From: Nemertoderma westbladi
Taxonomy: Eukaryota; Animalia; Xenacoelomorpha
Assembly (NCBI GenBank): GCA_032718475.1
Contig: JAUCBJ010007816.1
Coordinates: 1 to 64,000, forward strand
DNA length: 64,000 nt
Direction: 5' to 3'
Part shown: positions 1 through 64,000 of the stretch, one piece after another
Layout: each line of letters starts with the position of its first letter
Numbering within the stretch: position 1 is the stretch's first letter
The notes under the pieces: model-generated
Told to the model about the DNA's origin: nothing
What the model saw: the letters and a program-made list of their open reading frames with translations, nothing else
Databases searched by the model: none
Program-made: the position numbers and the translations under genes

Positions 1-3000
1 TAGAACGCCTTTACTAGTCCTCTCCTGGCCATAAATCTCTTTAAGGCCAGGAGCAGAGATTTGGTCGACATGTCTGCCACACGCTCGATATGTATGGCTC
101 TACTAGCCATGCATGTCAGTAGCAGACCCCATCGCTTGTGGGTCAGCCGTCCACTCTTTGCTTCAATCGGACCAAAACAGTCCACCCCTGTATTCGTAAA
201 GGGTGGGTCATATGCCTGCACTCTCGCTTCCGGGAGTTCAGCCATCTCCTGTTCCAATACTCTGGCGTTCACTCTCTTGCAAACCAGACAGGCGTCGTAC
301 ATGGTGCCTACTGCCCTGCTTGGCTGCAATAGAATGAATCGCTGTCTCGCTGCCGACAGACAGTGTAACCTTCCCGCGTGATGTAACCGCTTGTGTATAT
401 CCCATAGAATCGCTCTTTGCAATTCTATTGGGTGACTAGGGATTATCACTGGGAACCGAAACTGTGAGTTTATGTCGACAGTCTGGATTCTCGATCTATG
501 ACAAATCAAACCCTTATGGATTAATGGACTCCATTTTCTAAGGGGTTTATAGAGAACTGTTCGTTGAGCCGATAATAGATGGAATTCTTTAGGGAAGGCA
601 CACATTTGATAATGTCTCAAATGCTTAAATTCCGCTTGATCAATCTCATCCTCTGTCAGAGGTTGTTTCAATTTCCGAATTCGCTCACTATTGGTGCTCA
701 ATGGTTCTCTCAAATGTTCCGAATGTTTTAAACAAAGGTACAAAATGTATCGGCTTAACCACGCAGTTCTTTTACAAATTGTCAGCCAAGAGGCAGACGA
801 ATTTAGTAATTTGTCATAAATACTGCATGACTCTAATGCCAGCGACGGTTGTCCGTTAACTAATGGAAGTTTCGAATCCAAACCCGCAGGTTTGGAAACC
901 AAAGGCTCCATTGTGTCGGTCATTTTCTGTCCGTCACTTACCAATTGTGACTCCGGTTTAGTCTGTAAGGGTGGTTTAATGTCATAACTTATCCTTCCGG
1001 ACCTAGTAGTCACGTAAGTCTGTTGGTCTGACAGGTCTCCGGGCCGCTCCAATGACTCTTCAGGCCGCTGCAATGACTCTTCAGGCCGCTCCAATGACTT
1101 AAGTTTGGCTTTAGACTTCGACTTAGAGACTTTCTCCACTTTGACTTCTGCATCTTCAGGCATTGGATTGGTCACTATCTTCAGTCGCTCCGGCCAATGT
1201 TCCTGTGTCCTCGTTAGAAATTCAGGTCCATGCAACCAAAACTCCTGCGACTCTTCCTGACAGAATTCCGCCGGCATTGCACCTCTCGAAGTTATGTCGG
1301 CCGGGTTCAACACTCCCGGACAATGTCTCCATTGTTCCTTCGTCGAAAAGTCGACGATCTGAGCGCGTCTATTTGCCACAAATGTCTTTAGTGCAATATT
1401 GTCGGCCGCAATGTATACTAACACCAAGGATGCGTCCGTCCAATAGAATAAGGTCAATGTCGTGTCTAACTCCTCAATTATCTGCTTACTTACCTCGACC
1501 GAAACTACAGCCGCCTGTAACTCTGCACGAGGGACAGTCATGTATTTGACCGGCATTGTCTTTGATCTAGAAGTCACAAAGGCCGTCTCAAATTTGTCCT
1601 GACTTACCTCTCGGCGAAGGTAGGCTACCATACCAAAGCCGGTGTCACTTGCGTCACTAAATAGGTGCAGTTCTAAATCAGCTGGGAATACCAGCTGATT
1701 CGGAAAGTAGGAGCGGGGTACATCTATGTTTTTCAATAGATGTAACTCGGCTTCCCACTCTCTCCACTGCTTTGCATGTATAGGAGATATTGGTTCGTCC
1801 CACTCTAGGTCGGACAACCAAATTTTCCTCATGCACGCTCGTGCCTGTAATATTACCGGACTGATAAAGTTCATCGGGTCAAATAGTCTACTTAATGTCG
1901 ATAAGCAAATTCTCTTTGTCAAAACTTTGTCTGGGCTACTGGGCTCAAATCTAACTCTTACCTGGAACTTGTCTGAGTTCGGGTTCCAAGCGAGTCCCAG
2001 TACTCGCGCCATGGGGATTGGTTCTACCCCCAATTCAATGTCTCCGCTCCCGCGATCTTTTACCGGGAACGACTCTAATAGGGCCTCCGAATTCGTAGTG
2101 AACTTGGTCAGCGGAAAACCCCCTGTAGCCAAGCACTCTTGCAGGCCGTGAGCCACTTCTATGGCTTGTTCCGCCGTGTCCTTGGACACCAATCCGTCGT
2201 CCATATAGAAGTTTCTCAAGATGGACTCGATTACTTCTACTGGGTACTTACCAATCTGGGCTGTTGCCGTTTTCTTTAGAACAAACAGCGTGCCATTCGG
2301 ACTATCGCGGGCGCCAAATATCCTAACGTACATTTGGTATGTAACCACTGGGCCGGATAAGTCTTCATTCTCGTACCAGAGAAAGCGAAGGCTATCCTGG
2401 TCTGCCTTACAGGCTCTTACCTGGTGGAACATCGCCTCGATGTCACAAGTAAATGCGAATCGCCGCTGTCTAAAACGCAACAGTATTCCAATCAAATAGT
2501 TATTCAGGTTGGGACCATCCATCAACTCTGAATTCAGGGACATACCTCTATAGACTGCTGCGCAGTCGTTGACTACTCGGACTTTGTCTGGCTTGTCAGG
2601 GTGAGTCACATAGTGGTGTGGAAGGTAATAAGTCTGGTCTGTCACTAAGTCAGGGTCCTCTACCTTCCCAGCAAATCCCTTGGCGAAATAGTTGTTGATC
2701 TGGGCGCAATACTTCTCCCTAATGTCTGGATTCTTCAACAACCGAGCCCTTACTCCGTTTAATCTTTTCAAGGCTAAGTTGTAGTTGTTCTCCAACTTAG
2801 GTGGTTGTCGACGCCACAACATTCCAACTTCAAAATGTCCAGTCGGTAGTAGACGTATGGTGTCTTCCATCATCTCCAGCGACCGTTTCTCATCAGTAGA
2901 CATGGCTAGGTCATATCCACCGGGTTCCATTGCGTCCCTATCCAGCCATTCGACGGTTCTGGCTCCTGTCTCGAGGTCCTGGCGTATCAATTCCTTCTGT

Positions 3001-3330
3001 AATTCCTCCTCACTGTATTGGAAAATGTCTAGGTCTCGATATTTAGCCACTTGACCCTCCACTATGTCTGTATAAGTCAAAACGTTAGTCAGATAGGTAG
3101 CGTGGGCCGCTGAACCAGACCCACGGGTCTGATAACAGTAGTCCTCGGGTTCACTATCTGTCCGGTCGTTGTGAAGTGGTTCCGACAACCTAACATTATC
3201 GGGAATCAACTCCTCGTCCGACTCGCTAAAGTCACTATAGTGGTCAATACAGGTTCTCCTAAACTCGTCTATGTCTGGTGGTTCTACTAACGGTGGTTGA
3301 GTTATAGGCTGTAATTCGTCGTATCTGTCT
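1..3330 (-). CDS. pol: A1 pol (RT, RNase H, start of integrase); frame runs off the window
   Basis: Reverse complement aligns with A2 pol (YYLPHH, FYMDD, HLFSDAS, YWTDA, TGVDCFGP); has CGA where A2 has a TGA stop. Start is approximate because of an upstream frameshift. Confidence 0.85.
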
Positions 3331-6300
3331 CATTGGCTTGTCGCCACCTGTAAACTCATAAGACATGGGTACTCGTGTATACCAACCTAGTATAGTCCTA
3401 TGGGCATGTGGTCCATTGACATGCGGCTCAGCTGGTCTCGTTTCCCATATCTGGTGTGCGATCAGCTGTTCTGCACCAATCAACATAGAAACATTCCTAT
3501 AACCTACCTGGTGTCTGGGTATCCTGAGCTTGTCAAAATACTCCTGTGCTATGGGACTCATCGGCGGCACCTTACCTAACTGCCTGCCGAATCCCTTCAT
3601 AGCTAGACACTTAAATCCGTCCAATGGCAAAGCTTTCCGTTCTTGTCGAGTATGCTGGTCTCTCGGAAGTAGGGAATCTAGTTCTACCGAAATTCTGTGT
3701 CCCTTGAGGTCTCCTACCCCATGCATAGACTTCAACTCTATTTGGATCTCCTCGGCGTCCTGGAAGCTAGAAACAGCTCTCGCCACTTCCTCGTCGATAT
3801 ACGATAATGTGGACGCAGTGTCCAACATCACATATATTCGCTTCGATCCCTTATCGCCAGTGAGTTTCACCGGAATCACGCTAAATATTTCCGACGTGGC
3901 CGATGATAAATACGTCCGCGCGCTGGTCGATGAACTATCCGCGGTGAAACCTTGGCAGGTCACTTCTCTCGCGCTCGACTCGCCATCCTCGTCCGACGAA
4001 CCTGGTTGGTAACCATCGTCCTGGATGCCAGTGTACGTATTCCTCCTTATCGATACGGGTTCTTTGCTCCCCTTCCTGTGAGGATTTCGCTGTAAGTAAC
4101 GGTCCGTTGGGGTATGGAAATCCGCATGTAGCAACTTGTGATGTAGTCTGCCGCATTCCATGCATCCGTCCTTGCTGTTCGGGCACTGCCGCCGTACATG
4201 ACCTGGCGCAAGACATGCCCAACAGGTGTCCAACGTCCGCACTTGAACTCTTCTCTGTTCCGAATTTAATTCTTTGAACCGTCTGCAACTATCTAACTTA
4301 TGGTCGTCAGATCTTACCTCCTTTAGTAAACAGTATTGGCAACCTACAAATCCATCCGGCAACTCCTGTTGCTTTAACCTAGGTCTATCTAACCGCTCAC
4401 CTGACCATACTCGCGAGTCTGATCTAAAGGCTGGGGTACTCGAATTATATCTGTCTACTGAGTTATAATGTCACAGTGGTCCTGTCATCGTCAAAACTTA
4501 CCATAGACTTACCGGTAACAGGTTTAGACTCTCTCATATTCTCTTCTGAGAAGTTTGATTTCATCTCTGCTACTGCGTCTGTGGCTATCATGTCATGAAT
4601 ATGCTGAAGTGTCAATACTTTACCTTGGCCCTCCAACTTATTCTCTAATTTGCGCCATTTCTGTCGGTAACGCATGTTTAGACGTCTTATTACGCTCTTT
4701 AAAACTTCGGCGTGATCACCATGATGAGGTAGATTCACCGTCCTCAAGATGTCCAATGCGTTCGAAATAGCGTTCGCTAAGTTCAACAGCTCTAACGGAG
4801 TTGTAATCCTTCCGCCCTTACCCAAGTCTTCTACTATCGACTGCGCCATCTTGGTTTTATTCCCGTAGATGTCACTAAGCGTCTTCATCGCTAACTCGAA
4901 TGCTCTTTCATTGCCGACGAAGTTATCAGCAATGGCTCTAGGTTCTCGATGGAGCATCTGAAGCAAATAGTTGAACTTCTCGTTGGGAGTAAAGGTGCTG
5001 TTGGTTAGCTGCTCGTCGACATAGGTTTTGAAGGTCCTCCAGTGCTTATGGTTGCCCATAAACTTCTGGGGTTGTTGCGTCGGCAGTCCTTGCCTAGCAG
5101 CAAACTTACCTATGTCCCTAAGGGTTGCGTCGTTCCGGGTTAACAAATGGTTTAGTTCCGCAGGGTTGTTAAGTCTGGTCCTTTCCCGGTGGTTCCAACT
5201 TACCTGCTCCGCGTCGGTCCTTCTTTCCTTATAGTTTCGGGACTTCTGACGTCTCATTTCTTCCTCTTCATCGCTTGACTCGGTGTCAGTCCTTAGCGCT
5301 CGCGATGGTTTGCGCGCCGAGGCCCTGACCCAAGCATCCTGAATAAATTTCTCGGCCGAATTTTCGAAATTGGGATTATGAATATTCGGGACAGGCGTCC
5401 TTACCTGAGGTCTATGTGGTATAGTTTCCTCCGATATGCGTACTCGTTGACTAGGCTGGACTTTATCTAACTCAGGCCTGCTGGGATTAGAATTACTTCT
5501 TACCTGGGCTGCTTCCTTTAACCGTAGGTTGCTAAGCATGTCCGTTATAGGTTGGATGTGCGGCGATATAGCTTGCGCTAAACTAGCACTTAACTCATCC
5601 CTCGTAATAAATTCCTGGCTAGGGTTCTGTTGTATAGTCGGCTCTATCTGAGTAATCCGCTGTCTCTCATATGATCCCTCTTCCGGTTTAACCCGGAAGT
5701 TCTCCGTCGAACTGGGTCGGCGCTCCGTCCGCGTATTCCAAACCCGCGGGTTCGGTTCGCCAAATACTCGTCCCGTTGGAGTTTCTTCTCTAAATTCTCC
5801 GTTCGTCGTTCGGTATACAGTGGTGCGGTGTTCCGATGACGTGGATTCTGCGCGATGGGTGAAGCACTAATACCAACTGGCGTGCGATATGTAGAGAATG
5901 GTTTAGCGATCCGTGTACTCGTAATAGCTGGACCGGGTATAGGAATTCTGGTCGTCGTCGACTCGCGTATGGTCGGAGTTCTCGCTTCCTGTTCGGCCTT
6001 CTGCAGTGCGAACAGTTCTCGCAACTCAGTACCTACACTCGCCCCACATTCTTCGATCATTCGCATCCCCTTCTCGGCGATTTCATTCGCCTTCCTAGTC
6101 CGTTCTTCGCTCTCTAAACTTAATCTCGCACTTTCCAACTGCGCCAGTTTACGTTCTTCTTCTTCCCTCGCTCGTCTCGCTGCGCCCTCTTCTTCTACAC
6201 GCGCCTTCTCTTCATACAACGCCCGTCGCTCCCTCTCGCGCTCAAGTTCGCGCTCCTTGCGCTCGCGTTCGAGTTGGAGTTCGTATTCCTTTTGTTCGCG

Positions 6301-7545
6301 TTCCTTCTGTTCGCGTTCGAGCTGGAGTTCGCGTTCCTTCTGTTCGCGTTCGAGCTGGAGTTCGCGTTCCTTGCGTTCGCGTTCCGCTTGCTCGCGCTTA
6401 CCTTTCTCTTCCAACTCTCGCAACTTTGCGTCTAACTTACGTGTTCGCTCCCGTTCCCGCTCGGCTTCCTTCCGTGCTTCCGATGCACGCAAAACTTCCG
6501 CCTGCTGTTCGTCTAGTCGGCGTCTTCTCTCCTCTGCCGAGTTGTGAGAAACAAGGGATCTAGCACATATTACCTTACCTCGCGCGTGACTAACCTGGGA
6601 ATCGCCGCTGTCTCTAGATGCATCGTCGGGTGGAGTCAACGTCCTCTGTTGGATGTTCTCCGTCGTCGGTAGCACCTGACCTGGTACCACCACTCCATTC
6701 TGCATCAGCCAGCTAGTAACTTCCCTTTGATACCTGCGCTCCTCCTTGTCTTGGATCTCTTCTCGCTCCACTAACTCTCTCAACTCTGCGTCACTCACTT
6801 GAGTCGCCTGCGCTTGTGATGTCCATAGCAGCCAGTTCTCCGTCCTAACTCGTCGGAATCGCTCCGATAACTCGCGGTGCTCTAACAAGGCTGCTAAAAC
6901 CCTGTCGTAAATCCTCGTTGCTACGTCGCTCGACTGAGACTCTACTGCCTTCTTCGCTAGGACTGCAAGCTCCTCCGTCTGCTTGAATAACGCTGAGTTA
7001 TATCCTCTTCTAATCTCTACTAACTCTACCCTCCCGATGTTCGCTGAGTCAGCTAACATCTTCCTTACCTTGTCCGCCGTCCGGGTTATATGTCCGGCAT
7101 GCGCGCGAAGTTTCTTCTTTATCGCGATATCGAACTCTCTATCACTCACCTGACTTACGCTCGGTGGACTTGAAGGATTATTTCGGGAACTACGGGTACT
7201 CCTAACAGCCGTCGGGACCACGGCACTTACCATACCCACAGGTCTGGAAACCGGGCTCCGGGCTCTCGCTTCTGCTACACTACCCTCCCTATCACTCACC
7301 TCTGTCCGGGCTGCCGTACAGTCCTTCCTTACAGTAGCGGTAGGGGATCCTAATACTATTACTTGAGGTTGTTGTTCTTCCTCACTAGTCACTGTCTCGT
7401 CCTCCTGTTCACTTACGTCAGCGTCACTCGCTGCGTCGTCATAGTCGGCATTGTCGTCAACAGTAATATTGACGCTATCGTCAGTCGGCGGTCCAGCCGC
7501 CGTCTCGTAGCTGTCCTCTAGTGCCTCCTTGTCTGAGACACTCAT
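3259..7545 (-). pseudogene. gag: A1 gag-protease broken by frameshifts into three ORFs
   Basis: ORFs 5644-7545, 4463-5539 and 3259-4362 are consecutive pieces of the intact 1520-aa A2 ORF; CxxC zinc knuckles and protease-like MLDTAS. Confidence 0.9.
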
Positions 7546-8734
7546 AGTCTAAATAATGTTTTGCCTTCCGGCAAAAATATCTCGCAAAGTTCGAGATATA
7601 ATTATAATTTAACCGAAACACGGTCAAATTATTTGTCAAATAATCAGTTGGTCCAAATGTCAAAATAAATTCGCAATGCAATATTGTGAATTTAATGGGG
7701 TATATAGTTATAGCAAATACTAGCACAATATTTAAACAAAAATATTATTATATAGCTACTATATAGCATTAAATACCGGTATAGCACAAAATAACTTTGA
7801 ATCTAATACAAAATATTCAAAATATACTTGCCGCCCGAATATTTCTAATTTTATATATATAGCTCTAATCAACGTAATTTTAATTTCAAATATTATATGT
7901 ATCCACTAGCGCGTGGCTACATCTTCGGGTTGCGACTCTCTCTAACTCTCTCTCTAACTTGAGCGATTCAAAAAACCATGGCCGGCTAAACCTAAATATC
8001 CTAACTAATAAATTGAGTTCAGCTTCGCAGTTAAACAACCGATAATTTTTTACTGCTTCCACAAACACAATGGTGCCAACAGAACAACTAACCTTGTTTG
8101 CTGTGAGATTCCACGTCCGCGTCCAAAGATTCAGGCCCTTCGCTGATTGCAAACCGAACCCGCAGACCCACACGAACCCCAAACTCAGAAGTCCCGTCTT
8201 GCCATGTATCTCCAGATGGTATAAAATAACTAAGCGGTTACCTAACATACCGGTACAAAACTCTAGAATTTTACAAAATAATTTTGACCGAAACTGAATT
8301 CTCGCAAACCTAGCTAATAATTTTCAAAAAACTTACTAATTACAGTTTGCCCTAAGGCCTAAGGAACTGCTGTATTCGCAATTAGCAAAAACGCACTACC
8401 GTACATCCACTGTATGCAGTACAGTAAGTAAAACAGTACACCAACCTAACAGCCTAATGATACTGTGTGTGGTACGGCAAAACAAATGTCCCTTCTACCG
8501 TACGCAGTAACAGCAATCAGCCTAATGTACTACTGTACTAGTGTACGCAGCCAGTGAATACAGTAATCTAAACTAACAGCCTAAAGGAATATACTCAATG
8601 TCTTACTGTACGCTAGCCTATAGCCTACAGCAGACGATCACGTGCTCCAATTTATTGCCTAATACTATGATACTACTATCAGCCTAAGAATACTCTATTG
8701 ACCGCTGCAAGCAACAGCCAATAACACGTATCAC

Positions 8735-10933
8735 TGATAAACAACCGCGACCTCTATACTAACAGCAGAACTGTTGAACAGACCAATACCCGTTAATATC
8801 CTTCTGCCAACCTAATAAGTTCTCGTCTAACCAATAAGACACAAAGACTGCTCTACTGTTAAGTAAAGGGGCTCAGGAGCGTGATATTACTAAATTGTAA
8901 GGGTTGCTAAATACAAAACCGCTACTTACCGTTAGATGGCGCTAATCTGCCGTCCGCTAATATATTTACTAATTTTACACAACTCCTGCAAAATCGCTTG
9001 TTCCTTTCTCTACCGATTGCTCAATAGAGAGCTAACTGTTCGAATCTATGAGCCACGCAGGAATAACCAAAACAATAAACCCGAGTCGGCTCCCTAAGCT
9101 TACTTAAGACGAGTGCGAGAGGCCTTGCACTCAGAGTATTCTTACGCCTAATTCTATCACTATTAAAGCACGCTATTACCTACGTCTTTTCTAATCGCGA
9201 ATACTGGGGGTTCTCTAACGTAATGTGTGAATGCGAGAATATTTAAAATATCAAAAATGGTACAGTAATTGTCTCTCGTGGATAGTACCACTCTGGGTCT
9301 AAAATTGCCTGCAGCTGGCTTTAGGCCAGCAAATCACTAGCGTTTCGTGCGTACCGAATAGTGCGTTCTAGCTGATTGTCCGCTAATGCAAATAACCGCT
9401 CAGCGTGAATAGTTTACAGTACTCTTAATTATTACTTTAGCTACTCTCCGCTATGCTGCGTACTAATTCTTAATTTTACTAATTAATTACAGTCACAAAT
9501 ATTTAACAGCGTACTAATTACTAAGAGTTCCAGAATACGTAATTCTAATTTATCACGCAACAGGTTTCGCTAGTAATAGCCTAAATTGCCGTATTACTTT
9601 GACCTAATCAGTAACTAATTGTTGTAACTAAGAAATAGAAATCAATCAAAGAGAAAAGAGCGCCTACCTAAACATTCACAATCATAGGCACACTTCAGTA
9701 ACACACCAATCAGCGTCAGCAATCACAGTTCGCAATTATGCAGTTAACTACTGTATAGCCCACAATTATGCGACTCACTATTCGTACTACACGCTCAACG
9801 TTCGAAACGTTGTGATACGTGCAGGCCTCTCCCGGGTACATATAGGACTCCTAACTAACCTGATTCCCGCCCCCCTAATACTAAATAGAGACGAAACCTG
9901 GATCATCAGCCCCCTAATTACCGTACCGGCGATTGGTCTGCGTACCACAGCGTTAACTTCCCGACCGCAACGGTGACCCCACGCCAGCGTTGCTCGCTTT
10001 GAATCCTCCGCTCTCCCTTAGTCGCCCAACCCCCCGATGTGCCCACCGCCCGCTGGCGCCTTAGCCCTCCATTACGCTAATAGCTACCGTAGCGGCGCAT
10101 GCAAATCACAAAGTCTGACAGTCTCAGAAATCCCTTAGGATTATTGCGCAGGAAAGAATCACATAGAACCATTAATCAAAAGTAGAAATCATAGTTCAGT
10201 TGTAATTAGCAGTAATCGAAGGAATTAATTGAGAAACACAAGCAAGAGTAATCGCACTAGCAAATCATTTCAAGAAATTAATCAAATTGCAAAAATACTC
10301 TAAAATCCGTCAAAATTGAATAGAGACAGCTCAGCAAGTACAACAGCAGTGAAGGTTGAATCGATTGATAACAGGTAAGGCTCTACCGGCACACCGCCAA
10401 TTTATAGGTGATCCGGATGGGATGATGCAATAGGGTGACTCAATCGCTCTCCTATTGGCTCTCCAGTCCATGCTAGCATTAGACCAACCTGGAAGCAGTT
10501 AATCCAATAAGGAGGCCGGATTGTAGCCCTATTGCTCAAATTATTACCATATATGGTAATGGTTCACGTCTCTGGCTGCTGAATGGCCAGGACGGCGTCC
10601 CTATATGCTAGCCCTATCAAACTAATATCAGCAAGCACAAAATCCAGGGTCCGAATAAACTCGCTACCCTGGAACTATCTACATATATCCTAATACAAAA
10701 TTACGTAGGTAGGGCTACATACTATACAAAATGGATGGTTTCAAATATATGGGCGTTTTGATTTCCCTACCTAAATACCACTGCGTTATTATGCCTTATC
10801 TAAAATATCATGCTGCACAATGGACTAATATTACGTACAGTATAACGGACTAATATTGCATACTGCATAACGGACTAATATTACATACTGCATGATGACT
10901 AATAATATGGATACAGCGCCATATACTGTAACA
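8735..10933 (-). repeat. 5' LTR of A1 (~2.2 kb, TG...CA)
   Basis: Aligns to both A2 LTRs; ends ...GTTGTTTATCA on the minus strand. Confidence 0.9.
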
Positions 10934-13722
10934 GCAGGCCTACTATTTATAAATCGTTTGAGTTGATTTATAATATATATATACCCGTTGAAATGGGTTT
11001 TGTCAATGTTTGAAATAAATGTTATTATTTCTTGGGGAGTCACTACACATAAGCTGTGCGCTCTCAGTGGAGTGCTACTTGTTGGACACTAAAACAAATA
11101 ATTCTAATTTAACTAAGTTACTTAATACTACAAATTACGTACAATTCGGGTTGAGATTACAATCTCTAAATAAACACAAAAATTTAATTACAAATACACA
11201 AATACGAATTTTTAGGGTAATTTTACAAGAAGTCTACTAACCAGCCTAACAAAGGGTTAGAATATCTGGTTATTACAACGGACAGGTTACTACGGTATTT
11301 GAAAATAATAAGTAGTAGTAAATATACTGCGTTGTCCAGATAGGAAAATACCACCGCCTGACGACCTATAACCGTATCGCTATAGGTACTACGTTATGTA
11401 TCACGGAGTGTTCCTACCCAGAAGTTAATTACCGCGGTCTACCAGAACCAACGTGCCTATTAACCACTTTACAACACTAATATACTGCCTACACACTAAT
11501 TGCTTTCGGAAAGTACTGTACACTAAACCCTAAATTAGGTACAAGTACTTGTATAACAAATAATTAGTAGTTAAAAATACTTAAACAGCTAAAAGAACCA
11601 CGGCATCTGCTGGAGTGACCGGTGCACAAAATCACCAGTCTTTACCTACGCCGAGCAGCCCTGATGTAGTACCGGGGTTAGTAAATAATAAATAATAAAT
11701 AATAAATAAATGAATAATAAATATTACGCTACGCGTACAAACTACTCAAACAAAATGCAGACCAAATACTGACAGACTACTATCAAGCCTAAACAAACCA
11801 CGGTATATGCAGACTCCGAAATGGTTAAGTAGTATGCGTTCTAACCCAGTAGTACGACTTATTCTTTAGATGGGGATTTACCTTACAGCTATGGCTGCCC
11901 CTACTTCCTAACCGTTCTTTATCGGACAGATGATCTACACACACCGAAATTTCCTCAAACCCAACAACAGCCAGACAACTATCCAGCCTACAAATTATCT
12001 AAATAAAATTATACGCTACCCGTACAGACTACACAAACAAAGTACAGACCAAACGATGGCAGACTACTATCAAGCCTAAATAAACCACAGGACATGCAGA
12101 CTCCGAAATGGTTAAGTAGTATGCGTTCTAACCCAGTAGTACGACTTATTCTTTAGATGGGGGTTTACCTTACAGCTATGGCTGCCCCTACTTCCTAACC
12201 GTTCTTTATCGGACATACACTCTACATGCACTGCAATCCGTTCAGACCTAATCAACAGTTAGCCAACAGTCAAGCCTACAAATTATCTGTACAATCTGAG
12301 CAGGCTTACACGCCTTCTGCTCAATACTGGCTTACAAATAAATAAAACTGACAGAAATAGGCCTAAGTAAAATCCCAATAAAAACCAGGCGTCCCCGATT
12401 AATTATTAAGACCTACCGGTATATAATAATCAAATCGAATAATACTGCTGTACCTGTACTGTAAGTACCGGTTCGGATGATCAGGCAGTCAGGCCTACAG
12501 GTTTCCGGTCGACCGGTACTTTCGACTAGATTGCTTACACCGCAATCCAGAAGCAATATCTGTTACTGTTTGCGCTTTTAAGACCTTTGACAGTTTAACC
12601 TGCCAAATTAGGATGTCTTTTAGATGATATATAGTCTTTAGCTTATGACGAGTATTTGATACACTACATTAGCCGAAGCCAGTCTATGCGCAATCATTCA
12701 CCCGCTGGATATACCCGGGAGACTGAATTCGGAAGCTTAATGATTGATGGTGTAAGCCTACTGTATTATTCCTGTATTATTCGACTGATCGTAATATATA
12801 ATCTCTGACAAATATTATTCACTTTCGGGAAATATTAACAGTTCCTTTAGGACGTGGCGCTCTAAATATGTAAACAGAGTTATGCTTAAACTAGACACAA
12901 CGAAAAGGCTATAGATTCACGTATATGGCGCATTCTTTAGGAGATGCTTTGTTATCAGTTACACTCATACACAATGCTGCACAATACTGCACACTAACCT
13001 GCCGACCTTCACTAAATTTAGTCACGTATAAAGAGAGCAACAGACAATTTATGTTGGGCATATGAAATAGCATTAGATTCACTTCAAACCACTTAACATA
13101 GGTCGCAATCGTTTATCTGTAACCGGTCTCTCTAACCTTTAGTATATCAAGAAGGTGGGGTATCTGACTATTGATCAGTATTCCGATATAATATTTCATC
13201 AACCAATATAATGAATAACCGACAGTAAAAGCAGTAATATTAAGGTATAAATGATTATTAAGTGAATGAGTTAACTCGGTAACAGATATACGTTCTATAA
13301 TTAAGCCTACTAATGTTAAACTAAAGACTGAAACACGGAGGTGCTCAAAAGCCGGTGTTCTTAGGCTCTGGGCAAAAACATAACACTGAACTACTGAGTT
13401 TCTGTACCCAACTCCAACACAGAGACAAAAAACGCTCTGATTGGTCAACCGAACAATGAGAGAACAAAGAAACAAAGAAATGTCGACGTGGCAATATCAG
13501 CTGTTAGCCGTCGTCATGGTAGCGACACTGTTTTCAAGAGTATCTAGCTTATCGCGTCACGAGATTGCGGATTATGTCCTCTAAAGTACAAATACAGAAG
13601 AAATGACTTTTATGTCCTCTAAAACACCAGTACAGCAAGGACGCGGCCCTTTTATGCCTGGTAAACCAACTACAGAGTACTTTAAGGGAAAATAACCGGT
13701 TAATGACGCAAAAGCTTTTACA
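10934..13722 (-). mobile_element. LTR element E: 5' LTR (12446-13722) plus leader, interrupted by A1
   Basis: TGTAAAAGC at 13722 cuts the D gag frame abruptly; CA end at 12446 followed by an 11-mer complementary to 12774-12784; leader rich in TAGGCTG motifs like the A leader. No second LTR or ORF in the window. Confidence 0.6.
11715..12288. repeat. ~287-bp tandem duplication in the E leader
   Basis: AGACTCCGAAATGGTTAAGTAGT block at 11811 and 12098 with aligned flanks. Confidence 0.9.
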
Positions 13723-14123
13723 ATCTTTGTGCTAATTTCTTTGGAAAGCCTTCTAAGCAATCTATGGGGAAGCGTAGTTTCTCACTATTTGGTAATGGAG
13801 AACTAAATATACTATCCTTTACATATTTTCTAAATGGAAGCCATTTGAACTCATTTCCATCAAATTTAATAATTTCCCCAACCTTAACAGCTTGACGCGC
13901 TTCAGTACGCGCTAATTGGCGGGTGAAACTATCTTGAGCTATAGTACTATTAAACATTGAGTTAAAAGTAGAGTTATCACACAGAGGCCTACATTATTTA
14001 CATTATTATGATTCTGTGTGTCATTTTGTGTACCTGTGCTGTATTCAGGGCCTTTAACATTGGGTGAGATAGGAAGGCGTGATATATTTTCAGCTTCAAC
14101 CCCATTTATATTAGAGGCTTTCT
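13723..14123 (-). pseudogene. gag: BEL/Pao gag remnant (element D), downstream part
   Basis: KFDGNEFKWLPFRKYV...EKLRF matches the DUF1759-like gag motif seen in A, B and C. Confidence 0.7.
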
Positions 14124-14181
14124 TTAACCCTATTAGTACCGGGCTATAAAATGTTGTACAAATACCGGGGGGGGGGGTCAT

Positions 14182-14214
<33 letters not shown>

Positions 14215-14629
14215 TCTAAAATCTACAAATATTTACGAAAACGTCTGATTTTTTGTTTGTACGTAGGTATCACTTGTCTGGATCCGACCAAAAAAAAATT
14301 TTCGAAAAAATGTACTGGGGTGGTTATATTGCAGCACCAAATTTACAAGTAGTGCACAATTTTTCACAAAATTTGAAAGTTACATTTTCGGCTAATTATT
14401 TTTCAATACAGGTTTTCTGGGGTGCAAACTACATTGGAAAATATTTAAAAATGATATGATTACTATAAATGGTTGTTTAGTCATCTCTGCGTAGGAAAAA
14501 AATAAAAAAAACAAGTAACCAGGACTTTTTAGTTAGAACACAAAATTTTTAATTCACTTTTCGAGGGCGCTGATTCTAATGGAATACATTTCTAATATGC
14601 CAAATCATTGCTACTTGTATTTTTCGGCG

Positions 14630-15420
14630 TAATTTGACAAATTTTGGTGCTAGCACCAAATTTCGTACCCATCACCAAAAAGTAAAAGTTTGCGATGTCA
14701 GTGCTGTTTTTATTGATTCCATCGGATTCAGGACCCTCATAAACCCGTATAACGCAAGAAACAAGGTGATACTATCTACTTATCAATTTGCATATTTTCC
14801 AAAATTTGGTGCTGGCACAACAATTTTCACCCACCGGCGAAAAATACAAGTTTGAGAACTTTTATGAAATTTTTACTGATTCCATTGATTTCAGAACCAT
14901 CACAAACCCGTATAACGCAAGAAACAAGGTGACACAATCAATTGATATATTTGATGGTTTCAAAATTTGGTGCTAGCACCAATTTTGCACCCACATCCGA
15001 AAAATACAAGTTTGAGATGTCTAGTTCGATAATTATATTTTCCATTGAATTCAGAACAGCCATAAACCTCTAAAACGCAAGAAATAAATTGTCACAAGCA
15101 ATTTTATCTATTGAATGGATTTTCAAATTTCGTGCTAGCACCAAAATTTGCACACAGCACCGAAAAATGCAAGTTTGGTGCAACTCGTATATATTTCATC
15201 GAATCCAGAACCTCCAAAAAAACCCCAATTGCGTAAAAAACAAGTTTCAAACAATCAATTTACAAATTTGATTTATTTCAAAATTTGGTGCTGGCACTAA
15301 AATTTGGCACCCATCGAACAAAACAAGTTTGAAATTTCTAAATCAATTTATATGAATTCCATCCAATTTCTAACACCAAAAAACCGGTGTAAATCAAAAG
15401 TAGAGAAGTTACAATTCATA
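14630..15420. repeat. About five degenerate ~160-bp units, each with an AAATTTGGTGCTAGCACCAAATTT-like palindrome
   Basis: Palindrome variants near 14640, 14801, 14962, 15125 and 15280. Confidence 0.8.
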
Positions 15421-15436
15421 TTTAATGAAATGTAAT

Positions 15437-17254
15437 TGAAGCGAAGAGACGTACCTGATATCCTGCAATATCCTACTGTAAAGTTTGTGAATCAAAACAT
15501 AATCCGACCTTCTCACCAAAACAGTAAACTCTAAGTAAGCGAATCTATTGCAGTATCGGTCTCTTATAACCGGTGAGGCAGAAGACAGTCTACGAACGGA
15601 CAAACTTCGATAAAACAAAATCCCGCGCAGCGAATCCTAAAATCGGGCTGACTCACTGACGGACTAAGGGCGCTCGTATACTTTGCCGCGGTGTGATTTA
15701 TATGTGGGTGAGAGATAGAGGCGCTAGCTAGATGTCTAACTAGCGGGCAAAGTGCAGTACGGACAAAATTTTTTTATATATTTTGAGGTGTAAATAATTC
15801 CTAACGCGCGTGTGTCTTGATTCTAACAGTCAAAATCAGTTTTAGATCCTTCATATATATAATTACTAGGTCCGGTGTGCATTTTACAAATATTCTAATT
15901 TTATAGCTTGTAGGTCCAATACTCACGAATGATAAGGCTCCTTCCCCTTTTGTGTATTTCCAGGACTCAAATTCAGGCATAAGGTTAATACTACGCCCGG
16001 AATTCGGCAATTTAATTTTCCAGGTCCCTAATACTAAGAAGAAATGTGTTAGTTTACTACAGTAGGCATACAGTTACAAAATAGCTAGCCTGGCGTTCTA
16101 TCTAGAATTTTGGTTGCCTAGGTGGGCACGGCAACTCCCTATCAGAATGTCGGCGGGGACACGGTAGATGTTAGTATCCCTAATAGCCTCAATTTATATG
16201 CGCCTAGCAGTAAACTGCCCTACCGTCTGAACGGTACAATCCCAATTCAGGTAAAAACACAGTAACCCTTCCTGGCCTACAAGTTCTAATGCAAATGGAC
16301 ACCGTTGTACTACAAACAGCCACCGACGCACCTATACCTGGCAAATGAGTTAGGCGTACAGCTTGCTGCACCCTACTAATGTGTATGCCTTGTACTGGTG
16401 TGCCTGTGTCCTATCTGTGTACTAGTATCTCTCTGCCTGATCTCTTCCTCCCCCATAGGAATATGAAGGTCTAATGCGGGTTTTTCTGAATTGAGACAGT
16501 ACAGTCCCTAAATGTAATTTTAGCGCACAGCGTGTCAGTACCTCTACCTTCGATCTTAGGTCTTTCGCTTAGGTAGCAAGGCATCGAACGCTGTCTAACC
16601 TTTCAGGCGATGGGCGAATACCGATGTTCCCGTCTATTGCCGCTATCCGATGTCTAGCCTGCCATCTGTCTCTCAGTTGTGTTCACCGTGGTGAAACATA
16701 GTAAAAGCAGATGTAACAAATACTTTCTAACTTTATTACAAACAAATGATAACTAATATACAATAAATGTAACAAGAAGATTAAGTAAGATAGAATAAGA
16801 AGAAGATAACTAATGAACAAAATCGCACCTTTTATAGCAAATTTGTGCTGCTAACAATCTAGATAAATCTCGATTGTTCTATGAGTTCTACTAGGTTTTT
16901 AAAGATAATCATTGGTCCAGCAAACACGTATCTTGCACGACATTGGTTGCTATCTAATAACTGCAATCGCATTGGTTAATCTACCTTAAGCAGATACAAT
17001 TAATTTGTAGCGGTTAATTCAAATGAGTTGAAACTTAGCACAAAAAATAATTCACACTTGCTAGGATTCGAACTCGATACCTACTACACGAATTTCTAAC
17101 GCTTAACTGACTGAGCTACTGAACCACTTGAATAATCGTTGTACAAATAGATATAGTAAATACAAATGAGGACTTAATGTAATCTTTATAGCAAATTAAT
17201 TCGAACAAAATAAAATTTTGAAAATCCACGGCTTTATGAGGATATAATTCTATA
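15437..17254 (-). repeat. 3' LTR of B (1818 bp, TA...CA)
   Basis: Matches 30714-31134 + 45422-46684 + 48839-49033. Confidence 0.92.
17053..17125 (-). promoter_or_regulatory. tRNA-like Pol III A/B-box cassette inside the B LTR
   Basis: TAGCTCAGTCAGTTAAGCG (TAGCTCAGTTGGTTAAGCG in the other LTR) and GAGTTCGAATCC, followed by a T6 run. Confidence 0.6.
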
Positions 17255-17959
17255 CCGCTCCATGAAAACAGGATATTATCGTGCATAAAATATACGGTTT
17301 TCACCAATACTAAATCAAATTATGGAGTACTTGGGGCGTACTTACATATTTACAAATTAAATCTCAACAATAATACCTTTACATAATAATTCAATACAAA
17401 TAATTACAAATTCAAACTTTACGTATTTAAGGCTTTATTAAGTAAGTACAATATAAATCTAAATTAAATTCACCAATATAAATCTATTGCATCTCAAATA
17501 TTGCATAAATTCAAACAATCACAAATACAAATGCTACCTTTATATAAAATAAATTGCATAAGTTCGGAATAATTTCAAATGAAATCACAAGGAAGGCTCA
17601 CAAGTCTTCCGTCTGCTCTTGCCTTTTATTTACTGCGAATACAAATACTGCTTCTTTATAAAATATAAATTGCATAATATCCGAAACAATAAATTGCGTA
17701 AGTTTGGAATGACTACAAATATAACACTTTCTAAATATAAATCTTTCTAAATTATAAATCTTTCAGAATATAAATCTTTCAAATATAAATTGCATAAGTT
17801 TGGAACAATACAAACTCGCATAAATTGAAACAATATAAACTTGCATAAGTTGAATAATCACAAATATAAATATACGCTTTCAAAATATAAATTCTTTCAG
17901 AATATAACGCTTTCTAAATACAAAACTTCTAAATACAAAATATATAAATCAAATAAATC

Positions 17960-19516
17960 ACAAGAAAGGCTCACGTGTCTTCCATCCACCCTTGCCTTCC
18001 AGTTTAGCGTTTTGTAGATTGAGCACGCCCGCGTCCTCGAAAACTGCGTATAGGCGACTTGGCTCGTACTGCAGGGCTTATGGGGCGAGTCACTGGTTTA
18101 CCTTGGACGTTGGGAGACGGTGCGACCATTTCCTCACAAGCTCGCCTTCTAGTAATTCCAAATCCTCATCCAACTCCTCGTGACCGATTAGTTGTATCCA
18201 TCGTTGGCAAAACGTCTGGGAACGCGCGGGAAGCGGACGACGCAGACCCAAGAGAAACTTGTGCCCCCCTTTGATCAACTGGTATGTGTCCTAGTCCTCC
18301 TTGCGGTTCTCTGGGAAGTGATACCGTATCTCGAGTAACTCGAATAGTCGGTTCATATCCCCTTCGTTCTTCAACATTTATAGTTTTCTTTAGTTGTTGG
18401 CTCACTTTCTGAACCCTTATAATCCTATTCTGTCCGTCCTCCCGAGGGTGACGTGCAGACGGCGCAACCGGAGTAGCTGGTATGTTGGTCGCCTCTAGGA
18501 TCTCCTCTTCCTTGAATACGCTCGCTCGTATACGTTTGTGATAGAAGGCGGCTCGGTACGCCCATGCGATGGTTAACCAAGATCCCTTATATCGCTTTTC
18601 CGTTCGGAAACGATCAAATTCACCATATGTGATACGATTAAACATTTTGGGCAAAGTTTATACTTTCGAAAATTTCCGGTGTCATCTCCTTAGCTGAAGT
18701 TTGATCGTGTGACGTCCAATGGTAAGGTAGGCTCGCGAGTCTTCCGCCCCATTCTTCCATCTCACCTTTCACGAAAGCCTTATAGGCTCTGTATAGGCTA
18801 AGAGCTTCTTTCTTTTCGCGGGTTGACTGAGTCACCTCTTCCAGCGTAAGTTCAAATGCATCGGGTTCAACAATCTTAGGTGGGCAAACGACAATTTCTC
18901 CCGCCTTTGGTCCACACATAGCAAATGAATGATACGGATTCGATAAAGGATACCCTCCTTCCTGGTAGCGTAGTTGTTGATGGTTCGAACACCTTGCCAA
19001 TATCGGTTCGGGATTTTCCTTATTCAAACGCATCGGAATCGCCTTTTGTTGTTCGCGCATACAAGCACCACATTGATAATAAAGTTTGTAAACTGAAAAG
19101 GCTTCCTTCGTTTCTCTATCATCTCCTCGAGTTCGTCTGTAAAGATGCATTCCATCGAATTCATCACGTACCGCAGGCATAGGTTCATGTGCCTTCAGGT
19201 ATTGCATGGTATGATACAAACGACTAATTTCGGTATTGGGGTCTTCACTGATATCTCCCGTATCACATAAAGCATCGTACGGATAAAGTTCATTGAAGGT
19301 TTTGCGCAAACTTTCGATTCTTTGGTTTAGAGCGTTCTGCCTCCTCTTTAACACCGTCGAGTCATATTTAGTTTTAGCAAGTTTTGCTGTACTTTCTGAT
19401 AAATCCTTTATTCCGAATATGGTATAATCCTTTGCACCAAATCTTTCGAATGGCGCTGCTGCTTCCTCTTGGATATCATATCCCCATCTCGGCTCTCCAT
19501 GTATCCCTTTCGCCAT
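17960..19516 (-). pseudogene. Extra ORF (ORF3) of element B, unknown protein, frameshifted
   Basis: ORFs 18638-19624 (ATG at 19516), 18166-18654 and 18090-18278 overlap end to end between integrase and the 3' LTR; CGAC...CSNH motif; no hydrophobic transmembrane stretch. Confidence 0.65.
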
Positions 19517-20180
19517 TATTGGAAGTATGGTTACATAATCATTACTACTAGAGGGAATACAACAGAGTTTATTGTTAGTAATGAGGAGATGTGAGAGTTT
19601 TCGTCTGCCCTTTTGGCTCGACAACGCTCTAACCTCCTACCCATAGCCTAAGATCTAGGGTTTCTTTAATGACACGCTGTTTCTTATCTAAAATTTTTGC
19701 CGAAATAAAAACGAATTTGGGCTAAACTGGCTGTGAATCTAAAATTCTCACTTTTTGATCCCAAACTATTATCAGAAAATAAGCAATCGAGAGTTAGTAA
19801 TAAATATAGGGAAGTCTATTTGTTGACGTAACTTTTGAAACAAGACCGTGTAAAATTTAATTAAAATTTAAGAAAGGCTCGCGAGTCTTCCATTCTCTTG
19901 TTTCTCTAATTTTAAGTCCCACCCGACTGTACCCTGAAATCTATTCACTGGAGAAAATTTTTTTAAAAATTTTTCAAATCCAAATGGATTGTCTAAAATT
20001 TCGAAAATGTCTCAATATTGTGAGTTCCAAGTAGAATTCCATTTCTTATACCTACAAATCCCGCTCCTATGTGACACATAAGGGTACTACCCTCAATGTT
20101 CACATATAAAGACAATGGAATTCTACCGCTGTCTTTACTACAGTGTACAGGTACGTGGAAATCTATTTGTAAACTCCTTA

Positions 20181-23100
20181 CTATTTACTAACATTAGTTG
20201 GAGACTTGTAATCTCCAGACTCGTTTCGAGTCTCTTCAAGAAGTACGAGACGTTGAGTCGGTCTGTCTACTGTACGACCGTCAATTGTCCGTACCGTCAC
20301 AGTTCTTGTCACTCCATCCATAGATGGATGTGTGTCTAAAATAACACCTGTTATCCAGAAGCGTCTTTTTAAATTCACTTCTGCCAACAGCACGTGATCT
20401 CCTGGCTTTAAAGCGCGAGTATTGTTGTACCAAGTAGTTCTGGCAGAAATAGAGGGCAAATAATGATTTTGCCATATTTCCCAGAATTGTTAGCCAGTAG
20501 TTGCGTGATTTTCCACGCTTTTCTACCATAGCTATCGCTTTCTATTGGAATAGAAATAGGCATTAATGAAGTCGGATTAGCAGGTGTGCCGGTGTTAAAG
20601 CAAACTGGGATTGTTTGTCATCGGGTACTAATACTATTGGTCTAGTATTTAGTATTGCCTCGATTTCAACAAACAATGTGGTCAGTTTGTCGTCTGTCAA
20701 GATGTGGTTTACTGGAATTACTTTTGCCATGCATGGCTGTTTTTATAGATCTAATCAATCTCTCCCAGACTCCGCCTCTCCATGGACTATCTGGAGGATT
20801 AAACTTCCAAACAATCTTGTAAGGACGTAGTTCATTTGAGATTTGATCATGATCTAATTTCTTAAAGGCTCTAGCAATTTCATTTCGAGCACCAACAAAG
20901 TTTGTACCTTGGTCTGAGTACAAGCATTTTACTAGTCCGCGTCTAGCGATAAATCGCCGCAATGCTAGTATAAAAAAAGCGTTGGTGGAAAGATCCATCA
21001 CTCGTTCAATATGAACTGCCCTACTGGACATGCATGTGAAAATCAGTCCCCAGCGTTTTACTAGTATACGTCCACGTTTCGTATGTATGGGACCAAAGCA
21101 GTCAATTCCAGTCTCTGTGAAAGGTGGTCTGAATGCCTGTAGTCGTGCTTGTGGAAGTTCACTCATTTCTTGGGTACTTATTCTAGAATGTACCTTTTTA
21201 CAAATAATACACATGCGCGTCACCGAACTTAGCGCTTTACTGGGTCTAATTAATACAAATCTTGTACGTAAGTAGGAAAGACAGTGGTGTCTTCCAGCGT
21301 GTTTCAGATGTAAATGTGCGTCCAGTATCATTGCACATTGTAATTCGTGATGTTGCGGTATTATTATTGTGTACCTAAAATCAGTATTAAAGTCGATGTT
21401 TTGAAGCCGAGATTTATGACAAATTAAGCCATTATAAATTATCGGACTCCAACTCAATATTGGTGACGACTTGATTGGTTGACCTTGACTTATGGATGTG
21501 AATTCGTGTGCGAAATATCGCAATTGGTAATGGCGAATTAATTTAATTTCACATCTGTCAATCTCAGTCAATGTTAGTCGACGTGTAAAGTCGCGTTTGC
21601 CTTTAACGTATTGTACAAAACATATAATCCACGCTAATTTTCGGCACGCGTTTGTCCAAGAATCTGTCAGATTTACAATACGGTCGACGTAAGTATTTAT
21701 GACGTCATCAGGTAAGTCAATGATGAATTTTGAAGGTTTTGTTTTACTAGATGGGCCCACGGGTCCGCCGGTAAGTATTCCCTTGTTGACTGTTGATCCG
21801 TCCGGGTCTACGAGTAATTTGTCCTTCTTCGTCTTCTTACCTTGATTATCAGTACTTTGTGAGTCGATTCCTAATGGTGGTTTTAACTCTATGGGGTCAC
21901 TGGGTTTCGGTAAATTTATTTTTCTGCCGATATTTATCCCAGGTCTCACCGTAGGTTGTAAGGTTGGTATGTCTCCTGAGCGTAAAGTAACACCTGTATT
22001 TACATTTGCGTAGGTACTACCCACATCTGTAATACATGAGGTTTCACTGTACTTATGGTTACTCAAGAGTGTCAAATTTGGTATTTTGTCAATAGAAGGC
22101 CGCTCCAATAGGGAAACTGCGGCTTTACTATGTGTCACTACATTACTAATGTCTGGTAGAACATCTTGTGAAATGTCTGGTAAAATGTTTCGCGGAACAT
22201 CTGGCGAAACATCTAGTGACATGTCTGGCAAAATGTCTGGTTGAGCGTCTGGTAACGTGTCTGGTTTATCGTCTGGTAACATGTCTGGTTGACCGTCTGG
22301 CGATACGTCTGGTTGAGAAAGGCTCGCAAGTCTTCCTGTCTTAACTTTGTAAGTTATGTTTTTCCATTTCGCCTTTGGTTTCTTCTTAAGTTTCGCCGTT
22401 GTCTTTTTCTTTGCTTTACCTTTCTTTGGTTTTTTAATTTCGGCGTCCTTAGGAATAGTGTTAGACTTGTTATCGTATAGTGGCGGCCAATGTTGCGTTG
22501 CTCTTTGTAAGAATTGTGGTCCGTGTTGCCAAAATTCCTTGTTTTCCGGTTTACAGAATTCCTCGGGCATCATTCCTCGCGACGCAATATCAGCTGGGTT
22601 TTGTGGTCCGGGACAATGTCGCCAATCTTCTTTTATTGAACGGTCTAGAATTTCTGCACGACGGTTGGCTACAAATGTCTTAAATTCAAGTGTGTCGTTG
22701 TTTATATAAAATAAAACTAACGTCGCGTCAGTCCAATAAAATATCTGTAAACTTGACTGTAGTTCAGTCTGTATAAGGTTTACAATTGTCGTTGACAGAG
22801 TTGCGGCTTGTAGCTCAGCGCGTGGTGTCGTCATGTACTTAGTAGGCTTGGAAGTAATGAGCGAAACATCAAACTCATCTGAGTCTACTTGTCTGCGCAA
22901 ATACGCTGTCACTCCAAAGCCGTTGTCACTGGCGTCGGAAAAACAATGTAATTCTAAGTTGTCAGGAAATGTCGTCTGTAATGGAAAATATACCCGGGGT
23001 ATGGAATAATCTTCTAGTGAAGACAATTGCGATTCCCAAGTTTTCCATAAGTCTACTTGTTCGAATGAGATCGGTTCGTCCCATGTCAGTCCATCTTTCC

Positions 23101-23920
23101 AAATACTGCGCATGTATATTCTTGCTTGCAGTATTATTGGGCTGATAAAACCTAATGGATCGAACAGTCTACTTAGTTTTGACAAGCAAGACCTCTTTGT
23201 CAGAGAATCTCCTTGAGCGTCCAGTCTTACCTTCACTCGAAAGTTGTCTGTGTTCGGATCCCAAAATAGTCCCAACACCTTGGTCGTTGGTAGTGGTTCG
23301 AATTCCAAGTCAATGTCACCACCCCCATGTTCAGTCGTTTCGAATGAATTTACTAATTCGGTACTGTTCGAAGCAAACTTGGTGAGGTTAAAACCTCCGC
23401 CTGCCAAACAGTCCCGTAATTGATGTGCTACTGTTATAGCACGTTCTACTGTGTCGCAACTTTGTAATCCATCGTCAACGTAAAAGTGTCGTTCTACTAC
23501 TTGGATTACCTCTGGGTCATACTTATGTTTCCAATCCCTAGCGGTCTGCTTTAGGGCGTACATAGTGCAATTTGGGCTGTCTCTGGCACCGAATACGCGA
23601 ACTTGCATTTGGTAAGTCGCCGGTGGTTGACTTAAGTCCCCATCCGGGTACCAGAGGAACCTCAAACTGTCTCTGTCTCGCTCTAACGCTCGCACCTGGT
23701 GAAACATGGCTTCGACGTCGCAAGTAAATGCTACTTGGCGTTGACGGAAGCGCATAATCACCCCCATGAGATAATTATTCATGTTTGGTCCATCCATCAA
23801 CTCCGTATTGAGAGACATTCCCTCAAACAGAGCCACGCAGTCGTTTACTACACGTACCTTGTCTGGTTTGTCGGGGTGTCTCACGTAGTGATGTGGCAAA
23901 TAGTATGTCTGGTCTGTCAC
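20181..23920 (-). pseudogene. pol: B pol: RT, RNase H, integrase and C-terminal DUF5641-like tail
   Basis: YYLPHH, FYVDD, HCFSDAS, FYWTDA, H...H...CIIC, TGIDCFGP, YSDQGTNF, GGVWERL; frameshifts near 20690; tail LKPGDHVLL...RPTQRLVLL. Confidence 0.92.
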
Positions 23921-25113
23921 ACGCTTTCGTCCTTCTGGGCTCCTCCCCGAGGCGCACCCACAAGGCGGACGTGTTTCCACCACCCTGGGGGCCGGTGACA
24001 AACCAAACCAGGCCGCAGGGTGGCCCGATGCTTCCCGGGTTCTGTTTTCGGTCCCCCGATCACACCAGCACAGCTCGTCGAACGTGTAGCCAGATGGGCG
24101 GCTACTGTCAACTTACTGTGGCCTGACTGTACATTGAGCCAACTCAAAGTATAACAAAGAGTCAACCCGCAGGTGGACCAGTCGATAGCGATCGAGCACC
24201 AAGGTCGCCCTTGGGCCTAACCGACGGTCTTGTCCCAAGCGGGCTTGCGCTACCCAACATGGAATTTTGACTCGTTTTCACCTGCCTCACCGGCAGTATT
24301 GAGGGGAAATAAGTTCCGCAAACAATACTGACTAGCTCGAAAGCTAGAAACAAGTAACCACTTACCAGTCACTGTACACGTGTACTCAACAGATGTTCAC
24401 GAAATCAAGTACACAAACGGTAAGCACAAAATCGAACACATACCATGCACACACAGAAGACATAATCGGGAAAGACAAAATCGGTGTCAAAATCGAGAAA
24501 GACAAAATCGGAGGGGACAAAATTGTATCAACTCATAAAGAGTCGAGAGTACCTTATTTTGCTGTCAGGGCAAAATAACTTTGTGTGCACAAAGTATGCT
24601 GGGGCGCAGTAAAGTATGGTCCTACTAATACCAGCGGCGTCTGGACCAACTGGCAAGGGTTCCCATACTCACTCGCAGTGGCCACACATACAATCACGTG
24701 TACTCACGTACCCACAGCAACAGAAAACTCAAGACCCGAACAAATCCCAAAGACCAATCAGCTGACATGGAGACAATAACATATAGTATCAAAAAAACGG
24801 AACAGCTGATGGCCAAAGGAACCCATCCAAGCCCCAAGCAAACTGCCACTGATCGCCCACATACAAAACATAGTTCACGCCACATGAGCCACAAATCACG
24901 CCATTGCACCACCCCTACTGTGTACAGGACTGGCAGTACGGCAACAGGCCGACTAGACGGTACCACGGCACCATGGCAATTCATGGTTCGTTAGACACGA
25001 GGGCCTTCAGTGACTCCCTATCACTATATTACCAGATTTAATGTGCCCCCAGACCCTCACGAGTCCGCCGCCGCCTGTTAGAGACACCCCTATAGAGACC
25101 TCACCTCTTTCGG
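23921..25113. mobile_element. Unclassified 1193-bp insertion in the B RT
   Basis: Removing it joins ...TNPEI|VTDQTYY, collinear with A (...EDPDL|VTDQTYY); no TSD, TIR or credible ORF. Confidence 0.75.
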
Positions 25114-28100
25114 TATCTCTGGGTTTGTCATTCTGATAGCGTACCCCTTCGTCAAATACGTTTCCATCTGTGTATTATACTGCAGATGGGCTTTCTCATC
25201 CTTTAGTAAACGTTGTCTTATTGAGTTTAAACGTCTTAAGGCTAGCGGATAATTATTTATAAGTTTAGGACGTTGGTTACGCCATAGCATCCCTTCCTCA
25301 TAATGTCCGTCTTTCATCTGATGGATAGTATCTTCCATGATCTTTAAGGATTGTTTTTCTTGTTCCGACATACATGGTTCGTAACTACCAGGTTCGGCTG
25401 TGTCTTGTTCCAACCACTTGATAGTTTTCTCTGTTAATTCTTTGTCCAGTGCAGCTTGTTCCACTTGACAATTCCTTAATGTGTCGACATCGACAGGTGT
25501 TGATAAGGTTATTGGTTGAGGTAGACTCGCAAGCCTTCCGGCGTTATCATCTATCGTTGATGGATCATCTGCCTGATGCGTCTCCTTCTCAATCTCTGAA
25601 CTTACCTTTTTGTAAAGTGGTTTCTGCTCCCTTTGACTTGTTGTACTTGCCACACATTTCGTACTTGTCACTTTGTTGTGTTTTGTCGAATTTCGGTGTG
25701 TAGTATAGTCAATGTCGTTTGAAAGAGAATGAGTCAAAGTTGTAGTTAATAAACTACATGTACTTTGCACATCATCTTCCTCATCACTTATATCTAGTGT
25801 GCGCACAGGCGCTCGAGTATACCATCCTATCGGCGATCTGCAGGCGTATGCATTTCCTGCTACGACTACCGATGGTCTGGTTTCCCACACTTGATGTAAG
25901 TTGAATTGGTCTGTCCCGATCAGCATTGTTACTGACCTATAATTAACAGGACATTCAGGTACACCAAGGTGTCTAAAATACTTACGGTCCTCCAAGGATT
26001 GTTCTGGCACTGGACCCAGTAGGTTACTAAAGTCCTTTGTGGCTGCAAAGGTTAAATCCTTAAAGGGTAACAAAGACCTCTCCTTTTCGCTATGTTGCGA
26101 TTTCGGAAGAAGAGTCTCTAAGTTCAACTTAACTCTTGTCACTGGTATTGCACGTTGTCCATGCATACTACTTACGGTATAACTGACGTGCTTACCTTGT
26201 TGAAGGTCTGTGACGACGTCAGCTACCTTCTTGTCCACATAGCTGTGAGATGAGGCTGAATCCAAGATAGCGTAGATCCGTTTGCTCCCTTTTGTGCCTG
26301 TAATCTTAACAGGAATTACGCTAAATCCCTTTAGTTGATCAGGCGTCAGAAGCGCAATCGATGGTTGTTCGTCCCCAGTGTTGAAATATGCGTCGTCGTC
26401 TTCCGACTCTTCATCCGACGACCCGGATTGTTCTGGGAAACAATCCCGTATATGCGTCACGAAAGTTGGTGTTGTTCTCGATTCTCGATTCTTGTATGCA
26501 GTATTGCATTTCGCTGCTGCTTCTGGGTGTTCCCTAGTGAAGCGTTTTGTCGGCGTATGACTATCCGTGTGGAGCAAACCGTCATGGTTGCGTCCACAGG
26601 AAGGACAGGTGTCTGTATTTGGGCAATCCTTGCGAACATGTCCGTGTTGCGTACACTGCCAACAAGAATCAAATGGCCGTATCTGTAGCCGTCGTTCTTC
26701 CGAGTTTAACTCACGAAATAGCCGACAACCTCTTAACTTGTGACTAGTATGCCGCTTACCTAACTGCTCGCAGTATTGGCAACCGCTAAAGTCGGCACTC
26801 AGTTGCTGCCTGGTCTGTTTGATCCCAATAGGTGCAGACACTTTACTACCGTCGGAAAATTGTCGGGTTTCTGTCGGTGTGGCGTAGGTGGCCGTCCTTG
26901 TGGATGGCGTCGGTGGTTTTTGTCGGTTGGATGATGGTAAGGTGATTCCTTCTGCTACAATGTGTTGGTCTGTGTAGTTAGAACGAGTCTCCACCACTGC
27001 TTCCCTAGATATTAAAAGGTACACATCCTCCAATTTCAAAAATCCACCCCTTTCTTCTCGCTGATATTCGATCTTCCTCCACTCCCTACGAAGTCGATGG
27101 TGTAATCTCCCTATTATTTTTAATAGGACTGTAGGAGTGTTTCCGTAATCAAGTTGTCCAATTGATCGTAATGTCGTTCTTGATTTCATCAGCTAATTTC
27201 AGTAAGTCGACGGGTTTCGTAATAGCCCCCCCTTTGCAGAGTTCCTCTATTACTGACTTGGCCATACTTACCGTACCTCCATAAATGGAAGTTAAGCGAT
27301 CGTATGCTAATTCGAAGGCGTCTGGTACACCGACAAAAGTCTCTGCTAAACGTTTTGGTTCTCCCGTCAGCGTTTGAAGCAGGTAGTTAAACTTTTCCCT
27401 CGATGTAAAAGCGCATGCCGCAATTTGAGATTCGATGTAATCCACGAAGGTATGCCAATGTTTTGAGTTTCCGGAGAACTTTGGTGGTTGCTGCGCCGGT
27501 AATCCTTGTCTGGCTGCGAATTTAGCTATCTCTTCTGCAACATTCAAAGTTTCGCGTCCCTGGGTAGCAATAGAGTTCGTTTTTCCCTGTCCAGGACATC
27601 TTTTCTTATACTCTACATTCCCTGAAAGTATATCCTTTTGCGGATGCTTCGGGTGTCTAGTATGTTCGAATTCCGTGTTTCTCGAACTATCAGTTTGAAC
27701 TTCCTCTAAGCGTTCCTCGATCTGGGCCAACTTGTTAACAACTGGTCGCATTATGTCGGCTAATTGTTGCGTACTAATTGCGTCCGTTGGTTGTAACGCT
27801 TTCTGTGTTGGTGTATTTTGTGGAGGATTATCTATAAAGGAATTAGTTGAACGCTCGCGTTTGCATTCATCGGCCGCTCCTGTTCTAAACACCTCGCATT
27901 CCGGGTAATCCGATTCGCTCGAAGTACTACTATCACCTGGATACGGTGGCCGACGTGCTCGCGTCCGTTGGGTTGTCCGAATTCTAACATTCCGTTTAGA
28001 AACATCGTCTACTGGTTTCCGTTGTTCGGTAGGCTCGCAAGTCTCCCTCGAAGTCGTAGATTGCGATGTAAACTGGTAAAACGGTCGCGTGTCTACTGGT

Positions 28101-29904
28101 CTCCGTTGTTCGGTAGGCTCACAAGTCTTCCTCGAAGTCGTAGATTGCGATGTAAACTGAATCCGTGGTCGCGTAATGGCGTTTGAGTCTAACGGCCTTG
28201 AAGGCCTGAATACGATTGGGTTTGCGTAGTGTGTCACAGGTTTAGGTGTCGAAGGTTGACTCACCTGTTTAGTCGTCATTAATGTAGGTCCGACCAATAA
28301 ACTACTACGATTGGTAATTGGCGGGTTACTTACCTGAACTTTCGGAATAGGCGATGACGTTGCTCTTGGCGGTATAAACTTATCCGGAATAATGAACCTG
28401 TGATCCGTCGCATCATGTATAGGAGATATATTACTACTACCCGCAATCGAAACAGGTTCTTTGGTCGTAATTGATGCAAACATATGAGTTACTTGAGGAA
28501 ATCGTTGACATAATTCACCAACCAGCTCTCATCCTCGCTCAGGTGCTCCTACACTTCCTTCCTTTATTTGTTCCTGAATTTGGCGGTGCCTTACTTCTAT
28601 CCGGTCTAGATCGTGTCCGTCTCGAGATCTCATCGATCGATCGCGGGCTTTAAGATCCAGATCTTCCTTGGCGTTAGCTAATTCTCTCGCCTTCCTTTCG
28701 AGTTCGAAATGAAGTTTAACCTCTTTCTCGCGTTGTTCCGTTTGTTGTTGTTGTGCCTCTAACTCTGCTAGTCGTATGGCTGATTGAGCCTTTATTTGCC
28801 GTTTTTTCATTTCGGCTCTCGCTTCTGAAACTAACCTTTGTCGCTCTAACTCAGCCGCTGCCGCTGCCGTTTGTCGCTCTAACTCGGCCGCTGCTGCTGC
28901 CGCTGCCGCTTGTTGTGCAATGTCCAACTCTAACCTTTCCATCTCGGCTGCTTCCAACTCGGCTTGTTCTTGCAGATGAGAGATTCTCGCAACATTCGCA
29001 ACGCGTAGTTTCTCTTCCTCTACTGCTGCTTGTACCATTAACAGTTGAGTTTGTTCCTTCATCTCCTGTTGTTGTCTGTAGAACTGCTGCTGTTGTCGAG
29101 CAATTTCTGACGTTACAATACTCACCTCGCCAATTTCGCTGCGAATACTCACCAATGATTGATCCATTATTCCCGGTGCCAGTTCGATTTGTGCGTGTGA
29201 AGTTTCCCTCGTAGCCTCCGGCACGGTTTCCCAATCTCCGACGTCTTCGCCGCACATACGTAAGTGATCCGTCAGATGTTTCAATTGTCCATCCAGCCTA
29301 TACAATTCCTGTTCTTCCTCGGGCTGTAATAACTCGTCGGAAACTGACTCACCTAGCAACTGGTCCGCTTGTTCCTGCTGTATCAGTCTAACGGTCGTCT
29401 TAAACTTAATCAGTTTCTAAGCTCCATCAGGATTCTAAGCTGAGTGTCTGAGTCCTGTCTTTGTCTAGCTAGATCTTGTAGACTGATTAGGTTATCTACG
29501 GACTTATGTACTTTACTTTGTACTCTAACCTGTAGGGTGTAAAACTCGAACCGAGACATCGGAGCGGTCAACTCGTCTAATATGCGTTGGCCTTCTCGAA
29601 TACTCCTGGTAATATGCGCCATGTATCCTCCGACGCTTCTAACTACGCTCTCTTGGCTTCCTACTGAACTTACCATGTCCGTTTCCCTGTGTCTAGGTTG
29701 CGGGACCGTTAGAAAATCCTCAGTCCTGCCGTCGCCTCATACTACAGCATCCGGTACTCCCGTTGGATGTACTGGTGACGCACACGGTGTAGGTTCGGTA
29801 GGCTCGCGAGTCTTCCCCTGTGGTTCTTCCGCTACTGACTTATCCGCGTCACATGAGTCATAGTCGGTAGGTGTATTCTTCGTATAGTCCTGTTTGTCAC
29901 TCAT
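25114..29904 (-). pseudogene. gag: B gag-protease with stops and frameshifts
   Basis: ATG at 29904; ORF pieces 29410-29676, 28529-29359, 27149-28483 and 25090-27189; PPKFSGNSKHWHTF, zinc knuckles, protease ILDSAS. Confidence 0.9.
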
Positions 29905-30713
29905 TTCGGTAGTTGTAAGTCAAGTAAAGTGAGTGTCAAAGTATCAAACTTACCGTATTTATATCTAAACGGTATTAATTACAGTCATATAAAATTAGCC
30001 TACCGGCCGATTTTATAGCAAATGGATAAAATTAGCCTAGCGGCCAATTTTACAACAAATAAATGTCACGGAGTAAGTATAATAAAATTAGCCTGGCGGC
30101 CAATTTTATAACAAATAAATCGGATAACGATATACGTTATCAAAAGGTAGATTAAATACAAATAATTAACGGACTAGTTCAGCAATAAACAAAGAAATCG
30201 TACGGAATGCATAAATGCTTGAGACAGTGGAACCCACAATAATTTTAACTAATACGGTAATGCCTAACTGATTTATGCAACTTTTCGAACTCACCCCCTC
30301 CAATAATTCTCCAGAAAAACAGATTCCCAGATACAAACCGGACGTGAACCTTTCCGTTTCCAGCGTTGTGGACGAAGTGCGATTTTCCCAACCAAAGTTG
30401 TTGAGTTATCTATCTCCCAAACTTGCGAAACACGGTCTTGCTCTCGTTACAGTCTAGAAATGAGCTCTGAATCCTGAAAAACAAAAGAGTTCGGTTTTAC
30501 TTTTACGAAAAATTTTGTACCGGTACAATATGGTATTTAAACCCTTTTAAACACCGGTATTCAATTCCAAATATTTTACACGCGGTTCAAATCAAAATTT
30601 TATTTCAAAAAATTAGCACTTAGCTAATCAAATACAAATTTTTACCTCAAAATACAAAATTTCAAATAATTTTTAGTCCTACTGAACCGTAGTTCAGTAA
30701 AACATATTCCTAC

Positions 30714-31134
30714 TGAAGCGAAGAGACGTACCTGATATCCTGCAATATCCTACTGTAAAGTTTGTGAATCAAAACATAATCCGACCTTCTCACCAAAACA
30801 GTAAACTCTAAGTAAGCGAATCTATTGCAGTATCGGTCTCTTATAACCGGTGAGGCAGAAGACAGTCTACGAACGGACAAACTTCGATAAAACAAAATCC
30901 CGCGCAGCGAATCCTAAAATCGGGCTGACTCACTGACGGACTAAGGGCGCTCGTATACTTTGCCGCGGTGTGATTTATATGTGGGTGAGAGATAGAGGCG
31001 CTAGCTAGATGTCTAACTAGCGGGCAAAGTGCAGTACGGACAAAATTATTTTATATATTTTGAGGTGTAAATAATTCCTAACTCGCGTGTGTCTTGATTC
31101 TAACAGCCAAAATCAGTTTTAGATCCTTCATATA
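30714..31134 (-). repeat. 5' LTR of B, U5-side piece
   Basis: Matches 15437-15857; cut by A2. Confidence 0.92.
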
Positions 31135-33310
31135 TGTTACGGTATATGGCGCTGTATCCACATTATTAGTCGTTATACTGTATGCAGTATTAGTCCGTTA
31201 TGCAGTATGCAATATTAGTCCGTTATACTGTACGTAATATTAGTCCGTTGTGCAGCATGATATTTTAGATAAGGCATAATAACGCAGTGGTATTTAGGTA
31301 GGGAAATCAAAACGCCCATATATTTGAAACCATCCATTTTGTATAGTATGTAGCCCTACCTACGTAATTTTGTATTAGGATATATGTAGATAGTTCCAGG
31401 GTAGCGAGTTTATTCGGACCCTGGATTTTGTGCTTGCTGATATTAGTTTGATAGGGCTAGCATAGGGACGCCGTCCTGGCCATTCAGTAGCCAGAGACGT
31501 GAACCATTACCATATATGGTAATAATTTGAGCAATAGGGCTACAATCCGGCCTCCTTATTGGATTAACTGCTTCCAGGTTGGTCTAATGCTAGCATGGAC
31601 TGGAGAGCCAATAGGAGAGCGATTGAGTCACCTTATTGCATCATCCCATCCGGATCACCTATAAATTGGCGGTGTGCCGGTAAAGCCTCACATGACACAT
31701 CGATTCTGTTCAACCTGTTTTACTGTTTTTCAATCTGTCACTGCTGTTGAGCTGTCTCTAATTTTGTATTAGGATATCGTATTTTCTGCAATTTGCTAAT
31801 TTGATTAATTTCTTGAAATGATTTGCTAGTGCGATTACTTGCTTGTGTTTCTCAATAATTCCTTCGATTACTGCTAATTACAATTGAACTATGATTTCTA
31901 CTCTTTGATTAATGGTTCTATGTGATTCCTTTCTGCGCAATAATCCTAAGGGATTTCTGAGACTTTCAGACTTTGTGATTTGCATGCGCCGCTACGGTAG
32001 CTATTAGCATCATGGAGGGCTAAGGTGCCAGTGGGCGGTGGGCGCATCGGGGGTTGAGCGACTAGGAGAGAGCGGAGGATTCAAAGCGGGCAACGCTGGC
32101 CAGGGTCACCGTTGCGGGCGGGTATCTTGCACTGCGGCACGCAGACCAATCGCTGGTACAGTATCTAGGGGGCTGATGATCCAGGTTTTGTCTCTATTTA
32201 GTATTAGGGGGGCAGGAATTGGGTTAGTTAGGAATCCTAGATGTACCCGGGAGAGGCCTGTGCGTATTACAACGTTGAGTGTGGAGTACGAGTAGTGAAT
32301 TGCACAATTGTAAACTGTGATTTCTAACGCTGATTGGTGTGTTATTGAAGTGTGCCTAAGATTACGAATGCTTAGATAGGCGCTCTTTTCCCTTTGATTG
32401 ATTTCTATTTCTTAGCTACAATAATTAGTTATTGATTAGGTCAAAGTAATACGGCAATTTAGGCTATTACTAGCGAAACCTGTTGCGTGATAAATTAGAA
32501 TTACGTATTCTGGAACTCTTAGTAATTAGTACGCTGTTAAATATTTGTGACTGTAATTAATTAGTAAAAATTAAGAATTAGTACGCAGCATAGCGGAGAG
32601 TAGCTAAGGTAATAATTAGTGTACTGTAAACTATTCATGCTGAGCGGTTATTTGCATTAGCGGGCAATCAGCTAGAACGCACTATTCGGTACGCACGATA
32701 CGCTAGTAGTTTTGCTGGCCTAAAGCCAGCCGCGGGCAGTTTTAGACTCGGGGTGGTATTATCCACGTAGAAACAGTTACTGTACCATTTTTGATATTTT
32801 AAATATTCTCACATTCACACATTACGTTAGGGAACCTCCAGTATTCGCGATTAGAAAGACGTAGGTAATAGCGTGCTTTAATAGTGATAAAATTAGGCGT
32901 AAGAATACTCTGAGTGCAAGGCCTCTCGCACTCGTCTTAAGTAAGCTTAGGGAGCCGACTCGGGTTTATTGTTTTGGTTATTCCTGCGTGGCTCATAGAT
33001 TCGAACAGTTAGCTCTCTATCGAGCGATCGGTAGAGAAAGGAACAAGCGATTTTGCAGGAGTTGTGTAAATTTAGTAAAATATATTAGTGGACGGCAGAT
33101 TAGCGCCATCCAACGGTAAGTAGCGGTTTTGTATTTAGCAACCCTTACAATTTAGTAATAGCACGCTCCTGATCCCCTTTACTTAACAGTAGAGCAGTTT
33201 TTGTGTCTTATTGGATAGGCGAGAGCTTATTAGGTTGGCAGAAGGATATTAACGGGTATTGGTCTGTTCAACAGTTCTGCTGTTAGTATAGAGGTCGCGG
33301 TTGTTTATCA
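31135..33310 (+). repeat. 5' LTR of A2
   Basis: TGTTAC...TTATCA; direct repeat of 43245-45421. Confidence 0.93.
31605..31666 (+). promoter_or_regulatory. Candidate LTR promoter (CCAAT and TATAAA)
   Basis: GCCAAT near 31607 and TATAAA at 31660-31665, conserved in all three A LTRs. Confidence 0.5.
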
Positions 33311-33321
33311 GTAATACGCGC
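33311..33321 (+). promoter_or_regulatory. Non-tRNA primer-binding-site position of A2 (GTAATACGCGC)
   Basis: Abuts the LTR end; complementary to 32260-32270 and 44371-44381. Confidence 0.65.
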
Positions 33322-34590
33322 TTTGTTTGCTGTAGGCTGTAGCGTACAGTAAATAGAGTATTCTTAGGCTGTTACTTTAGATTACTGATACTTCGTATCA
33401 GTAATACGCGCTATTGGCTGTTGCTTGCAGCGGTCAATAGAGTATTCTTAGGCTGATAGTAATATCATAGTATTAGGCAATAAATTGGAGCACGTGATCG
33501 TCTGCTGTAGGCTATAGGCTGGCGTACGGTAGAACATTAAGTATATTTATTCTATTAGGCTGTTAGTTTAGATTACTGTATTCACTGGCTGCGTACGATA
33601 GTACAGTAGTACATTAGGCTGATTGCTGTTACTGCGTACGGTAGAAAGGACATTTGTTTTGCCGTACCACACACAGTATCATTAGGCTGTTAGGTTGGTG
33701 TACTGTTTTACTTACTGTACTGCATACAGTGAATGTACGGTAGTGCGTTTTTGCTAATTGCGAATACAGCAGTTCCTTAGGCCTTAGGGCAAACTGTAAT
33801 TAGTAAGTTTTTTGAAAATTTTAGCTAGGTTTGCGAGAATTCAGTTTTCGGTCAAAATTATTTTGTAAAATTCTAGAGTTTTGTACCGGTATGTTAGGTA
33901 ACCGCTTAGTTATTTTATACCATCTGGAGATACATGGCAAGACGGAACTTCTGAGTTTGGGGTTCGTGTGGGTCTGCGGGTTCGGTTTGCAATCAGCGAA
34001 GGGCCTGAATCTTGGGACGCGGACGTGGAATCTCACAGCAAACAAGTTTAGTTGTTCTGTTGGCACCAGTGTGTTTGTGGAAGCAGTAAAAAATTATCGG
34101 TTGTTTAACTGCGAAGCTGAACTCAATTTATTAGTTAGGATATTTAGGTTTAGCCGGCCATGGTTTTGAATCGCTCAAGTTAGAGAGAGAGTTAGAGAGA
34201 GTCGCAATCCGAAGATGTAGCCACGCGCTAGTGGATACATATAATATTTGAAATTAAAATTACGTTGATTAGAGCTATATATATAAAATTAGAAATATTC
34301 GGGCGGCAAGTTTATTTGAATATTTTGTATTAGATTCAAAGTTATTTTGTGCTATACCGGTATTTAATACTATATAGTAGCTATATAATAATATTTTTGT
34401 TTAAATATTGTGCTAGTATTTGCTATAACTATATACCCCATTAAATTCACAATATTGCATTGCGAATTTATTTTGACATTTTGGACCAACTGATTATTTG
34501 ACAAATAATTTGACCGTGTTTCGGTTAAATTATAATTATATCTCGAACCTTTGCGAGATATTTTGCCGGAAGGCAAACATTATTTAGACT

Positions 34591-37500
34591 ATGAGTGTCT
34601 CAGACAAAGAGGCACTAGAGGACAGCTATGAGACGGCGGCTGGACCGCCGACTGACGATAGCGTAAATATTACTGTTGATGACAATGCCGACTATGACGA
34701 CGCAGCGAGCGACGCTGACGTAAGTGAACAGGAAGACGAGACAGTGACTAGTGAGGAAGAACAGCAGCCTCAGGTAATAGTATTAGGATCCCCTACCGCT
34801 ACTGATAGGAAGGACTGTACGGCAGCCCGGACAGAGGTGAGTGATAGGGAGAGTAGTGTAGCAGAAGCGAGAGCCCGGAGCCCGGTTTCCAGACCTGTGG
34901 GTATGGTAAGTGCCGTGGTCCCAACGGCTGTAAGGAGTACCCGTAGTTCCCGAAATAATCCTTCAAGTCCACCGAGTGTAAGTCAGGTAAGTGATAGAGA
35001 ACTTGATATCGCGATAAAGAAGAAACTTCGCGCGCATGCCGGACATATAACTCGGACGGCGGACAAGGTAAGAAAGATGTTAGCTGACTCAGCGAACATC
35101 GGGAGGGTAGAGTTAGTAGAGATTAGAAGAGGATATAACTCAGCGTTATTCAAGCAGACGGAGGAGCTTGCAGTCCTAGCGAAGAAGGCAGTAGAGTCTC
35201 AGTCGAGCGACGTGGCGACGAGGATTTACGACAGGGTTTTAGCAGCCTTGTTGGAGCACCGCGAGTTATCGGAGCGATTCCGACGAGTTAGGATGGAGAA
35301 CTGGCTGCTATGGGCATCACAAGCGCAGGCGACTCAGGTGAGTGACGCAGAGTTAAGAGACTTAGTGGAGCGGGAAGAGATCCAAGATAAGGAAGAGCGC
35401 CTTTATCAGATGGAAGTTACTAGCTGGCTGATGCAGAATGGAGTGGTGGTACCAGGTCAGGTGCTACCGACGACGGAGAACATTCAACAGAGGACGTTAA
35501 CTCCACCCGACGATGCATCCAGAGACAGCGGCGATTCCCAGGTTAGTCACGCGCGAGGGAAAGTTATATGTGCTAGATCCCTTGTTTCTCACAACTCGGC
35601 GGAGGAGAGAAGACGCCGACTAGACGAACAGCAGGCGGAAGTTTTGCGTGCATCGGAAGCACGGAAGGAAGCTGAGCGGGAACGGGAGCGCGCACGTAAG
35701 TTAGACGCAAAGTTGCGGGAGTTGGAAGACAAAGGTAAGCGTGAGCAAGCGGAACGCGAACGAAAAGAACGCGAACTCCAACTGAAACGCAAACAGAAAG
35801 AACGCGAACTCCAACTTGAACGCGAACGGGAAGCGAAGAAACGCGAACTCCAACTCGAACGCGATCAGGAAGCGAAGAAACGCGAACTCCAACTCGAACG
35901 CGAACAGAAAGAACGCGAACTCGAACTTGAACGCGAACGCAAGGAACGCGAACTCGAGATCGAGAAGGAGCGACAGATGTTGTATGAAGAAAAGGCGCGA
36001 CTGGAAGAAGAGAGCGTAGCGAGACGAGCGAGGGAAGAAGAAGAACGTAAACTGGCGCAGTTGGAAAGTGCGAGATTAAGTTTAGAGAGCGAAGAACGGA
36101 CTAGGAAGGCGAACGAAATCGCCGAGAAGGGGATGCGAATGATCGAAGAATGTGGGGCGAGTGTAGGGACAGAGTTGCGAGAACTGTTCGCACTGCAGAA
36201 GGCCGAACAGGAAGCGAGAACTCCGGCTATACGCGAGTCGACGACGACCAGAATTCCTATACCCGGTCCAGCTATTACGAGTACACGGATCGTTAAACCA
36301 TTCTCTACATATCGCACGCCAGTTGGTATTAGTGCTTCACCTATCGCCCAGGATCTACGTCATCGGAACGCCGCACCACTGTATACCGAACGTGACAACG
36401 GAGAATTTAGAGAAGAAACTCCGACGGGCCGAGTATTTGGCGAACCGAACCCGAGGGTTTGGAATACACGGACGGAGCGCCGACCCAGTTCGACGGAGAA
36501 CTTCCGGGTTAAACCGGAAGAGGGATCATATGAGAGACAGCGGATTACTCAGATAGAGCCGACTATACAACAGAACCCTAGCCAGGAATTTATTACGAGG
36601 GATGAGTTAAGTGCTAGTTTAGCGCAAGCTATATCGCCGCACATCCAACCTATAACGGACATGCTTAGCAACCTACGGTTAAAGGAAGCAGCCCAGGTAA
36701 GAAGTAACTCTAATCCCAGCAGGCCTGAGTTAGATAAAGTCCAGCCTAGTCAACGAGTACGTATATCGGAGGAAACTATACCACATAGACCTCAGGTAAG
36801 GACGCCTGTCCCGAATATCCATAATCCCAATTTCGAAAATTCGGCAGAGAAATTTATTGAGGATGCTTGGATCATGGCCTCGGCGCGCAAACCATCGCGA
36901 GCGCTAAGGACTGACACCGAGTCAAGCGATGAAGAGGAAGAAATGAGACGTCAGAAGTCCCGAAACTATAAGGAAAGAAGGACGGACGCGGAGCAGGTAA
37001 GTTGGAACCACCGGGAAAGGACCAGACTTAACAACCCTGCGGAACTAAACCATTTGTTAACCCGGAACAACGCAACCCTTAGGGACATAGGTAAGTTTGC
37101 TGCTAGGCAAGGACTGCCGACGCAACAACCCCAGAAGTTTATGGGCAACCACAAGCACTGGAGGACCTTTAAAACCTATGTCGACGAGCAGCTGACCAAC
37201 AGCACCTTTACTCCCAACGAGAAGTTCAACTATTTGCTTCAAATGCTCCATCGAGAACCTAGAGCCATTGCTGATAACTTCGTCGGCAACGAGAGAGCAT
37301 TTGAGTTAGCGATGAAGACACTTAGTGACATCTACGGGAATAAAACCAAGATGGCGCAGTCGATAGTAGAAGACTTGGGTAAGGGCGGAAGGATTACAAC
37401 TCCGTTAGAACTGTTGAACTTAGCGAACGCTATTTCGAACGCATTGGACATCTTGAGGACGGTGAATCTACCTCATCATGGTGATCACGCCGAGGTTTTG

Positions 37501-39153
37501 AAAAGCGTAATAAGACGTCTAAACATGCGTTACCGACAGAAATGGCGCAAATTAGAGAATAAGTTGGAGGGCCAAGGTAAAGTATTGACACTTCAACACA
37601 TTCATGACATGATAACCACAGATGCGGTAGCAGAGATGAAATCAAACTTCTCAGAGGAGAATATGAGGGAGTCTAAACCTGTTACCGGTAAGTCTATGGT
37701 AAGTTTTGACGACGACAGGACCACTGTGACATTTAACTCAGTAGACAGATATAATTCGAGTACCCCAGCCTTTAGATCAGACTCGCGAGTATGGTCAGGT
37801 GAGCGGTTAGATAGACCTAGGTTAAAGCAACAGGAGTTGCCGGATGGATTTGTAGGTTGCCAATACTGTTTACTAAAGGAGGTAAGATCTGACGACCATA
37901 AGTTAGATAGTTGCAGACGGTTCAAAGAATTAAATTCGGAACAGAGAAGAGTTCAAGTGCGGACGTTGGACACCTGTTGGGCATGTCTTGCGCCAGGCCA
38001 TGTACGGCGGCAGTGCCCGAACAGCAAGGACGGATGCATAGAATGCGGCAGACTACACCACAAGTTGCTACATGCGGATTTCCATACCCCAACGGACCGT
38101 TACTTACAGCGAAATCCTCACAGGAAGGGGAGCAAAGAACCCATATCGATAAGGAGGAATACGTACACTGGCATCCAGGACGATGGTTATCAACCAGGTT
38201 CGTCGGACGAGGATGGCGAGTCGAGCGCGAGAGAAGTGACCTGCCAAGGTTTCACTGCGGATAGTTCATCGACCAGCGCGCGGACGTATTTATCATCGGC
38301 CACGTCGGAAATATTTGGCGTGATTCCGGTGAAACTCACTGGAGATAAGGGATCTAAGCGAATATATGTGATGTTGGACACTGCGTCCACATTATCGTAT
38401 ATCGACAAGGAAGTGGCGAGAGCTGTTTCTAGCTTCCAGAACGCTGAGGAGATCCAAATAGAGTTGAAGTCTATGCACGGGGTAGGAGACCTCAAGGGAC
38501 ACAGAATTTCGGTAGAACTAGATTCCCTACTTCCGAGAGACCAACACACTCGACAAGAACGGAAAGCTTTGCCATTGGACGGATTTAAGTGTCTAGCTAT
38601 GAAGGGATTCGGCAGGCAGTTAGGTAAGGTGCCGCCGATGAGTCCCATAGCACAAGAGTATTTTGACAAGCTCAGGATACCCAGACATCAGGTAGGTTAT
38701 AGGAATGTTTCTATGTTAATTGGTGCAGAACAGCTGATCGCACACCAGATATGGGAAACGAGACCAGCTGAGCCGCATGTCAATGGACCACATGCCCATA
38801 GGACCATATTAGGTTGGTATACACGAGTACCCATGTCTTATGAGTTTACAGGTGGCGACAAGCCAATGAATAGATACGACGAATTACAGCCTATAACTCA
38901 ACCACCGTTAGTAGAACCACCAGACATAGACGAGTTTAGGAGAACCTGTATTGACCACTATAGTGACTTTAGTGAGTCGGACGAGGAGTTGATTCCCGAT
39001 AATGTTAGGTTGTCGGAACCACTTCATAACGACCGGACAGATAGTGAACCCGAGGACTACTGTTATCAGACCCGTGGGTCTGGTTCAGCGGCCCACGCTA
39101 CTTATCTGACTAACGTTTTGACTTATATCAAGTGGCTAAATATCGAGACCTAG
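34591..39153 (+). CDS. gag: A2 Gag-protease polyprotein (1520 aa)
   Basis: E/R coiled coil, PQKFMGNHKHWRTF gag motif, three Cys/His knuckles, MLDTAS; ends at a 16-bp deletion relative to A1. Confidence 0.92.
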   Translation: MSVSDKEALEDSYETAAGPPTDDSVNITVDDNADYDDAASDADVSEQEDETVTSEEEQQPQVIVLGSPTATDRKDCTAARTEVSDRESSVAEARARSPVSRPVGMVSAVVPTAVRSTRSSRNNPSSPPSVSQVSDRELDIAIKKKLRAHAGHITRTADKVRKMLADSANIGRVELVEIRRGYNSALFKQTEELAVLAKKAVESQSSDVATRIYDRVLAALLEHRELSERFRRVRMENWLLWASQAQATQVSDAELRDLVEREEIQDKEERLYQMEVTSWLMQNGVVVPGQVLPTTENIQQRTLTPPDDASRDSGDSQVSHARGKVICARSLVSHNSAEERRRRLDEQQAEVLRASEARKEAERERERARKLDAKLRELEDKGKREQAERERKERELQLKRKQKERELQLEREREAKKRELQLERDQEAKKRELQLEREQKERELELERERKERELEIEKERQMLYEEKARLEEESVARRAREEEERKLAQLESARLSLESEERTRKANEIAEKGMRMIEECGASVGTELRELFALQKAEQEARTPAIRESTTTRIPIPGPAITSTRIVKPFSTYRTPVGISASPIAQDLRHRNAAPLYTERDNGEFREETPTGRVFGEPNPRVWNTRTERRPSSTENFRVKPEEGSYERQRITQIEPTIQQNPSQEFITRDELSASLAQAISPHIQPITDMLSNLRLKEAAQVRSNSNPSRPELDKVQPSQRVRISEETIPHRPQVRTPVPNIHNPNFENSAEKFIEDAWIMASARKPSRALRTDTESSDEEEEMRRQKSRNYKERRTDAEQVSWNHRERTRLNNPAELNHLLTRNNATLRDIGKFAARQGLPTQQPQKFMGNHKHWRTFKTYVDEQLTNSTFTPNEKFNYLLQMLHREPRAIADNFVGNERAFELAMKTLSDIYGNKTKMAQSIVEDLGKGGRITTPLELLNLANAISNALDILRTVNLPHHGDHAEVLKSVIRRLNMRYRQKWRKLENKLEGQGKVLTLQHIHDMITTDAVAEMKSNFSEENMRESKPVTGKSMVSFDDDRTTVTFNSVDRYNSSTPAFRSDSRVWSGERLDRPRLKQQELPDGFVGCQYCLLKEVRSDDHKLDSCRRFKELNSEQRRVQVRTLDTCWACLAPGHVRRQCPNSKDGCIECGRLHHKLLHADFHTPTDRYLQRNPHRKGSKEPISIRRNTYTGIQDDGYQPGSSDEDGESSAREVTCQGFTADSSSTSARTYLSSATSEIFGVIPVKLTGDKGSKRIYVMLDTASTLSYIDKEVARAVSSFQNAEEIQIELKSMHGVGDLKGHRISVELDSLLPRDQHTRQERKALPLDGFKCLAMKGFGRQLGKVPPMSPIAQEYFDKLRIPRHQVGYRNVSMLIGAEQLIAHQIWETRPAEPHVNGPHAHRTILGWYTRVPMSYEFTGGDKPMNRYDELQPITQPPLVEPPDIDEFRRTCIDHYSDFSESDEELIPDNVRLSEPLHNDRTDSEPEDYCYQTRGSGSAAHATYLTNVLTYIKWLNIET

Positions 39154-42100
39154 ACATTTTCCAATACAGTGAGGAGGAATTGCAGAAGGAATTGATACGC
39201 CAGGACCTCGAGACAGGAGCCAGAACCGTCGAATGGCTGGATAGGGACGCAATGGAACCCGGTGGATATGACCTAGCCATGTCTACTGATGAAAAACGGT
39301 CGTTGGAGATGATGGAAGACACCATACGTCTGCTACCGACTGGACATTTTGAAGTTGGAATGTTGTGGCGTCGACAACCTCCTAAGTTGGAGAACAACTA
39401 CAACTTAGCCTTGAAAAGATTAAACGGAGTAAGGGCTCGGTTGTTGAAGAATCCGGACATTAGGGAGAAGTATTGCGCCCAGATCAACAACTATTTCGCC
39501 AAGGGATTTGCTGGGAAGGTAGAGGACCCTGACTTAGTAACAGACCAGACTTATTACCTTCCACACCACTATGTGACTCACCCTGACAAGCCAGACAAAG
39601 TCCGAGTAGTCAACGACTGCGCAGCAGTCTATAGAGGTATTTCCCTGAATTCAGAGTTGATGGATGGTCCCAACCTGAATAACTATTTGATTGGAATACT
39701 GTTGCGTTTTAGACAGCGGCGATTCGCATTTACTTGTGACATCGAGGCGATGTTCCACCAGGTAAGAGCCTGTAAGGCAGACCAAGATAGCCTTCGCTTT
39801 CTCTGGTACGAGAATGAAGACTTATCCGGCCCAGTGGTTACATACCAAATGTACGTTAGGATATTTGGCGCCCGCGATAGTCCAAATGGCACGCTGTTTG
39901 TTCTAAAGAAAACGGCAACAGCCCAGATTGGTAAGTATCCAGTAGAAGTAATCGAGTCCATCTTGAGAAACTTCTATATGGACGACGGATTGGTGTCCAA
40001 GGACACGGCGGAACAAGCCATAGAAGTGGCTCACGACCTGCAAGAGTGCTTGGCTACAGGGGGTTTTCCTCTGACCAAGTTCACTACGAACTCGGAGGCC
40101 CTATTAGAGTCGTTCCCGGTGAAAGATCGCGGGAGCGGAGACATTGAATTGGGGTTAGAACCAATTCCCATGGCGCGAGTACTGGGACTCGCTTGGAACC
40201 CGAACTCAGATAAGTTCCAGGTAAGAGTTAGATTTGAGCCCAGTAGCCCAGACAAAGTTTTGACTAAGAGGATTTGCTTATCGACATTGAGTAGACTATT
40301 TGACCCGATGAACTTTATCAGTCCGGTTATATTACAGGCACGAGCGTGCATGAGGAAAATTTGGTTGTCCGACGTAGAGTGGGACGAACCAATATCTCCT
40401 ATACATGCAAAGCAGTGGAGAGAGTGGGAAGCCGAGTTGCATCTATTGAAAAATATAGATGTACCCCGTTCCTACTTTCCGAATCAGTTGGTATTTCCAA
40501 CTGATTTAGAGCTGCATCTGTTCAGTGACGCAAGTGACACCGGCTTTGGTATGGTAGCCTACCTTCGCCGAGAGGTAAGTCAGGACAAATTTGAGACGGC
40601 CTTTGTGACTTCTAGATCAAAGACAATGCCGGTCAAATACATGACTGTCCCTCGTGCAGAGTTACAGGCGGCTGTAGTTTCAGTCGAGGTAAGTAAGCAA
40701 ATAACTGAGGAATTAGACACGACATTGACCTTATTTTATTGGACGGACGCATCCTTGGTGTTAGTATACATTGCGGCCGACAATATTGCACTAAAGACAT
40801 TTGTGGCCAATAGACGCGCTCAGATCGTTGATTTTTCGACGAAGGAACAATGGAGACATTGTCCGGGAGTGTTGAACCCGGCCGACATAACTTCGAGAGG
40901 TGCAATGCCGGCGGAATTCTGTCAGGAAGAGTCGCAGGAGTTTTGGTTGCATGGACCTGATTTTCTAACGAGGACACAGGAACATTGGCCAGAGCGACTA
41001 AAGATAGTGACCAATCCGATGCCTGAAGATGCAGAAGTCAAAGTGGAGAAAGTCTCTAAGTCGAAGTCTAAAGCCAAACTTAAGTCATTGGAGCGGCTTG
41101 AAGAGTCATTGGAGCGGCCTGAAGAGTCATTGGAGCGGCTTGAAGAGTCATTGGAGCGGCCCGGAGACCTGTCAGACCAACAGACTTACGTGACTACTAG
41201 GTCAGGAAGGGTAAGTTACGACATAAAACCACCCTTACAGACTAGACGACAGTCACAATTGGTAAGTGACGGACAGAAAATGACCGACACAATGGATCCT
41301 TTGGTTTCCAAACCTGCGGGTTTGGATTCGAAACTTCCATCAATTAGCGGACAACCGTCGCTGGCATTAGAGTCATGCAGTATTTATGACAAATTACTAA
41401 ATTCGTCTGCCTCTTGGCTGACAATTTGTAAAAGAACTGCGTGGTTAAGCTGATACGTTTCGTACCTTTGTTTAAAACATTCGAAACATTTGAGAGAACC
41501 ATTGAGCACCAATAGTGAGCGAATTCGGAAATTGAAACAACCTCTGACAGAGGATGAGATTGATCAAGCGGAATTAAGGCATTTGAAACATTATCAAATG
41601 TGTGCCTTCCCTAAAGAATTCCATCTATTATCGGCTCAACGACCAGTTCTCTATAAACCCCTGAGAAAATGGAGTCCATTAATCCATAAGGGTTTGATTT
41701 GTCATAGATCGAGGATCCAGACTGTCGACATAAACTCACAGTTTCGATTCCCAGTGATAATCCCTAGTTACCCGATAGAATTGCAAAGAGCGATTCTATG
41801 GGATATACACAAGAGGTTGCATCACGCGGGAAAGTTACACTGTTTGTCGGCAGCGAGACAGCGATTCATCCTATTGCAGCCAAGCAGGGCAGTAGGCACT
41901 ATGTACGACGCCTGTCTGGTTTGCAAGAGAGTGAACGCCAGAGTATTGGAACAGGAGATGGCTGAACTCCCGGAAGCGAGAGTGCAGGCATATGACCCAC
42001 CCTTTACGAACACAGGGGTGGATTGTTTTGGTCCGATTGAAGCAAAGAATGGACGGCTGACCCACAAGCGATGGGGTCTGCTACTGACATGTATGGCTAG

Positions 42101-42641
42101 TAGAGCCATACACATTGAGCGTGTGGCAGACATGTCGACCAAATCTCTGCTCCTGGCCTTGAAGAGATTTATGGCCAGGAGAGGACTAGTAAAGGCGTTC
42201 TACTCCGATAAGGGTACAAACTTTGTCGGAGGGAATAGCGAGTTGAACGCGGCTCATAAAGCGGCACAGAATAAGGAAATTTCTGCAGCACTTTTGCCGC
42301 AACGAGTAGAATGGAGATTCAATACTCCTGAAAGTCCTTGGAGAGGAGGAAGTTGGGAGCGTTTAGTTCGCTCTGTAAAACAGGCCATTGCCAAAACATT
42401 GCCTGTGAACAAACAACTTACCGACGACGAACTGGTCACAGCTTTCATTGAAATCGAGCATACCCTAAACTCGAGGCCGATAGCTATGTTGCCAGACGGT
42501 GTTGCATTAACGCCGAATCATTTGCTAATGCAGAGTCCAGCATTTCTTGTGCCGGCATCAGAACCCATTAGTGCCGACCTATATAGTCGTAAAACCTATA
42601 TAGACGGACGCCGTCAACGGAGTCGACTGGAGGTAGATTAG
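39132..42641 (+). pseudogene. pol: A2 pol (RT, RNase H, integrase) with a premature TGA at 41451 and a truncated C-terminus
   Basis: ORFs 39132-41453 and 41490-42641 in one frame; FYMDD, FSDAS, YSDKGTNF, GGSWERL. Confidence 0.92.
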
Positions 42642-42949
42642 TGTATCTGGGAAGGGGACAAAAGAGAGGAGCGAGCCCAAAGAACCCAGGAGCGGGTCAA
42701 TAATACATTATGGCACAGGGCGACAGACTCTAGATATATACATCATCGTCGCTCTGATGTATATTGTAGCATTTGAAAATTTTCGACTAGACTCGTATAT
42801 ACTAGTTGAGTTATTTGAATTTATATTATGAAAGAGGCGAAGGAAGTGATTGGGGAGACAAACCTGCGGGTTTGGCTTACTCCTTTCACTTGCCCTAGCA
42901 AAATTTTTATATTTGATTTTGTATGTAGTAATCATTATGTAGTAAGAAT

Positions 42950-43100
42950 GAACGAGAAACAATATTTTGTAAATTTAATTTGTATGTAATAATCGTTAAA
43001 CAATGAGAGAAACAATATTTTGTAAATTTAATTTGTATGTAATAATCGTTAAACAATGAGAGAGATAATATTTTGTAAATTTAATTTGTATGTAATTCAT
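42950..43100 (+). repeat. ~53-bp AT-rich tandem repeat in the A2 3' UTR
   Basis: AATATTTTGTAAATTTAATTTGTATGTAAT occurs three times. Confidence 0.85.
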
Positions 43101-43244
43101 TATGCAATATCTATGGCAATATTTGTAAATAGTAGAATTATTATGTTATTTAGATTGGTTGGAAGAAATTTATTTGTTTTGTATACATCACCTTATACTC
43201 TTCTACAATTGGAGGGAAACATTATATGATTTCCCTTGGAGCGG

Positions 43245-45421
43245 TTTTACGGTATATGGCGCTGTATCCACATTATTAGTCGTTATACTGTATGCAGTAT
43301 TAGTCCGTTATGCAGTATGCAATATTAGTCCGTTATACTGTACGTAATATTAGTCCGTTGTGCAGCATGATATTTTAGATAAGGCATAATAACGCAGTGG
43401 TATTTAGGTAGGGAAATCAAAACGCCCATATATTTGAAACCATCCATTTTGTATAGTATGTAGCCCTACCTACGTAATTTTGTATTAGGATATATGTAGA
43501 TAGTTCCAGGGTAGCGAGTTTATTCGGACCCTGGATTTTGTGCTTGCTGATATTAGTTTGATAGGGCTAGCATAGGGACGCCGTCCTGGCCATTCAGTAG
43601 CCAGAGACGTGAACCATTACCATATATGGTAATAATTTGAGCAATAGGGCTACAATCCGGCCTCCTTATTGGATTAACTGCTTCCAGGTTGGTCTAATGC
43701 TAGCATGGACTGGAGAGCCAATAGGAGAGCGATTGAGTCACCTTATTGCATCATCCCATCCGGATCACCTATAAATTGGCGGTGTGCCGGTAAAGCCTCA
43801 CATGACACATCGATTCTGTTCAACCTGTTTTACTGTTTTTCAATCTGTCACTGCTGTTGAGCTGTCTCTAATTTTGTATTAGGATATCGTATTTTCTGCA
43901 ATTTGCTAATTTGATTAATTTCTTGAAATGATTTGCTAGTGCGATTACTTGCTTGTGTTTCTCAATAATTCCTTCGATTACTGCTAATTACAATTGAACT
44001 ATGATTTCTACTCTTTGATTAATGGTTCTATGTGATTCCTTTCTGCGCAATAATCCTAAGGGATTTCTGAGACTTTCAGACTTTGTGATTTGCATGCGCC
44101 GCTACGGTAGCTATTAGCATCATGGAGGGCTAAGGTGCCAGTGGGCGGTGGGCGCATCGGGGGGTTGAGCGACTAGGAGAGAGCGGAGGATTCAAAGCGG
44201 GCAACGCTGGCCAGGGTCACCGTTGCGGGCGGGTATCTTGCACTGCGGCACGCAGACCAATCGCTGGTACAGTATCTAGGGGGCTGATGATCCAGGTTTT
44301 GTCTCTATTTAGTATTAGGGGGGCAGGAATTGGGTTAGTTAGGAATCCTAGATGTACCCGGGAGAGGCCTGCGCGTATTACAACGTTGAGTGTGGAGTAC
44401 GAGTAGTGAATTGCACAATTGTAAACTGTGATTTCTAACGCTGATTGGTGTGTTATTGAAGTGTGCCTAAGATTACGAATGCTTAGATAGGCGCTCTTTT
44501 CCCTTTGATTGATTTCTATTTCTTAGCTACAATAATTAGTTATTGATTAGGTCAAAGTAATACGGCAATTTAGGCTATTACTAGCGAAACCTGTTGCGTG
44601 ATAAATTAGAATTACGTATTCTGGAACTCTTAGTAATTAGTACGCTGTTAAATATTTGTGACTGTAATTAATTAGTAAAAATTAAGAATTAGTACGCAGC
44701 ATAGCGGAGAGTAGCTAAGGTAATAATTAGTGTACTGTAAACTATTCACGCTGAGCGGTTATTTGCATTAGCGGGCAATCAGCTAGAACGCACTATTCGG
44801 TACGCACGATACGCTAGTAGTTTTGCTGGCCTAAAGCCAGCCGCGGGCAGTTTTAGACTCGGGGTGGTATTATCCACGTAGAAACAGTTACTGTACCATT
44901 TTTGATATTTTAAATATTCTCGCATTCACACATTACGTTAGGGAACCTCCAGTATTCGCGATTAGAAAGACGTAGGTAATAGCGTGCTTTAATAGTGATA
45001 GAATTAGGCGTAGGAATACTCTGAGTGCAAGGCCTCTCGCACTCGTCTTAAGTAAGCTTAGGGAGCCGACTCGGGTTTATTGTTTTGGTTATTCCTGCGT
45101 GGCTCATAGATTCGAACAGTTAGCTCTCTATCGAGCGATCGGTAGAGAAAGGAACAAGCGATTTTGCAGGAGTTGTGTAAATTTAGTAAAATATATTAGT
45201 GGACGGCAGATTAGCGCCATCCAACGGTAAGTAGCGGTTTTGTATTTAGCAACCCTTACAATTTAGTAATAGCACGCTCCTGATCCCCTTTACTTAACAG
45301 TAGAGCAGTTTTTGTGTCTTATTGGATAGGCGAGAGCTTATTAGGTTGGCAGAAGGATATTAACGGGTATTGGTCTGTTCAACAGTTCTGCTGTTAGTAT
45401 AGAGGTCGCGGTTGTTTATCA
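43245..45421 (+). repeat. 3' LTR of A2
   Basis: Starts TTTTAC (TGTTAC in the 5' LTR), preceded by TGGAGCGG. Confidence 0.93.
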
Positions 45422-46684
45422 ATATATATAATTACTAGGTCCGGTGTGCATTTTACAAATATTCTAATTTTATAGCTTGTAGGTCCAATACTCACGAATG
45501 ATAAGGCTCCTTCCCCTTTTGTGTATTTCCAGGACTCAAATTCAGGCATAAGGTTAATACTACGCCCGGAATTCGGCAATTTAATTTACCAGGTCCCTAA
45601 TACTAAGAAGAAATGTGTTAGTTTACTACAGTAGGCGTACAGTTACAAAATAGCTAGCCTGGCGTTCTATCTAGAATTTTGGTTGCCTAGCTGGGCACGG
45701 CAACTCCCTATCAGAATGTCGGCGGGGACACGGTAGATGTTAGTATCCCTAATAGCCTCAATTTATATGCGCCTAGCAGTAAACTGCCCTACCGCCTGAA
45801 CGGTACAATCCCAATTCAGGTAAAAACACAGTAACCCTTCCTGGCCTACAAGTTCTAATGCAAATGAACACCGTTGTACTACAAACAGCCACCGACGCAC
45901 CTATACCTGGCAAATGAGTTAGGCGTACAGCTTGCTGCACCCTACTAATGTGTATGCCTTGTACTGGTGTGCCTGTGTCCTATCTGTGTACTAGTATCTC
46001 TCTGCCTGATCTCTTCCTCCCCCATAGGAATATGAAGGTCTACTGCGGGTTTTTCTGAATTAAGACAGTACAGTCCCTAAATGTAATTTTAGCGCACAGC
46101 ATGTCAGTACCTCTACCTTCGATCTTAGGTCTTACGCTTAGGTAGCAAGGCATCGAACGCTGTCTAACCTTTCAGGCGATGGGCAAATAACTAAGAATGG
46201 GTATTGCGGGTTGTCTCCTTTCTACATTCCTCCGATATTCCCGTCTATTGCCGCGGTCCGATGTCTAGCCTGCCATCTGTCTCACAGTTGTGTTCACCAT
46301 GGTGAAACTTAGTAAAAGCAGATGTAACAAATACTTTCTAACTTTATTACAAACAAATGATAACTAATATACAATAAATGTAACAAGAAGATTAAGTAAG
46401 ATAGAATAAGAAGAAGATAACTAATGAACAAAATCGCACCTTTTATAGCAAATTTGTGCTGCTAACAATCTAGATAAATCTCGATTGTTCTATGAGCTCT
46501 ACTAGGTTTTTAAAGATAATCATTGGTCCAGCAAACACGTATCTTGCACGACATTGATTGCTATCTAATAACTGCAATCGCATTGGTTAATCTACCTTAA
46601 GCAGATACAATTAATTCGTAGCGGTTAATTCAAATGAGTTGAAACTTAGCACAAAAAATAATTCACACTTGCTAGGATTCGAAC

Positions 46685-48838
46685 AATAAATTTATTATAA
46701 TAATCTTAAATCAAAAATTAAAAAGATGTGCACCAAAAATAACAAAATTAATTCCGCCACCACACAAATATCATCGGGCCTACCACCAAAGCACCGGAAA
46801 GATAAGTTGAAGCTCAGAGGCAAGGGATCAGTACCGATCAGGAAGGTCAGACCCCCGCAGACCGGCACCGTCCCCAAATCCGAGCGCCCTCCATGGCCGC
46901 CTACCACCACGCAGGCACAGGGAGCTCGAGCGCAGAAGCGCGAACTGTAAGCGCCTCCGCACTCCCCCTAACACACAAGCGAGGCCTCGCTCACGCATCC
47001 CCCGCTGCCGGGCCACGAGGGTCTCAGCGAGGTGGCGGATCAGAATATCGGCCTCCTTGCACCACACCCCGTCGGTGGTTCCGACTAGGGGGGTGAAGGA
47101 GATCCGACGATCTTCGCACACCCCGCTGTAGTGGACCATCTTGGAACGAACTCGCTGCTCGAGTACGGAGTCCAGGGACCGATTAAGGTATGAGGGGGCG
47201 TCGGCGTTAACAATCGCAATGTCGAAAGACGCCACCCTCTGTTCGGCCCAGACTCCCCTCGCCAGGAGATCCGCCCTAACTCCACCCACCTCGCGGCCCT
47301 GTCTGTCCAGGTAGCCGGACGCCAACGTAACCTCCCGCTGGACGCATGAGCCCCCGAACGCGGACGCAATGAGGTCCCCGAACACCTCCCTCACCTCGTT
47401 GTGCCGCTTTATGATCAAGCCCCCCGACTTGCAATTAAGGGCGTGGGACGTCGAGAACGACTCCCCACACCCCTCGCACTTTGCCGGGAGGCCCGGCGGC
47501 GTCCGTCCATACCTCAAGGCGAGGTCGTCCCGGAACACCTCTGGGTCAAGGTCAGTGTGGTCGACCACAGAGGGCTGCGCCGTCAGCCATCCCCCAGTCT
47601 TATGGGACATCGTACGTTCGACGGTGCGTCGTCGTGTCGAGGGAATGGCTTGGAGTGCGTTCATCTGTATCACCTTGTAGACCGCATCCTGAGTGATCCG
47701 GCTCTCGGCGAGGGCGGAGGCGAGACAGGCTGCGTGGTCCGCGACATGGAGGGGGCGACCCGTAGTCATGGCGTCAACCACCCTGACCGTTCCAGCGAGA
47801 GACGCCTCACGGGCGGGGCCACGGCGCACCGTCGGATCACGGATCCCAATGCCGCCATGTCGAACTGGGAGGAGGAGCAACTCCTCGTCGACAGACCCAG
47901 GCAAACCAAACAGAGCCGGGATAAACTGGCGCAACAGTGCCGAACGGATGGGCGCCACATCCTCCACCTCTGTGTCCACCACCCGCAACAGGTAATCCCA
48001 CTCTGCCTGAACACAGCGGGTCAACCCAGTGTGGGCAGTCTGGGGGAACTCCTCGGCCACCTCAGCGAGACGACCAATACTCCAGACCCACCCAGAGACC
48101 TTCTCGGCGATAAACTCGCGCAAACCCAGTGAGTCGCCCACATAACCCCCCAGGAATCGGTGCCCGGGAACAATCTGGACCCCCGAGCCCCCAAACATCT
48201 GCCGTGCTCGCTCCGCAACCTCGGGTTTGACCACCAAGTAGGACTTGGTGGGCTCCGGGTTATAACCTATTCGGGGTCCGACACGAAGCAGCTCCTCCCA
48301 CCAAGCCATCACCCCCTCGAGTGAACCTGCCGAGGAGGCATCATCGGCATACCAACACTGCTTCTGTGAGAGAGTTGGGCTGCCAGGTTCAATCAACGGC
48401 GGGTCCATGGGTTGAGTCAATGGTGGATCAGTGGATGGAGTCGACGGCAAGGTGCCGGGTGGAGGCAAAGGCGGGTCTGCGGTTGCAGTCGATGGTGAGT
48501 CAGATGGTAGAGTCAACGGCGAGTCGGCGGGTCGAGTCGACAACGGATCGGCTGGTAGAGTCGACGGCGGGTCAGTGGGTTGAGTCGATGGCGCGTCAGC
48601 TGGTTGAGTCGGCATTGGGTCAGACTCGGCGGGTTGAGTCGATGGAGGGACAGCGGGTGGAGTCAACAGTGAGACGGACTCGGCGGGATGTGTTGACGGT
48701 GGGTCAGCGGGTGGAGTCGACAGTGGATCGGACTTGGCGGGTTGAGTCGATGGTGGGTCAGCGGGTGGAGTCGACAGTGAGTCGGTCTCGGTGGGTTGAG
48801 TCGACGGTGAGTCTGCGGGTGGAGCTGACGGTGGGTCA
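46685..48838 (-). mobile_element. 5'-truncated CRE-like (RLE) non-LTR retrotransposon, copy 1
   Basis: 14-bp TSD GCTAGGATTCGAAC (46671-46684, 48839-48852), confirmed against the empty site at 17060. Confidence 0.85.
46828..48837 (-). CDS. Pro/Ser/Thr repeat + RT C-terminal half + CCHC finger + restriction-like endonuclease
   Basis: QCWYADD, HRFLGG, CEGC...HALNC, KRHNEV, RADL...FDIAI; frame is open up to the insertion edge with no true start codon. Confidence 0.8.
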   Translation of the reverse strand, partial: DPPSAPPADSPSTQPTETDSLSTPPADPPSTQPAKSDPLSTPPADPPSTHPAESVSLLTPPAVPPSTQPAESDPMPTQPADAPSTQPTDPPSTLPADPLSTRPADSPLTLPSDSPSTATADPPLPPPGTLPSTPSTDPPLTQPMDPPLIEPGSPTLSQKQCWYADDASSAGSLEGVMAWWEELLRVGPRIGYNPEPTKSYLVVKPEVAERARQMFGGSGVQIVPGHRFLGGYVGDSLGLREFIAEKVSGWVWSIGRLAEVAEEFPQTAHTGLTRCVQAEWDYLLRVVDTEVEDVAPIRSALLRQFIPALFGLPGSVDEELLLLPVRHGGIGIRDPTVRRGPAREASLAGTVRVVDAMTTGRPLHVADHAACLASALAESRITQDAVYKVIQMNALQAIPSTRRRTVERTMSHKTGGWLTAQPSVVDHTDLDPEVFRDDLALRYGRTPPGLPAKCEGCGESFSTSHALNCKSGGLIIKRHNEVREVFGDLIASAFGGSCVQREVTLASGYLDRQGREVGGVRADLLARGVWAEQRVASFDIAIVNADAPSYLNRSLDSVLEQRVRSKMVHYSGVCEDRRISFTPLVGTTDGVWCKEADILIRHLAETLVARQRGMRERGLACVLGGVRRRLQFALLRSSSLCLRGGRRPWRALGFGDGAGLRGSDLPDRY

Positions 48839-49274
48839 GCTAGGATTCGAACTCGATACTTACTACACGAATTTCTAACGCTTAACCAACTGAGCTACTG
48901 AACTACTTGAATAATCGTTGTACAAATAGATATAGTAAATACAAATGAGGACTTAATGTAATCTTTATAGCAAATTAATTCGAACAAAATAAAATTTTGA
49001 AAATCCACGGCTTTATGAGGATATAATTCTATAGTAATTTTCAAAAAACGTCTCAAAAAAAGTGCCAAAAGTAGGGTTAAAAAATGGTGCTATAACTTGA
49101 AAAGTACCCAATATTTTTGAAAACGGTTTTCACTACTATGAAGACAATAGATTTTAAGGAAAAGTCATAAAATTTAAGATTCCCAACTTCGTTTGTTTCA
49201 GAATTATAATAAAAATACCATGGGGAGGGGGGTCATATTAACCCCCCCCCCCCCCTCGGGTTTAATAGGGTTAA

Positions 49275-49700
49275 GCTTTGCTATTCAGGGGAGTCTAGGT
49301 TCCTGAATACTGTGGCCTTGTTAGAGGCCAAGATGTCCTGAGAATTAGCCAGCTTTTGGTGCAGCTCCTCTAGAACCTTGGCGGCTTGTACAAATGTACA
49401 GATTCATTTAGTAATTCTTGGAGCTGACGATGTTGTGCAATCTGGGATTGTCGTTGTTGGCAGCTTCGTCATGCAACTGCTTTATGCTGCTGTAATTGTT
49501 GCCGTTGTTGTTATTGTTTTTCTAATGCTTGCCGTTGTTGCTGATTTTGTTCACTCACTATCTCCCTTTGATTACTTAGTCGATTTAATGCAAAATCGAT
49601 ATTATTTAATTGTTTCATTTTATTATTTACAGTCTCCTGCATGGCTCGCAGGTTTAACGAAAACTCGTTTAATCTTTCACTATATACTGTAGAAGTTTTA
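49275..49700 (-). pseudogene. Upstream part of the D gag remnant
   Basis: Rejoins 14123 across the TTAA (ATAGCAAAGC-TTAA-AGAAAGCC); Q/N-rich degenerate frame; upstream limit approximate. Confidence 0.5.
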
Positions 49701-49957
49701 AGTTGCAGATTTTAAGTCTGATTACTCCCTACAGTAGTTGTCGTAATACCAAGGGGTGTTATTTTGGATTGAGTTACATTAGCCGCTGATGTCATATTCG
49801 GCTTAGAAGGATTTATTAATATGCCAGTGCGTGGGGAATCAGGTTTGGCGCCGCTAAAGGCGTGTTAACAGGTTTGAAAAAGTCGGAGTCGGAGTCGGTT
49901 TTGGGTCCAAGGGGATTTTTAATGGGATTAGCGGGATGCTGAGGTGGCAGTTCAGGC

Positions 49958-50235
49958 AAAAAAAAAGGAAAGTAAATTTTCTTCGGCCGATAGGCCAGGG
50001 ATTATGCACAAAGTCTGACGACTTAATTCCAGTGCGGTCCCACCAGAACTTTACTCCCAAGAGGAAACTCCAGTACTCATTTAGCTACCACTTAAGGATG
50101 CAAGGCAGAGATGCGCCCTGGCTGGTCCCTTTAAAGCATTCATGCCGAAACGAAAACTGCCCTGGCCCATGTGAGGATCGAACCCACAACCTATGGGAGA
50201 TGTGAATTCAATGCAACCACTACACAAAGGCAGGC
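49958..50235 (-). mobile_element. tRNA-derived SINE, possibly Deu/Nin-domain type
   Basis: A box TGTAGTGG, B box GGTTCGATCC, core GCCTTGCATCCTT...TAAATGAGTAC, T-rich tail. The Deu/Nin label is from recalled consensus only. Confidence 0.65.
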
Positions 50236-50442
50236 AGTGGCGTTCAGCTCGTTCCAAGCGTCTTCCGCTTCTGGAAGTCCGAGATTTATCCGATGATTTG
50301 TCAAACTCGTCGGAAGATGTATAGCACTCGAGCTGTTTGGTCCCCTTTTCCTTTAACTGAGTGTCCGATTGTTGTTTTTCTGTTAGCGAATTCAATTCCG
50401 CCAACCACCCCATAAAGTTGGCCAAGCGGGGCCTTTAAGCAA

Positions 50443-50958
50443 TATTGGGAGTACGAGGTTGATTGCCAATCAACCTCGTATCACCCCAATAAACGGGGCG
50501 ACAAACCCCAAAGGAACACAAACACAGCGGGGGTCAGAGATTACACCTCCAGGAGGGAGAGAGTGACAGTAGCGGGGGGAAGCACTCCCAGAGAGATGGG
50601 AGGGCGAGAATTGGGTTATTAGCCAATGGGAGGCAGGCATCCACTGAGTAATGTAATACGGCCAACCAGTGCAATATATTACCAGTTACTGTTCCTCATT
50701 TATTCACTTAGTTAGTCAGTTTAGTTAGGGCAGAATGGGAACTCTTATTACCGTCTACTGCCGCCACCATCATTCAGCTATTTACCGGTACACTTACTTA
50801 ACATTCAATAAACTGTGTTTATACTTTATGCAATTATATTAAATCCTATATTCATACATACCGATCAATCAACAACCCCAGAACTCTTTTCACACACACA
50901 CGGCGGGGACGCGTAGATAAGATAACCGGATAAATCGGGATTCTCGGATCCCGTCACA
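50443..50958 (+). repeat. Probable 5' LTR of C
   Basis: CCAAT-like motifs, TATA-like ATATATTA near 50674, AATAAA near 50807, ends CCCGTCACA; no second copy in the window. Confidence 0.55.
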
Positions 50959-53900
50959 GTAATAAGACTCCAGCAGTTGCCCTAAAAACGATAGAAACTA
51001 ACTGACAGTCACTAGCCACTAAGTAAAGACAAAGATGAGTCGAGAAGGAGAGACGACACCGCCGCGTACCCCGGACGGCGTCCTAACGATCCGCGAGGCC
51101 GCGACGCGATGGTACCGACCCACGACACCGGATCCGTCGACCATAGGCGATCCGGCAATCCAAACGGAGGGGGGCCGTCTACAGCGAGAGGATGAGTCGA
51201 GAGAGGAGAGAGACGAGTCGACACACGACGGCGGTCGACGTGCCGATGTCGCCGGCCAGCCACAGGCCGAGGGCGATGGACGGCCCACCGGAACGGCGAC
51301 GGTGGGGCCGCCGGTACGACGCCGGACACGGAGGGATAGAGGAGACGTCGGCGACGAGGACGTCGGGGTCAGCGACTGGCTCCGACGAGCCTACAACACA
51401 TCCGGAAGCAACTAAGAGAAGCCAAAGGAGGGGCCAAGATAGACCAGGTGAAGCTAGAGAAGCGGCTAGGTGAGTCGAATAAACATTTTGATTACTTAGT
51501 GCGCTTTGGGCAGGAAGAACTAGCCAATGAGAGAGCGAGAGGGGTTGCCACCGAACTGTTTGAACTGTGGGAATGCAGGGGTATGGAGCCTGGTGTAGTG
51601 TAAATAGGGCCATACTTAGTCGATGCCCGGGGAATTAAATTGGTGGGTTGGAAGAGACCGCAGGAGGGCGAATCCGAGGTTAACCCCGAGGATTCAGTCT
51701 CGTCGGTCGGCGAAAATTCCGGAAGGCTGGGGAAAGTTAGTAGGACGGGAAGGTGGAGGGAGTCCGTCGCAACCGATAAGTCTGCTACATCCTCCGCAAA
51801 AGTAAGACGGGTGCTAGAAATAGATCTGGCGTGCCAACTCGATCTGGCGGCGCTAGACCAGAGAGAATTAGAGAGACAGTTGGAAGAAGGGAGTGCGTTA
51901 TTAGAGAAGGAGAAAGAACTGGCTAGAGAGAACAGAGAGAACGCCGAAAAGGTCACGAGAAGTTTTAAGGAGTGTGAGGAAATAGGGAGGATAGAAAGGA
52001 AGGAGCTTGAAGAGCGTGAGGCGAGAGAGCAGAATAGACGTGAAGAGCGTGAGGCGAGAGAGCAGAGTGAGCGAAAAGAGCGCTAGGCGAGACGACTGGA
52101 GAGAGTTGTGAGAGAGGCGGAGTTAGCGGATCAGAGTTCACGAGAAGATAGAGAGAGAGAAATAACGGGAAAGCATGTGCGGGATGATATGCACGCCCGG
52201 TTGAGGGGGCTTATGCTATATCAAGCCAAACAGAAGCGCCGCCTAGAACTGGCGCAGATGGGGCTGTCAGAGAGCGAGGCTGGCTCGAGTAGTATTTACG
52301 AGGAGCCAGGAGTTAGGGAAACATTTATTAATACCCCACTTACAGGGACCAGACGACAGACCCAAGACTGGTGTGACCGTACGGGCAGGGGGGAGTAATA
52401 ATGATAATAATACAGTAGAGGACGTTAATATTAATAGTACCATAGTGGATAACCCTAATCAAACTTTTGTTGCAGGAAATAACATTTTGTCCGATGGTAG
52501 TAATTTAAATCCGAGCCATTCTAATATAAACGTAGGAAATAATTCAAATAATCTAAATCTGAATTTACAAAATAATTCAAATAATCTTATTTCGAACGAA
52601 CAAAATAATCCCGTTTCTAATTTAGGCGTGCAAAATAATTTAATTGATTTGGAGGATTTAATTGATTTAACAGATAATACTGGTAATGGTCCTATTAATA
52701 TGAACGTGGCGGACGTGCATAGCCCGGGCAAATGAGGGCCTGGTAGGCCACGCAGTCAGTAGGCAGGAGGTGGCGGGGGTGAGAAACCCCAATGAGGGCC
52801 TGGTAGGCCACGTAGTCAGTAGGCAGGAAGTGGCGGGGTTGAGTCAACCCGAGGGGGGCCTGGTAGGCCACGTAGTTAGTAGGCAGGAAGTGGCGGGGTT
52901 GAGTCAACCCGAGGGTGGCCTGGTAGGCCACACAGTAGTAGAGAGAGAGGCGGGGGTGAACGGACCCAGCCGCAGTAGGGTTAGTGTGTCGACTAGAGAG
53001 GGGTGTAGAAGTGAAGTAAGAGGTAGTGGAGTGGTAGGCGGCGAGCGGGGGGGGGGGGGGGGGGGGGGGGGGCTACAGGAGCCCCACAACGAGAGATTAG
53101 CGGCGAGAGGAGGGGGGCAAAGAATGTCCCACAGGCGTCGGCAGATAATGCGCGGGGCGAATTAGGTGAACCGCAGCACCCGGCGATGGAGTATAGTAGG
53201 GGGGTTACGAGTATCCCCAGCGGCGTGCGATCGAGCAGAGAGAGACAGGTTGACGTCGCAAGAGGGCGGGCGACGAAACGTCGAGCCCGATCAGAAGAAG
53301 GAAGAAGAGCAGTGGAGTTTAACCGGGAGGTCGACGAGAGATCTCACGAACGGGGATACTGCACTACAGAGAGAAGAAGGGAAGAGAGTAGAAGAAGTGT
53401 CGTCACGAACGACAGGAGAGCGAGGACGGATAGCGAGCCGTCGGTAGTGGAGATGGAGACGGAGAGTCAGTGGGGTCGAACTCCGGGAGATTGCCGTCGT
53501 CCCGGGGATACGCGACCTGACGAGGCGTACTACGCACAGAGAGAGGGGTACAGGATGTACCGGCACGAGGACGAGAGCAGTAGATGGGATCGAAGAGAAA
53601 CTTCCCGACGGGATATACCTGCCGATCGAGAATACGGTAGCCGCGGGGAGGATTATTCGAGAAGGTTAAACTTTGATCCCGAGCGACACATACAGACTGC
53701 AGGACATACTGTAGGCCTTACTGCACATACCATAGGCCATGCTGGGAGAGACAACGTAGGCGATAGGATAGCGCGGACAACGGGATTAAACCCGGAAGTC
53801 GCGGAGTACATACCGGCAGGTAGGCCAGAAGTGGATAGGCCTATACCGGTACCAGCACAGCATTATGACTAAGACATGCAGGGACATAACATATACCCAG

Positions 53901-54146
53901 GGGAGGGGAGAGTTATTGCGGATAGGTGCATGGGCCCCAATATATTAACATCAACCCCAGTATCAAACCGTCACCTTCAAGGCAGAACCCCCTAAGTCGA
54001 TTTTTGTAGTTCTGAGATAATCGATAAAAACTGTTTATTTTTTAGAGAGATGCCTCAGTTTACTTGTTATTGTGTTTTTTGATAACTAAATATATATAGA
54101 ATTCATATAACTAAACTTTCAATTTGATTTAGAATTACCTTTGAAA

Positions 54147-54330
54147 TATATTGCGGTTTTTTTGTAAAAATTCTGACTTATGGTGTTTTGCCAAAACAAA
54201 GGGGAACACCATTTTCTGGTATTATCCCGTAACTATACGATAGTTGCGGGGTATTGCCTAGAAAACAAGGTATCCTCAATTTGGCAAAACACCATAAGTC
54301 CGAATTTTTACAAAAAACACGCAAAATATA
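54147..54330. repeat. ~185-bp imperfect palindrome
   Basis: TTTTTGTAAAAATTCTGACTTATGGTGTTTTGCCAAA pairs with TTTGGCAAAACACCATAAGTCCGAATTTTTACAAAAA; centre CCGTAACTAT-ACG-ATAGTTGCGG. Confidence 0.85.
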
Positions 54331-55055
54331 TCAAATAATAGCCAAGGCGTATCGTACGTCCTTAATAATTTAGTGCGTAGTGCGCACGTAATACATGTGC
54401 GCATTTGTTATTAGCTAATACGTGCTATCTAACATGTTAACTAGCACATGATCAGGTGTTAGTATTACCTGTAAACGCAATAATAACAAATAATCACATA
54501 CAATATAGCTAACACACTTGCGCACATGTTGGAAATTTTTGAATTCAAAATTCTAAAGGGCTCCATAAGTTTTTGATATTTTGGTATTAATTGCTTCTAA
54601 AATAAGTACGGGACTGTAGTTAGAATCATGTATCAATACAAATTGAACAAAATGTAGCCAAATGCAGAACTATAAGAACAAAATTTAGATTCAAGAAAGC
54701 GGAACTCTAAGTACAAAATATAGCCATGGGTGGTACTCTACAGTAAGAACAAAGTCTAGCTACAGGGTTACAGCTACGTTAAAGTTAAAGTAAAGTTCAC
54801 TTACAGTACGTCATGACGAATAATTAAAGACCTGTTTTTTCTACAGTACGTGGCAACATTTTGAGCAACTCTATCAGCAACTTAGTGAGCATGTCAGGTT
54901 GCCGATCAAGTTGCTCTATGTAAACGCGAAGTTTGTTGCTGTAAAAGATGCCTCATATAACGGAGACTAAAAGTTAATGTTACTCAAATTAAGTTGCTAG
55001 TTGCTGACCAAATTGTCCAAAACGTCCGGCAACCTAGAGTAACTTATAGCAACTT

Positions 55056-55947
55056 GGACACAAACATTAAATGAGGGACAGATATTTATCAGCGCCACAA
55101 ACATTAATGTGGGACAAACATTAATCAGGGGGACAAACATTAATGTGGGACATAAACATTGATGTAGGACACAAACATTAATGTGGGACATAAACATTGA
55201 TATAGGAAACAAACATTAATGAGGGACACAAACATTAATGAGTAAAGTAAAGTTAAACTTTAATGAGGGACACAAATATTAATGAGGGACACAGACATTA
55301 ATGAGGGACACAAACATTAATGAGGTATACAAACATTAATGAGGGACACAAACATTAATGAGGGACGCAAACATTAATGGGGTACACAAACATTAATGAG
55401 GGACACAAACATTAATGAGGTAAATAAACATTAATGAGGGACACAAACATTAATGAGGGACACAAACATTAATGAGGTATACAAACATTAATGAGGGACA
55501 CAAACATTAATGAGGGACACAAACATTAATGAGATACACAAACATTAATGAGGGACACAAACATTAATGAGGGACACAAACATTAATGAGATACACAAAC
55601 ATTAATGAGGGACACAAACATTAATGAGGGACGCAAAAATTAATGGATTACACAAACATTAATGAGGGACACAAACATTAATGATGTACACAAACAATAA
55701 TGAGGGACACAAACATTAATGAGGGACACAAACATTAATGAGGTACACAAACAATAATGAGGGACACAAACATTAATGAGGGACACAAACATTAATGAGG
55801 TATACAAACATTAATGAGGGACACAAACATTAATGAGGGACACAAACATTAATGAGATACACAAACATTAATGAGGGACACAAACATTAATGAGGGACAC
55901 AAACAATAAACGAGGGACAGATATCAATCAAGGGCACAAACATTAAT
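55056..55947 (+). repeat. 19-bp minisatellite (TAATGAGGGACACAAACAT)n
   Basis: Head-to-tail units with no spacers; inverted units at 56529-56571 and 59830-59844. Confidence 0.95.
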
Positions 55948-57116
55948 CATGGGCACTATTGCCCTTCGCACTTAGTAAGATTCATGTTACCACCTATACA
56001 CATACAATATATTACAGAATTACAATTCTCATTACTGTCAAGCAATAAAATAACAACAATAAATAATAACATATTAATCTGACCACACCAATAAACTATT
56101 TTATTGCCAATTGAAGGAAAGGATCAGGTTACAGAGATTTTTTTTCTAACCAAAACAATAAACGATGTTGTTTCTAAAAAGGGAAGGAGTAGGAGTAAAA
56201 AAATAATGAACATGAGGGGGAAACAGGAATGGGGGGGGGGTAACATGAATGGTGGTGGTAGGAGGTAAATTGAAAATATGGGGGTATAACAGCCGGGGGG
56301 GGGGGGGGGGTAGTAGCAAAACAGGCAGCTGAACAACGTAACCGAACGTCGCTTTCAATTAATTTCCATCTAATTAGGACGATGGAATGTATACAAAACG
56401 GCGGTACTTTGATTGAAGCTTACGTTCCCATGGTAGTATTTTTTCAAGTTAATCACTTAATATCTGATCGTCTGATGGCAAGCATCACCATCGCTCATAT
56501 TAATATCCATTGGCTACCATGGACCCCTATTAATGTTTGCGTCCCACAATAATGTTTGTGTCCCTCATTAAGGGGGGGGGGGGGGGGGGTATACCCCCCC
56601 TCAGGTAAAATTTTCAAATTGTTGTTTCTTTATTTCACCTAGAGCAGAATTTAATGAGGATTACAAATCTGAAAACCGCTTAGTGAGACCTCTTTCAGTT
56701 CTCGAGTTATCACTGTTTTTCCGTATGACGGTCTGTCCATCAAATTGTAAGAAAGACAGAAGACCGACAGTCAGACAGATAAACTAGATTCCACCAAAAA
56801 TTAAAACTGACATCGGAAATGAAATCAGCGACCCCGAAAACCCCCGTAATGAACATTTTAGCTCGTTGGTGTGCATCATTCGTGCCAGAAATAATTAACC
56901 AACCAGAACGCAGACAGCCAGTTTTGGCGGGACGGTTTAAACTTTGAAGGGCATTTTCTCGGAATGACATTTTTCATTTTCAAATTACTACTCCTCCGTT
57001 ATTTTTCAACCAATTTTCTTCATTTAAGGCTCATTCGAACGAGCTTTGGAAGTTCTTTAAAAGTTCTCTTATGGAATTTTGATAAATATTACCATTTTTT
57101 ATAATTAATGTTTATT

Positions 57117-59460
57117 CAGTCCACCCCCATGCTGTCCCAGGTTACTCCCACAGTGTCCAGTCCCTTCACCGCATTGTCCCAGTCCATCCCCATGCTGTCC
57201 CAGGTTACTCCCACAGTATCCAGTCCCTTCCCCGCATTGTCCCAGTCCACCCCCATGCTGTCCCAGGTTACTCCCATATTAGCCAGTCCCTTCCCGGCAT
57301 TGTCCCAGTCCATCTCCATGCTGACCAATGTTACTCCCACAGTATCCAGTCCCTTCCCCGCACTGTCCCAGTCCATCCCCATGCTGTCCCAGGTTACTCC
57401 CACATTGTCCAGTCCCTTCCCCGCACTGTCCCAGTCCATCCCCATGCTGTCCCAGGTTACTCCCACATGTCCAGTCCCTTCCCCGCACTGTCCCAGTCCA
57501 TCCCAATGCTGCCCCAGGTTACTCCCACAGAATCCAGTTCCTTCCCCGCATTGTCCCAATCCATCCAAATGGTGTCCCAGGTTACCACCACATTGTCCAG
57601 CCCCTTCCCCTCAATGTCCCAGTCCATCCCCATGCTGTCCCCGGGTACTCCAACGGCGCTCCCACCCACTCCCATGGTGTCCCTGTCCAATCCCTTCCCC
57701 GCATTGTCCCAGTCCAGTCCCCAGGGGTCGCGAGTTGGTTCCACAGTGCCCCACACCCAGGGATCTTCATCGACTCAGTGCTGGTACGCGGACGACGCCT
57801 CGGCGGCAGGGAGTCTGCGTGGAGTTGCACAGTGGTGGTCCGACCTGCAGCTAAAAGGTCCCAAAATCGGCTACTTCCCCGAACCGACCAAAACTTACCT
57901 GGTAATAAAGCCAGGGCTGGAGGCAGAAGCCCGGGAAAGGTTCGATGGGAGTGGCGTCCAGATAGTCTCCGGACACCGGTTCCTGGGGGGATATATCGGC
58001 GATGCCGAGGGACGGAAGCAGTTTGTGTCGGACAAGGTTGCGGGGTGGGTGGGACATATAGACAAACTCTCGGAGGTTGCCATGGAGTACCCCCAGACTG
58101 CTCACACAGGGATGTCCAAGTGTGTGCAGGCTGAATGGGACTTTCTAATGCGGGTAGTCCCAACGGATGTTGAGGATTTCGCTCCTATCCGGACCGCGCT
58201 GCTGCGTCAGTATATCCCCTCCCTGTTTGGTATGCCATTGGGCCCCTCGGACGAGGACTTGGTCCTCCTGCCTGTTCGCCATGGTGGGATCGGGTTGCAG
58301 GACCCCCTAATGCGGTTTGGCCATGCCCGTGCCGCGTCCACCGAGGGGACTTCTGTTGTGGTTGAAGCAATCCAGTCTGGTCTGCCGCTTCACGTGGCCG
58401 ACCACACTGTGCGGCTGCGTAAAGTCCTCACCGAGTCGCGGGCCGCCCAGGATACCGCGTATAAGGTGAAACTGGAGGCCGCACTAGGGGCGCTACCAGC
58501 CGAGCGTCGGCGAACCGCGGAGCGGACGACGCGGAACAAGACCGGGGGGTGGTTATCGGCCCAGCCGTCTGTGCTGGACAACACAGACTTGGGGCCTGAC
58601 GAGTTCCGGGACAACCTCGCCCTTCGTTATGGTCTCACCCCGCCGGGTCTACCAGTTAAGTGCGAGGGGTGCGGGGGCCCATTCAGCACCTCCCACGCAC
58701 TGAGCTGCAAATCCGGGGGTCTAATCATCAAACGTCATGACGAGGTTGGCCAGGTGTTTGGCGACCTCTTGGCCTCGGCTTTCGGCCAGTCAAGTGTCGA
58801 GCGTGAGGTGACCCTCTCCCAAGGACACATCGACAGACAGGGGCGGGAGATCGGGGGGGTAAGGGCAGACCTGGTTGCCCGGGGGGTCTGGACCAACCAA
58901 CGAGTGGCGTCGTTTGACATTGCGATAATCAACGCTGACGCCACCTCGTACGTCCAGGCCAACCGGTCGACCGAGTCCCTCTTGGAGCAGCGGGCCCGGC
59001 TGAAACACGCCCATTACCGGACCGTCTGTGAAGACCGGAGGATGTCCTTTACCCCACTGGTCGGTACAACCGACGGCGTATGGTGCAATGAGGCAGAGAT
59101 TCTCATTCGCCATCTGGCCGAGACCCTTGTCATGAGACAAGCTGGGATGGCCGAGAGGGGCCTTGCCTGTGTGCAGGGTGGAGTTCGCCGGAGGATTCAA
59201 TTCGCCCTCCTCCGATCGAATTCTCTCTGCCTCAGAGGTGGTCGACGGTCTTGGCGCGGGTCGGGCTTTGGGGATGGGGCAGGTCTGCGGGGGTTCGATC
59301 TGGCTACCCAATACTGATGAGTGGAATATGGGTGCAACATTATTGTTAAATTTTCTAAACTTTAATTAAATTTAACTCTTTATACAGTATGTATTTTCAT
59401 CATGTATAACCATTAATTATTGTATCCATATATTATATTATACCATTATATATATATTTA
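57117..59460 (+). mobile_element. 5'-truncated CRE-like non-LTR retrotransposon, copy 2 (divergent family)
   Basis: Protein clearly homologous to copy 1; 3' end approximate; no clear TSD. Confidence 0.8.
57467..59317 (+). CDS. 63-bp-repeat region + RT C-terminal half + RLE endonuclease
   Basis: QCWYADD, CEGC...HALSC, KRHDEV, RADL...FDIAI; repeat QSIPMLSQVTPTVSSPFPALS extends upstream to 57117 across a 1-bp frameshift. Confidence 0.8.
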   Translation: MSSPFPALSQSIPMLPQVTPTESSSFPALSQSIQMVSQVTTTLSSPFPSMSQSIPMLSPGTPTALPPTPMVSLSNPFPALSQSSPQGSRVGSTVPHTQGSSSTQCWYADDASAAGSLRGVAQWWSDLQLKGPKIGYFPEPTKTYLVIKPGLEAEARERFDGSGVQIVSGHRFLGGYIGDAEGRKQFVSDKVAGWVGHIDKLSEVAMEYPQTAHTGMSKCVQAEWDFLMRVVPTDVEDFAPIRTALLRQYIPSLFGMPLGPSDEDLVLLPVRHGGIGLQDPLMRFGHARAASTEGTSVVVEAIQSGLPLHVADHTVRLRKVLTESRAAQDTAYKVKLEAALGALPAERRRTAERTTRNKTGGWLSAQPSVLDNTDLGPDEFRDNLALRYGLTPPGLPVKCEGCGGPFSTSHALSCKSGGLIIKRHDEVGQVFGDLLASAFGQSSVEREVTLSQGHIDRQGREIGGVRADLVARGVWTNQRVASFDIAIINADATSYVQANRSTESLLEQRARLKHAHYRTVCEDRRMSFTPLVGTTDGVWCNEAEILIRHLAETLVMRQAGMAERGLACVQGGVRRRIQFALLRSNSLCLRGGRRSWRGSGFGDGAGLRGFDLATQY

Positions 59461-61568
59461 GGCTTTTTTATAATTAGCCAATTTTAATTAAAAATATGAT
59501 AATTAATTAATTAAATTAATTAATTAAAATAAAAATGGCTAATTAAAAATTCTATAAGATAACTTTTGTAGAGTTGATCACGCTGAGTCCAAAAAAGTTG
59601 GTTTCAAGAAATTTGGATCAAAATTGAGGGACTAGTAGCAATTTTAGTGAAATCTTTAATTCTGCCGCCAGCCGCTAGGGGGAGGCTACAAATTTTCAAA
59701 TTTTACTATAAAAGCTATTTGGCCTTCCATACAGTTGTTGACAATGACAAAATAGCAATATTATCATTTAACACTATTTGACAGCTATTTTAAAAAAAGG
59801 TTCATGGGGGGGTATACCCCCCCCCCCCCTTAATATTTGTGTCCTGGCCGCAATACAAACCAGTATATAAATGATAAATTACGGGGTTTTGCCAGGATAT
59901 TGTTTCTGATTTAAGGGGTTTTACAGGTTGTTATTTCTGATTTATGGGGTTTTGCCAGGTGGACTGAATTTCATATACTTGAATTTACGGTGTTTTGCAA
60001 GCCAATTATTGACTTGTGGGGTTCTGCCTCGAAGTGGGCATAAGTTACGGGGAACTGTCTTTGGCTTATAACTCAAAAATGGCTGGTAGAAAAGCTTCGT
60101 GGTTCTGCCAGACGAAAAAGCCGATATCGAATTACCCAAAAAGTCAAAAACATGAAAATAAAAAAAAATCGACTTAGGGGGTTCTGCCTTGAAGGTGACG
60201 AAACATACCGGTGGGGGGGGGGGGGGGGACAGGGTGACATTCCCCCATCACAATATCAACAATACACCCCAATAGGAATAAGAACATCGAACCCCTTGGA
60301 CGAGAATAGATCGTGCGACACCGAAATATAGAGGGAGCCGCTACCCCCTATGATATATCCAAGTCAAAGGAAAGCGGCATACAGCATCCATCGAACCCAT
60401 TGGAAGCACAAGCAATGGGAATGGCTACACTAATCGATGCATTAAAAACTAGGATCGAGTTACCACCCGTAGAACCATTTAAATTCGATGGAAGTAGACC
60501 GGAAGAATACCTGCAGTTTCGGCGCATGTATAGTAATGAAATATTGACAAAAAACCTGACACAGGCGGAGTGCCTAAAATATCTGCAAGTGTATACGGGA
60601 GGCCCAGCATACGACATCGTGAGGCAATACCAGGGCATCGAGGGCAGCTTCACGACGGCATGGCGGGCATTAGACAGGGAGTATGGGCACCCGGCCAAGA
60701 TCATCCGGCAGACCCTGAGGGGTATAACATCGGGTGGCCTACAGGATAACCCCGTTAGCAGCTAGCATAAAGACATTTGCAAACAAAGTTGAGAAGGAGC
60801 TAATCGTGCTAAAGACGCTGGACGCACCATACGAACTCAACGCGTCTAACAACATCACCACGATAGCGCAGGCACTGCCGATGTGGCTGCGCAACAAGTG
60901 GAGGAAGATTGCTTTCTCCACTCGAGACAGGAAGGGTGCGGAACCGGGTTTAGAAGAGATGTCGAGCTTCTTAAATTATGAAGCCGAACTAATAACGGAC
61001 CCAGTCTATAGCGAGGATAGCCTGGGAAAGGGACCAAAGACCGAATACCACAGGCCGAAACCCAGAACATAACGCGGCGAACGCATTGCCAAAGCTCAGA
61101 CAATCACTGCCGTATGCGGCGACGCAGGGGACTGCTAGTCCACAAGTAGCCGGGGGTAAGACCACATCATGGAGCGGACAGGGGAAAAATAACAACACAA
61201 ATAAACATAACCCCAGCACGCCCAGTAGGCCGAACCCAAGCAATAAGAACAGTAGGGACTTTGGTACAAACGCAAGTGCGATACGCAGCGCACTGTATAA
61301 GGACGGCTACAACCCAAAGAACAAATGCCAATTACATACAAATGCACTTCATCAGACCATGAACTGCAGGTATTGGCAAGCGCTACCCAGGGAAGATCAG
61401 GTAGAATACGCGAGGAGAAATGAAATTTGTTCAACCAATGCAAGGAAACGCCAATAGTAAAGGTCAGACGATGGCAATGAGCACCGTAGGGGCAAAGAAG
61501 AGAGGAATGGTACTACTTGGGGTAGTACCAGTGCGAGTGATTGGGGAAGGCCAAGTAGGCCAAGTAGA

Positions 61569-63563
61569 ATGGCGGTAACAACCATCTCCAGCAAAGATGA
61601 GGTCCTGGAGATGAGGACCGGACGGTGCGCGATAGCAGCGATAGCACCGGGATGCGACTATGGGGCAACCATCGACCCCATCCAGGTGATAGAGTCGATA
61701 AATATCAATGCCAGGTGGACAACCAACATCGAGGTCGAACAATACAAGTTCCTGGACAGTATCGACTTCTCAATCCCAGAGGTGGACGTTAGGAAGGTAT
61801 CCATTATAGTAGGAATGGACTGTCCGACGGCCCACGAGAGAATGCAAAAGGTCTTCGGCGAAGACAGGCAGTGTGTCCCGGTGGCGATTTTAACACCATT
61901 CGGGTGGACGCTGAGCGGCCCAATAAGGAGCAAAATACCGTTTAGGATGTCGGAGACATCAGGATGCATGTTCGCAGGAACTATGCGAGAAATGGGAGAT
62001 GAGGGAGCGGAGGAGCAGCTCAGGAGACTGCTCAGGCAGGATTTAGAGGGATTAAAAGAGACCGGGGTCGGAACCTCGGTAGAAGACAAGCAGGCTTTAC
62101 AAAGTGTAAAGGAATCGATGACATGCGACGAGGGGCGGTATACCATAGGGATGGTATGGAAGCTACCGAAGTTACCGCTACCCGACAATAAAGGAATGGT
62201 ACTCACAAGGCTTCGTAAGTTGAAGCAGACACTAAAACGGAGCCCTGAGAAGAATGAGTACATTCACAAGACGATTAAGAAGTATGTCGAGAAAGGATGG
62301 GCCGTGGAGTTACCGGTCGACGAACCAAACACGGACAGGACCTATTACCTGCCACTCCACGTTGCTCTAGACCCGAAGAAAGGTAAACTGCGGATGGTAG
62401 TTGACGCATCGGCTAAAACCAGCGGCAAATGCCTAAACGATTATCTGCTGGAGGGTCCCAACATCTACAACTCAGGGATCGAGGTCCTACTCAGATTCAG
62501 GAATGGGAAACACGCTTTCACCTGCGACATCGAAGGCATGTTCAACCAAGTCCGTGTAACGGAAGAGGATAGCGACAGTCAGCGCTTCCTATGGTACAAC
62601 GGCGACGAGGAACCGTCAACCATACCGATGTATAAGATGGTAGTACAGAATATGGGAGCCAAGTCGTCTTCATTTACGACGACTGTGGCCGTAAGAGACA
62701 CGGTAAAAGGGAAGGAAGATAAATATAGCGCCAAAGCCGTCGATATGATTCGACGCGGCTTCTATGTAGACGACGGGATGGAATCTGGAAATATGGTTAA
62801 GGAACTACTGGATACCGGGCGCGAGGTTCGCGACATCCTAAAAGGATCCGGGTTTAACCAAACCAAGTTCCAATCCAGCTCGCAAGAGTTCATGAAAGCC
62901 ATAGAGGACAGGAGGCCAGAGTCGACCATGGATAATCCCACGACAGCCAAGGGACAGGACATGGTGAACAAGAGAGTAGAGTCCCAACAGAAGGCACTAG
63001 GGATCGTGTGGAACCGAGAGACAGACGAGTTGAAATACAAGTTGAGTCAGGAGGGCGCAGACATCCACACAAAGAGGGGCTATGTTTCGTACATAGCAAG
63101 GATATACGATCCCCTAGGCCTAGCATTCCCATTACCAGTCACGGGGAAACAGATACTCAAGAAAGTATACAAACTGAAGGAGGGTTGGGACACAGAGGTC
63201 CCGGAAGAGATCAGCAAGCAATGGAGCAAGTGGACAGAGAGTTTAGAGCAGATGGGAACATACAGCATGCCACGCGTATATTTCCCGGTTGGGGACATGA
63301 CGAATCTGGATCTGCACATGTTCTCCGATGCGTCATTAGAGGCATACGGAGCGGCACTCTACTTAGTACAACGAGAGGGGGCTCACAAGCCCAGACTCGC
63401 ATTCAGCAAGGCGAAGTCGATGCCGGCAGATTCAGCATCAGTTCCAAAACTCGAGTTGACAGCTGCGAGGTTAGGAGTTAGGGCCACAGCCTACTTGATG
63501 GACGCAATTCCAAACATAGTGGAAACACACTACTGGACGGACTCCATGGTAGTGCTTGGTTGG
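61569..63563 (+). CDS. pol: C pol (partial protease, RT, RNase H)
   Basis: ATG 61569, TYYLPLHV (62340), FYVDD (62760) and YWTDS (63531) share one frame; protease active site appears deleted near the GGCCAAGTA duplication at 61549-61566. Confidence 0.8.
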
Positions 63564-64000
63564 CAGAGTGACACAGAACCATTTGAAGTGTTATGGGGTG
63601 TCCTCCAAGGAGACACACTTGCACCATTCTTGTTCATTATTGTCGTTGACTATGTTCTACGCATGTCCTTAGATCATTATAATGATGATGGGGTGATGAT
63701 AACTCCACCTACTGGCTCCAGAATTCGAGGAAATCCTGCCAAGTACCTAACTGATCTAGACTTTGCTGATGACTTAGGAGTACTCTCAGAATCATTAGAG
63801 GGAGCCCAACGGCTCCTCAGCTCATTAGAACATGCTGCTTCTAGTGTTGGTCTTTTTATTAACTCCAGAAAGACCAAAATTCTGACAGTTAACTTTGAAA
63901 GTCCTCAGCAAGTCTCTGATCGGATGAGCATAAGCTCAAAGGATGGTATGCTTGAGCATGTGGACGACTTCTGTTACCTGGGATCATGGATCCGGAAGTC
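63564..64000 (+). mobile_element. 5'-truncated RTE-like LINE reverse transcriptase fragment
   Basis: GVLQGDTLAPFLFIIVVDYVL, DLDFADD, GLFINSRKTK, FCYLGS; runs off the window end. Confidence 0.85.

Follow-up and report, generated by a model that had tools for sequence, protein, structure and literature searches.

The window, 64,000 nt of Nemertoderma westbladi contig JAUCBJ010007816.1 (positions 1 to 64,000, forward strand), contains five LTR retrotransposons, A1, A2, B, C, and E. A2 lies on the plus strand within the 5′ LTR of B, is flanked by the target site duplication (TSD) ATATA, and consists of a 5′ LTR (TG...CA; 31135–33310), a gag-pol region in three open reading frame pieces encoding DUF1759, reverse transcriptase (RT), Peptidase_A17, and an integrase zinc finger (34588–42641), and a 3′ LTR (43245–45421) directly preceded by the short purine tract GGAGCGG. 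A1, sharing 96% DNA identity with A2, is inserted on the minus strand in the leader of E, with its 5′ LTR at 8735–10933. B, also on the minus strand, comprises an uninterrupted 3′ LTR (TA...CA; 15437–17254), gag-pol in several open reading frame pieces (20513–29416; DUF1759, RT, Peptidase_A17, and integrase), and a 5′ LTR whose span (30714–49033; TSD ATTAC) is split by the insertions D and A2 into three pieces (49033–48839, 46684–45422, and approximately 31134–30714). The LTR ends of A1, A2, and B are set by a second copy. C and E are each represented by a single LTR copy in the window, and their LTR ends, at 50958 on the plus strand and 12446 on the minus strand, are inferred. In C, a likely gag ATG is located at 51036, and remnants of DUF1759 and RT/RNase H with 31–35% identity to A and B extend over 60310–63593 (RT/RNase H at 62007–63593).

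The original prediction assigned these elements to four BEL/Pao families. Judged by their encoded proteins (Peptidase_A17, DUF1759, and an integrase following RT), A, B, and C are BEL/Pao elements (Belpaoviridae): Pfam profiles match Peptidase_A17 in A2 and B and DUF1759 in A1, A2, B, and C, and C is further placed by its RT/RNase H remnants. Among the matches listed, all 120 homologs carry PF05380, and acidic RNase H motifs are legible by eye in A2 and B. The window thus contains three demonstrated BEL/Pao families instead of four, E having no coding match there; A1 interrupts the leader of E, and the remainder lies beyond the window. The domains are Pao-type and not of the Ty3/gypsy chromovirus type, a trait of the Tf1/sushi group. 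Membership in BEL/Pao rests on the proteins, and the 18-nt primer-binding site (PBS) for a host tRNA 3′ end in the ICTV profile is a descriptive trait; as predicted, none of the five window sites starts with TGG.

Primer-binding sites and their complements in the LTRs

All five motif sites of the original prediction are present in the sequence, in position and in strand. Each consists of a PBS after the LTR end and a contiguous complement of 9–11 nt in the element's own LTR, the predicted primer. The PBS of A2 (33311–33321, plus strand) forms 11 Watson–Crick pairs with the segment in the 3′ LTR (44371–44381) and pairs with that in the 5′ LTR (32260–32270) with one G-U; a second copy of the LTR end (5 nt), the PBS (33401–33411), and an A1-type hairpin lies at 33396–33439. 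The original lengths need correction in A1 and B, where 10 Watson–Crick pairs are joined by a G-U, located at PBS position 11 in A1 (PBS 8724–8734, primer 9812–9822, minus strand) and terminally at PBS position 1 in both LTR copies of B (PBS 30703–30713, primers 16455–16465 in the 3′ LTR and 46024–46034 in the 5′ LTR, minus strand). In C, the PBS at 50959–50967 faces a 9-nt primer at 50743–50751 (plus strand), with three further pairs beyond an internal loop. The 11-nt pairing claimed for E is present and in fact continues to 13 nt, one pair being a G-U (PBS 12433–12445, primer 12774–12786, minus strand); in one contig of run X1, a change at 12785 turns this G-U into a Watson–Crick pair. The primers of A and B lie approximately 1 kb from the LTR end. 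Pairing probabilities are predicted at 0.81 for A2, 0.83 for C, 0.81 for E, and 0.12 for B.

No splice-split primer of at least 11 nt was found in the window for A, B, or C, relaxed donors being allowed, and a candidate in E was rejected because it arises only with weak donors. The contigs of run X1, whose RNA nature is only a guess and which cannot show ends, contain no intron-like joint across 8000–17700 or 12380–12830; among the variants listed, none falls inside the 11-nt primer or the PBS of E, an observation of little weight at such fragmentary coverage. ARAGORN detected no tRNAs in the window. Rfam returned three weak matches below the gathering score and no ribozyme near any primer, and a hammerhead candidate in the A LTR was rejected by eye, CTGATGA being present without a GAAA partner in hammerhead order.

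Such complementarity might arise by chance or as a by-product of LTR inverted repeats. Unanchored 10-mers of this kind are common in these loci, and a search for them yielded noise. For anchored sites, the chance of approximately 0.0005 quoted originally for an 11-mer becomes 0.0005–0.004 per site, the first-order Markov expectation per LTR being 0.00105 for A2, 0.00077 for A1, 0.0029 for B, 0.0043 for C, and 0.00052 for E. The observed length was matched by 0 (A2), 1 (A1), 1 (B), 0 (C), and 0 (E) of 200 shuffled leaders each and by 1, 1, 5, 0, and 0, respectively, of 56 decoy anchors each along the leader. The one decoy of A2 is probably the element's own second PBS copy; B is the weakest of the five sites, since its 10 nt are equalled by five of 56 decoys. 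Across 2447 aligned sites, A1 and A2 show 131 differences, yet two of the 11 primer–PBS pairs have changed on both sides and still pair, for which the chance is approximately 1e-4. These anchored tests, the covariation, and the recurrence across families described below leave chance with virtually no credit, and the anchored comparison of own with foreign pairs refutes it.

A hairpin is predicted 3′ of the PBS in A1, A2, and B and, weakly, in E. In A2, it follows the PBS with no intervening base (33322–33357, plus strand; z -5.3), and it adjoins the PBS as a 12-bp stem in A1 (8696–8723, minus strand; z -3.6) and an 11-bp stem with a UACG loop in B (30677–30702, minus strand; z -4.0); in E, 9 bp follow the 13-nt duplex (12400–12432, minus strand; z -1.3). 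Only two of 14 relatives reach z -2.5, and a U5 terminal hairpin is not enriched (4/20 vs 6/40 windows, p 0.24). A U5-IR-like stem beside the PBS of Tf1 was reportedly described by Lin and Levin in 1998. Both the hairpin beside the PBS and the splice-split primer described below were absent from the original prediction and are additions of the present analysis.

Related families and a predicted intron

Related elements from metagenome contigs comprise 80 loci in 60 families, 15 of which are anchored, their LTR end being fixed by 5′/3′ comparison. With strict GTRAG donors, 11 of the 15 reach a self-complement of 10–15 nt (eight spliced, three contiguous), in each case exceeding all 56 decoy anchors; after the donor list and one LTR boundary were widened, the figure rises to 14 of 15 (ten spliced, four contiguous). 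When PBS and LTR are taken from different families, 10 nt is attained by 15 of 342 combinations, six of them within three related families that share a primer. In a second tier of 35 further scanned families, 11 show a 10–14 nt match at a CA/TA + GT/AT site (nine spliced, two contiguous only), and foreign pairs reach 11 nt in 0 of 110; the other 24 families have no convincing site, many of them being without a full LTR or PBS. Viral contigs gave 52 pattern matches, with no relative among them.

A different explanation would assign priming to a host tRNA, tRNA fragment, or small RNA, leaving the LTR segment to pair with the PBS for regulatory or structural purposes only. The family is called tRNA-primed by the ICTV (PMC8742986), and L012 is the lone anchored family with a TGG-type site and without a self-complement (4 nt). 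However, nearly every family has a PBS of its own, with changes even from A1 to A2, and this PBS finds its match in the element's own LTR and not in the LTRs of other families. Besides L012, only L036 among the 15 relatives shows a TGG start, there as part of a spacer plus 14-nt self-complement. Priming by a host RNA is considered very improbable.

In ten of the 14 self-complementary anchored families, the complement is split by a predicted GT..AG intron of 71–409 nt with 44–53% T and YAG ends. The complement straddles the junction: its first 4–9 nt close exon 1, and it ends 3–8 nt into exon 2. It would therefore exist only in RNA from which the intron has been removed, implying that the primer is internal. 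In L005 and L077, the families in which both LTRs can be read, each copy contains the intron, and the exact intron-less junctions of the ten families, searched as 24-mers, were not found across the 80 loci. The exon-1 part covaries among L003, L027, L056, and L077; L052 and L059 have identical junctions and different introns. After splicing, pairing is predicted at 0.47–0.98 in five of the ten families and at no more than 0.17 in the other five. For L063 the prediction is 0.01, and F3 reaches 0.76 even unspliced. The element ends show a symmetry: by eye, an A precedes the TG of the 3′ LTR in 12 of 13 readable families with a pre-PBS spacer, and a G precedes the 3′ LTR in L014, A2, and B, all without such a spacer. 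An RT tree (quick method, 63 unnamed rows) places C on a long branch and L012 with support below 95, and therefore does not show whether these families share one origin or in which order introns were gained and lost.

Proposed mechanism and comparison with known systems

The self-priming reading put forward originally is supported by a complement that sits at the PBS position, covaries, and recurs in 14 of the 15 anchored relatives with the wider donors. It is likely that in these BEL/Pao elements, which lack a TGG tRNA site, a segment of 9–13 nt from the element's own LTR primes reverse transcription; the best reading is probably self-priming of the Tf1 type, in which an internal primer is released, probably through RNase H cleavage. 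Transcription would start upstream of the segment, which would render the primer internal. In most relatives, the segment would be created by splicing of the 5′ copy, where the GT..AG intron divides it; in the window families, it would be ready-made, probably after intron loss. The segment would anneal to the PBS, stacked in A, B, and E on the hairpin at the next base; cleavage by the element's RNase H following the segment's 3′ end (usually ...AC) would yield a 3′-OH, as described for Tf1. Minus-strand synthesis would then take in U5 and a short R, bounded by the cut and the poly(A) site, before transfer to the 3′ LTR. Copying of the primer during plus-strand synthesis would renew the PBS sequence, and the covariation may have arisen in this way. 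For the intron to be kept, the 3′ LTR copy must avoid splicing, a point for which the model offers no explanation.

That the primer is internal, as first proposed, is suggested by the intron-straddling complement of ten families; the contiguous window copies might instead self-prime exactly like Tf1, with transcription starting at the segment's first base and the primer 5′-terminal. The 13-nt duplex of E begins at the A of TCAGTC, which we take to be an initiator-like motif, with an AT-rich stretch 25–33 nt upstream, and the duplex of A begins at a step from T to G. Primer lengths cluster near 11 nt, as in the description of Tf1 cited here (PMC7175516), but span 9 to 15 nt. Moreover, the ten related families would need a first exon of only 4–9 nt, and the sharp boundary of the pairing can be accounted for by the adjoining hairpin. 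TATA and CCAAT boxes lie 370–650 nt upstream of the primer in A and B, among them a TATA-like box of presumed function in the A LTR (31660–31666, plus strand; approximately 600 nt upstream); a TATA-like box upstream of the primer occurs in only four of the ten spliced families. A 5′-terminal primer in the window copies is unlikely, with a modest chance left to it.

Less probable again is a supply of the same primer sequence in trans, by a partner RNA or a short spliced LTR-only transcript, with unspliced RNA as the template. This would explain why the intron survives, as it does in both LTR copies of L005 and L077, and agrees with the weak intramolecular pairing predicted in five of the ten spliced families; for A2, C, E, and eight of 14 relatives, however, strong pairing within the molecule is predicted. 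In addition, most poly(A) signals are located beyond the primer end; natural 3′ ends therefore do not provide the primer, and its identity with a natural transcript 3′ end is disfavoured. A[AT]TAAA is found at or after the primer end in nine of the ten spliced families and in B and C (AATAAA at 50807 in C), and none occurs in the LTRs of A and E. With the signal so placed, an R region remains; poly(A) sites upstream would have left none, a point raised by the original prediction. Spliceosomal cleavage was rejected as the source of the primer 3′ end because the primer ends 3–8 nt into exon 2.

Internal self-priming may reach beyond these families, and we lean, with less assurance, towards a wider reading. 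In a broad animal BEL/Pao lineage, the tRNA primer would have been replaced by a spliceosome-assembled internal self-primer, reverse transcription being gated by cap-proximal LTR splicing and the 3′ copy keeping its intron; the window families would be intron-loss derivatives with a hairpin-stacked primer–PBS helix as the cleavage substrate. If true, BEL/Pao would be the third superfamily of LTR elements with self-priming, freed from dependence on tRNA, and the ICTV statement that the family is tRNA-primed would be corrected. As a rule, unspliced RNA serves as the genome; here, the reverse would hold, with splicing producing the primer for replication, and host splicing control would be tied to the element's ability to copy itself. 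The missing PBS in annotations made by tRNA match or contiguous BLAST would likewise be explained. The model yields exact junctions and cut sites, checkable in existing RNA-seq and CAGE data. As for the original prediction, which knew of no report of this kind, a literature search found none.

In the ICTV profile, Belpaoviridae (Semotivirus) have an 18-nt PBS for tRNA-Arg or tRNA-Gly and LTRs of 0.2–1.2 kb (PMC8742986). The present elements agree with the family in gag-pol order, DUF1759 and Peptidase_A17, animal hosts, and a 5-bp TSD (A2 and B); unlike the profile, A and B lack such a PBS and have LTRs of 1.8–2.2 kb. In the plant Ty1/copia TAR lineage (Houba and Osr-1), self-priming has been predicted from an LTR complement of at least 10 bp starting 0–5 bp after the 5′ LTR (PMC6317226). 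The present elements pass the same complement test and belong to another superfamily; as described there, blastn sought contiguous complements and would miss a splice-split primer. Among Ty3/gypsy elements, the self-primers include Tf1/Tf2 of Schizosaccharomyces pombe, Tj1 of S. japonicus, and the Tf1/sushi and Tcn1 groups; in the accounts cited, Tf1-type elements lack a tRNA site, their LTR RNA contains approximately 11 nt that can pair with the PBS, and RNase H cleavage is proposed to free the primer (PMC7175516, PMC4600332, PMC5341516). The present elements share with Tf1/sushi an LTR complement of approximately 11 nt to a PBS directly after the 5′ LTR. They differ from Tf1, so far as these accounts go, in being BEL/Pao, in a primer that is likely internal and 9–15 nt long, and in the predicted intron that splits this primer in ten of 14 anchored relatives.

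Self-complementarity in the elements of the window

The self-complement between the PBS (the bases just after the 5′ LTR) and a segment of the same LTR is real. All motifs named in the original prediction are present at the positions it had assigned to them, and complements of this kind are expected only 0.0005–0.004 times per LTR. Matches equal to those observed were reached by 0–1 of 200 shuffled leaders and by 0–1 of 56 decoy anchors placed elsewhere along the leader, with the exception of element B (5 of 56). A1 and A2, the two copies of element A, differ at 131 of 2447 sites; in their duplex, 2 of the 11 pairs are altered on both sides with pairing kept, for which the chance probability is about 1e-4. 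In element E, a G-U adjoining the 11-mer is replaced by A-U in one contig of sequencing run X1.

The LTR elements are nested in one another: A2 (+ strand, TSD ATATA) lies inside the 5′ LTR of B (− strand, TSD ATTAC, LTR of the form TA...CA), A1 (−) lies inside the leader of E, and C (+) reaches the right edge of the window. Only for A and B does a second copy fix the LTR ends. The proposed assignment of four families to BEL/Pao holds for A, B, and C, which encode BEL/Pao domains, and is left without a coding basis for E, which has no coding sequence within the window. Among the matches listed for the A2 polymerase piece, PF05380 occurs in 120/120 homologs, the named ones being mostly from corals, molluscs, echinoderms, crustaceans, and fish. 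Two further frames of B (332 and 163 aa; 18166–19636, −), located between integrase and 3′ LTR, have no Pfam match. Near the start of its LTR, B has a tRNA-like sequence (17125–17055 and 48905–48839, both −) that is called by neither ARAGORN nor Rfam. The T-arm of this tRNA-like sequence holds the 14-bp target duplication of insertion D (46685–48838, −), whose 688-aa frame is 61–70% identical to a frame within the gag region of C (57086–59317, +); neither frame has a Pfam match, and both are probably truncated non-LTR retroelements. A G-run/C-run inverted-repeat end occurs twice (14160–14230 and 49215–49270) and probably belongs to a small DNA transposon, and tandem arrays occupy 14632–15385 and 55056–55956.

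The search for a splice-split primer gave nothing in A, B, or C and no more than weak donors in E; the window copies thus carry the segment ready-made. A hairpin whose first base directly follows the PBS is predicted in A1 (12 bp), B (11 bp), and, weakly, E; none starts there in C, and just 2 of 14 relatives have a strong one. Such a hairpin could stack on the primer-PBS duplex and set its far boundary. A 90-nt insertion in the A2 leader (33322–33411) contains a second copy of the PBS and of the 5 bases that end the LTR; both PBS copies are complementary to the A2 primer, and each adjoins a predicted hairpin, the two hairpin sequences being unrelated. In B, predicted pairing between bases past the primer (16445–16437, −) and the U5 end (30714–30725, −) would lengthen the helix beyond the cut site.

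Split complements in related families

Relatives were taken as the best 80 of 483 loci from one metagenome-contig scan, comprising 60 families. Comparison of LTR copies fixed the 5′ LTR end in 15 of them (anchored families), four ends being shifted by eye by a few bases to CA or TA. A TGG-type site without any self-complement characterizes one anchored family, L012; the remaining ones have a GT or AT starting 0–6 nt past the LTR. Several related families (L018, L047, L055, and L013) have LTRs that end in TA, not CA. The complement is contiguous over 10–12 nt in three anchored families and over 13 nt in a fourth, decayed one. In ten others, the contiguous part measures only 5–8 nt and lies directly 3′ of a pyrimidine-rich YAG, while the remaining 4–9 nt lie 71–409 nt upstream, directly 5′ of a GTAAG, GTACGT, or GTAGGC donor. 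Joining of the predicted exons yields 10–15 perfect pairs with the PBS. The exon-2 portion of the L040 primer contains the AATAAA signal (about 6942–6949), immediately past the 3′ splice site.

The enrichment across related families that had been proposed as a check is borne out. With strict donors, at least 10 nt are reached in 11/15 anchored families, each exceeding all 56 decoys; the figure becomes 14/15 with a donor list widened after F3 and F10 had been seen and with the LTR end of F15 moved. By the wider rule, 10 nt is reached by 15/342 foreign pairs, in which PBS and LTR come from different families; six of these fall among three primer-sharing families. Of the remaining 45 families, 35 had sufficient upstream DNA for scanning: 11 show a 10–14-nt match in the right context (spliced in nine), with 0/110 foreign pairs at 11 nt, and 24 show no convincing site, many having no LTR body or PBS. 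In a quick RT tree with weakly supported deep nodes, spliced and contiguous forms are interleaved, A groups with B, and C forms a long branch.

A predicted priming pathway and its relation to known systems

In LTR elements, minus-strand synthesis must begin no more than a few bases from the end of the 5′ LTR, and the element itself supplies the sole complement found at this position. As judged by eye, the spacers preceding the PBS and following the purine tract mirror each other, which fits GT as the end point of the primer. Transcription would initiate upstream of the segment (TATA and CCAAT boxes of A and B lie 370–650 nt upstream of it), followed by splicing in families having the intron. 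The segment would then anneal to the PBS and be released by an RNase H cut after it; strong-stop synthesis and transfer would ensue, and the primer would be copied into the PBS. Poly(A) sites upstream of the segment, the original prediction had cautioned, would leave no R region; signals coincide with the primer end or lie downstream of it in 9/10 spliced families, B, and C, so that an R region is left, and a canonical signal is absent from A and E. Three points count against the model: no exact intron-less copy occurs among the 80 loci, predicted pairing is weak in 5/10 spliced families and in B, and the retention of the intron by the 3′ LTR copy has no account. A also has a GTAAGT donor in U5 (33117, +), retained in A1, and an AG shortly upstream of the gag ATG (34588); together these could define an intron whose removal would excise the PBS and give an mRNA incapable of priming. 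In B, a CAG/GTACGT is located 18 nt before the LTR end.

The ICTV describes Belpaoviridae as having an 18-nt PBS for tRNA-Arg or tRNA-Gly (PMC8742986). The words "primer", "PBS", and "tRNA" are absent from a BEL/Pao survey (PMC3118150), as are priming terms from the Sinbad paper (PMC554778), and the passages considered from PMC3601003 and PMC8220671 add nothing on the question. The literature searched, mostly outside the subscription journals, held no report of BEL/Pao self-priming or of a splice-built primer. Tf1 is primed by its own first 11 bases after an RNase H cut (PMC7175516, PMC4600332, PMC5341516), its cDNA often retains the copied PBS (PMC11042837), and plant Tcn1 and TAR elements are predicted to self-prime (PMC6317226). 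The feature described here most likely works like Tf1 self-priming, yet these elements are not members of the Tf1 group; what is new is the predicted internal, splice-assembled primer, which the sequences of the relatives strongly indicate.

Follow-up and report, generated by a model that had tools for sequence, protein, structure and literature searches.

Three LTR retrotransposons in a stretch of the Nemertoderma westbladi genome carry, directly after the 5′ LTR, a primer-binding site (PBS) that has no tRNA-type start and is complementary to an 11-mer inside their own LTR. What was observed directly is this pairing, its place flush with the LTR end and the fact that it is retained in copies and families whose letters differ. 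The explanation we favor, with a probability of roughly 0.55, is Tf1-like self-priming by the LTR 11-mer. If a route in which the primer comes from another RNA of the element is counted as well, it is likely that the primer is drawn from the element's own RNA in one way or another. The stretch analyzed, here called the window, spans 64,000 nt (contig JAUCBJ010007816.1 of assembly GCA_032718475.1, positions 1 to 64,000 of the forward strand).

Three nested BEL/Pao-type elements

The three elements, A1, A2 and B, are nested within the window. A1 and A2 belong to one family and are 95.8% identical in the internal region and ~91% identical in the LTR. Their main parts are as follows.

8735..10933, minus strand: A1 5′ LTR, 2,199 bp, TG...CA; the 3′ LTR lies beyond the window
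1..7548, minus strand: A1 gag-pol region, split into several frames and running off the window
31135-45421, plus strand: A2, whole element, 14.3 kb
31135..33310, plus strand: A2 5′ LTR, located within the 5′ LTR of B
34588..42641, plus strand: A2 gag-pol, three frames with DUF1759, Peptidase_A17 and Integrase_H2C2
43245..45421, plus strand: A2 3′ LTR, 99.7% identical to the 5′ LTR (7 differences)
15437-49033, minus strand: B, whole element, target duplication ATTAC
15437..17254, minus strand: B 3′ LTR, ~1,818 bp
30714..49033, minus strand: B 5′ LTR, split by A2 and by insert C (46685-48838)
18166..29416, minus strand: B gag-pol with DUF1759 and Peptidase_A17

Pfam matches to DUF1759 (A1, A2 and B), Peptidase_A17 (A2 and B) and the integrase zinc domain (A2) assign the three to BEL/Pao-type elements. 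The named homologues, which come from animals including marine invertebrates, are 31-44% identical and carry PF05380; over long alignments, the nearest database proteins are at most 42% identical. B and A share ~60% amino-acid identity in the RT-RNase H region. A2 is flanked by a 5-bp target duplication, ATATA, and has a short purine tract ahead of its 3′ LTR, a feature it shares with B. The BEL/Pao combination of two LTRs, purine tract and target duplication was thus found in A2 and B, while the second LTR of A1 falls outside the window. In using the label BEL/Pao-type, we judged a tRNA PBS to be a described trait of the group and not a demarcation criterion.

Some details of these elements are unusual. 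The A2 3′ LTR begins with TT, and both B LTRs begin with TA, not TG (17250-17254 and 49029-49033). The first A2 frame (34588-37140) holds ~850 codons ahead of DUF1759 that have no Pfam match, and its long E/R/K-rich repeats suggest a coiled coil.

The PBS pairs with an 11-mer of the element's own LTR

The sites involved in the pairing are listed below.

8724..8734, minus strand: A1 PBS, 11 nt, directly after the 5′ LTR end (8735), no TGG
9812..9822, minus strand: A1 LTR 11-mer, complementary to the A1 PBS, candidate self-primer
33311..33321, plus strand: A2 PBS, first copy, directly after the 5′ LTR, no TGG
33401..33411, plus strand: A2 PBS, second identical copy, partly within a hairpin
32260..32270, plus strand: A2 5′ LTR 11-mer, 1,040 nt upstream of the PBS
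44371..44381, plus strand: A2 3′ LTR 11-mer, perfect 11-bp complement of the PBS, ~11 kb away
30703..30713, minus strand: B PBS, an 11-mer unrelated to that of A, no TGG, followed by a 12-bp hairpin
46024..46034, minus strand: B 5′ LTR 11-mer, 10 Watson-Crick pairs and one G-U with the B PBS
16455..16465, minus strand: B 3′ LTR 11-mer, identical to that of the 5′ LTR

The 11-mer lies 1,077 nt upstream of the LTR end in A1, where it forms 10 Watson-Crick pairs and a terminal G-U, and 1,018-1,019 LTR nt before the end in both LTRs of B. In all three elements, the pairing with the own 5′ LTR contains one G-U and stops at the upstream edge of the 11-mer. The duplex is 10-11 nt, of sharp length, and flush with the LTR end. 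The sequence-only reading had described the A2 duplex as perfect. This is correct for the 3′ LTR copy, but the 5′ LTR copy has 10 Watson-Crick pairs and one G-U, which comes from a T at 32261, one of the 7 differences between the two LTRs. Since every contig counted at this place in runs X1 and X3, which represent two studies, reads C, we attribute the T either to a late mutation or to an error in the assembly.

Simulated LTR-like sequence rarely yielded an 11-bp match with no more than one G-U (8/2000 for A1, 16/2000 for A2 and 5/2000 for B). On its own LTR, each window PBS also scored higher than any of the 20-21 foreign PBSs tried. Matched duplexes have energies of -12.4 to -16.5 kcal/mol, compared to -2.8 kcal/mol or weaker for cross pairs of A and B, and swapping partners between A1 and A2 weakens the duplexes from -15.9 and -16.5 to -7.0 and -13.3 kcal/mol. 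The proposal that an external tRNA does not account for the pairing was upheld: no TGG starts after the LTR in A1, A2 or B, the pair in B is unrelated to that of A and family A has several PBS 11-mers. A search of the 64-kb window for tRNAs or Rfam families gave no match.

The second A2 PBS lies in a diverged 90-nt duplication that is missing from A1; the two PBS copies, 90 nt apart, are identical while the flanks of both units have diverged. The 5′ arm of the hairpin at the second copy could also pair with the true LTR-PBS junction, and a comparable hairpin in B (30669-30713) contains a repeat of that element's junction. It is possible that these hairpins act as a switch that hides or frees the PBS. 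One X3 contig seems to join 33408 back to 33322, hinting at more units in some copies.

A proposed self-priming model

The position and length of the duplex resemble those of Tf1, and it is from this likeness that we infer self-priming. According to the model, the LTR 11-mer would be at or close to the 5′ end of the genomic RNA and would reach the PBS by folding back over ~1.05 kb. A cut made behind the 11-mer by the RNase H of the element would release the 3′ end from which minus-strand DNA starts. An RNA 5′ end at the 11-mer and the RNase H cut have been shown for Tf1; here they are candidate steps. Reverse transcriptase would then copy the primer into the plus-strand PBS, writing one mutation to both sides: once the LTR 11-mer has changed, copying would carry the same change into the PBS, and repair would fix it in some of the progeny. 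The covariation between the two sites thus probably stems from the copying of the primer by reverse transcriptase and not from selection on a helix. Primer copying would also account for a fast turnover of the 11-mer between conserved flanks and for the persistence of a single G-U, although the G-U in every window copy is in itself a point against the model.

Weight of the covariation

The two positions reported as compensated between A1 and A2 (A-U to G-C and C-G to U-A) were recovered; they differ on both the PBS and the LTR side, the latter at 9814 and 9820. The probability that the three PBS differences between A1 and A2 cover both partner positions is 0.055 if letters are ignored and, by our own estimate, roughly 0.03 if letters are counted. 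One of the two compensated changes is of the CpG/TpG type, as are 22/107 of the A1-A2 LTR substitutions. Alone, the A1/A2 comparison is modest evidence (p about 0.03-0.05).

Further support came from additional copies. Logan contigs of the same species contain at least four PBS 11-mers beyond those of A1 and A2, with conserved flanks. Contig variants cannot be phased over 1 kb, and the following matches were made by eye between unphased sequences. An X3 LTR variant seen in a single contig fits a PBS variant from the same run at 10 of its 11 positions; the pair shares the terminal G-U of A1, and its PBS differs from that of A1 at five places, one of them a transversion. A single-contig LTR end from X1 fits another PBS variant over six visible places. 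At least two LTR variants have no PBS partner among the variants listed. A contig cell at a loose end, which was the majority of two different contigs, was excluded from the variant count, and allele frequencies from the contig tables were left out because known A2 differences are missing from these tables. As a rough figure, summed contig depth is several-fold higher on the LTR than on the leader. An exact search of metagenome contigs for the LTR end of A gave 0 matches.

Taken together, the coupling of the PBS with the LTR 11-mer appears well supported, with family B, the contig variants and the relatives described below as its main support and the A1/A2 pair weak on its own. The covariation had been put forward as the sign of a functional helix. 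The coupling part of this claim stands, but two changes in two copies carry little weight and selection on a helix does not follow. Statistics of the R-scape type presume independent changes and cannot separate copying from helix selection. Apparent compensatory changes at a PBS should thus be read with caution, as they may be templated and not selected.

PBS-LTR complementarity in related elements

To the window elements we added related loci from metagenomes. Of 80 loci fetched, 61 were excluded because they had no pair of LTR copies with a well-defined common end, leaving 19 usable loci from 15 families. Their LTR lengths were set by hand, and the LTR of L034 is just 164 nt. A PBS-LTR complement outscoring every foreign PBS (19-21 tried) was found in 13/19 loci (11/15 families). 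In 11 of these 13 (9 families), a GT-AG intron in the LTR has to be removed for the 10-15 bp pairing to form, and in the other two the pairing is contiguous, over 11 and 9 bp. The 9-bp match of L004 was equalled by 8/100 shuffles. No complement was found in the remaining 6/19 loci, two of which have a TGG no more than 4 nt from the LTR end. In a tree, A and B sit on a long branch of their own and the relatives are distant; this tree contains no named BEL/Pao references. Because its forks near the two TGG-type loci are open, a direction of change cannot be read from it.

L048 (1-214 and 6935-7265) has a 117-nt GT-AG intron in one LTR copy that is absent from the other, and its PBS is complementary over 14 bp to the junction formed by splicing. 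A spliced primer was also considered for A1, A2 and B and was rejected, as the contiguous match scores best there.

Folding, transcription signals and alternative readings

Predicted folds differ between the families. In B, the duplex has a pair probability near 1.0 for most pairs and a second helix adjoins it. In A1 and A2, the pair probability of the duplex is 0.0; forcing it costs 4.3-4.7 kcal/mol, which is within the error of folding 1.1 kb, and only then is a second helix predicted beside it. A hairpin is predicted after every junction.

Motif scans placed possible transcription signals well upstream of the 11-mer.

31661..31667, plus strand: A2 TATA-like box, 601 nt upstream of the 11-mer, offset from the 3′ LTR; motif scan only

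The corresponding distance is 584 nt in A1 and 371 nt in B, and boxes 370-600 nt upstream would argue against a primer at the RNA 5′ end. The only AATAAA in the B LTR is 272 nt upstream of the 11-mer, with just an ATTAAA downstream, while the scan of the A LTR found neither AATAAA nor ATTAAA. Taken at face value, the B signals would put the 11-mer in U5 and not at the RNA 5′ end; if such signals mark true ends, the primer would need to come from a second RNA. The contigs of X5, which we guess to be an RNA run from one study, cover only 32391-33218 at a depth of 3-12 and were left unused.

On an alternative reading, the primer would still be RNA of the element, though not the template's 5′ end. 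Transcription would start at the upstream TATA-like box and the 11-mer would be cut from a longer RNA, supplied in trans by the second genome copy in the particle, by read-through from the 3′ LTR or by a solo-LTR transcript, with the template remaining uncut. The boxes at 371-601 nt and the AATAAA of B upstream of the site point in this direction, as does the finding that the family A duplex is not favored in cis; the several-fold higher contig depth on the LTR, although rough, suggests that LTR-only sources may be many. The consistent end of the pairing at the upstream edge of the 11-mer in A1, A2 and B, however, fits a primer 5′ end at that place, the duplex of B is predicted in cis with a probability near 1 and the literature consulted shows no precedent. 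We regard this route as possible, though on the unlikely side. An extension of it, which we consider unlikely, is that in a large share of marine-invertebrate BEL/Pao elements tRNA priming has been replaced by a primer/PBS pair that rewrites itself in every round of replication, with the primer of long-LTR elements cut from inside a second RNA and the rapidly changing 11 letters serving as a key specific to each subfamily.

The pairing could instead be a structural or regulatory helix, used in packaging, dimer formation or as a switch of translation or splicing, while another RNA primes. The hairpin after every junction and the second helix of B would suit such a role, and the PBS begins with GT, like a splice donor. 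We find it improbable since the paired strand occupies the very site at which primer binding sets the LTR end, and the letters turn over fast within one family, which a fixed host primer could not follow. The window also lacks any tRNA or Rfam RNA.

It is very improbable that the match plays no part in priming and is maintained in the DNA itself, through template switching or fold-back repair between the inverted 11-mers. Such upkeep would be in line with the second A2 PBS, which lies in a fold-back hairpin and has kept the same letters as the first despite diverged flanks, but it does not explain the 11/19 loci in which the complement appears only after intron removal and it leaves the elements with no primer. 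Finally, chance and CpG decay, with two transitions facing each other by accident, would fit the small number of changes (two, one of CpG/TpG type, p about 0.03-0.05) and the 5/8 CA|GT matches at the 9-bp level that sit off confirmed LTR ends in the window, but this reading is scarcely credible and is largely refuted by B, which repeats the layout independently (5/2000), and by the relatives, most of which agree, in addition to the five-change variant pair in the contigs.

Comparison with known priming systems

Self-priming has been shown for Tf1 of Schizosaccharomyces pombe; in Tf1/Tf2 of this species and in Tj1 of S. japonicus, the PBS is flush with the 5′ LTR and has no tRNA match, according to the parts of PMC7175516 and PMC4600332 consulted, and self-priming has been proposed for Tj1 (PMC4600332, same parts). 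The window elements resemble the Tf1/sushi group, as portrayed in those excerpts, in that the PBS of A1, A2 and B is complementary to ~11 nt of the own LTR, and resemble Tf1 in the sharp length of the duplex and its flush position (PMC7175516, in part). About half of Tf1 cDNA retains a full PBS copy at its 3′ end, as stated in the section seen of PMC11042837. The second helix predicted beside the duplex of B could be a counterpart of U5-IR, a Tf1-side feature taken here from a title alone. Tf1/sushi elements are Ty3/gypsy chromoviruses, whereas A1, A2 and B carry BEL/Pao domains and no chromodomain by Pfam and are not members of that group. In contrast to Tf1, the window elements have LTRs of 1.8-2.2 kb and a loop of more than 1 kb.

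In plants, self-priming has been predicted from PBS-LTR complementarity for Tcn1 (Ty3/gypsy) and TAR/Houba/Osr-1 (Ty1/copia), according to an excerpt of PMC6317226. These belong to other superfamilies and hosts than the window elements. The trait has thus already been proposed outside Tf1/sushi, which lowers the surprise of the present case.

For the Belpaoviridae (Semotivirus), the ICTV describes an 18-nt PBS for tRNA-Arg or tRNA-Gly, LTRs of 0.2-1.2 kb, genomes of 4.2-10 kb and a replication that is primed by host tRNA and poorly understood (PMC8742986). The window elements agree with this family in their LTRs, their 5-bp target duplication and the order of DUF1759, Peptidase_A17 and an integrase zinc-binding domain. 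They differ from it in the size of A2 (14.3 kb), in their LTRs of 1.8-2.2 kb and in lacking an 18-nt tRNA PBS, as judged by the absence of TGG.

Our literature search, which covered titles and abstract openings, chiefly outside the subscription journals, found no report of self-priming in BEL/Pao elements. A term look-up in four BEL/Pao papers (PMC3118150, PMC554778, PMC6238403, PMC8556966) found no mention of a PBS in the text it reached, and BEL/Pao self-priming was absent from the portions seen of PMC3601003, PMC3286476, PMC5443660 and PMC13524379. Self-priming in BEL/Pao elements would extend a known priming mechanism to this superfamily, although an earlier mention is possible. The Cer elements of C. 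elegans have self-encoded primers. A search of the literature for these primers returned nothing relevant.

If the self-priming model is true, BEL/Pao would join the Ty3/gypsy and Ty1/copia lineages in which self-priming has been shown or predicted, and the window would provide an additional independent case, with an unusually long loop and a fast turnover of the primer. Such elements would presumably be freed from the tRNA supply and from silencing by tRNA fragments. Annotators would gain a test for BEL/Pao elements that lack a tRNA PBS.

Candidate sites and other features of the window

Two further sites show the CA|GT...AC pattern of the confirmed elements.

50743..50967, plus strand: candidate family E; its 9-mer (50743-50751) can pair with the 9 nt that follow the CA at 50958
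12556..13289, minus strand: candidate F, 11 nt after a CA (12566-12556) that pair perfectly with 13289-13279

The E site lies upstream of a decayed BEL/Pao gag-pol and its LTR end is a candidate; TATA- and initiator-like motifs, found by eye, would place a start 25-35 nt before this site, which speaks against an RNA 5′ end at the 9-mer. In F, the complement is 712 nt upstream, the pair probability is 0.67-0.99 and a hairpin lies behind the PBS; neither a second LTR nor an ORF was found as confirmation. F (12556-14165, minus strand) may represent an older element, with A1 inserted in its leader. Among the 553 CA|GT sites of the window, 8 reach a match at the 9-bp level; 3 of these are the A1 and A2 PBSs and 5 lie off confirmed LTR ends. 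E and F are both among the 5, so chance could account for either.

As a whole, E (50650-63560, plus strand) looks like a decayed third BEL/Pao family that is broken by several insertions. Its RT region is ~31-35% identical to those of A and B, and an AATAAA lies downstream of its pairing site. A, B and F have an AG 15-16 nt before the primer end; as no clear pyrimidine tract accompanies it, this AG was left out of the argument.

Insert C, in the B LTR, shows a 14-bp target duplication and carries an AATAAA close to its 3′ end; its open frame of 688 codons has no match in Pfam. It looks like a retroposed or non-LTR insertion. A relative, 68% identical, is found at 57953-59294 (region 57086-59317). 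The window also contains three repeats of other kinds.

14632-15385: satellite-like repeat of roughly 160 bp
54140-54335: palindromic MITE-like element
55103-55930: 19-bp tandem array

At ~63580-64000, the BEL/Pao frame of E gives way, as judged by eye, to sequence resembling a LINE-type reverse transcriptase.

Follow-up and report, generated by a model that had tools for sequence, protein, structure and literature searches.

Two nested BEL/Pao elements

The analyzed window, 64,000 nucleotides of the Nemertoderma westbladi contig JAUCBJ010007816.1, contains a complete insertion of a BEL/Pao LTR retrotransposon, element B (15437-49033, reverse strand), recognized by self-BLAST, a 5-bp target duplication and the Pfam domains DUF1759, Peptidase_A17 and DUF5641. 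Its 3' LTR occupies 15437-17254, and its 5' LTR, in which element A2 and a non-LTR fragment are nested, consists of an inner piece (30714-31134) and a remainder at about 45425-46684 and 48839-49033, all on the reverse strand. A2 (31135-45424, forward strand) represents a sister family, A, with 60% identity to B in RT/RNase H; it is the sole complete A copy in the window and the only one that shows the 3' region. Both families display the hallmarks of BEL/Pao, namely, LTRs with a target-site duplication, the order protease-RT-RNase H-integrase, and the Peptidase_A17 and DUF5641 domains, and the Gag of each contains DUF1759 plus three zinc knuckles.

Element B has two further frames on its coding strand. 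ORF3 (18638-19636, reverse strand) comprises 332 open codons, giving 292 residues from the first ATG at 19516, and includes a C-x2-C-x23-C-x2-H pattern. The start of ORF4 (17958-18645, reverse strand) overlaps the ORF3 stop, and its frame is broken in the present copy. Homologues of ORF3 were found neither by word-indexed search nor by HMMER over 1.84 billion representatives, nor among PDB sequences or metagenome contigs, and no Pfam match exceeded the cut-off; the downstream frame of ORF4 gave no homologue either. A FLYWCH/WRKY-like lead for ORF3 had an Atlas score of 0.78, below the 0.9 bar, with predicted-fold pLDDT values of 36.5 and 34.6. ORF3 has no transmembrane stretch and thus is not env-like. 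In being extra genes between pol and the 3' LTR of an LTR element, ORF3 and ORF4 resemble CERV of Cer1 (PMC10309623), TRP28 of Retand (PMC11963269) and the env-like genes of BEL/Pao elements (PMC13524379), as these are described in the cited accounts, but they have no sequence match to any of them, lie in the sense orientation and have no shown link to the sites described below. A2 has no match to ORF3 or ORF4 and no frame above 88 codons between pol and the 3' LTR.

A dispersed near-palindrome in element B

The sequence-only reading had described a 17-bp quasi-palindrome dispersed nine times through element B. All nine copies are present, with 0, 1, 0, 0, 0, 2, 1, 0 and 0 mismatches to the 17-mer in the order of their coordinates, and the 17-mer occurs nowhere else in the 64 kb within 3 mismatches. 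The symmetry of the motif held up and its length did not: the conserved unit measures 20 bp, starts 3 bp further left and consists of an 8-bp arm, a YGYG center and a second 8-bp arm, with two-fold symmetry over all 20 bp. The ends of the conserved unit are the ends of the dyad, and 6-8 of the 10 pairs are symmetric in B.

The nine B sites, all on the reverse strand, run from the 3' UTR to the beginning of gag. The site in the 3' UTR (17591-17610) is a duplicate of the one at 17964-17983, which covers the final codons of the broken ORF4 frame and is the most degraded of the copies. A third (18726-18745) is located close to the ORF3 end in the GRLASLP frame, and a fourth (19872-19891) in the pol-ORF3 spacer, where it is also found in contigs of three runs, whose common center is UGCG on the coding strand. 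The site in the RNase H-integrase linker (22317-22336) adjoins a 12-bp tandem array. In the protease-RT linker (25520-25539) the A·C apposition that is fixed in the other eight of the nine B sites is replaced by G·U, and the variable letters are exchanged between the two arms. Two sites in the gag linker (28028-28047 and 28112-28131) are copies 1 and 2 of an 84-bp duplication, as the sequence-only reading had noted; the single odd letter of the former is not present in contigs of three runs. The last site (29797-29816) lies in the gag N-terminal region in the KTREPT frame. Since the motif sits in the middle of the 84-bp unit, it is not a duplication breakpoint. Six of the nine sites fall inside gag, pol or ORF3 frames, at about one site per 1.5 kb, and two pairs (28028/28112 and 17591/17964) stem from local duplication.

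A pattern scan of the B coding strand returned 10 matches against 0.12 expected and pointed to two possible weaker sites, one with A-like arms in a non-coding segment that interrupts RT (24160-24179, reverse strand) and one with an A-like center in the RNase H-integrase linker (21750-21769, reverse strand). A third stretch with B-type arms and a deviant center lies within integrase (21276-21295, reverse strand) and may be due to chance. No copy of the B motif in the window lies outside the internal region of element B: it is found in neither B LTR nor in the other 50.5 kb, and the first 0.9 kb after the 5' LTR contains no site. In a matrix built from the nine sites, their own scores are 29.6-35.0 bits, and the next best position in the window scores 7.5. 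A selection-aware test, which considers every 17-mer and records the largest dispersed family formed at up to 3 mismatches, gave 8 clusters for B versus 3-4 in all eight Markov-3 simulations. After collapsing of duplicates, the 7 canonical B sites are evenly spaced (P=0.036).

The motif translates as GRLASL and KT(R/C)EP, as had been stated. The sites use two reading frames in B and three in A, and two B copies are non-coding, which rules out GRLASL as a cleavage-site peptide. Furthermore, at 18 of 23 fourfold-degenerate positions the letter is the one also used by copies that are in another frame or non-coding, bearing out the earlier proposal of constraint at the nucleotide level. The element is most likely a cis-acting signal. 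Alternatively, the sites could be by-products of no function, arisen as short duplications and homogenized by template switching and palindrome correction. The two locally duplicated pairs and the site beside a tandem array are in keeping with such an origin, as is between-copy conservation that does not significantly exceed the flanks: A1, the other A copy, and A2 differ at 1/100 site positions versus 49/1500 in the flanks (P=0.16), and the 136 bp around the spacer site at 19872 include just 4 substituted places, too few for a conservation test. Against this, among the 34 non-duplicate B pairs the identity is 0.85 in the motif and falls to background, 0.27 and 0.26, in the 30-nt flanks; synonymous sites are held and spacing is even. 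Useless dispersed direct repeats would, moreover, be expected to invite deletion and vanish. Taken with the persistence of the design in family A, described next, these observations make a neutral origin very improbable.

A sister family with its own version of the site

The restriction of the motif to element B, implied by the sequence-only reading, proved wrong. A2 has six sites that share the architecture of the B sites but differ from them in arm sequence, all on the forward strand, five of them with a counterpart on the reverse strand in A1. They are located in the gag N-terminal region (34888-34907; A1 7229-7248), the gag linker (36444-36463; A1 5737-5756, with a CGCG center), upstream of the zinc knuckles (37776-37795; A1 4404-4423), where the innermost pair is altered on both sides, in the protease-RT linker (39065-39084; A1 3114-3133), in the RNase H-integrase linker (41307-41326; A1 877-896), where the 8-bp arms are perfect, and in the 3' UTR (42857-42876), where the outermost pair is altered on both sides. 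A 12-mer search with one mismatch had given no match in A. In a leave-one-out test of the A sites that relied on sequence alone, the omitted site or its reverse strand ranked first of 28,532 positions in 6/6 cases. The A sites are very evenly spaced (CV 0.20, P=0.0007), with none in the first 1.5 kb after the 5' LTR, and in both families the near-palindrome recurs roughly every 1 to 3 kb along the element. A motif-blind search for hairpin families found 5 in A and 8 in B, versus 1-3 and 2 in the respective simulations. The design has been kept although the proteins of the two families diverge by 40%, and in four arm pairs both partners have changed; this is hard to reconcile with neutral by-products.

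The YGYG center is present in 14 of the 15 canonical sites of A and B, the exception reading CGCG in the other A copy. At the center both families show C>T changes and neither shows G>A, and the centers CACG, CGCA and TGCA are never seen among A and B sites. The polarity of the motif tracks the coding strand even though the two elements are oppositely oriented, with 6 coding versus 1 antisense matches in A2 and 10 versus 3 in B.

The sites of both elements are placed in tolerant linkers and are missing from the LTRs.

Searches beyond the window covered several collections. Fourteen BEL/Pao loci from outside the window, several of them partial and together comprising 128,563 bases, showed nothing similar (covariance model best E 0.15), and the motif-blind search was at or near the simulation level in all 14, the 4 hits of one locus (L031) being terminal-repeat duplicates. 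Viral contigs contained no B motif, and BEL/Pao relatives were found in 0 of 82 viral candidates. Metagenome contigs yielded 26 single motif matches; none of these was accompanied by a pol match or by a further, separate motif copy at <=2 mismatches, and they are read as chance. No covariance model of Rfam 15 matched the stretch 15400-31200 at E values up to 1, and no tRNA or Rfam origin was found. The consensus sites of p53, SMAD, BANP and GCM, compared by eye, match parts of the dyad only.

ORF3 and the VANC parallel

The sequence-only reading had suggested that ORF3 binds the motif by analogy to VANC. In this scenario ORF3 or ORF4 would bind the B sites and counter silencing in the way that VANC serves VANDAL. 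The length of ORF3 marks it as a real gene (5e-8 for 332 open codons by chance), a contig aligned to it shows no gaps and 67 differences in 817 bp, and it has a possible zinc-binding pattern in addition to the weak FLYWCH lead; moreover, four of the nine sites lie within or beside ORF3/ORF4. VANC targets, as portrayed in PMC5735166 and PMC6719617, are likewise family-specific, in one orientation, partly multiplied by local duplication and accompanied by an accessory gene, and in the contigs motif-bearing units appear to have been gained or lost in the 3' UTR, as reported for VANDAL (PMC5735166). Family specificity, a single orientation and gain or loss by duplication are thus common to both. 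However, the VANC motifs of these accounts are 8-9 nt long, are not dyads, occur densely in non-coding tandem repeats and belong to DNA transposons under DNA methylation (PMC5735166, PMC6719617), and the sites described here differ from them in length, density and coding location. ORF3 is acidic, with a pI of about 6, and has no family, homologue or confident fold. A motif of the VANC kind would be limited to families with the accessory protein, whereas A2, a single copy and the sole case in which an association with ORF3 could be checked, has six sites and neither ORF3 nor ORF4; absence of such an association was what the sequence-only reading itself held to count against the link. An A subfamily with ORF3 may nevertheless exist elsewhere. 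Whether the sites act as RNA or as DNA, the parallel with VANC should not lead as a hypothesis, and we consider binding by ORF3 or ORF4 improbable. Of the two functions that had been proposed for the motif, RNA packaging or export is the better one, and the occurrence of sites in a family without ORF3 supports a reading at the RNA level.

DNA dyads or RNA pairing

The sharp 20-bp symmetry, with symmetric invariant positions and an arm identity that exceeds what pairing requires, would suit a dimeric protein, shared by A and B and either Gag- or integrase-derived or of the host, that binds the sites as double-stranded DNA dyads, their spacing serving to keep the whole provirus open or to hold the cDNA complex together. 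The letter exchange at 25520 resembles an inverted DNA site, the B hairpins are weak, and the absence of sites from LTRs would spare such a protein titration by solo LTRs. There is also a mild CpG excess after insertion (LTR pairs 8/314 versus 11/1264, P=0.036; 9/21 listed changes, P=0.025), which hints at methylated copies and thus at silencing there to be resisted. On the other hand, CpG observed/expected is about 1, A1/A2 do not show CpG hypermutability (0.052 versus 0.046), and no DNA-binding domain common to A and B was found. A symmetric binder should, moreover, accept the same change in both halves, yet the center shows C>T and never G>A. Together with the covariation within A sites described below, this places DNA dyads on the unlikely side, although they are the main rival to the explanation favored below. 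If the sites were to act as DNA, they would form a regulatory array over the whole body of an animal LTR element, of which no description was found in the literature searched.

Of the 8 family-by-column cases with an asymmetry of the transition type, 7 read as G·U when the coding strand is taken (one-sided P=0.035, the tally being post hoc), and ordinary B substitutions are strand-symmetric, with 275 A>G and 281 T>C, and 202 C>T and 180 G>A, in run X1. Such G·U-type asymmetry on the coding strand points to RNA pairing. The A arms covary within sites, forming 40 of 48 Watson-Crick pairs versus 34.7 when permuted (P=0.011, weakening to P=0.069 with G·U permitted), and no within-site covariation was found in B (P=1.0). 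Quasi-palindrome correction during copying could imitate covariation without selection for pairing. In a joint alignment of A and B sites, 84% of positions are paired, a value reached in 0 of 500 shuffles, but this alignment comes from only two families and from a pattern that itself took pairing into account, and the count is thus not independent support.

Predicted self-duplexes range from -17.6 to -35.5 kcal/mol in A and from -8.2 to -25.3 kcal/mol in B, with a random mean near -8, and the coding strand gives the stabler self-duplex in 6/6 A and 3/9 B sites. Predicted cross-duplexes amount to -23.8 (A-A), -20.0 (B-B) and -10.5 kcal/mol (A-B), those of B being equal on the coding and the other strand (-20.0 versus -20.0). 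Local hairpins of B are weak, at -0.4 to -4.9 kcal/mol and with z close to 0 in 9/9 cases, and have an inner-pair probability <0.1 in 7/9 contexts, and in context a hairpin is predicted for 4/6 A sites (probability >0.6) and 2/9 B sites. Since B hairpins mostly do not form in prediction, a stand-alone hairpin agrees less well with the data than pairing between sites or between two genomes, or than docking of a protein. This bears on another possible role, in which the sites would serve nuclear export or germline transport, rather than packaging, as docking hairpins on the RNA, akin to Rev/CERV systems or localization signals. The strand evidence would apply equally to such a role, the four well-formed A hairpins agree with it, and the account of Cer1 indicates that an LTR element may need a dedicated export factor (PMC10309623). 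Nevertheless, docking would leave the self-complementary center unexplained, the B hairpins fail to form in prediction and A has no accessory gene as reader, so that we assign export or transport a low probability.

Proposed dispersed dimerization and packaging signals

The explanation that we favor, at somewhat less than an even chance, is that the sites are dispersed, family-specific RNA dimerization and packaging signals read with Gag. They would act on the genomic RNA, each site pairing over about 20 nt with another one, either of its own RNA or of a second copy, with G·U allowed also in the YGYG center; alternatively, the sites may fold briefly into hairpins. The zinc-knuckle part of Gag may assist pairing or folding, and pairing would compact and dimerize the long RNA. 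A need for mutual matching would keep the arms alike within a family while they diverge between families, and this divergence would keep the RNAs of A from pairing, or being packaged together, with those of B.

Known retroelement dimer signals gather at the 5' end. Dimerization of Ty1 and retroviral RNAs is described as driven by palindromes and kissing loops, and Ty1 PAL, SL1a-SL3a and the retroviral DIS are, like the present sites, short and self-complementary, Gag-chaperoned and coupled in dimerization to packaging (PMC5454406). These signals, however, are 5'-terminal and number one to three per genome in the same account (PMC5454406), whereas A and B have 6 to 11 sites, homogenized within each family and spread evenly over gag, the pol linkers and the 3' region; rather than lying in a 5' leader beside a packaging signal, they span the entire internal region. 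Packaging by dispersed, spaced stem-loops has been described for RNA viruses, and the signals of MS2 and of the HBV pregenome likewise are many short sequence-structure motifs along the genome, inside coding sequence, that have a recognition motif in common and for which spacing is important (PMC6281560). There, loop motifs on variable stems are read by an icosahedral coat protein (PMC6281560), whereas the sites of A and B combine a stem of conserved sequence with a self-complementary loop and are carried by an LTR retrotransposon. The RM boxes of Sireviruses, according to PMC2829016, are also symmetric, CpG-rich motifs repeated in a lineage of LTR retrotransposons, but they cluster in LTRs and upstream of env, whereas the A and B sites avoid LTRs and occupy coding linkers. 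An array of this kind in BEL/Pao was not described in the open-access literature searched.

We speculate that in this BEL/Pao lineage 20-nt RNA 'snap fasteners', set at even intervals along the genome and pairing with one another, took over from a single 5' dimer signal, so that the genome pair would be zipped and compacted without a dedicated protein, and that the arms would serve as a family barcode, set by concerted evolution, that blocks pairing, co-packaging and recombination between families; in this full form the proposal is unlikely. RNA choice and dimerization are understood for very few LTR retrotransposons, and the signals there are 5'-terminal. A family-specific, evenly spaced array located in coding linkers, in all three frames, would represent a different design. 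The co-residence of A and B with different arm sequences offers a ready-made test of specificity using short oligonucleotides.

Conserved dyad sites in element B

Element B, a BEL/Pao LTR retrotransposon, occupies 15437-49033 on the minus strand as a complete insertion with a 5-bp target duplication. The nine motif copies of the sequence-only reading were all found at the coordinates it reported, and they are well beyond chance, forming 8 dispersed clusters versus 3-4 in eight simulations and scoring 29.6-35.0 bits versus 7.5 for the next site. The conserved unit is exactly 20 bp and is bounded by the dyad ends (8-bp arm, 4-bp centre, 8-bp arm). Identity is 0.85 within the sites, against 0.27 and 0.26 in the 30-nt flanks and a background of 0.257 (34 non-duplicate pairs). 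At fourfold-degenerate positions, excluding duplicate site 28112, 18 of 23 letters are the commonest letter of the copies in other frames or in non-coding sequence, and it is very improbable that the sites are neutral. None of the nine lies in a block alignable to A proteins, and none within an LTR.

The read data are consistent with the window and make for a more uniform B family: contigs of three runs lack the odd letter of site 28028, and site 19872 has the common centre, UGCG, in read contigs; its surroundings there show 4 substituted places in 136 bp, too few to compare site with flanks. Contig joints and loose ends suggest that the 3' UTR of other B copies holds additional units bearing the motif; an ORF3-less deletion would be expected to leave a similar joint. 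In the linker between RNase H and integrase, a tandem array of 12-bp units (22148-22317) terminates exactly at a motif copy, and short tandem arrays also adjoin other copies in the 3' UTR; such arrays may have arisen through slippage of the polymerase at the motif.

Related sites in element A

The observation extends to the sister family A, which is 60% identical to B across 499 RT/RNase H residues. A listing of all dyad 20-mers revealed six sites of B-like design on the coding strand of copy A2 (31135-45424), at 34888, 36444, 37776, 39065, 41307 and 42857, and the second copy, A1 (1-10933), has counterparts of five. The A sites were recovered by leave-one-out matrices without any pairing rule and also by a blind hairpin-family search without any motif. 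They span all three frames, mostly occupy the linkers used in B, and follow one another at even intervals (1575, 1556, 1332, 1289, 2242 and 1550 bp; CV 0.20, P=0.0007); B spacing is less even than that of A (P=0.036, or 0.006 if two weaker A-like sites are included). All 17 aligned sites share C7, G10, G12 and G14, columns that are part of the search pattern used for A and A-like sites, and four arm pairs are changed on both sides between A and B.

Fourteen BEL/Pao loci of other animals (L027-L040) served for comparison; these are contigs in prokaryotic genome bins whose BEL/Pao pol most likely represents animal host contamination. Since none of the 14 has a comparable array, the array is a lineage feature and not a BEL/Pao rule. 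Literature searches, covering open-access main texts, found no array of this sort described for BEL/Pao elements.

RNA or DNA signals

Of the 15 canonical sites, 14 have a YGYG centre, and YGYG comprises the forms that remain self-complementary when G·U is permitted on the coding strand; mirror forms are absent. Counted post hoc, 7 of the 8 family-by-column cases of transition-type asymmetry are of the G·U kind (P=0.035), with no strand bias among ordinary substitutions. Within sites, the arms of A covary, at P=0.011 when Watson-Crick pairs alone are counted and at P=0.069 once G·U is included. These features count for the RNA level. By prediction, the stems of B are weak and in their sequence context mostly fail to form, and an A·C apposition is fixed in B, which counts against a simple hairpin; export or transport hairpins are an improbable explanation. 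By prediction, pairing between two sites removes part of the weakness of B stems: duplex means are -20.0 (B-B), -23.8 (A-A) and -10.5 kcal/mol (A-B), and random self-duplexes lie near -8, although in B the opposite strand pairs as well as the coding strand. From the anatomy of the sites, which is directly observed, we infer a mechanism in which one site would pair with another on the RNA, Gag would chaperone the pairing and the sites would let families A and B be told apart. That the sites are such dispersed dimerisation and packaging signals is our leading, still tentative, explanation.

DNA dyads bound by a dimeric protein shared by A and B would fit the sharpness of the dyad, the close identity of the arms and site 25520, with its swapped letters. 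The CpG evidence is mixed: the o/e ratio is close to 1 and A1 compared with A2 gives no excess, whereas LTR pairs give a threefold one, on 19 changes. We regard this explanation as rather unlikely, though the strongest competitor of dispersed RNA signals.

The closest mode of working among known systems would be that of Ty1 and retroviral dimer palindromes (PMC5454406), but the A/B sites are spread over the internal region, not placed in the 5' leader, and are not of this kind. Dispersed viral packaging signals (PMC6281560) resemble them in being multiplied; a hairpin is predicted in context for 4 of 6 A sites and 2 of 9 B sites. By analogy, the sites can be likened to dimer palindromes multiplied in the manner of packaging signals, belonging to neither.

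ORF3 and ORF4

ORF3 is a real reading frame. A contig with 8% divergence covers it without gaps, and it is the alignable portion of another about 18% divergent. It contains a C-x2-C-x23-C-x2-H pattern and gives a weak FLYWCH lead; no transmembrane stretch, homologue or fold was found. The proposal that ORF3 binds the motif, by analogy to the VANC proteins of VANDAL transposons, was not supported. A2 has six sites and no match to ORF3 or ORF4, and between pol and 3' LTR it has no frame >88 codons, being the sole A copy with a visible 3' region. Thus, sites in A2 do not require ORF3, which is an accessory gene. Compared with VANC (PMC5735166), the A/B sites lack two defining features, and there is little likelihood that they belong to an ORF3/VANC-like system. 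A fourth ORF (17958-18645, minus strand), broken in the window's copy and with no homologue found, starts at an ATG that overlaps the stop codon of ORF3, giving a stop-restart geometry.

Organisation of the elements

The window is an animal-genome repeat nest, the best RT relatives being cnidarian, mollusc and echinoderm BEL/Pao proteins (40-45% identity). The 3' LTR of B lies at 15437-17254 (minus strand); its 5' LTR, starting at 30714 (minus strand), is split by A2, inserted within it, and by a non-LTR fragment. More than 14,000 contigs of one read run (X1) map to the B internal region and every bin is very deep, so we read B as a many-copy family, depth not being equal to copy number. The non-LTR retrotransposon (46684-48838), which has an inverted relative near 57950-59300, is 5'-truncated and looks CRE-type and site-preferring; its 14-bp target duplication lies inside a tRNA-like stretch that is intact at about 17060-17120.

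The RT frame of B is interrupted at about 23900-25100 by a ~1.2-kb non-coding segment that has no counterpart in A and contains one A-like site. Because its read depth is similar to that of the remaining B, most copies seem to carry it. It may be an intron, as in plant Ogre elements, or a nested insertion.

No TGG-type primer binding site was seen after the 5' LTR of B or A. In both (B 30675-30713, minus strand; A 33314-33410, plus strand), the 5' LTR is followed by GTA and a strong hairpin with a UACG or UUCG loop. The 3' arm of the hairpin is a repeat of the LTR-end junction, with which the 5' arm can therefore pair, and the arrangement possibly indicates non-tRNA or fold-back priming. Repeats of 60 bp occur in a decayed gag-like region (about 50900-54000), one of them holding a weak dyad look-alike at chance level (52902), and tandem arrays of 19-bp and 63-bp units occur at 55056-55950 and 57031-57751.
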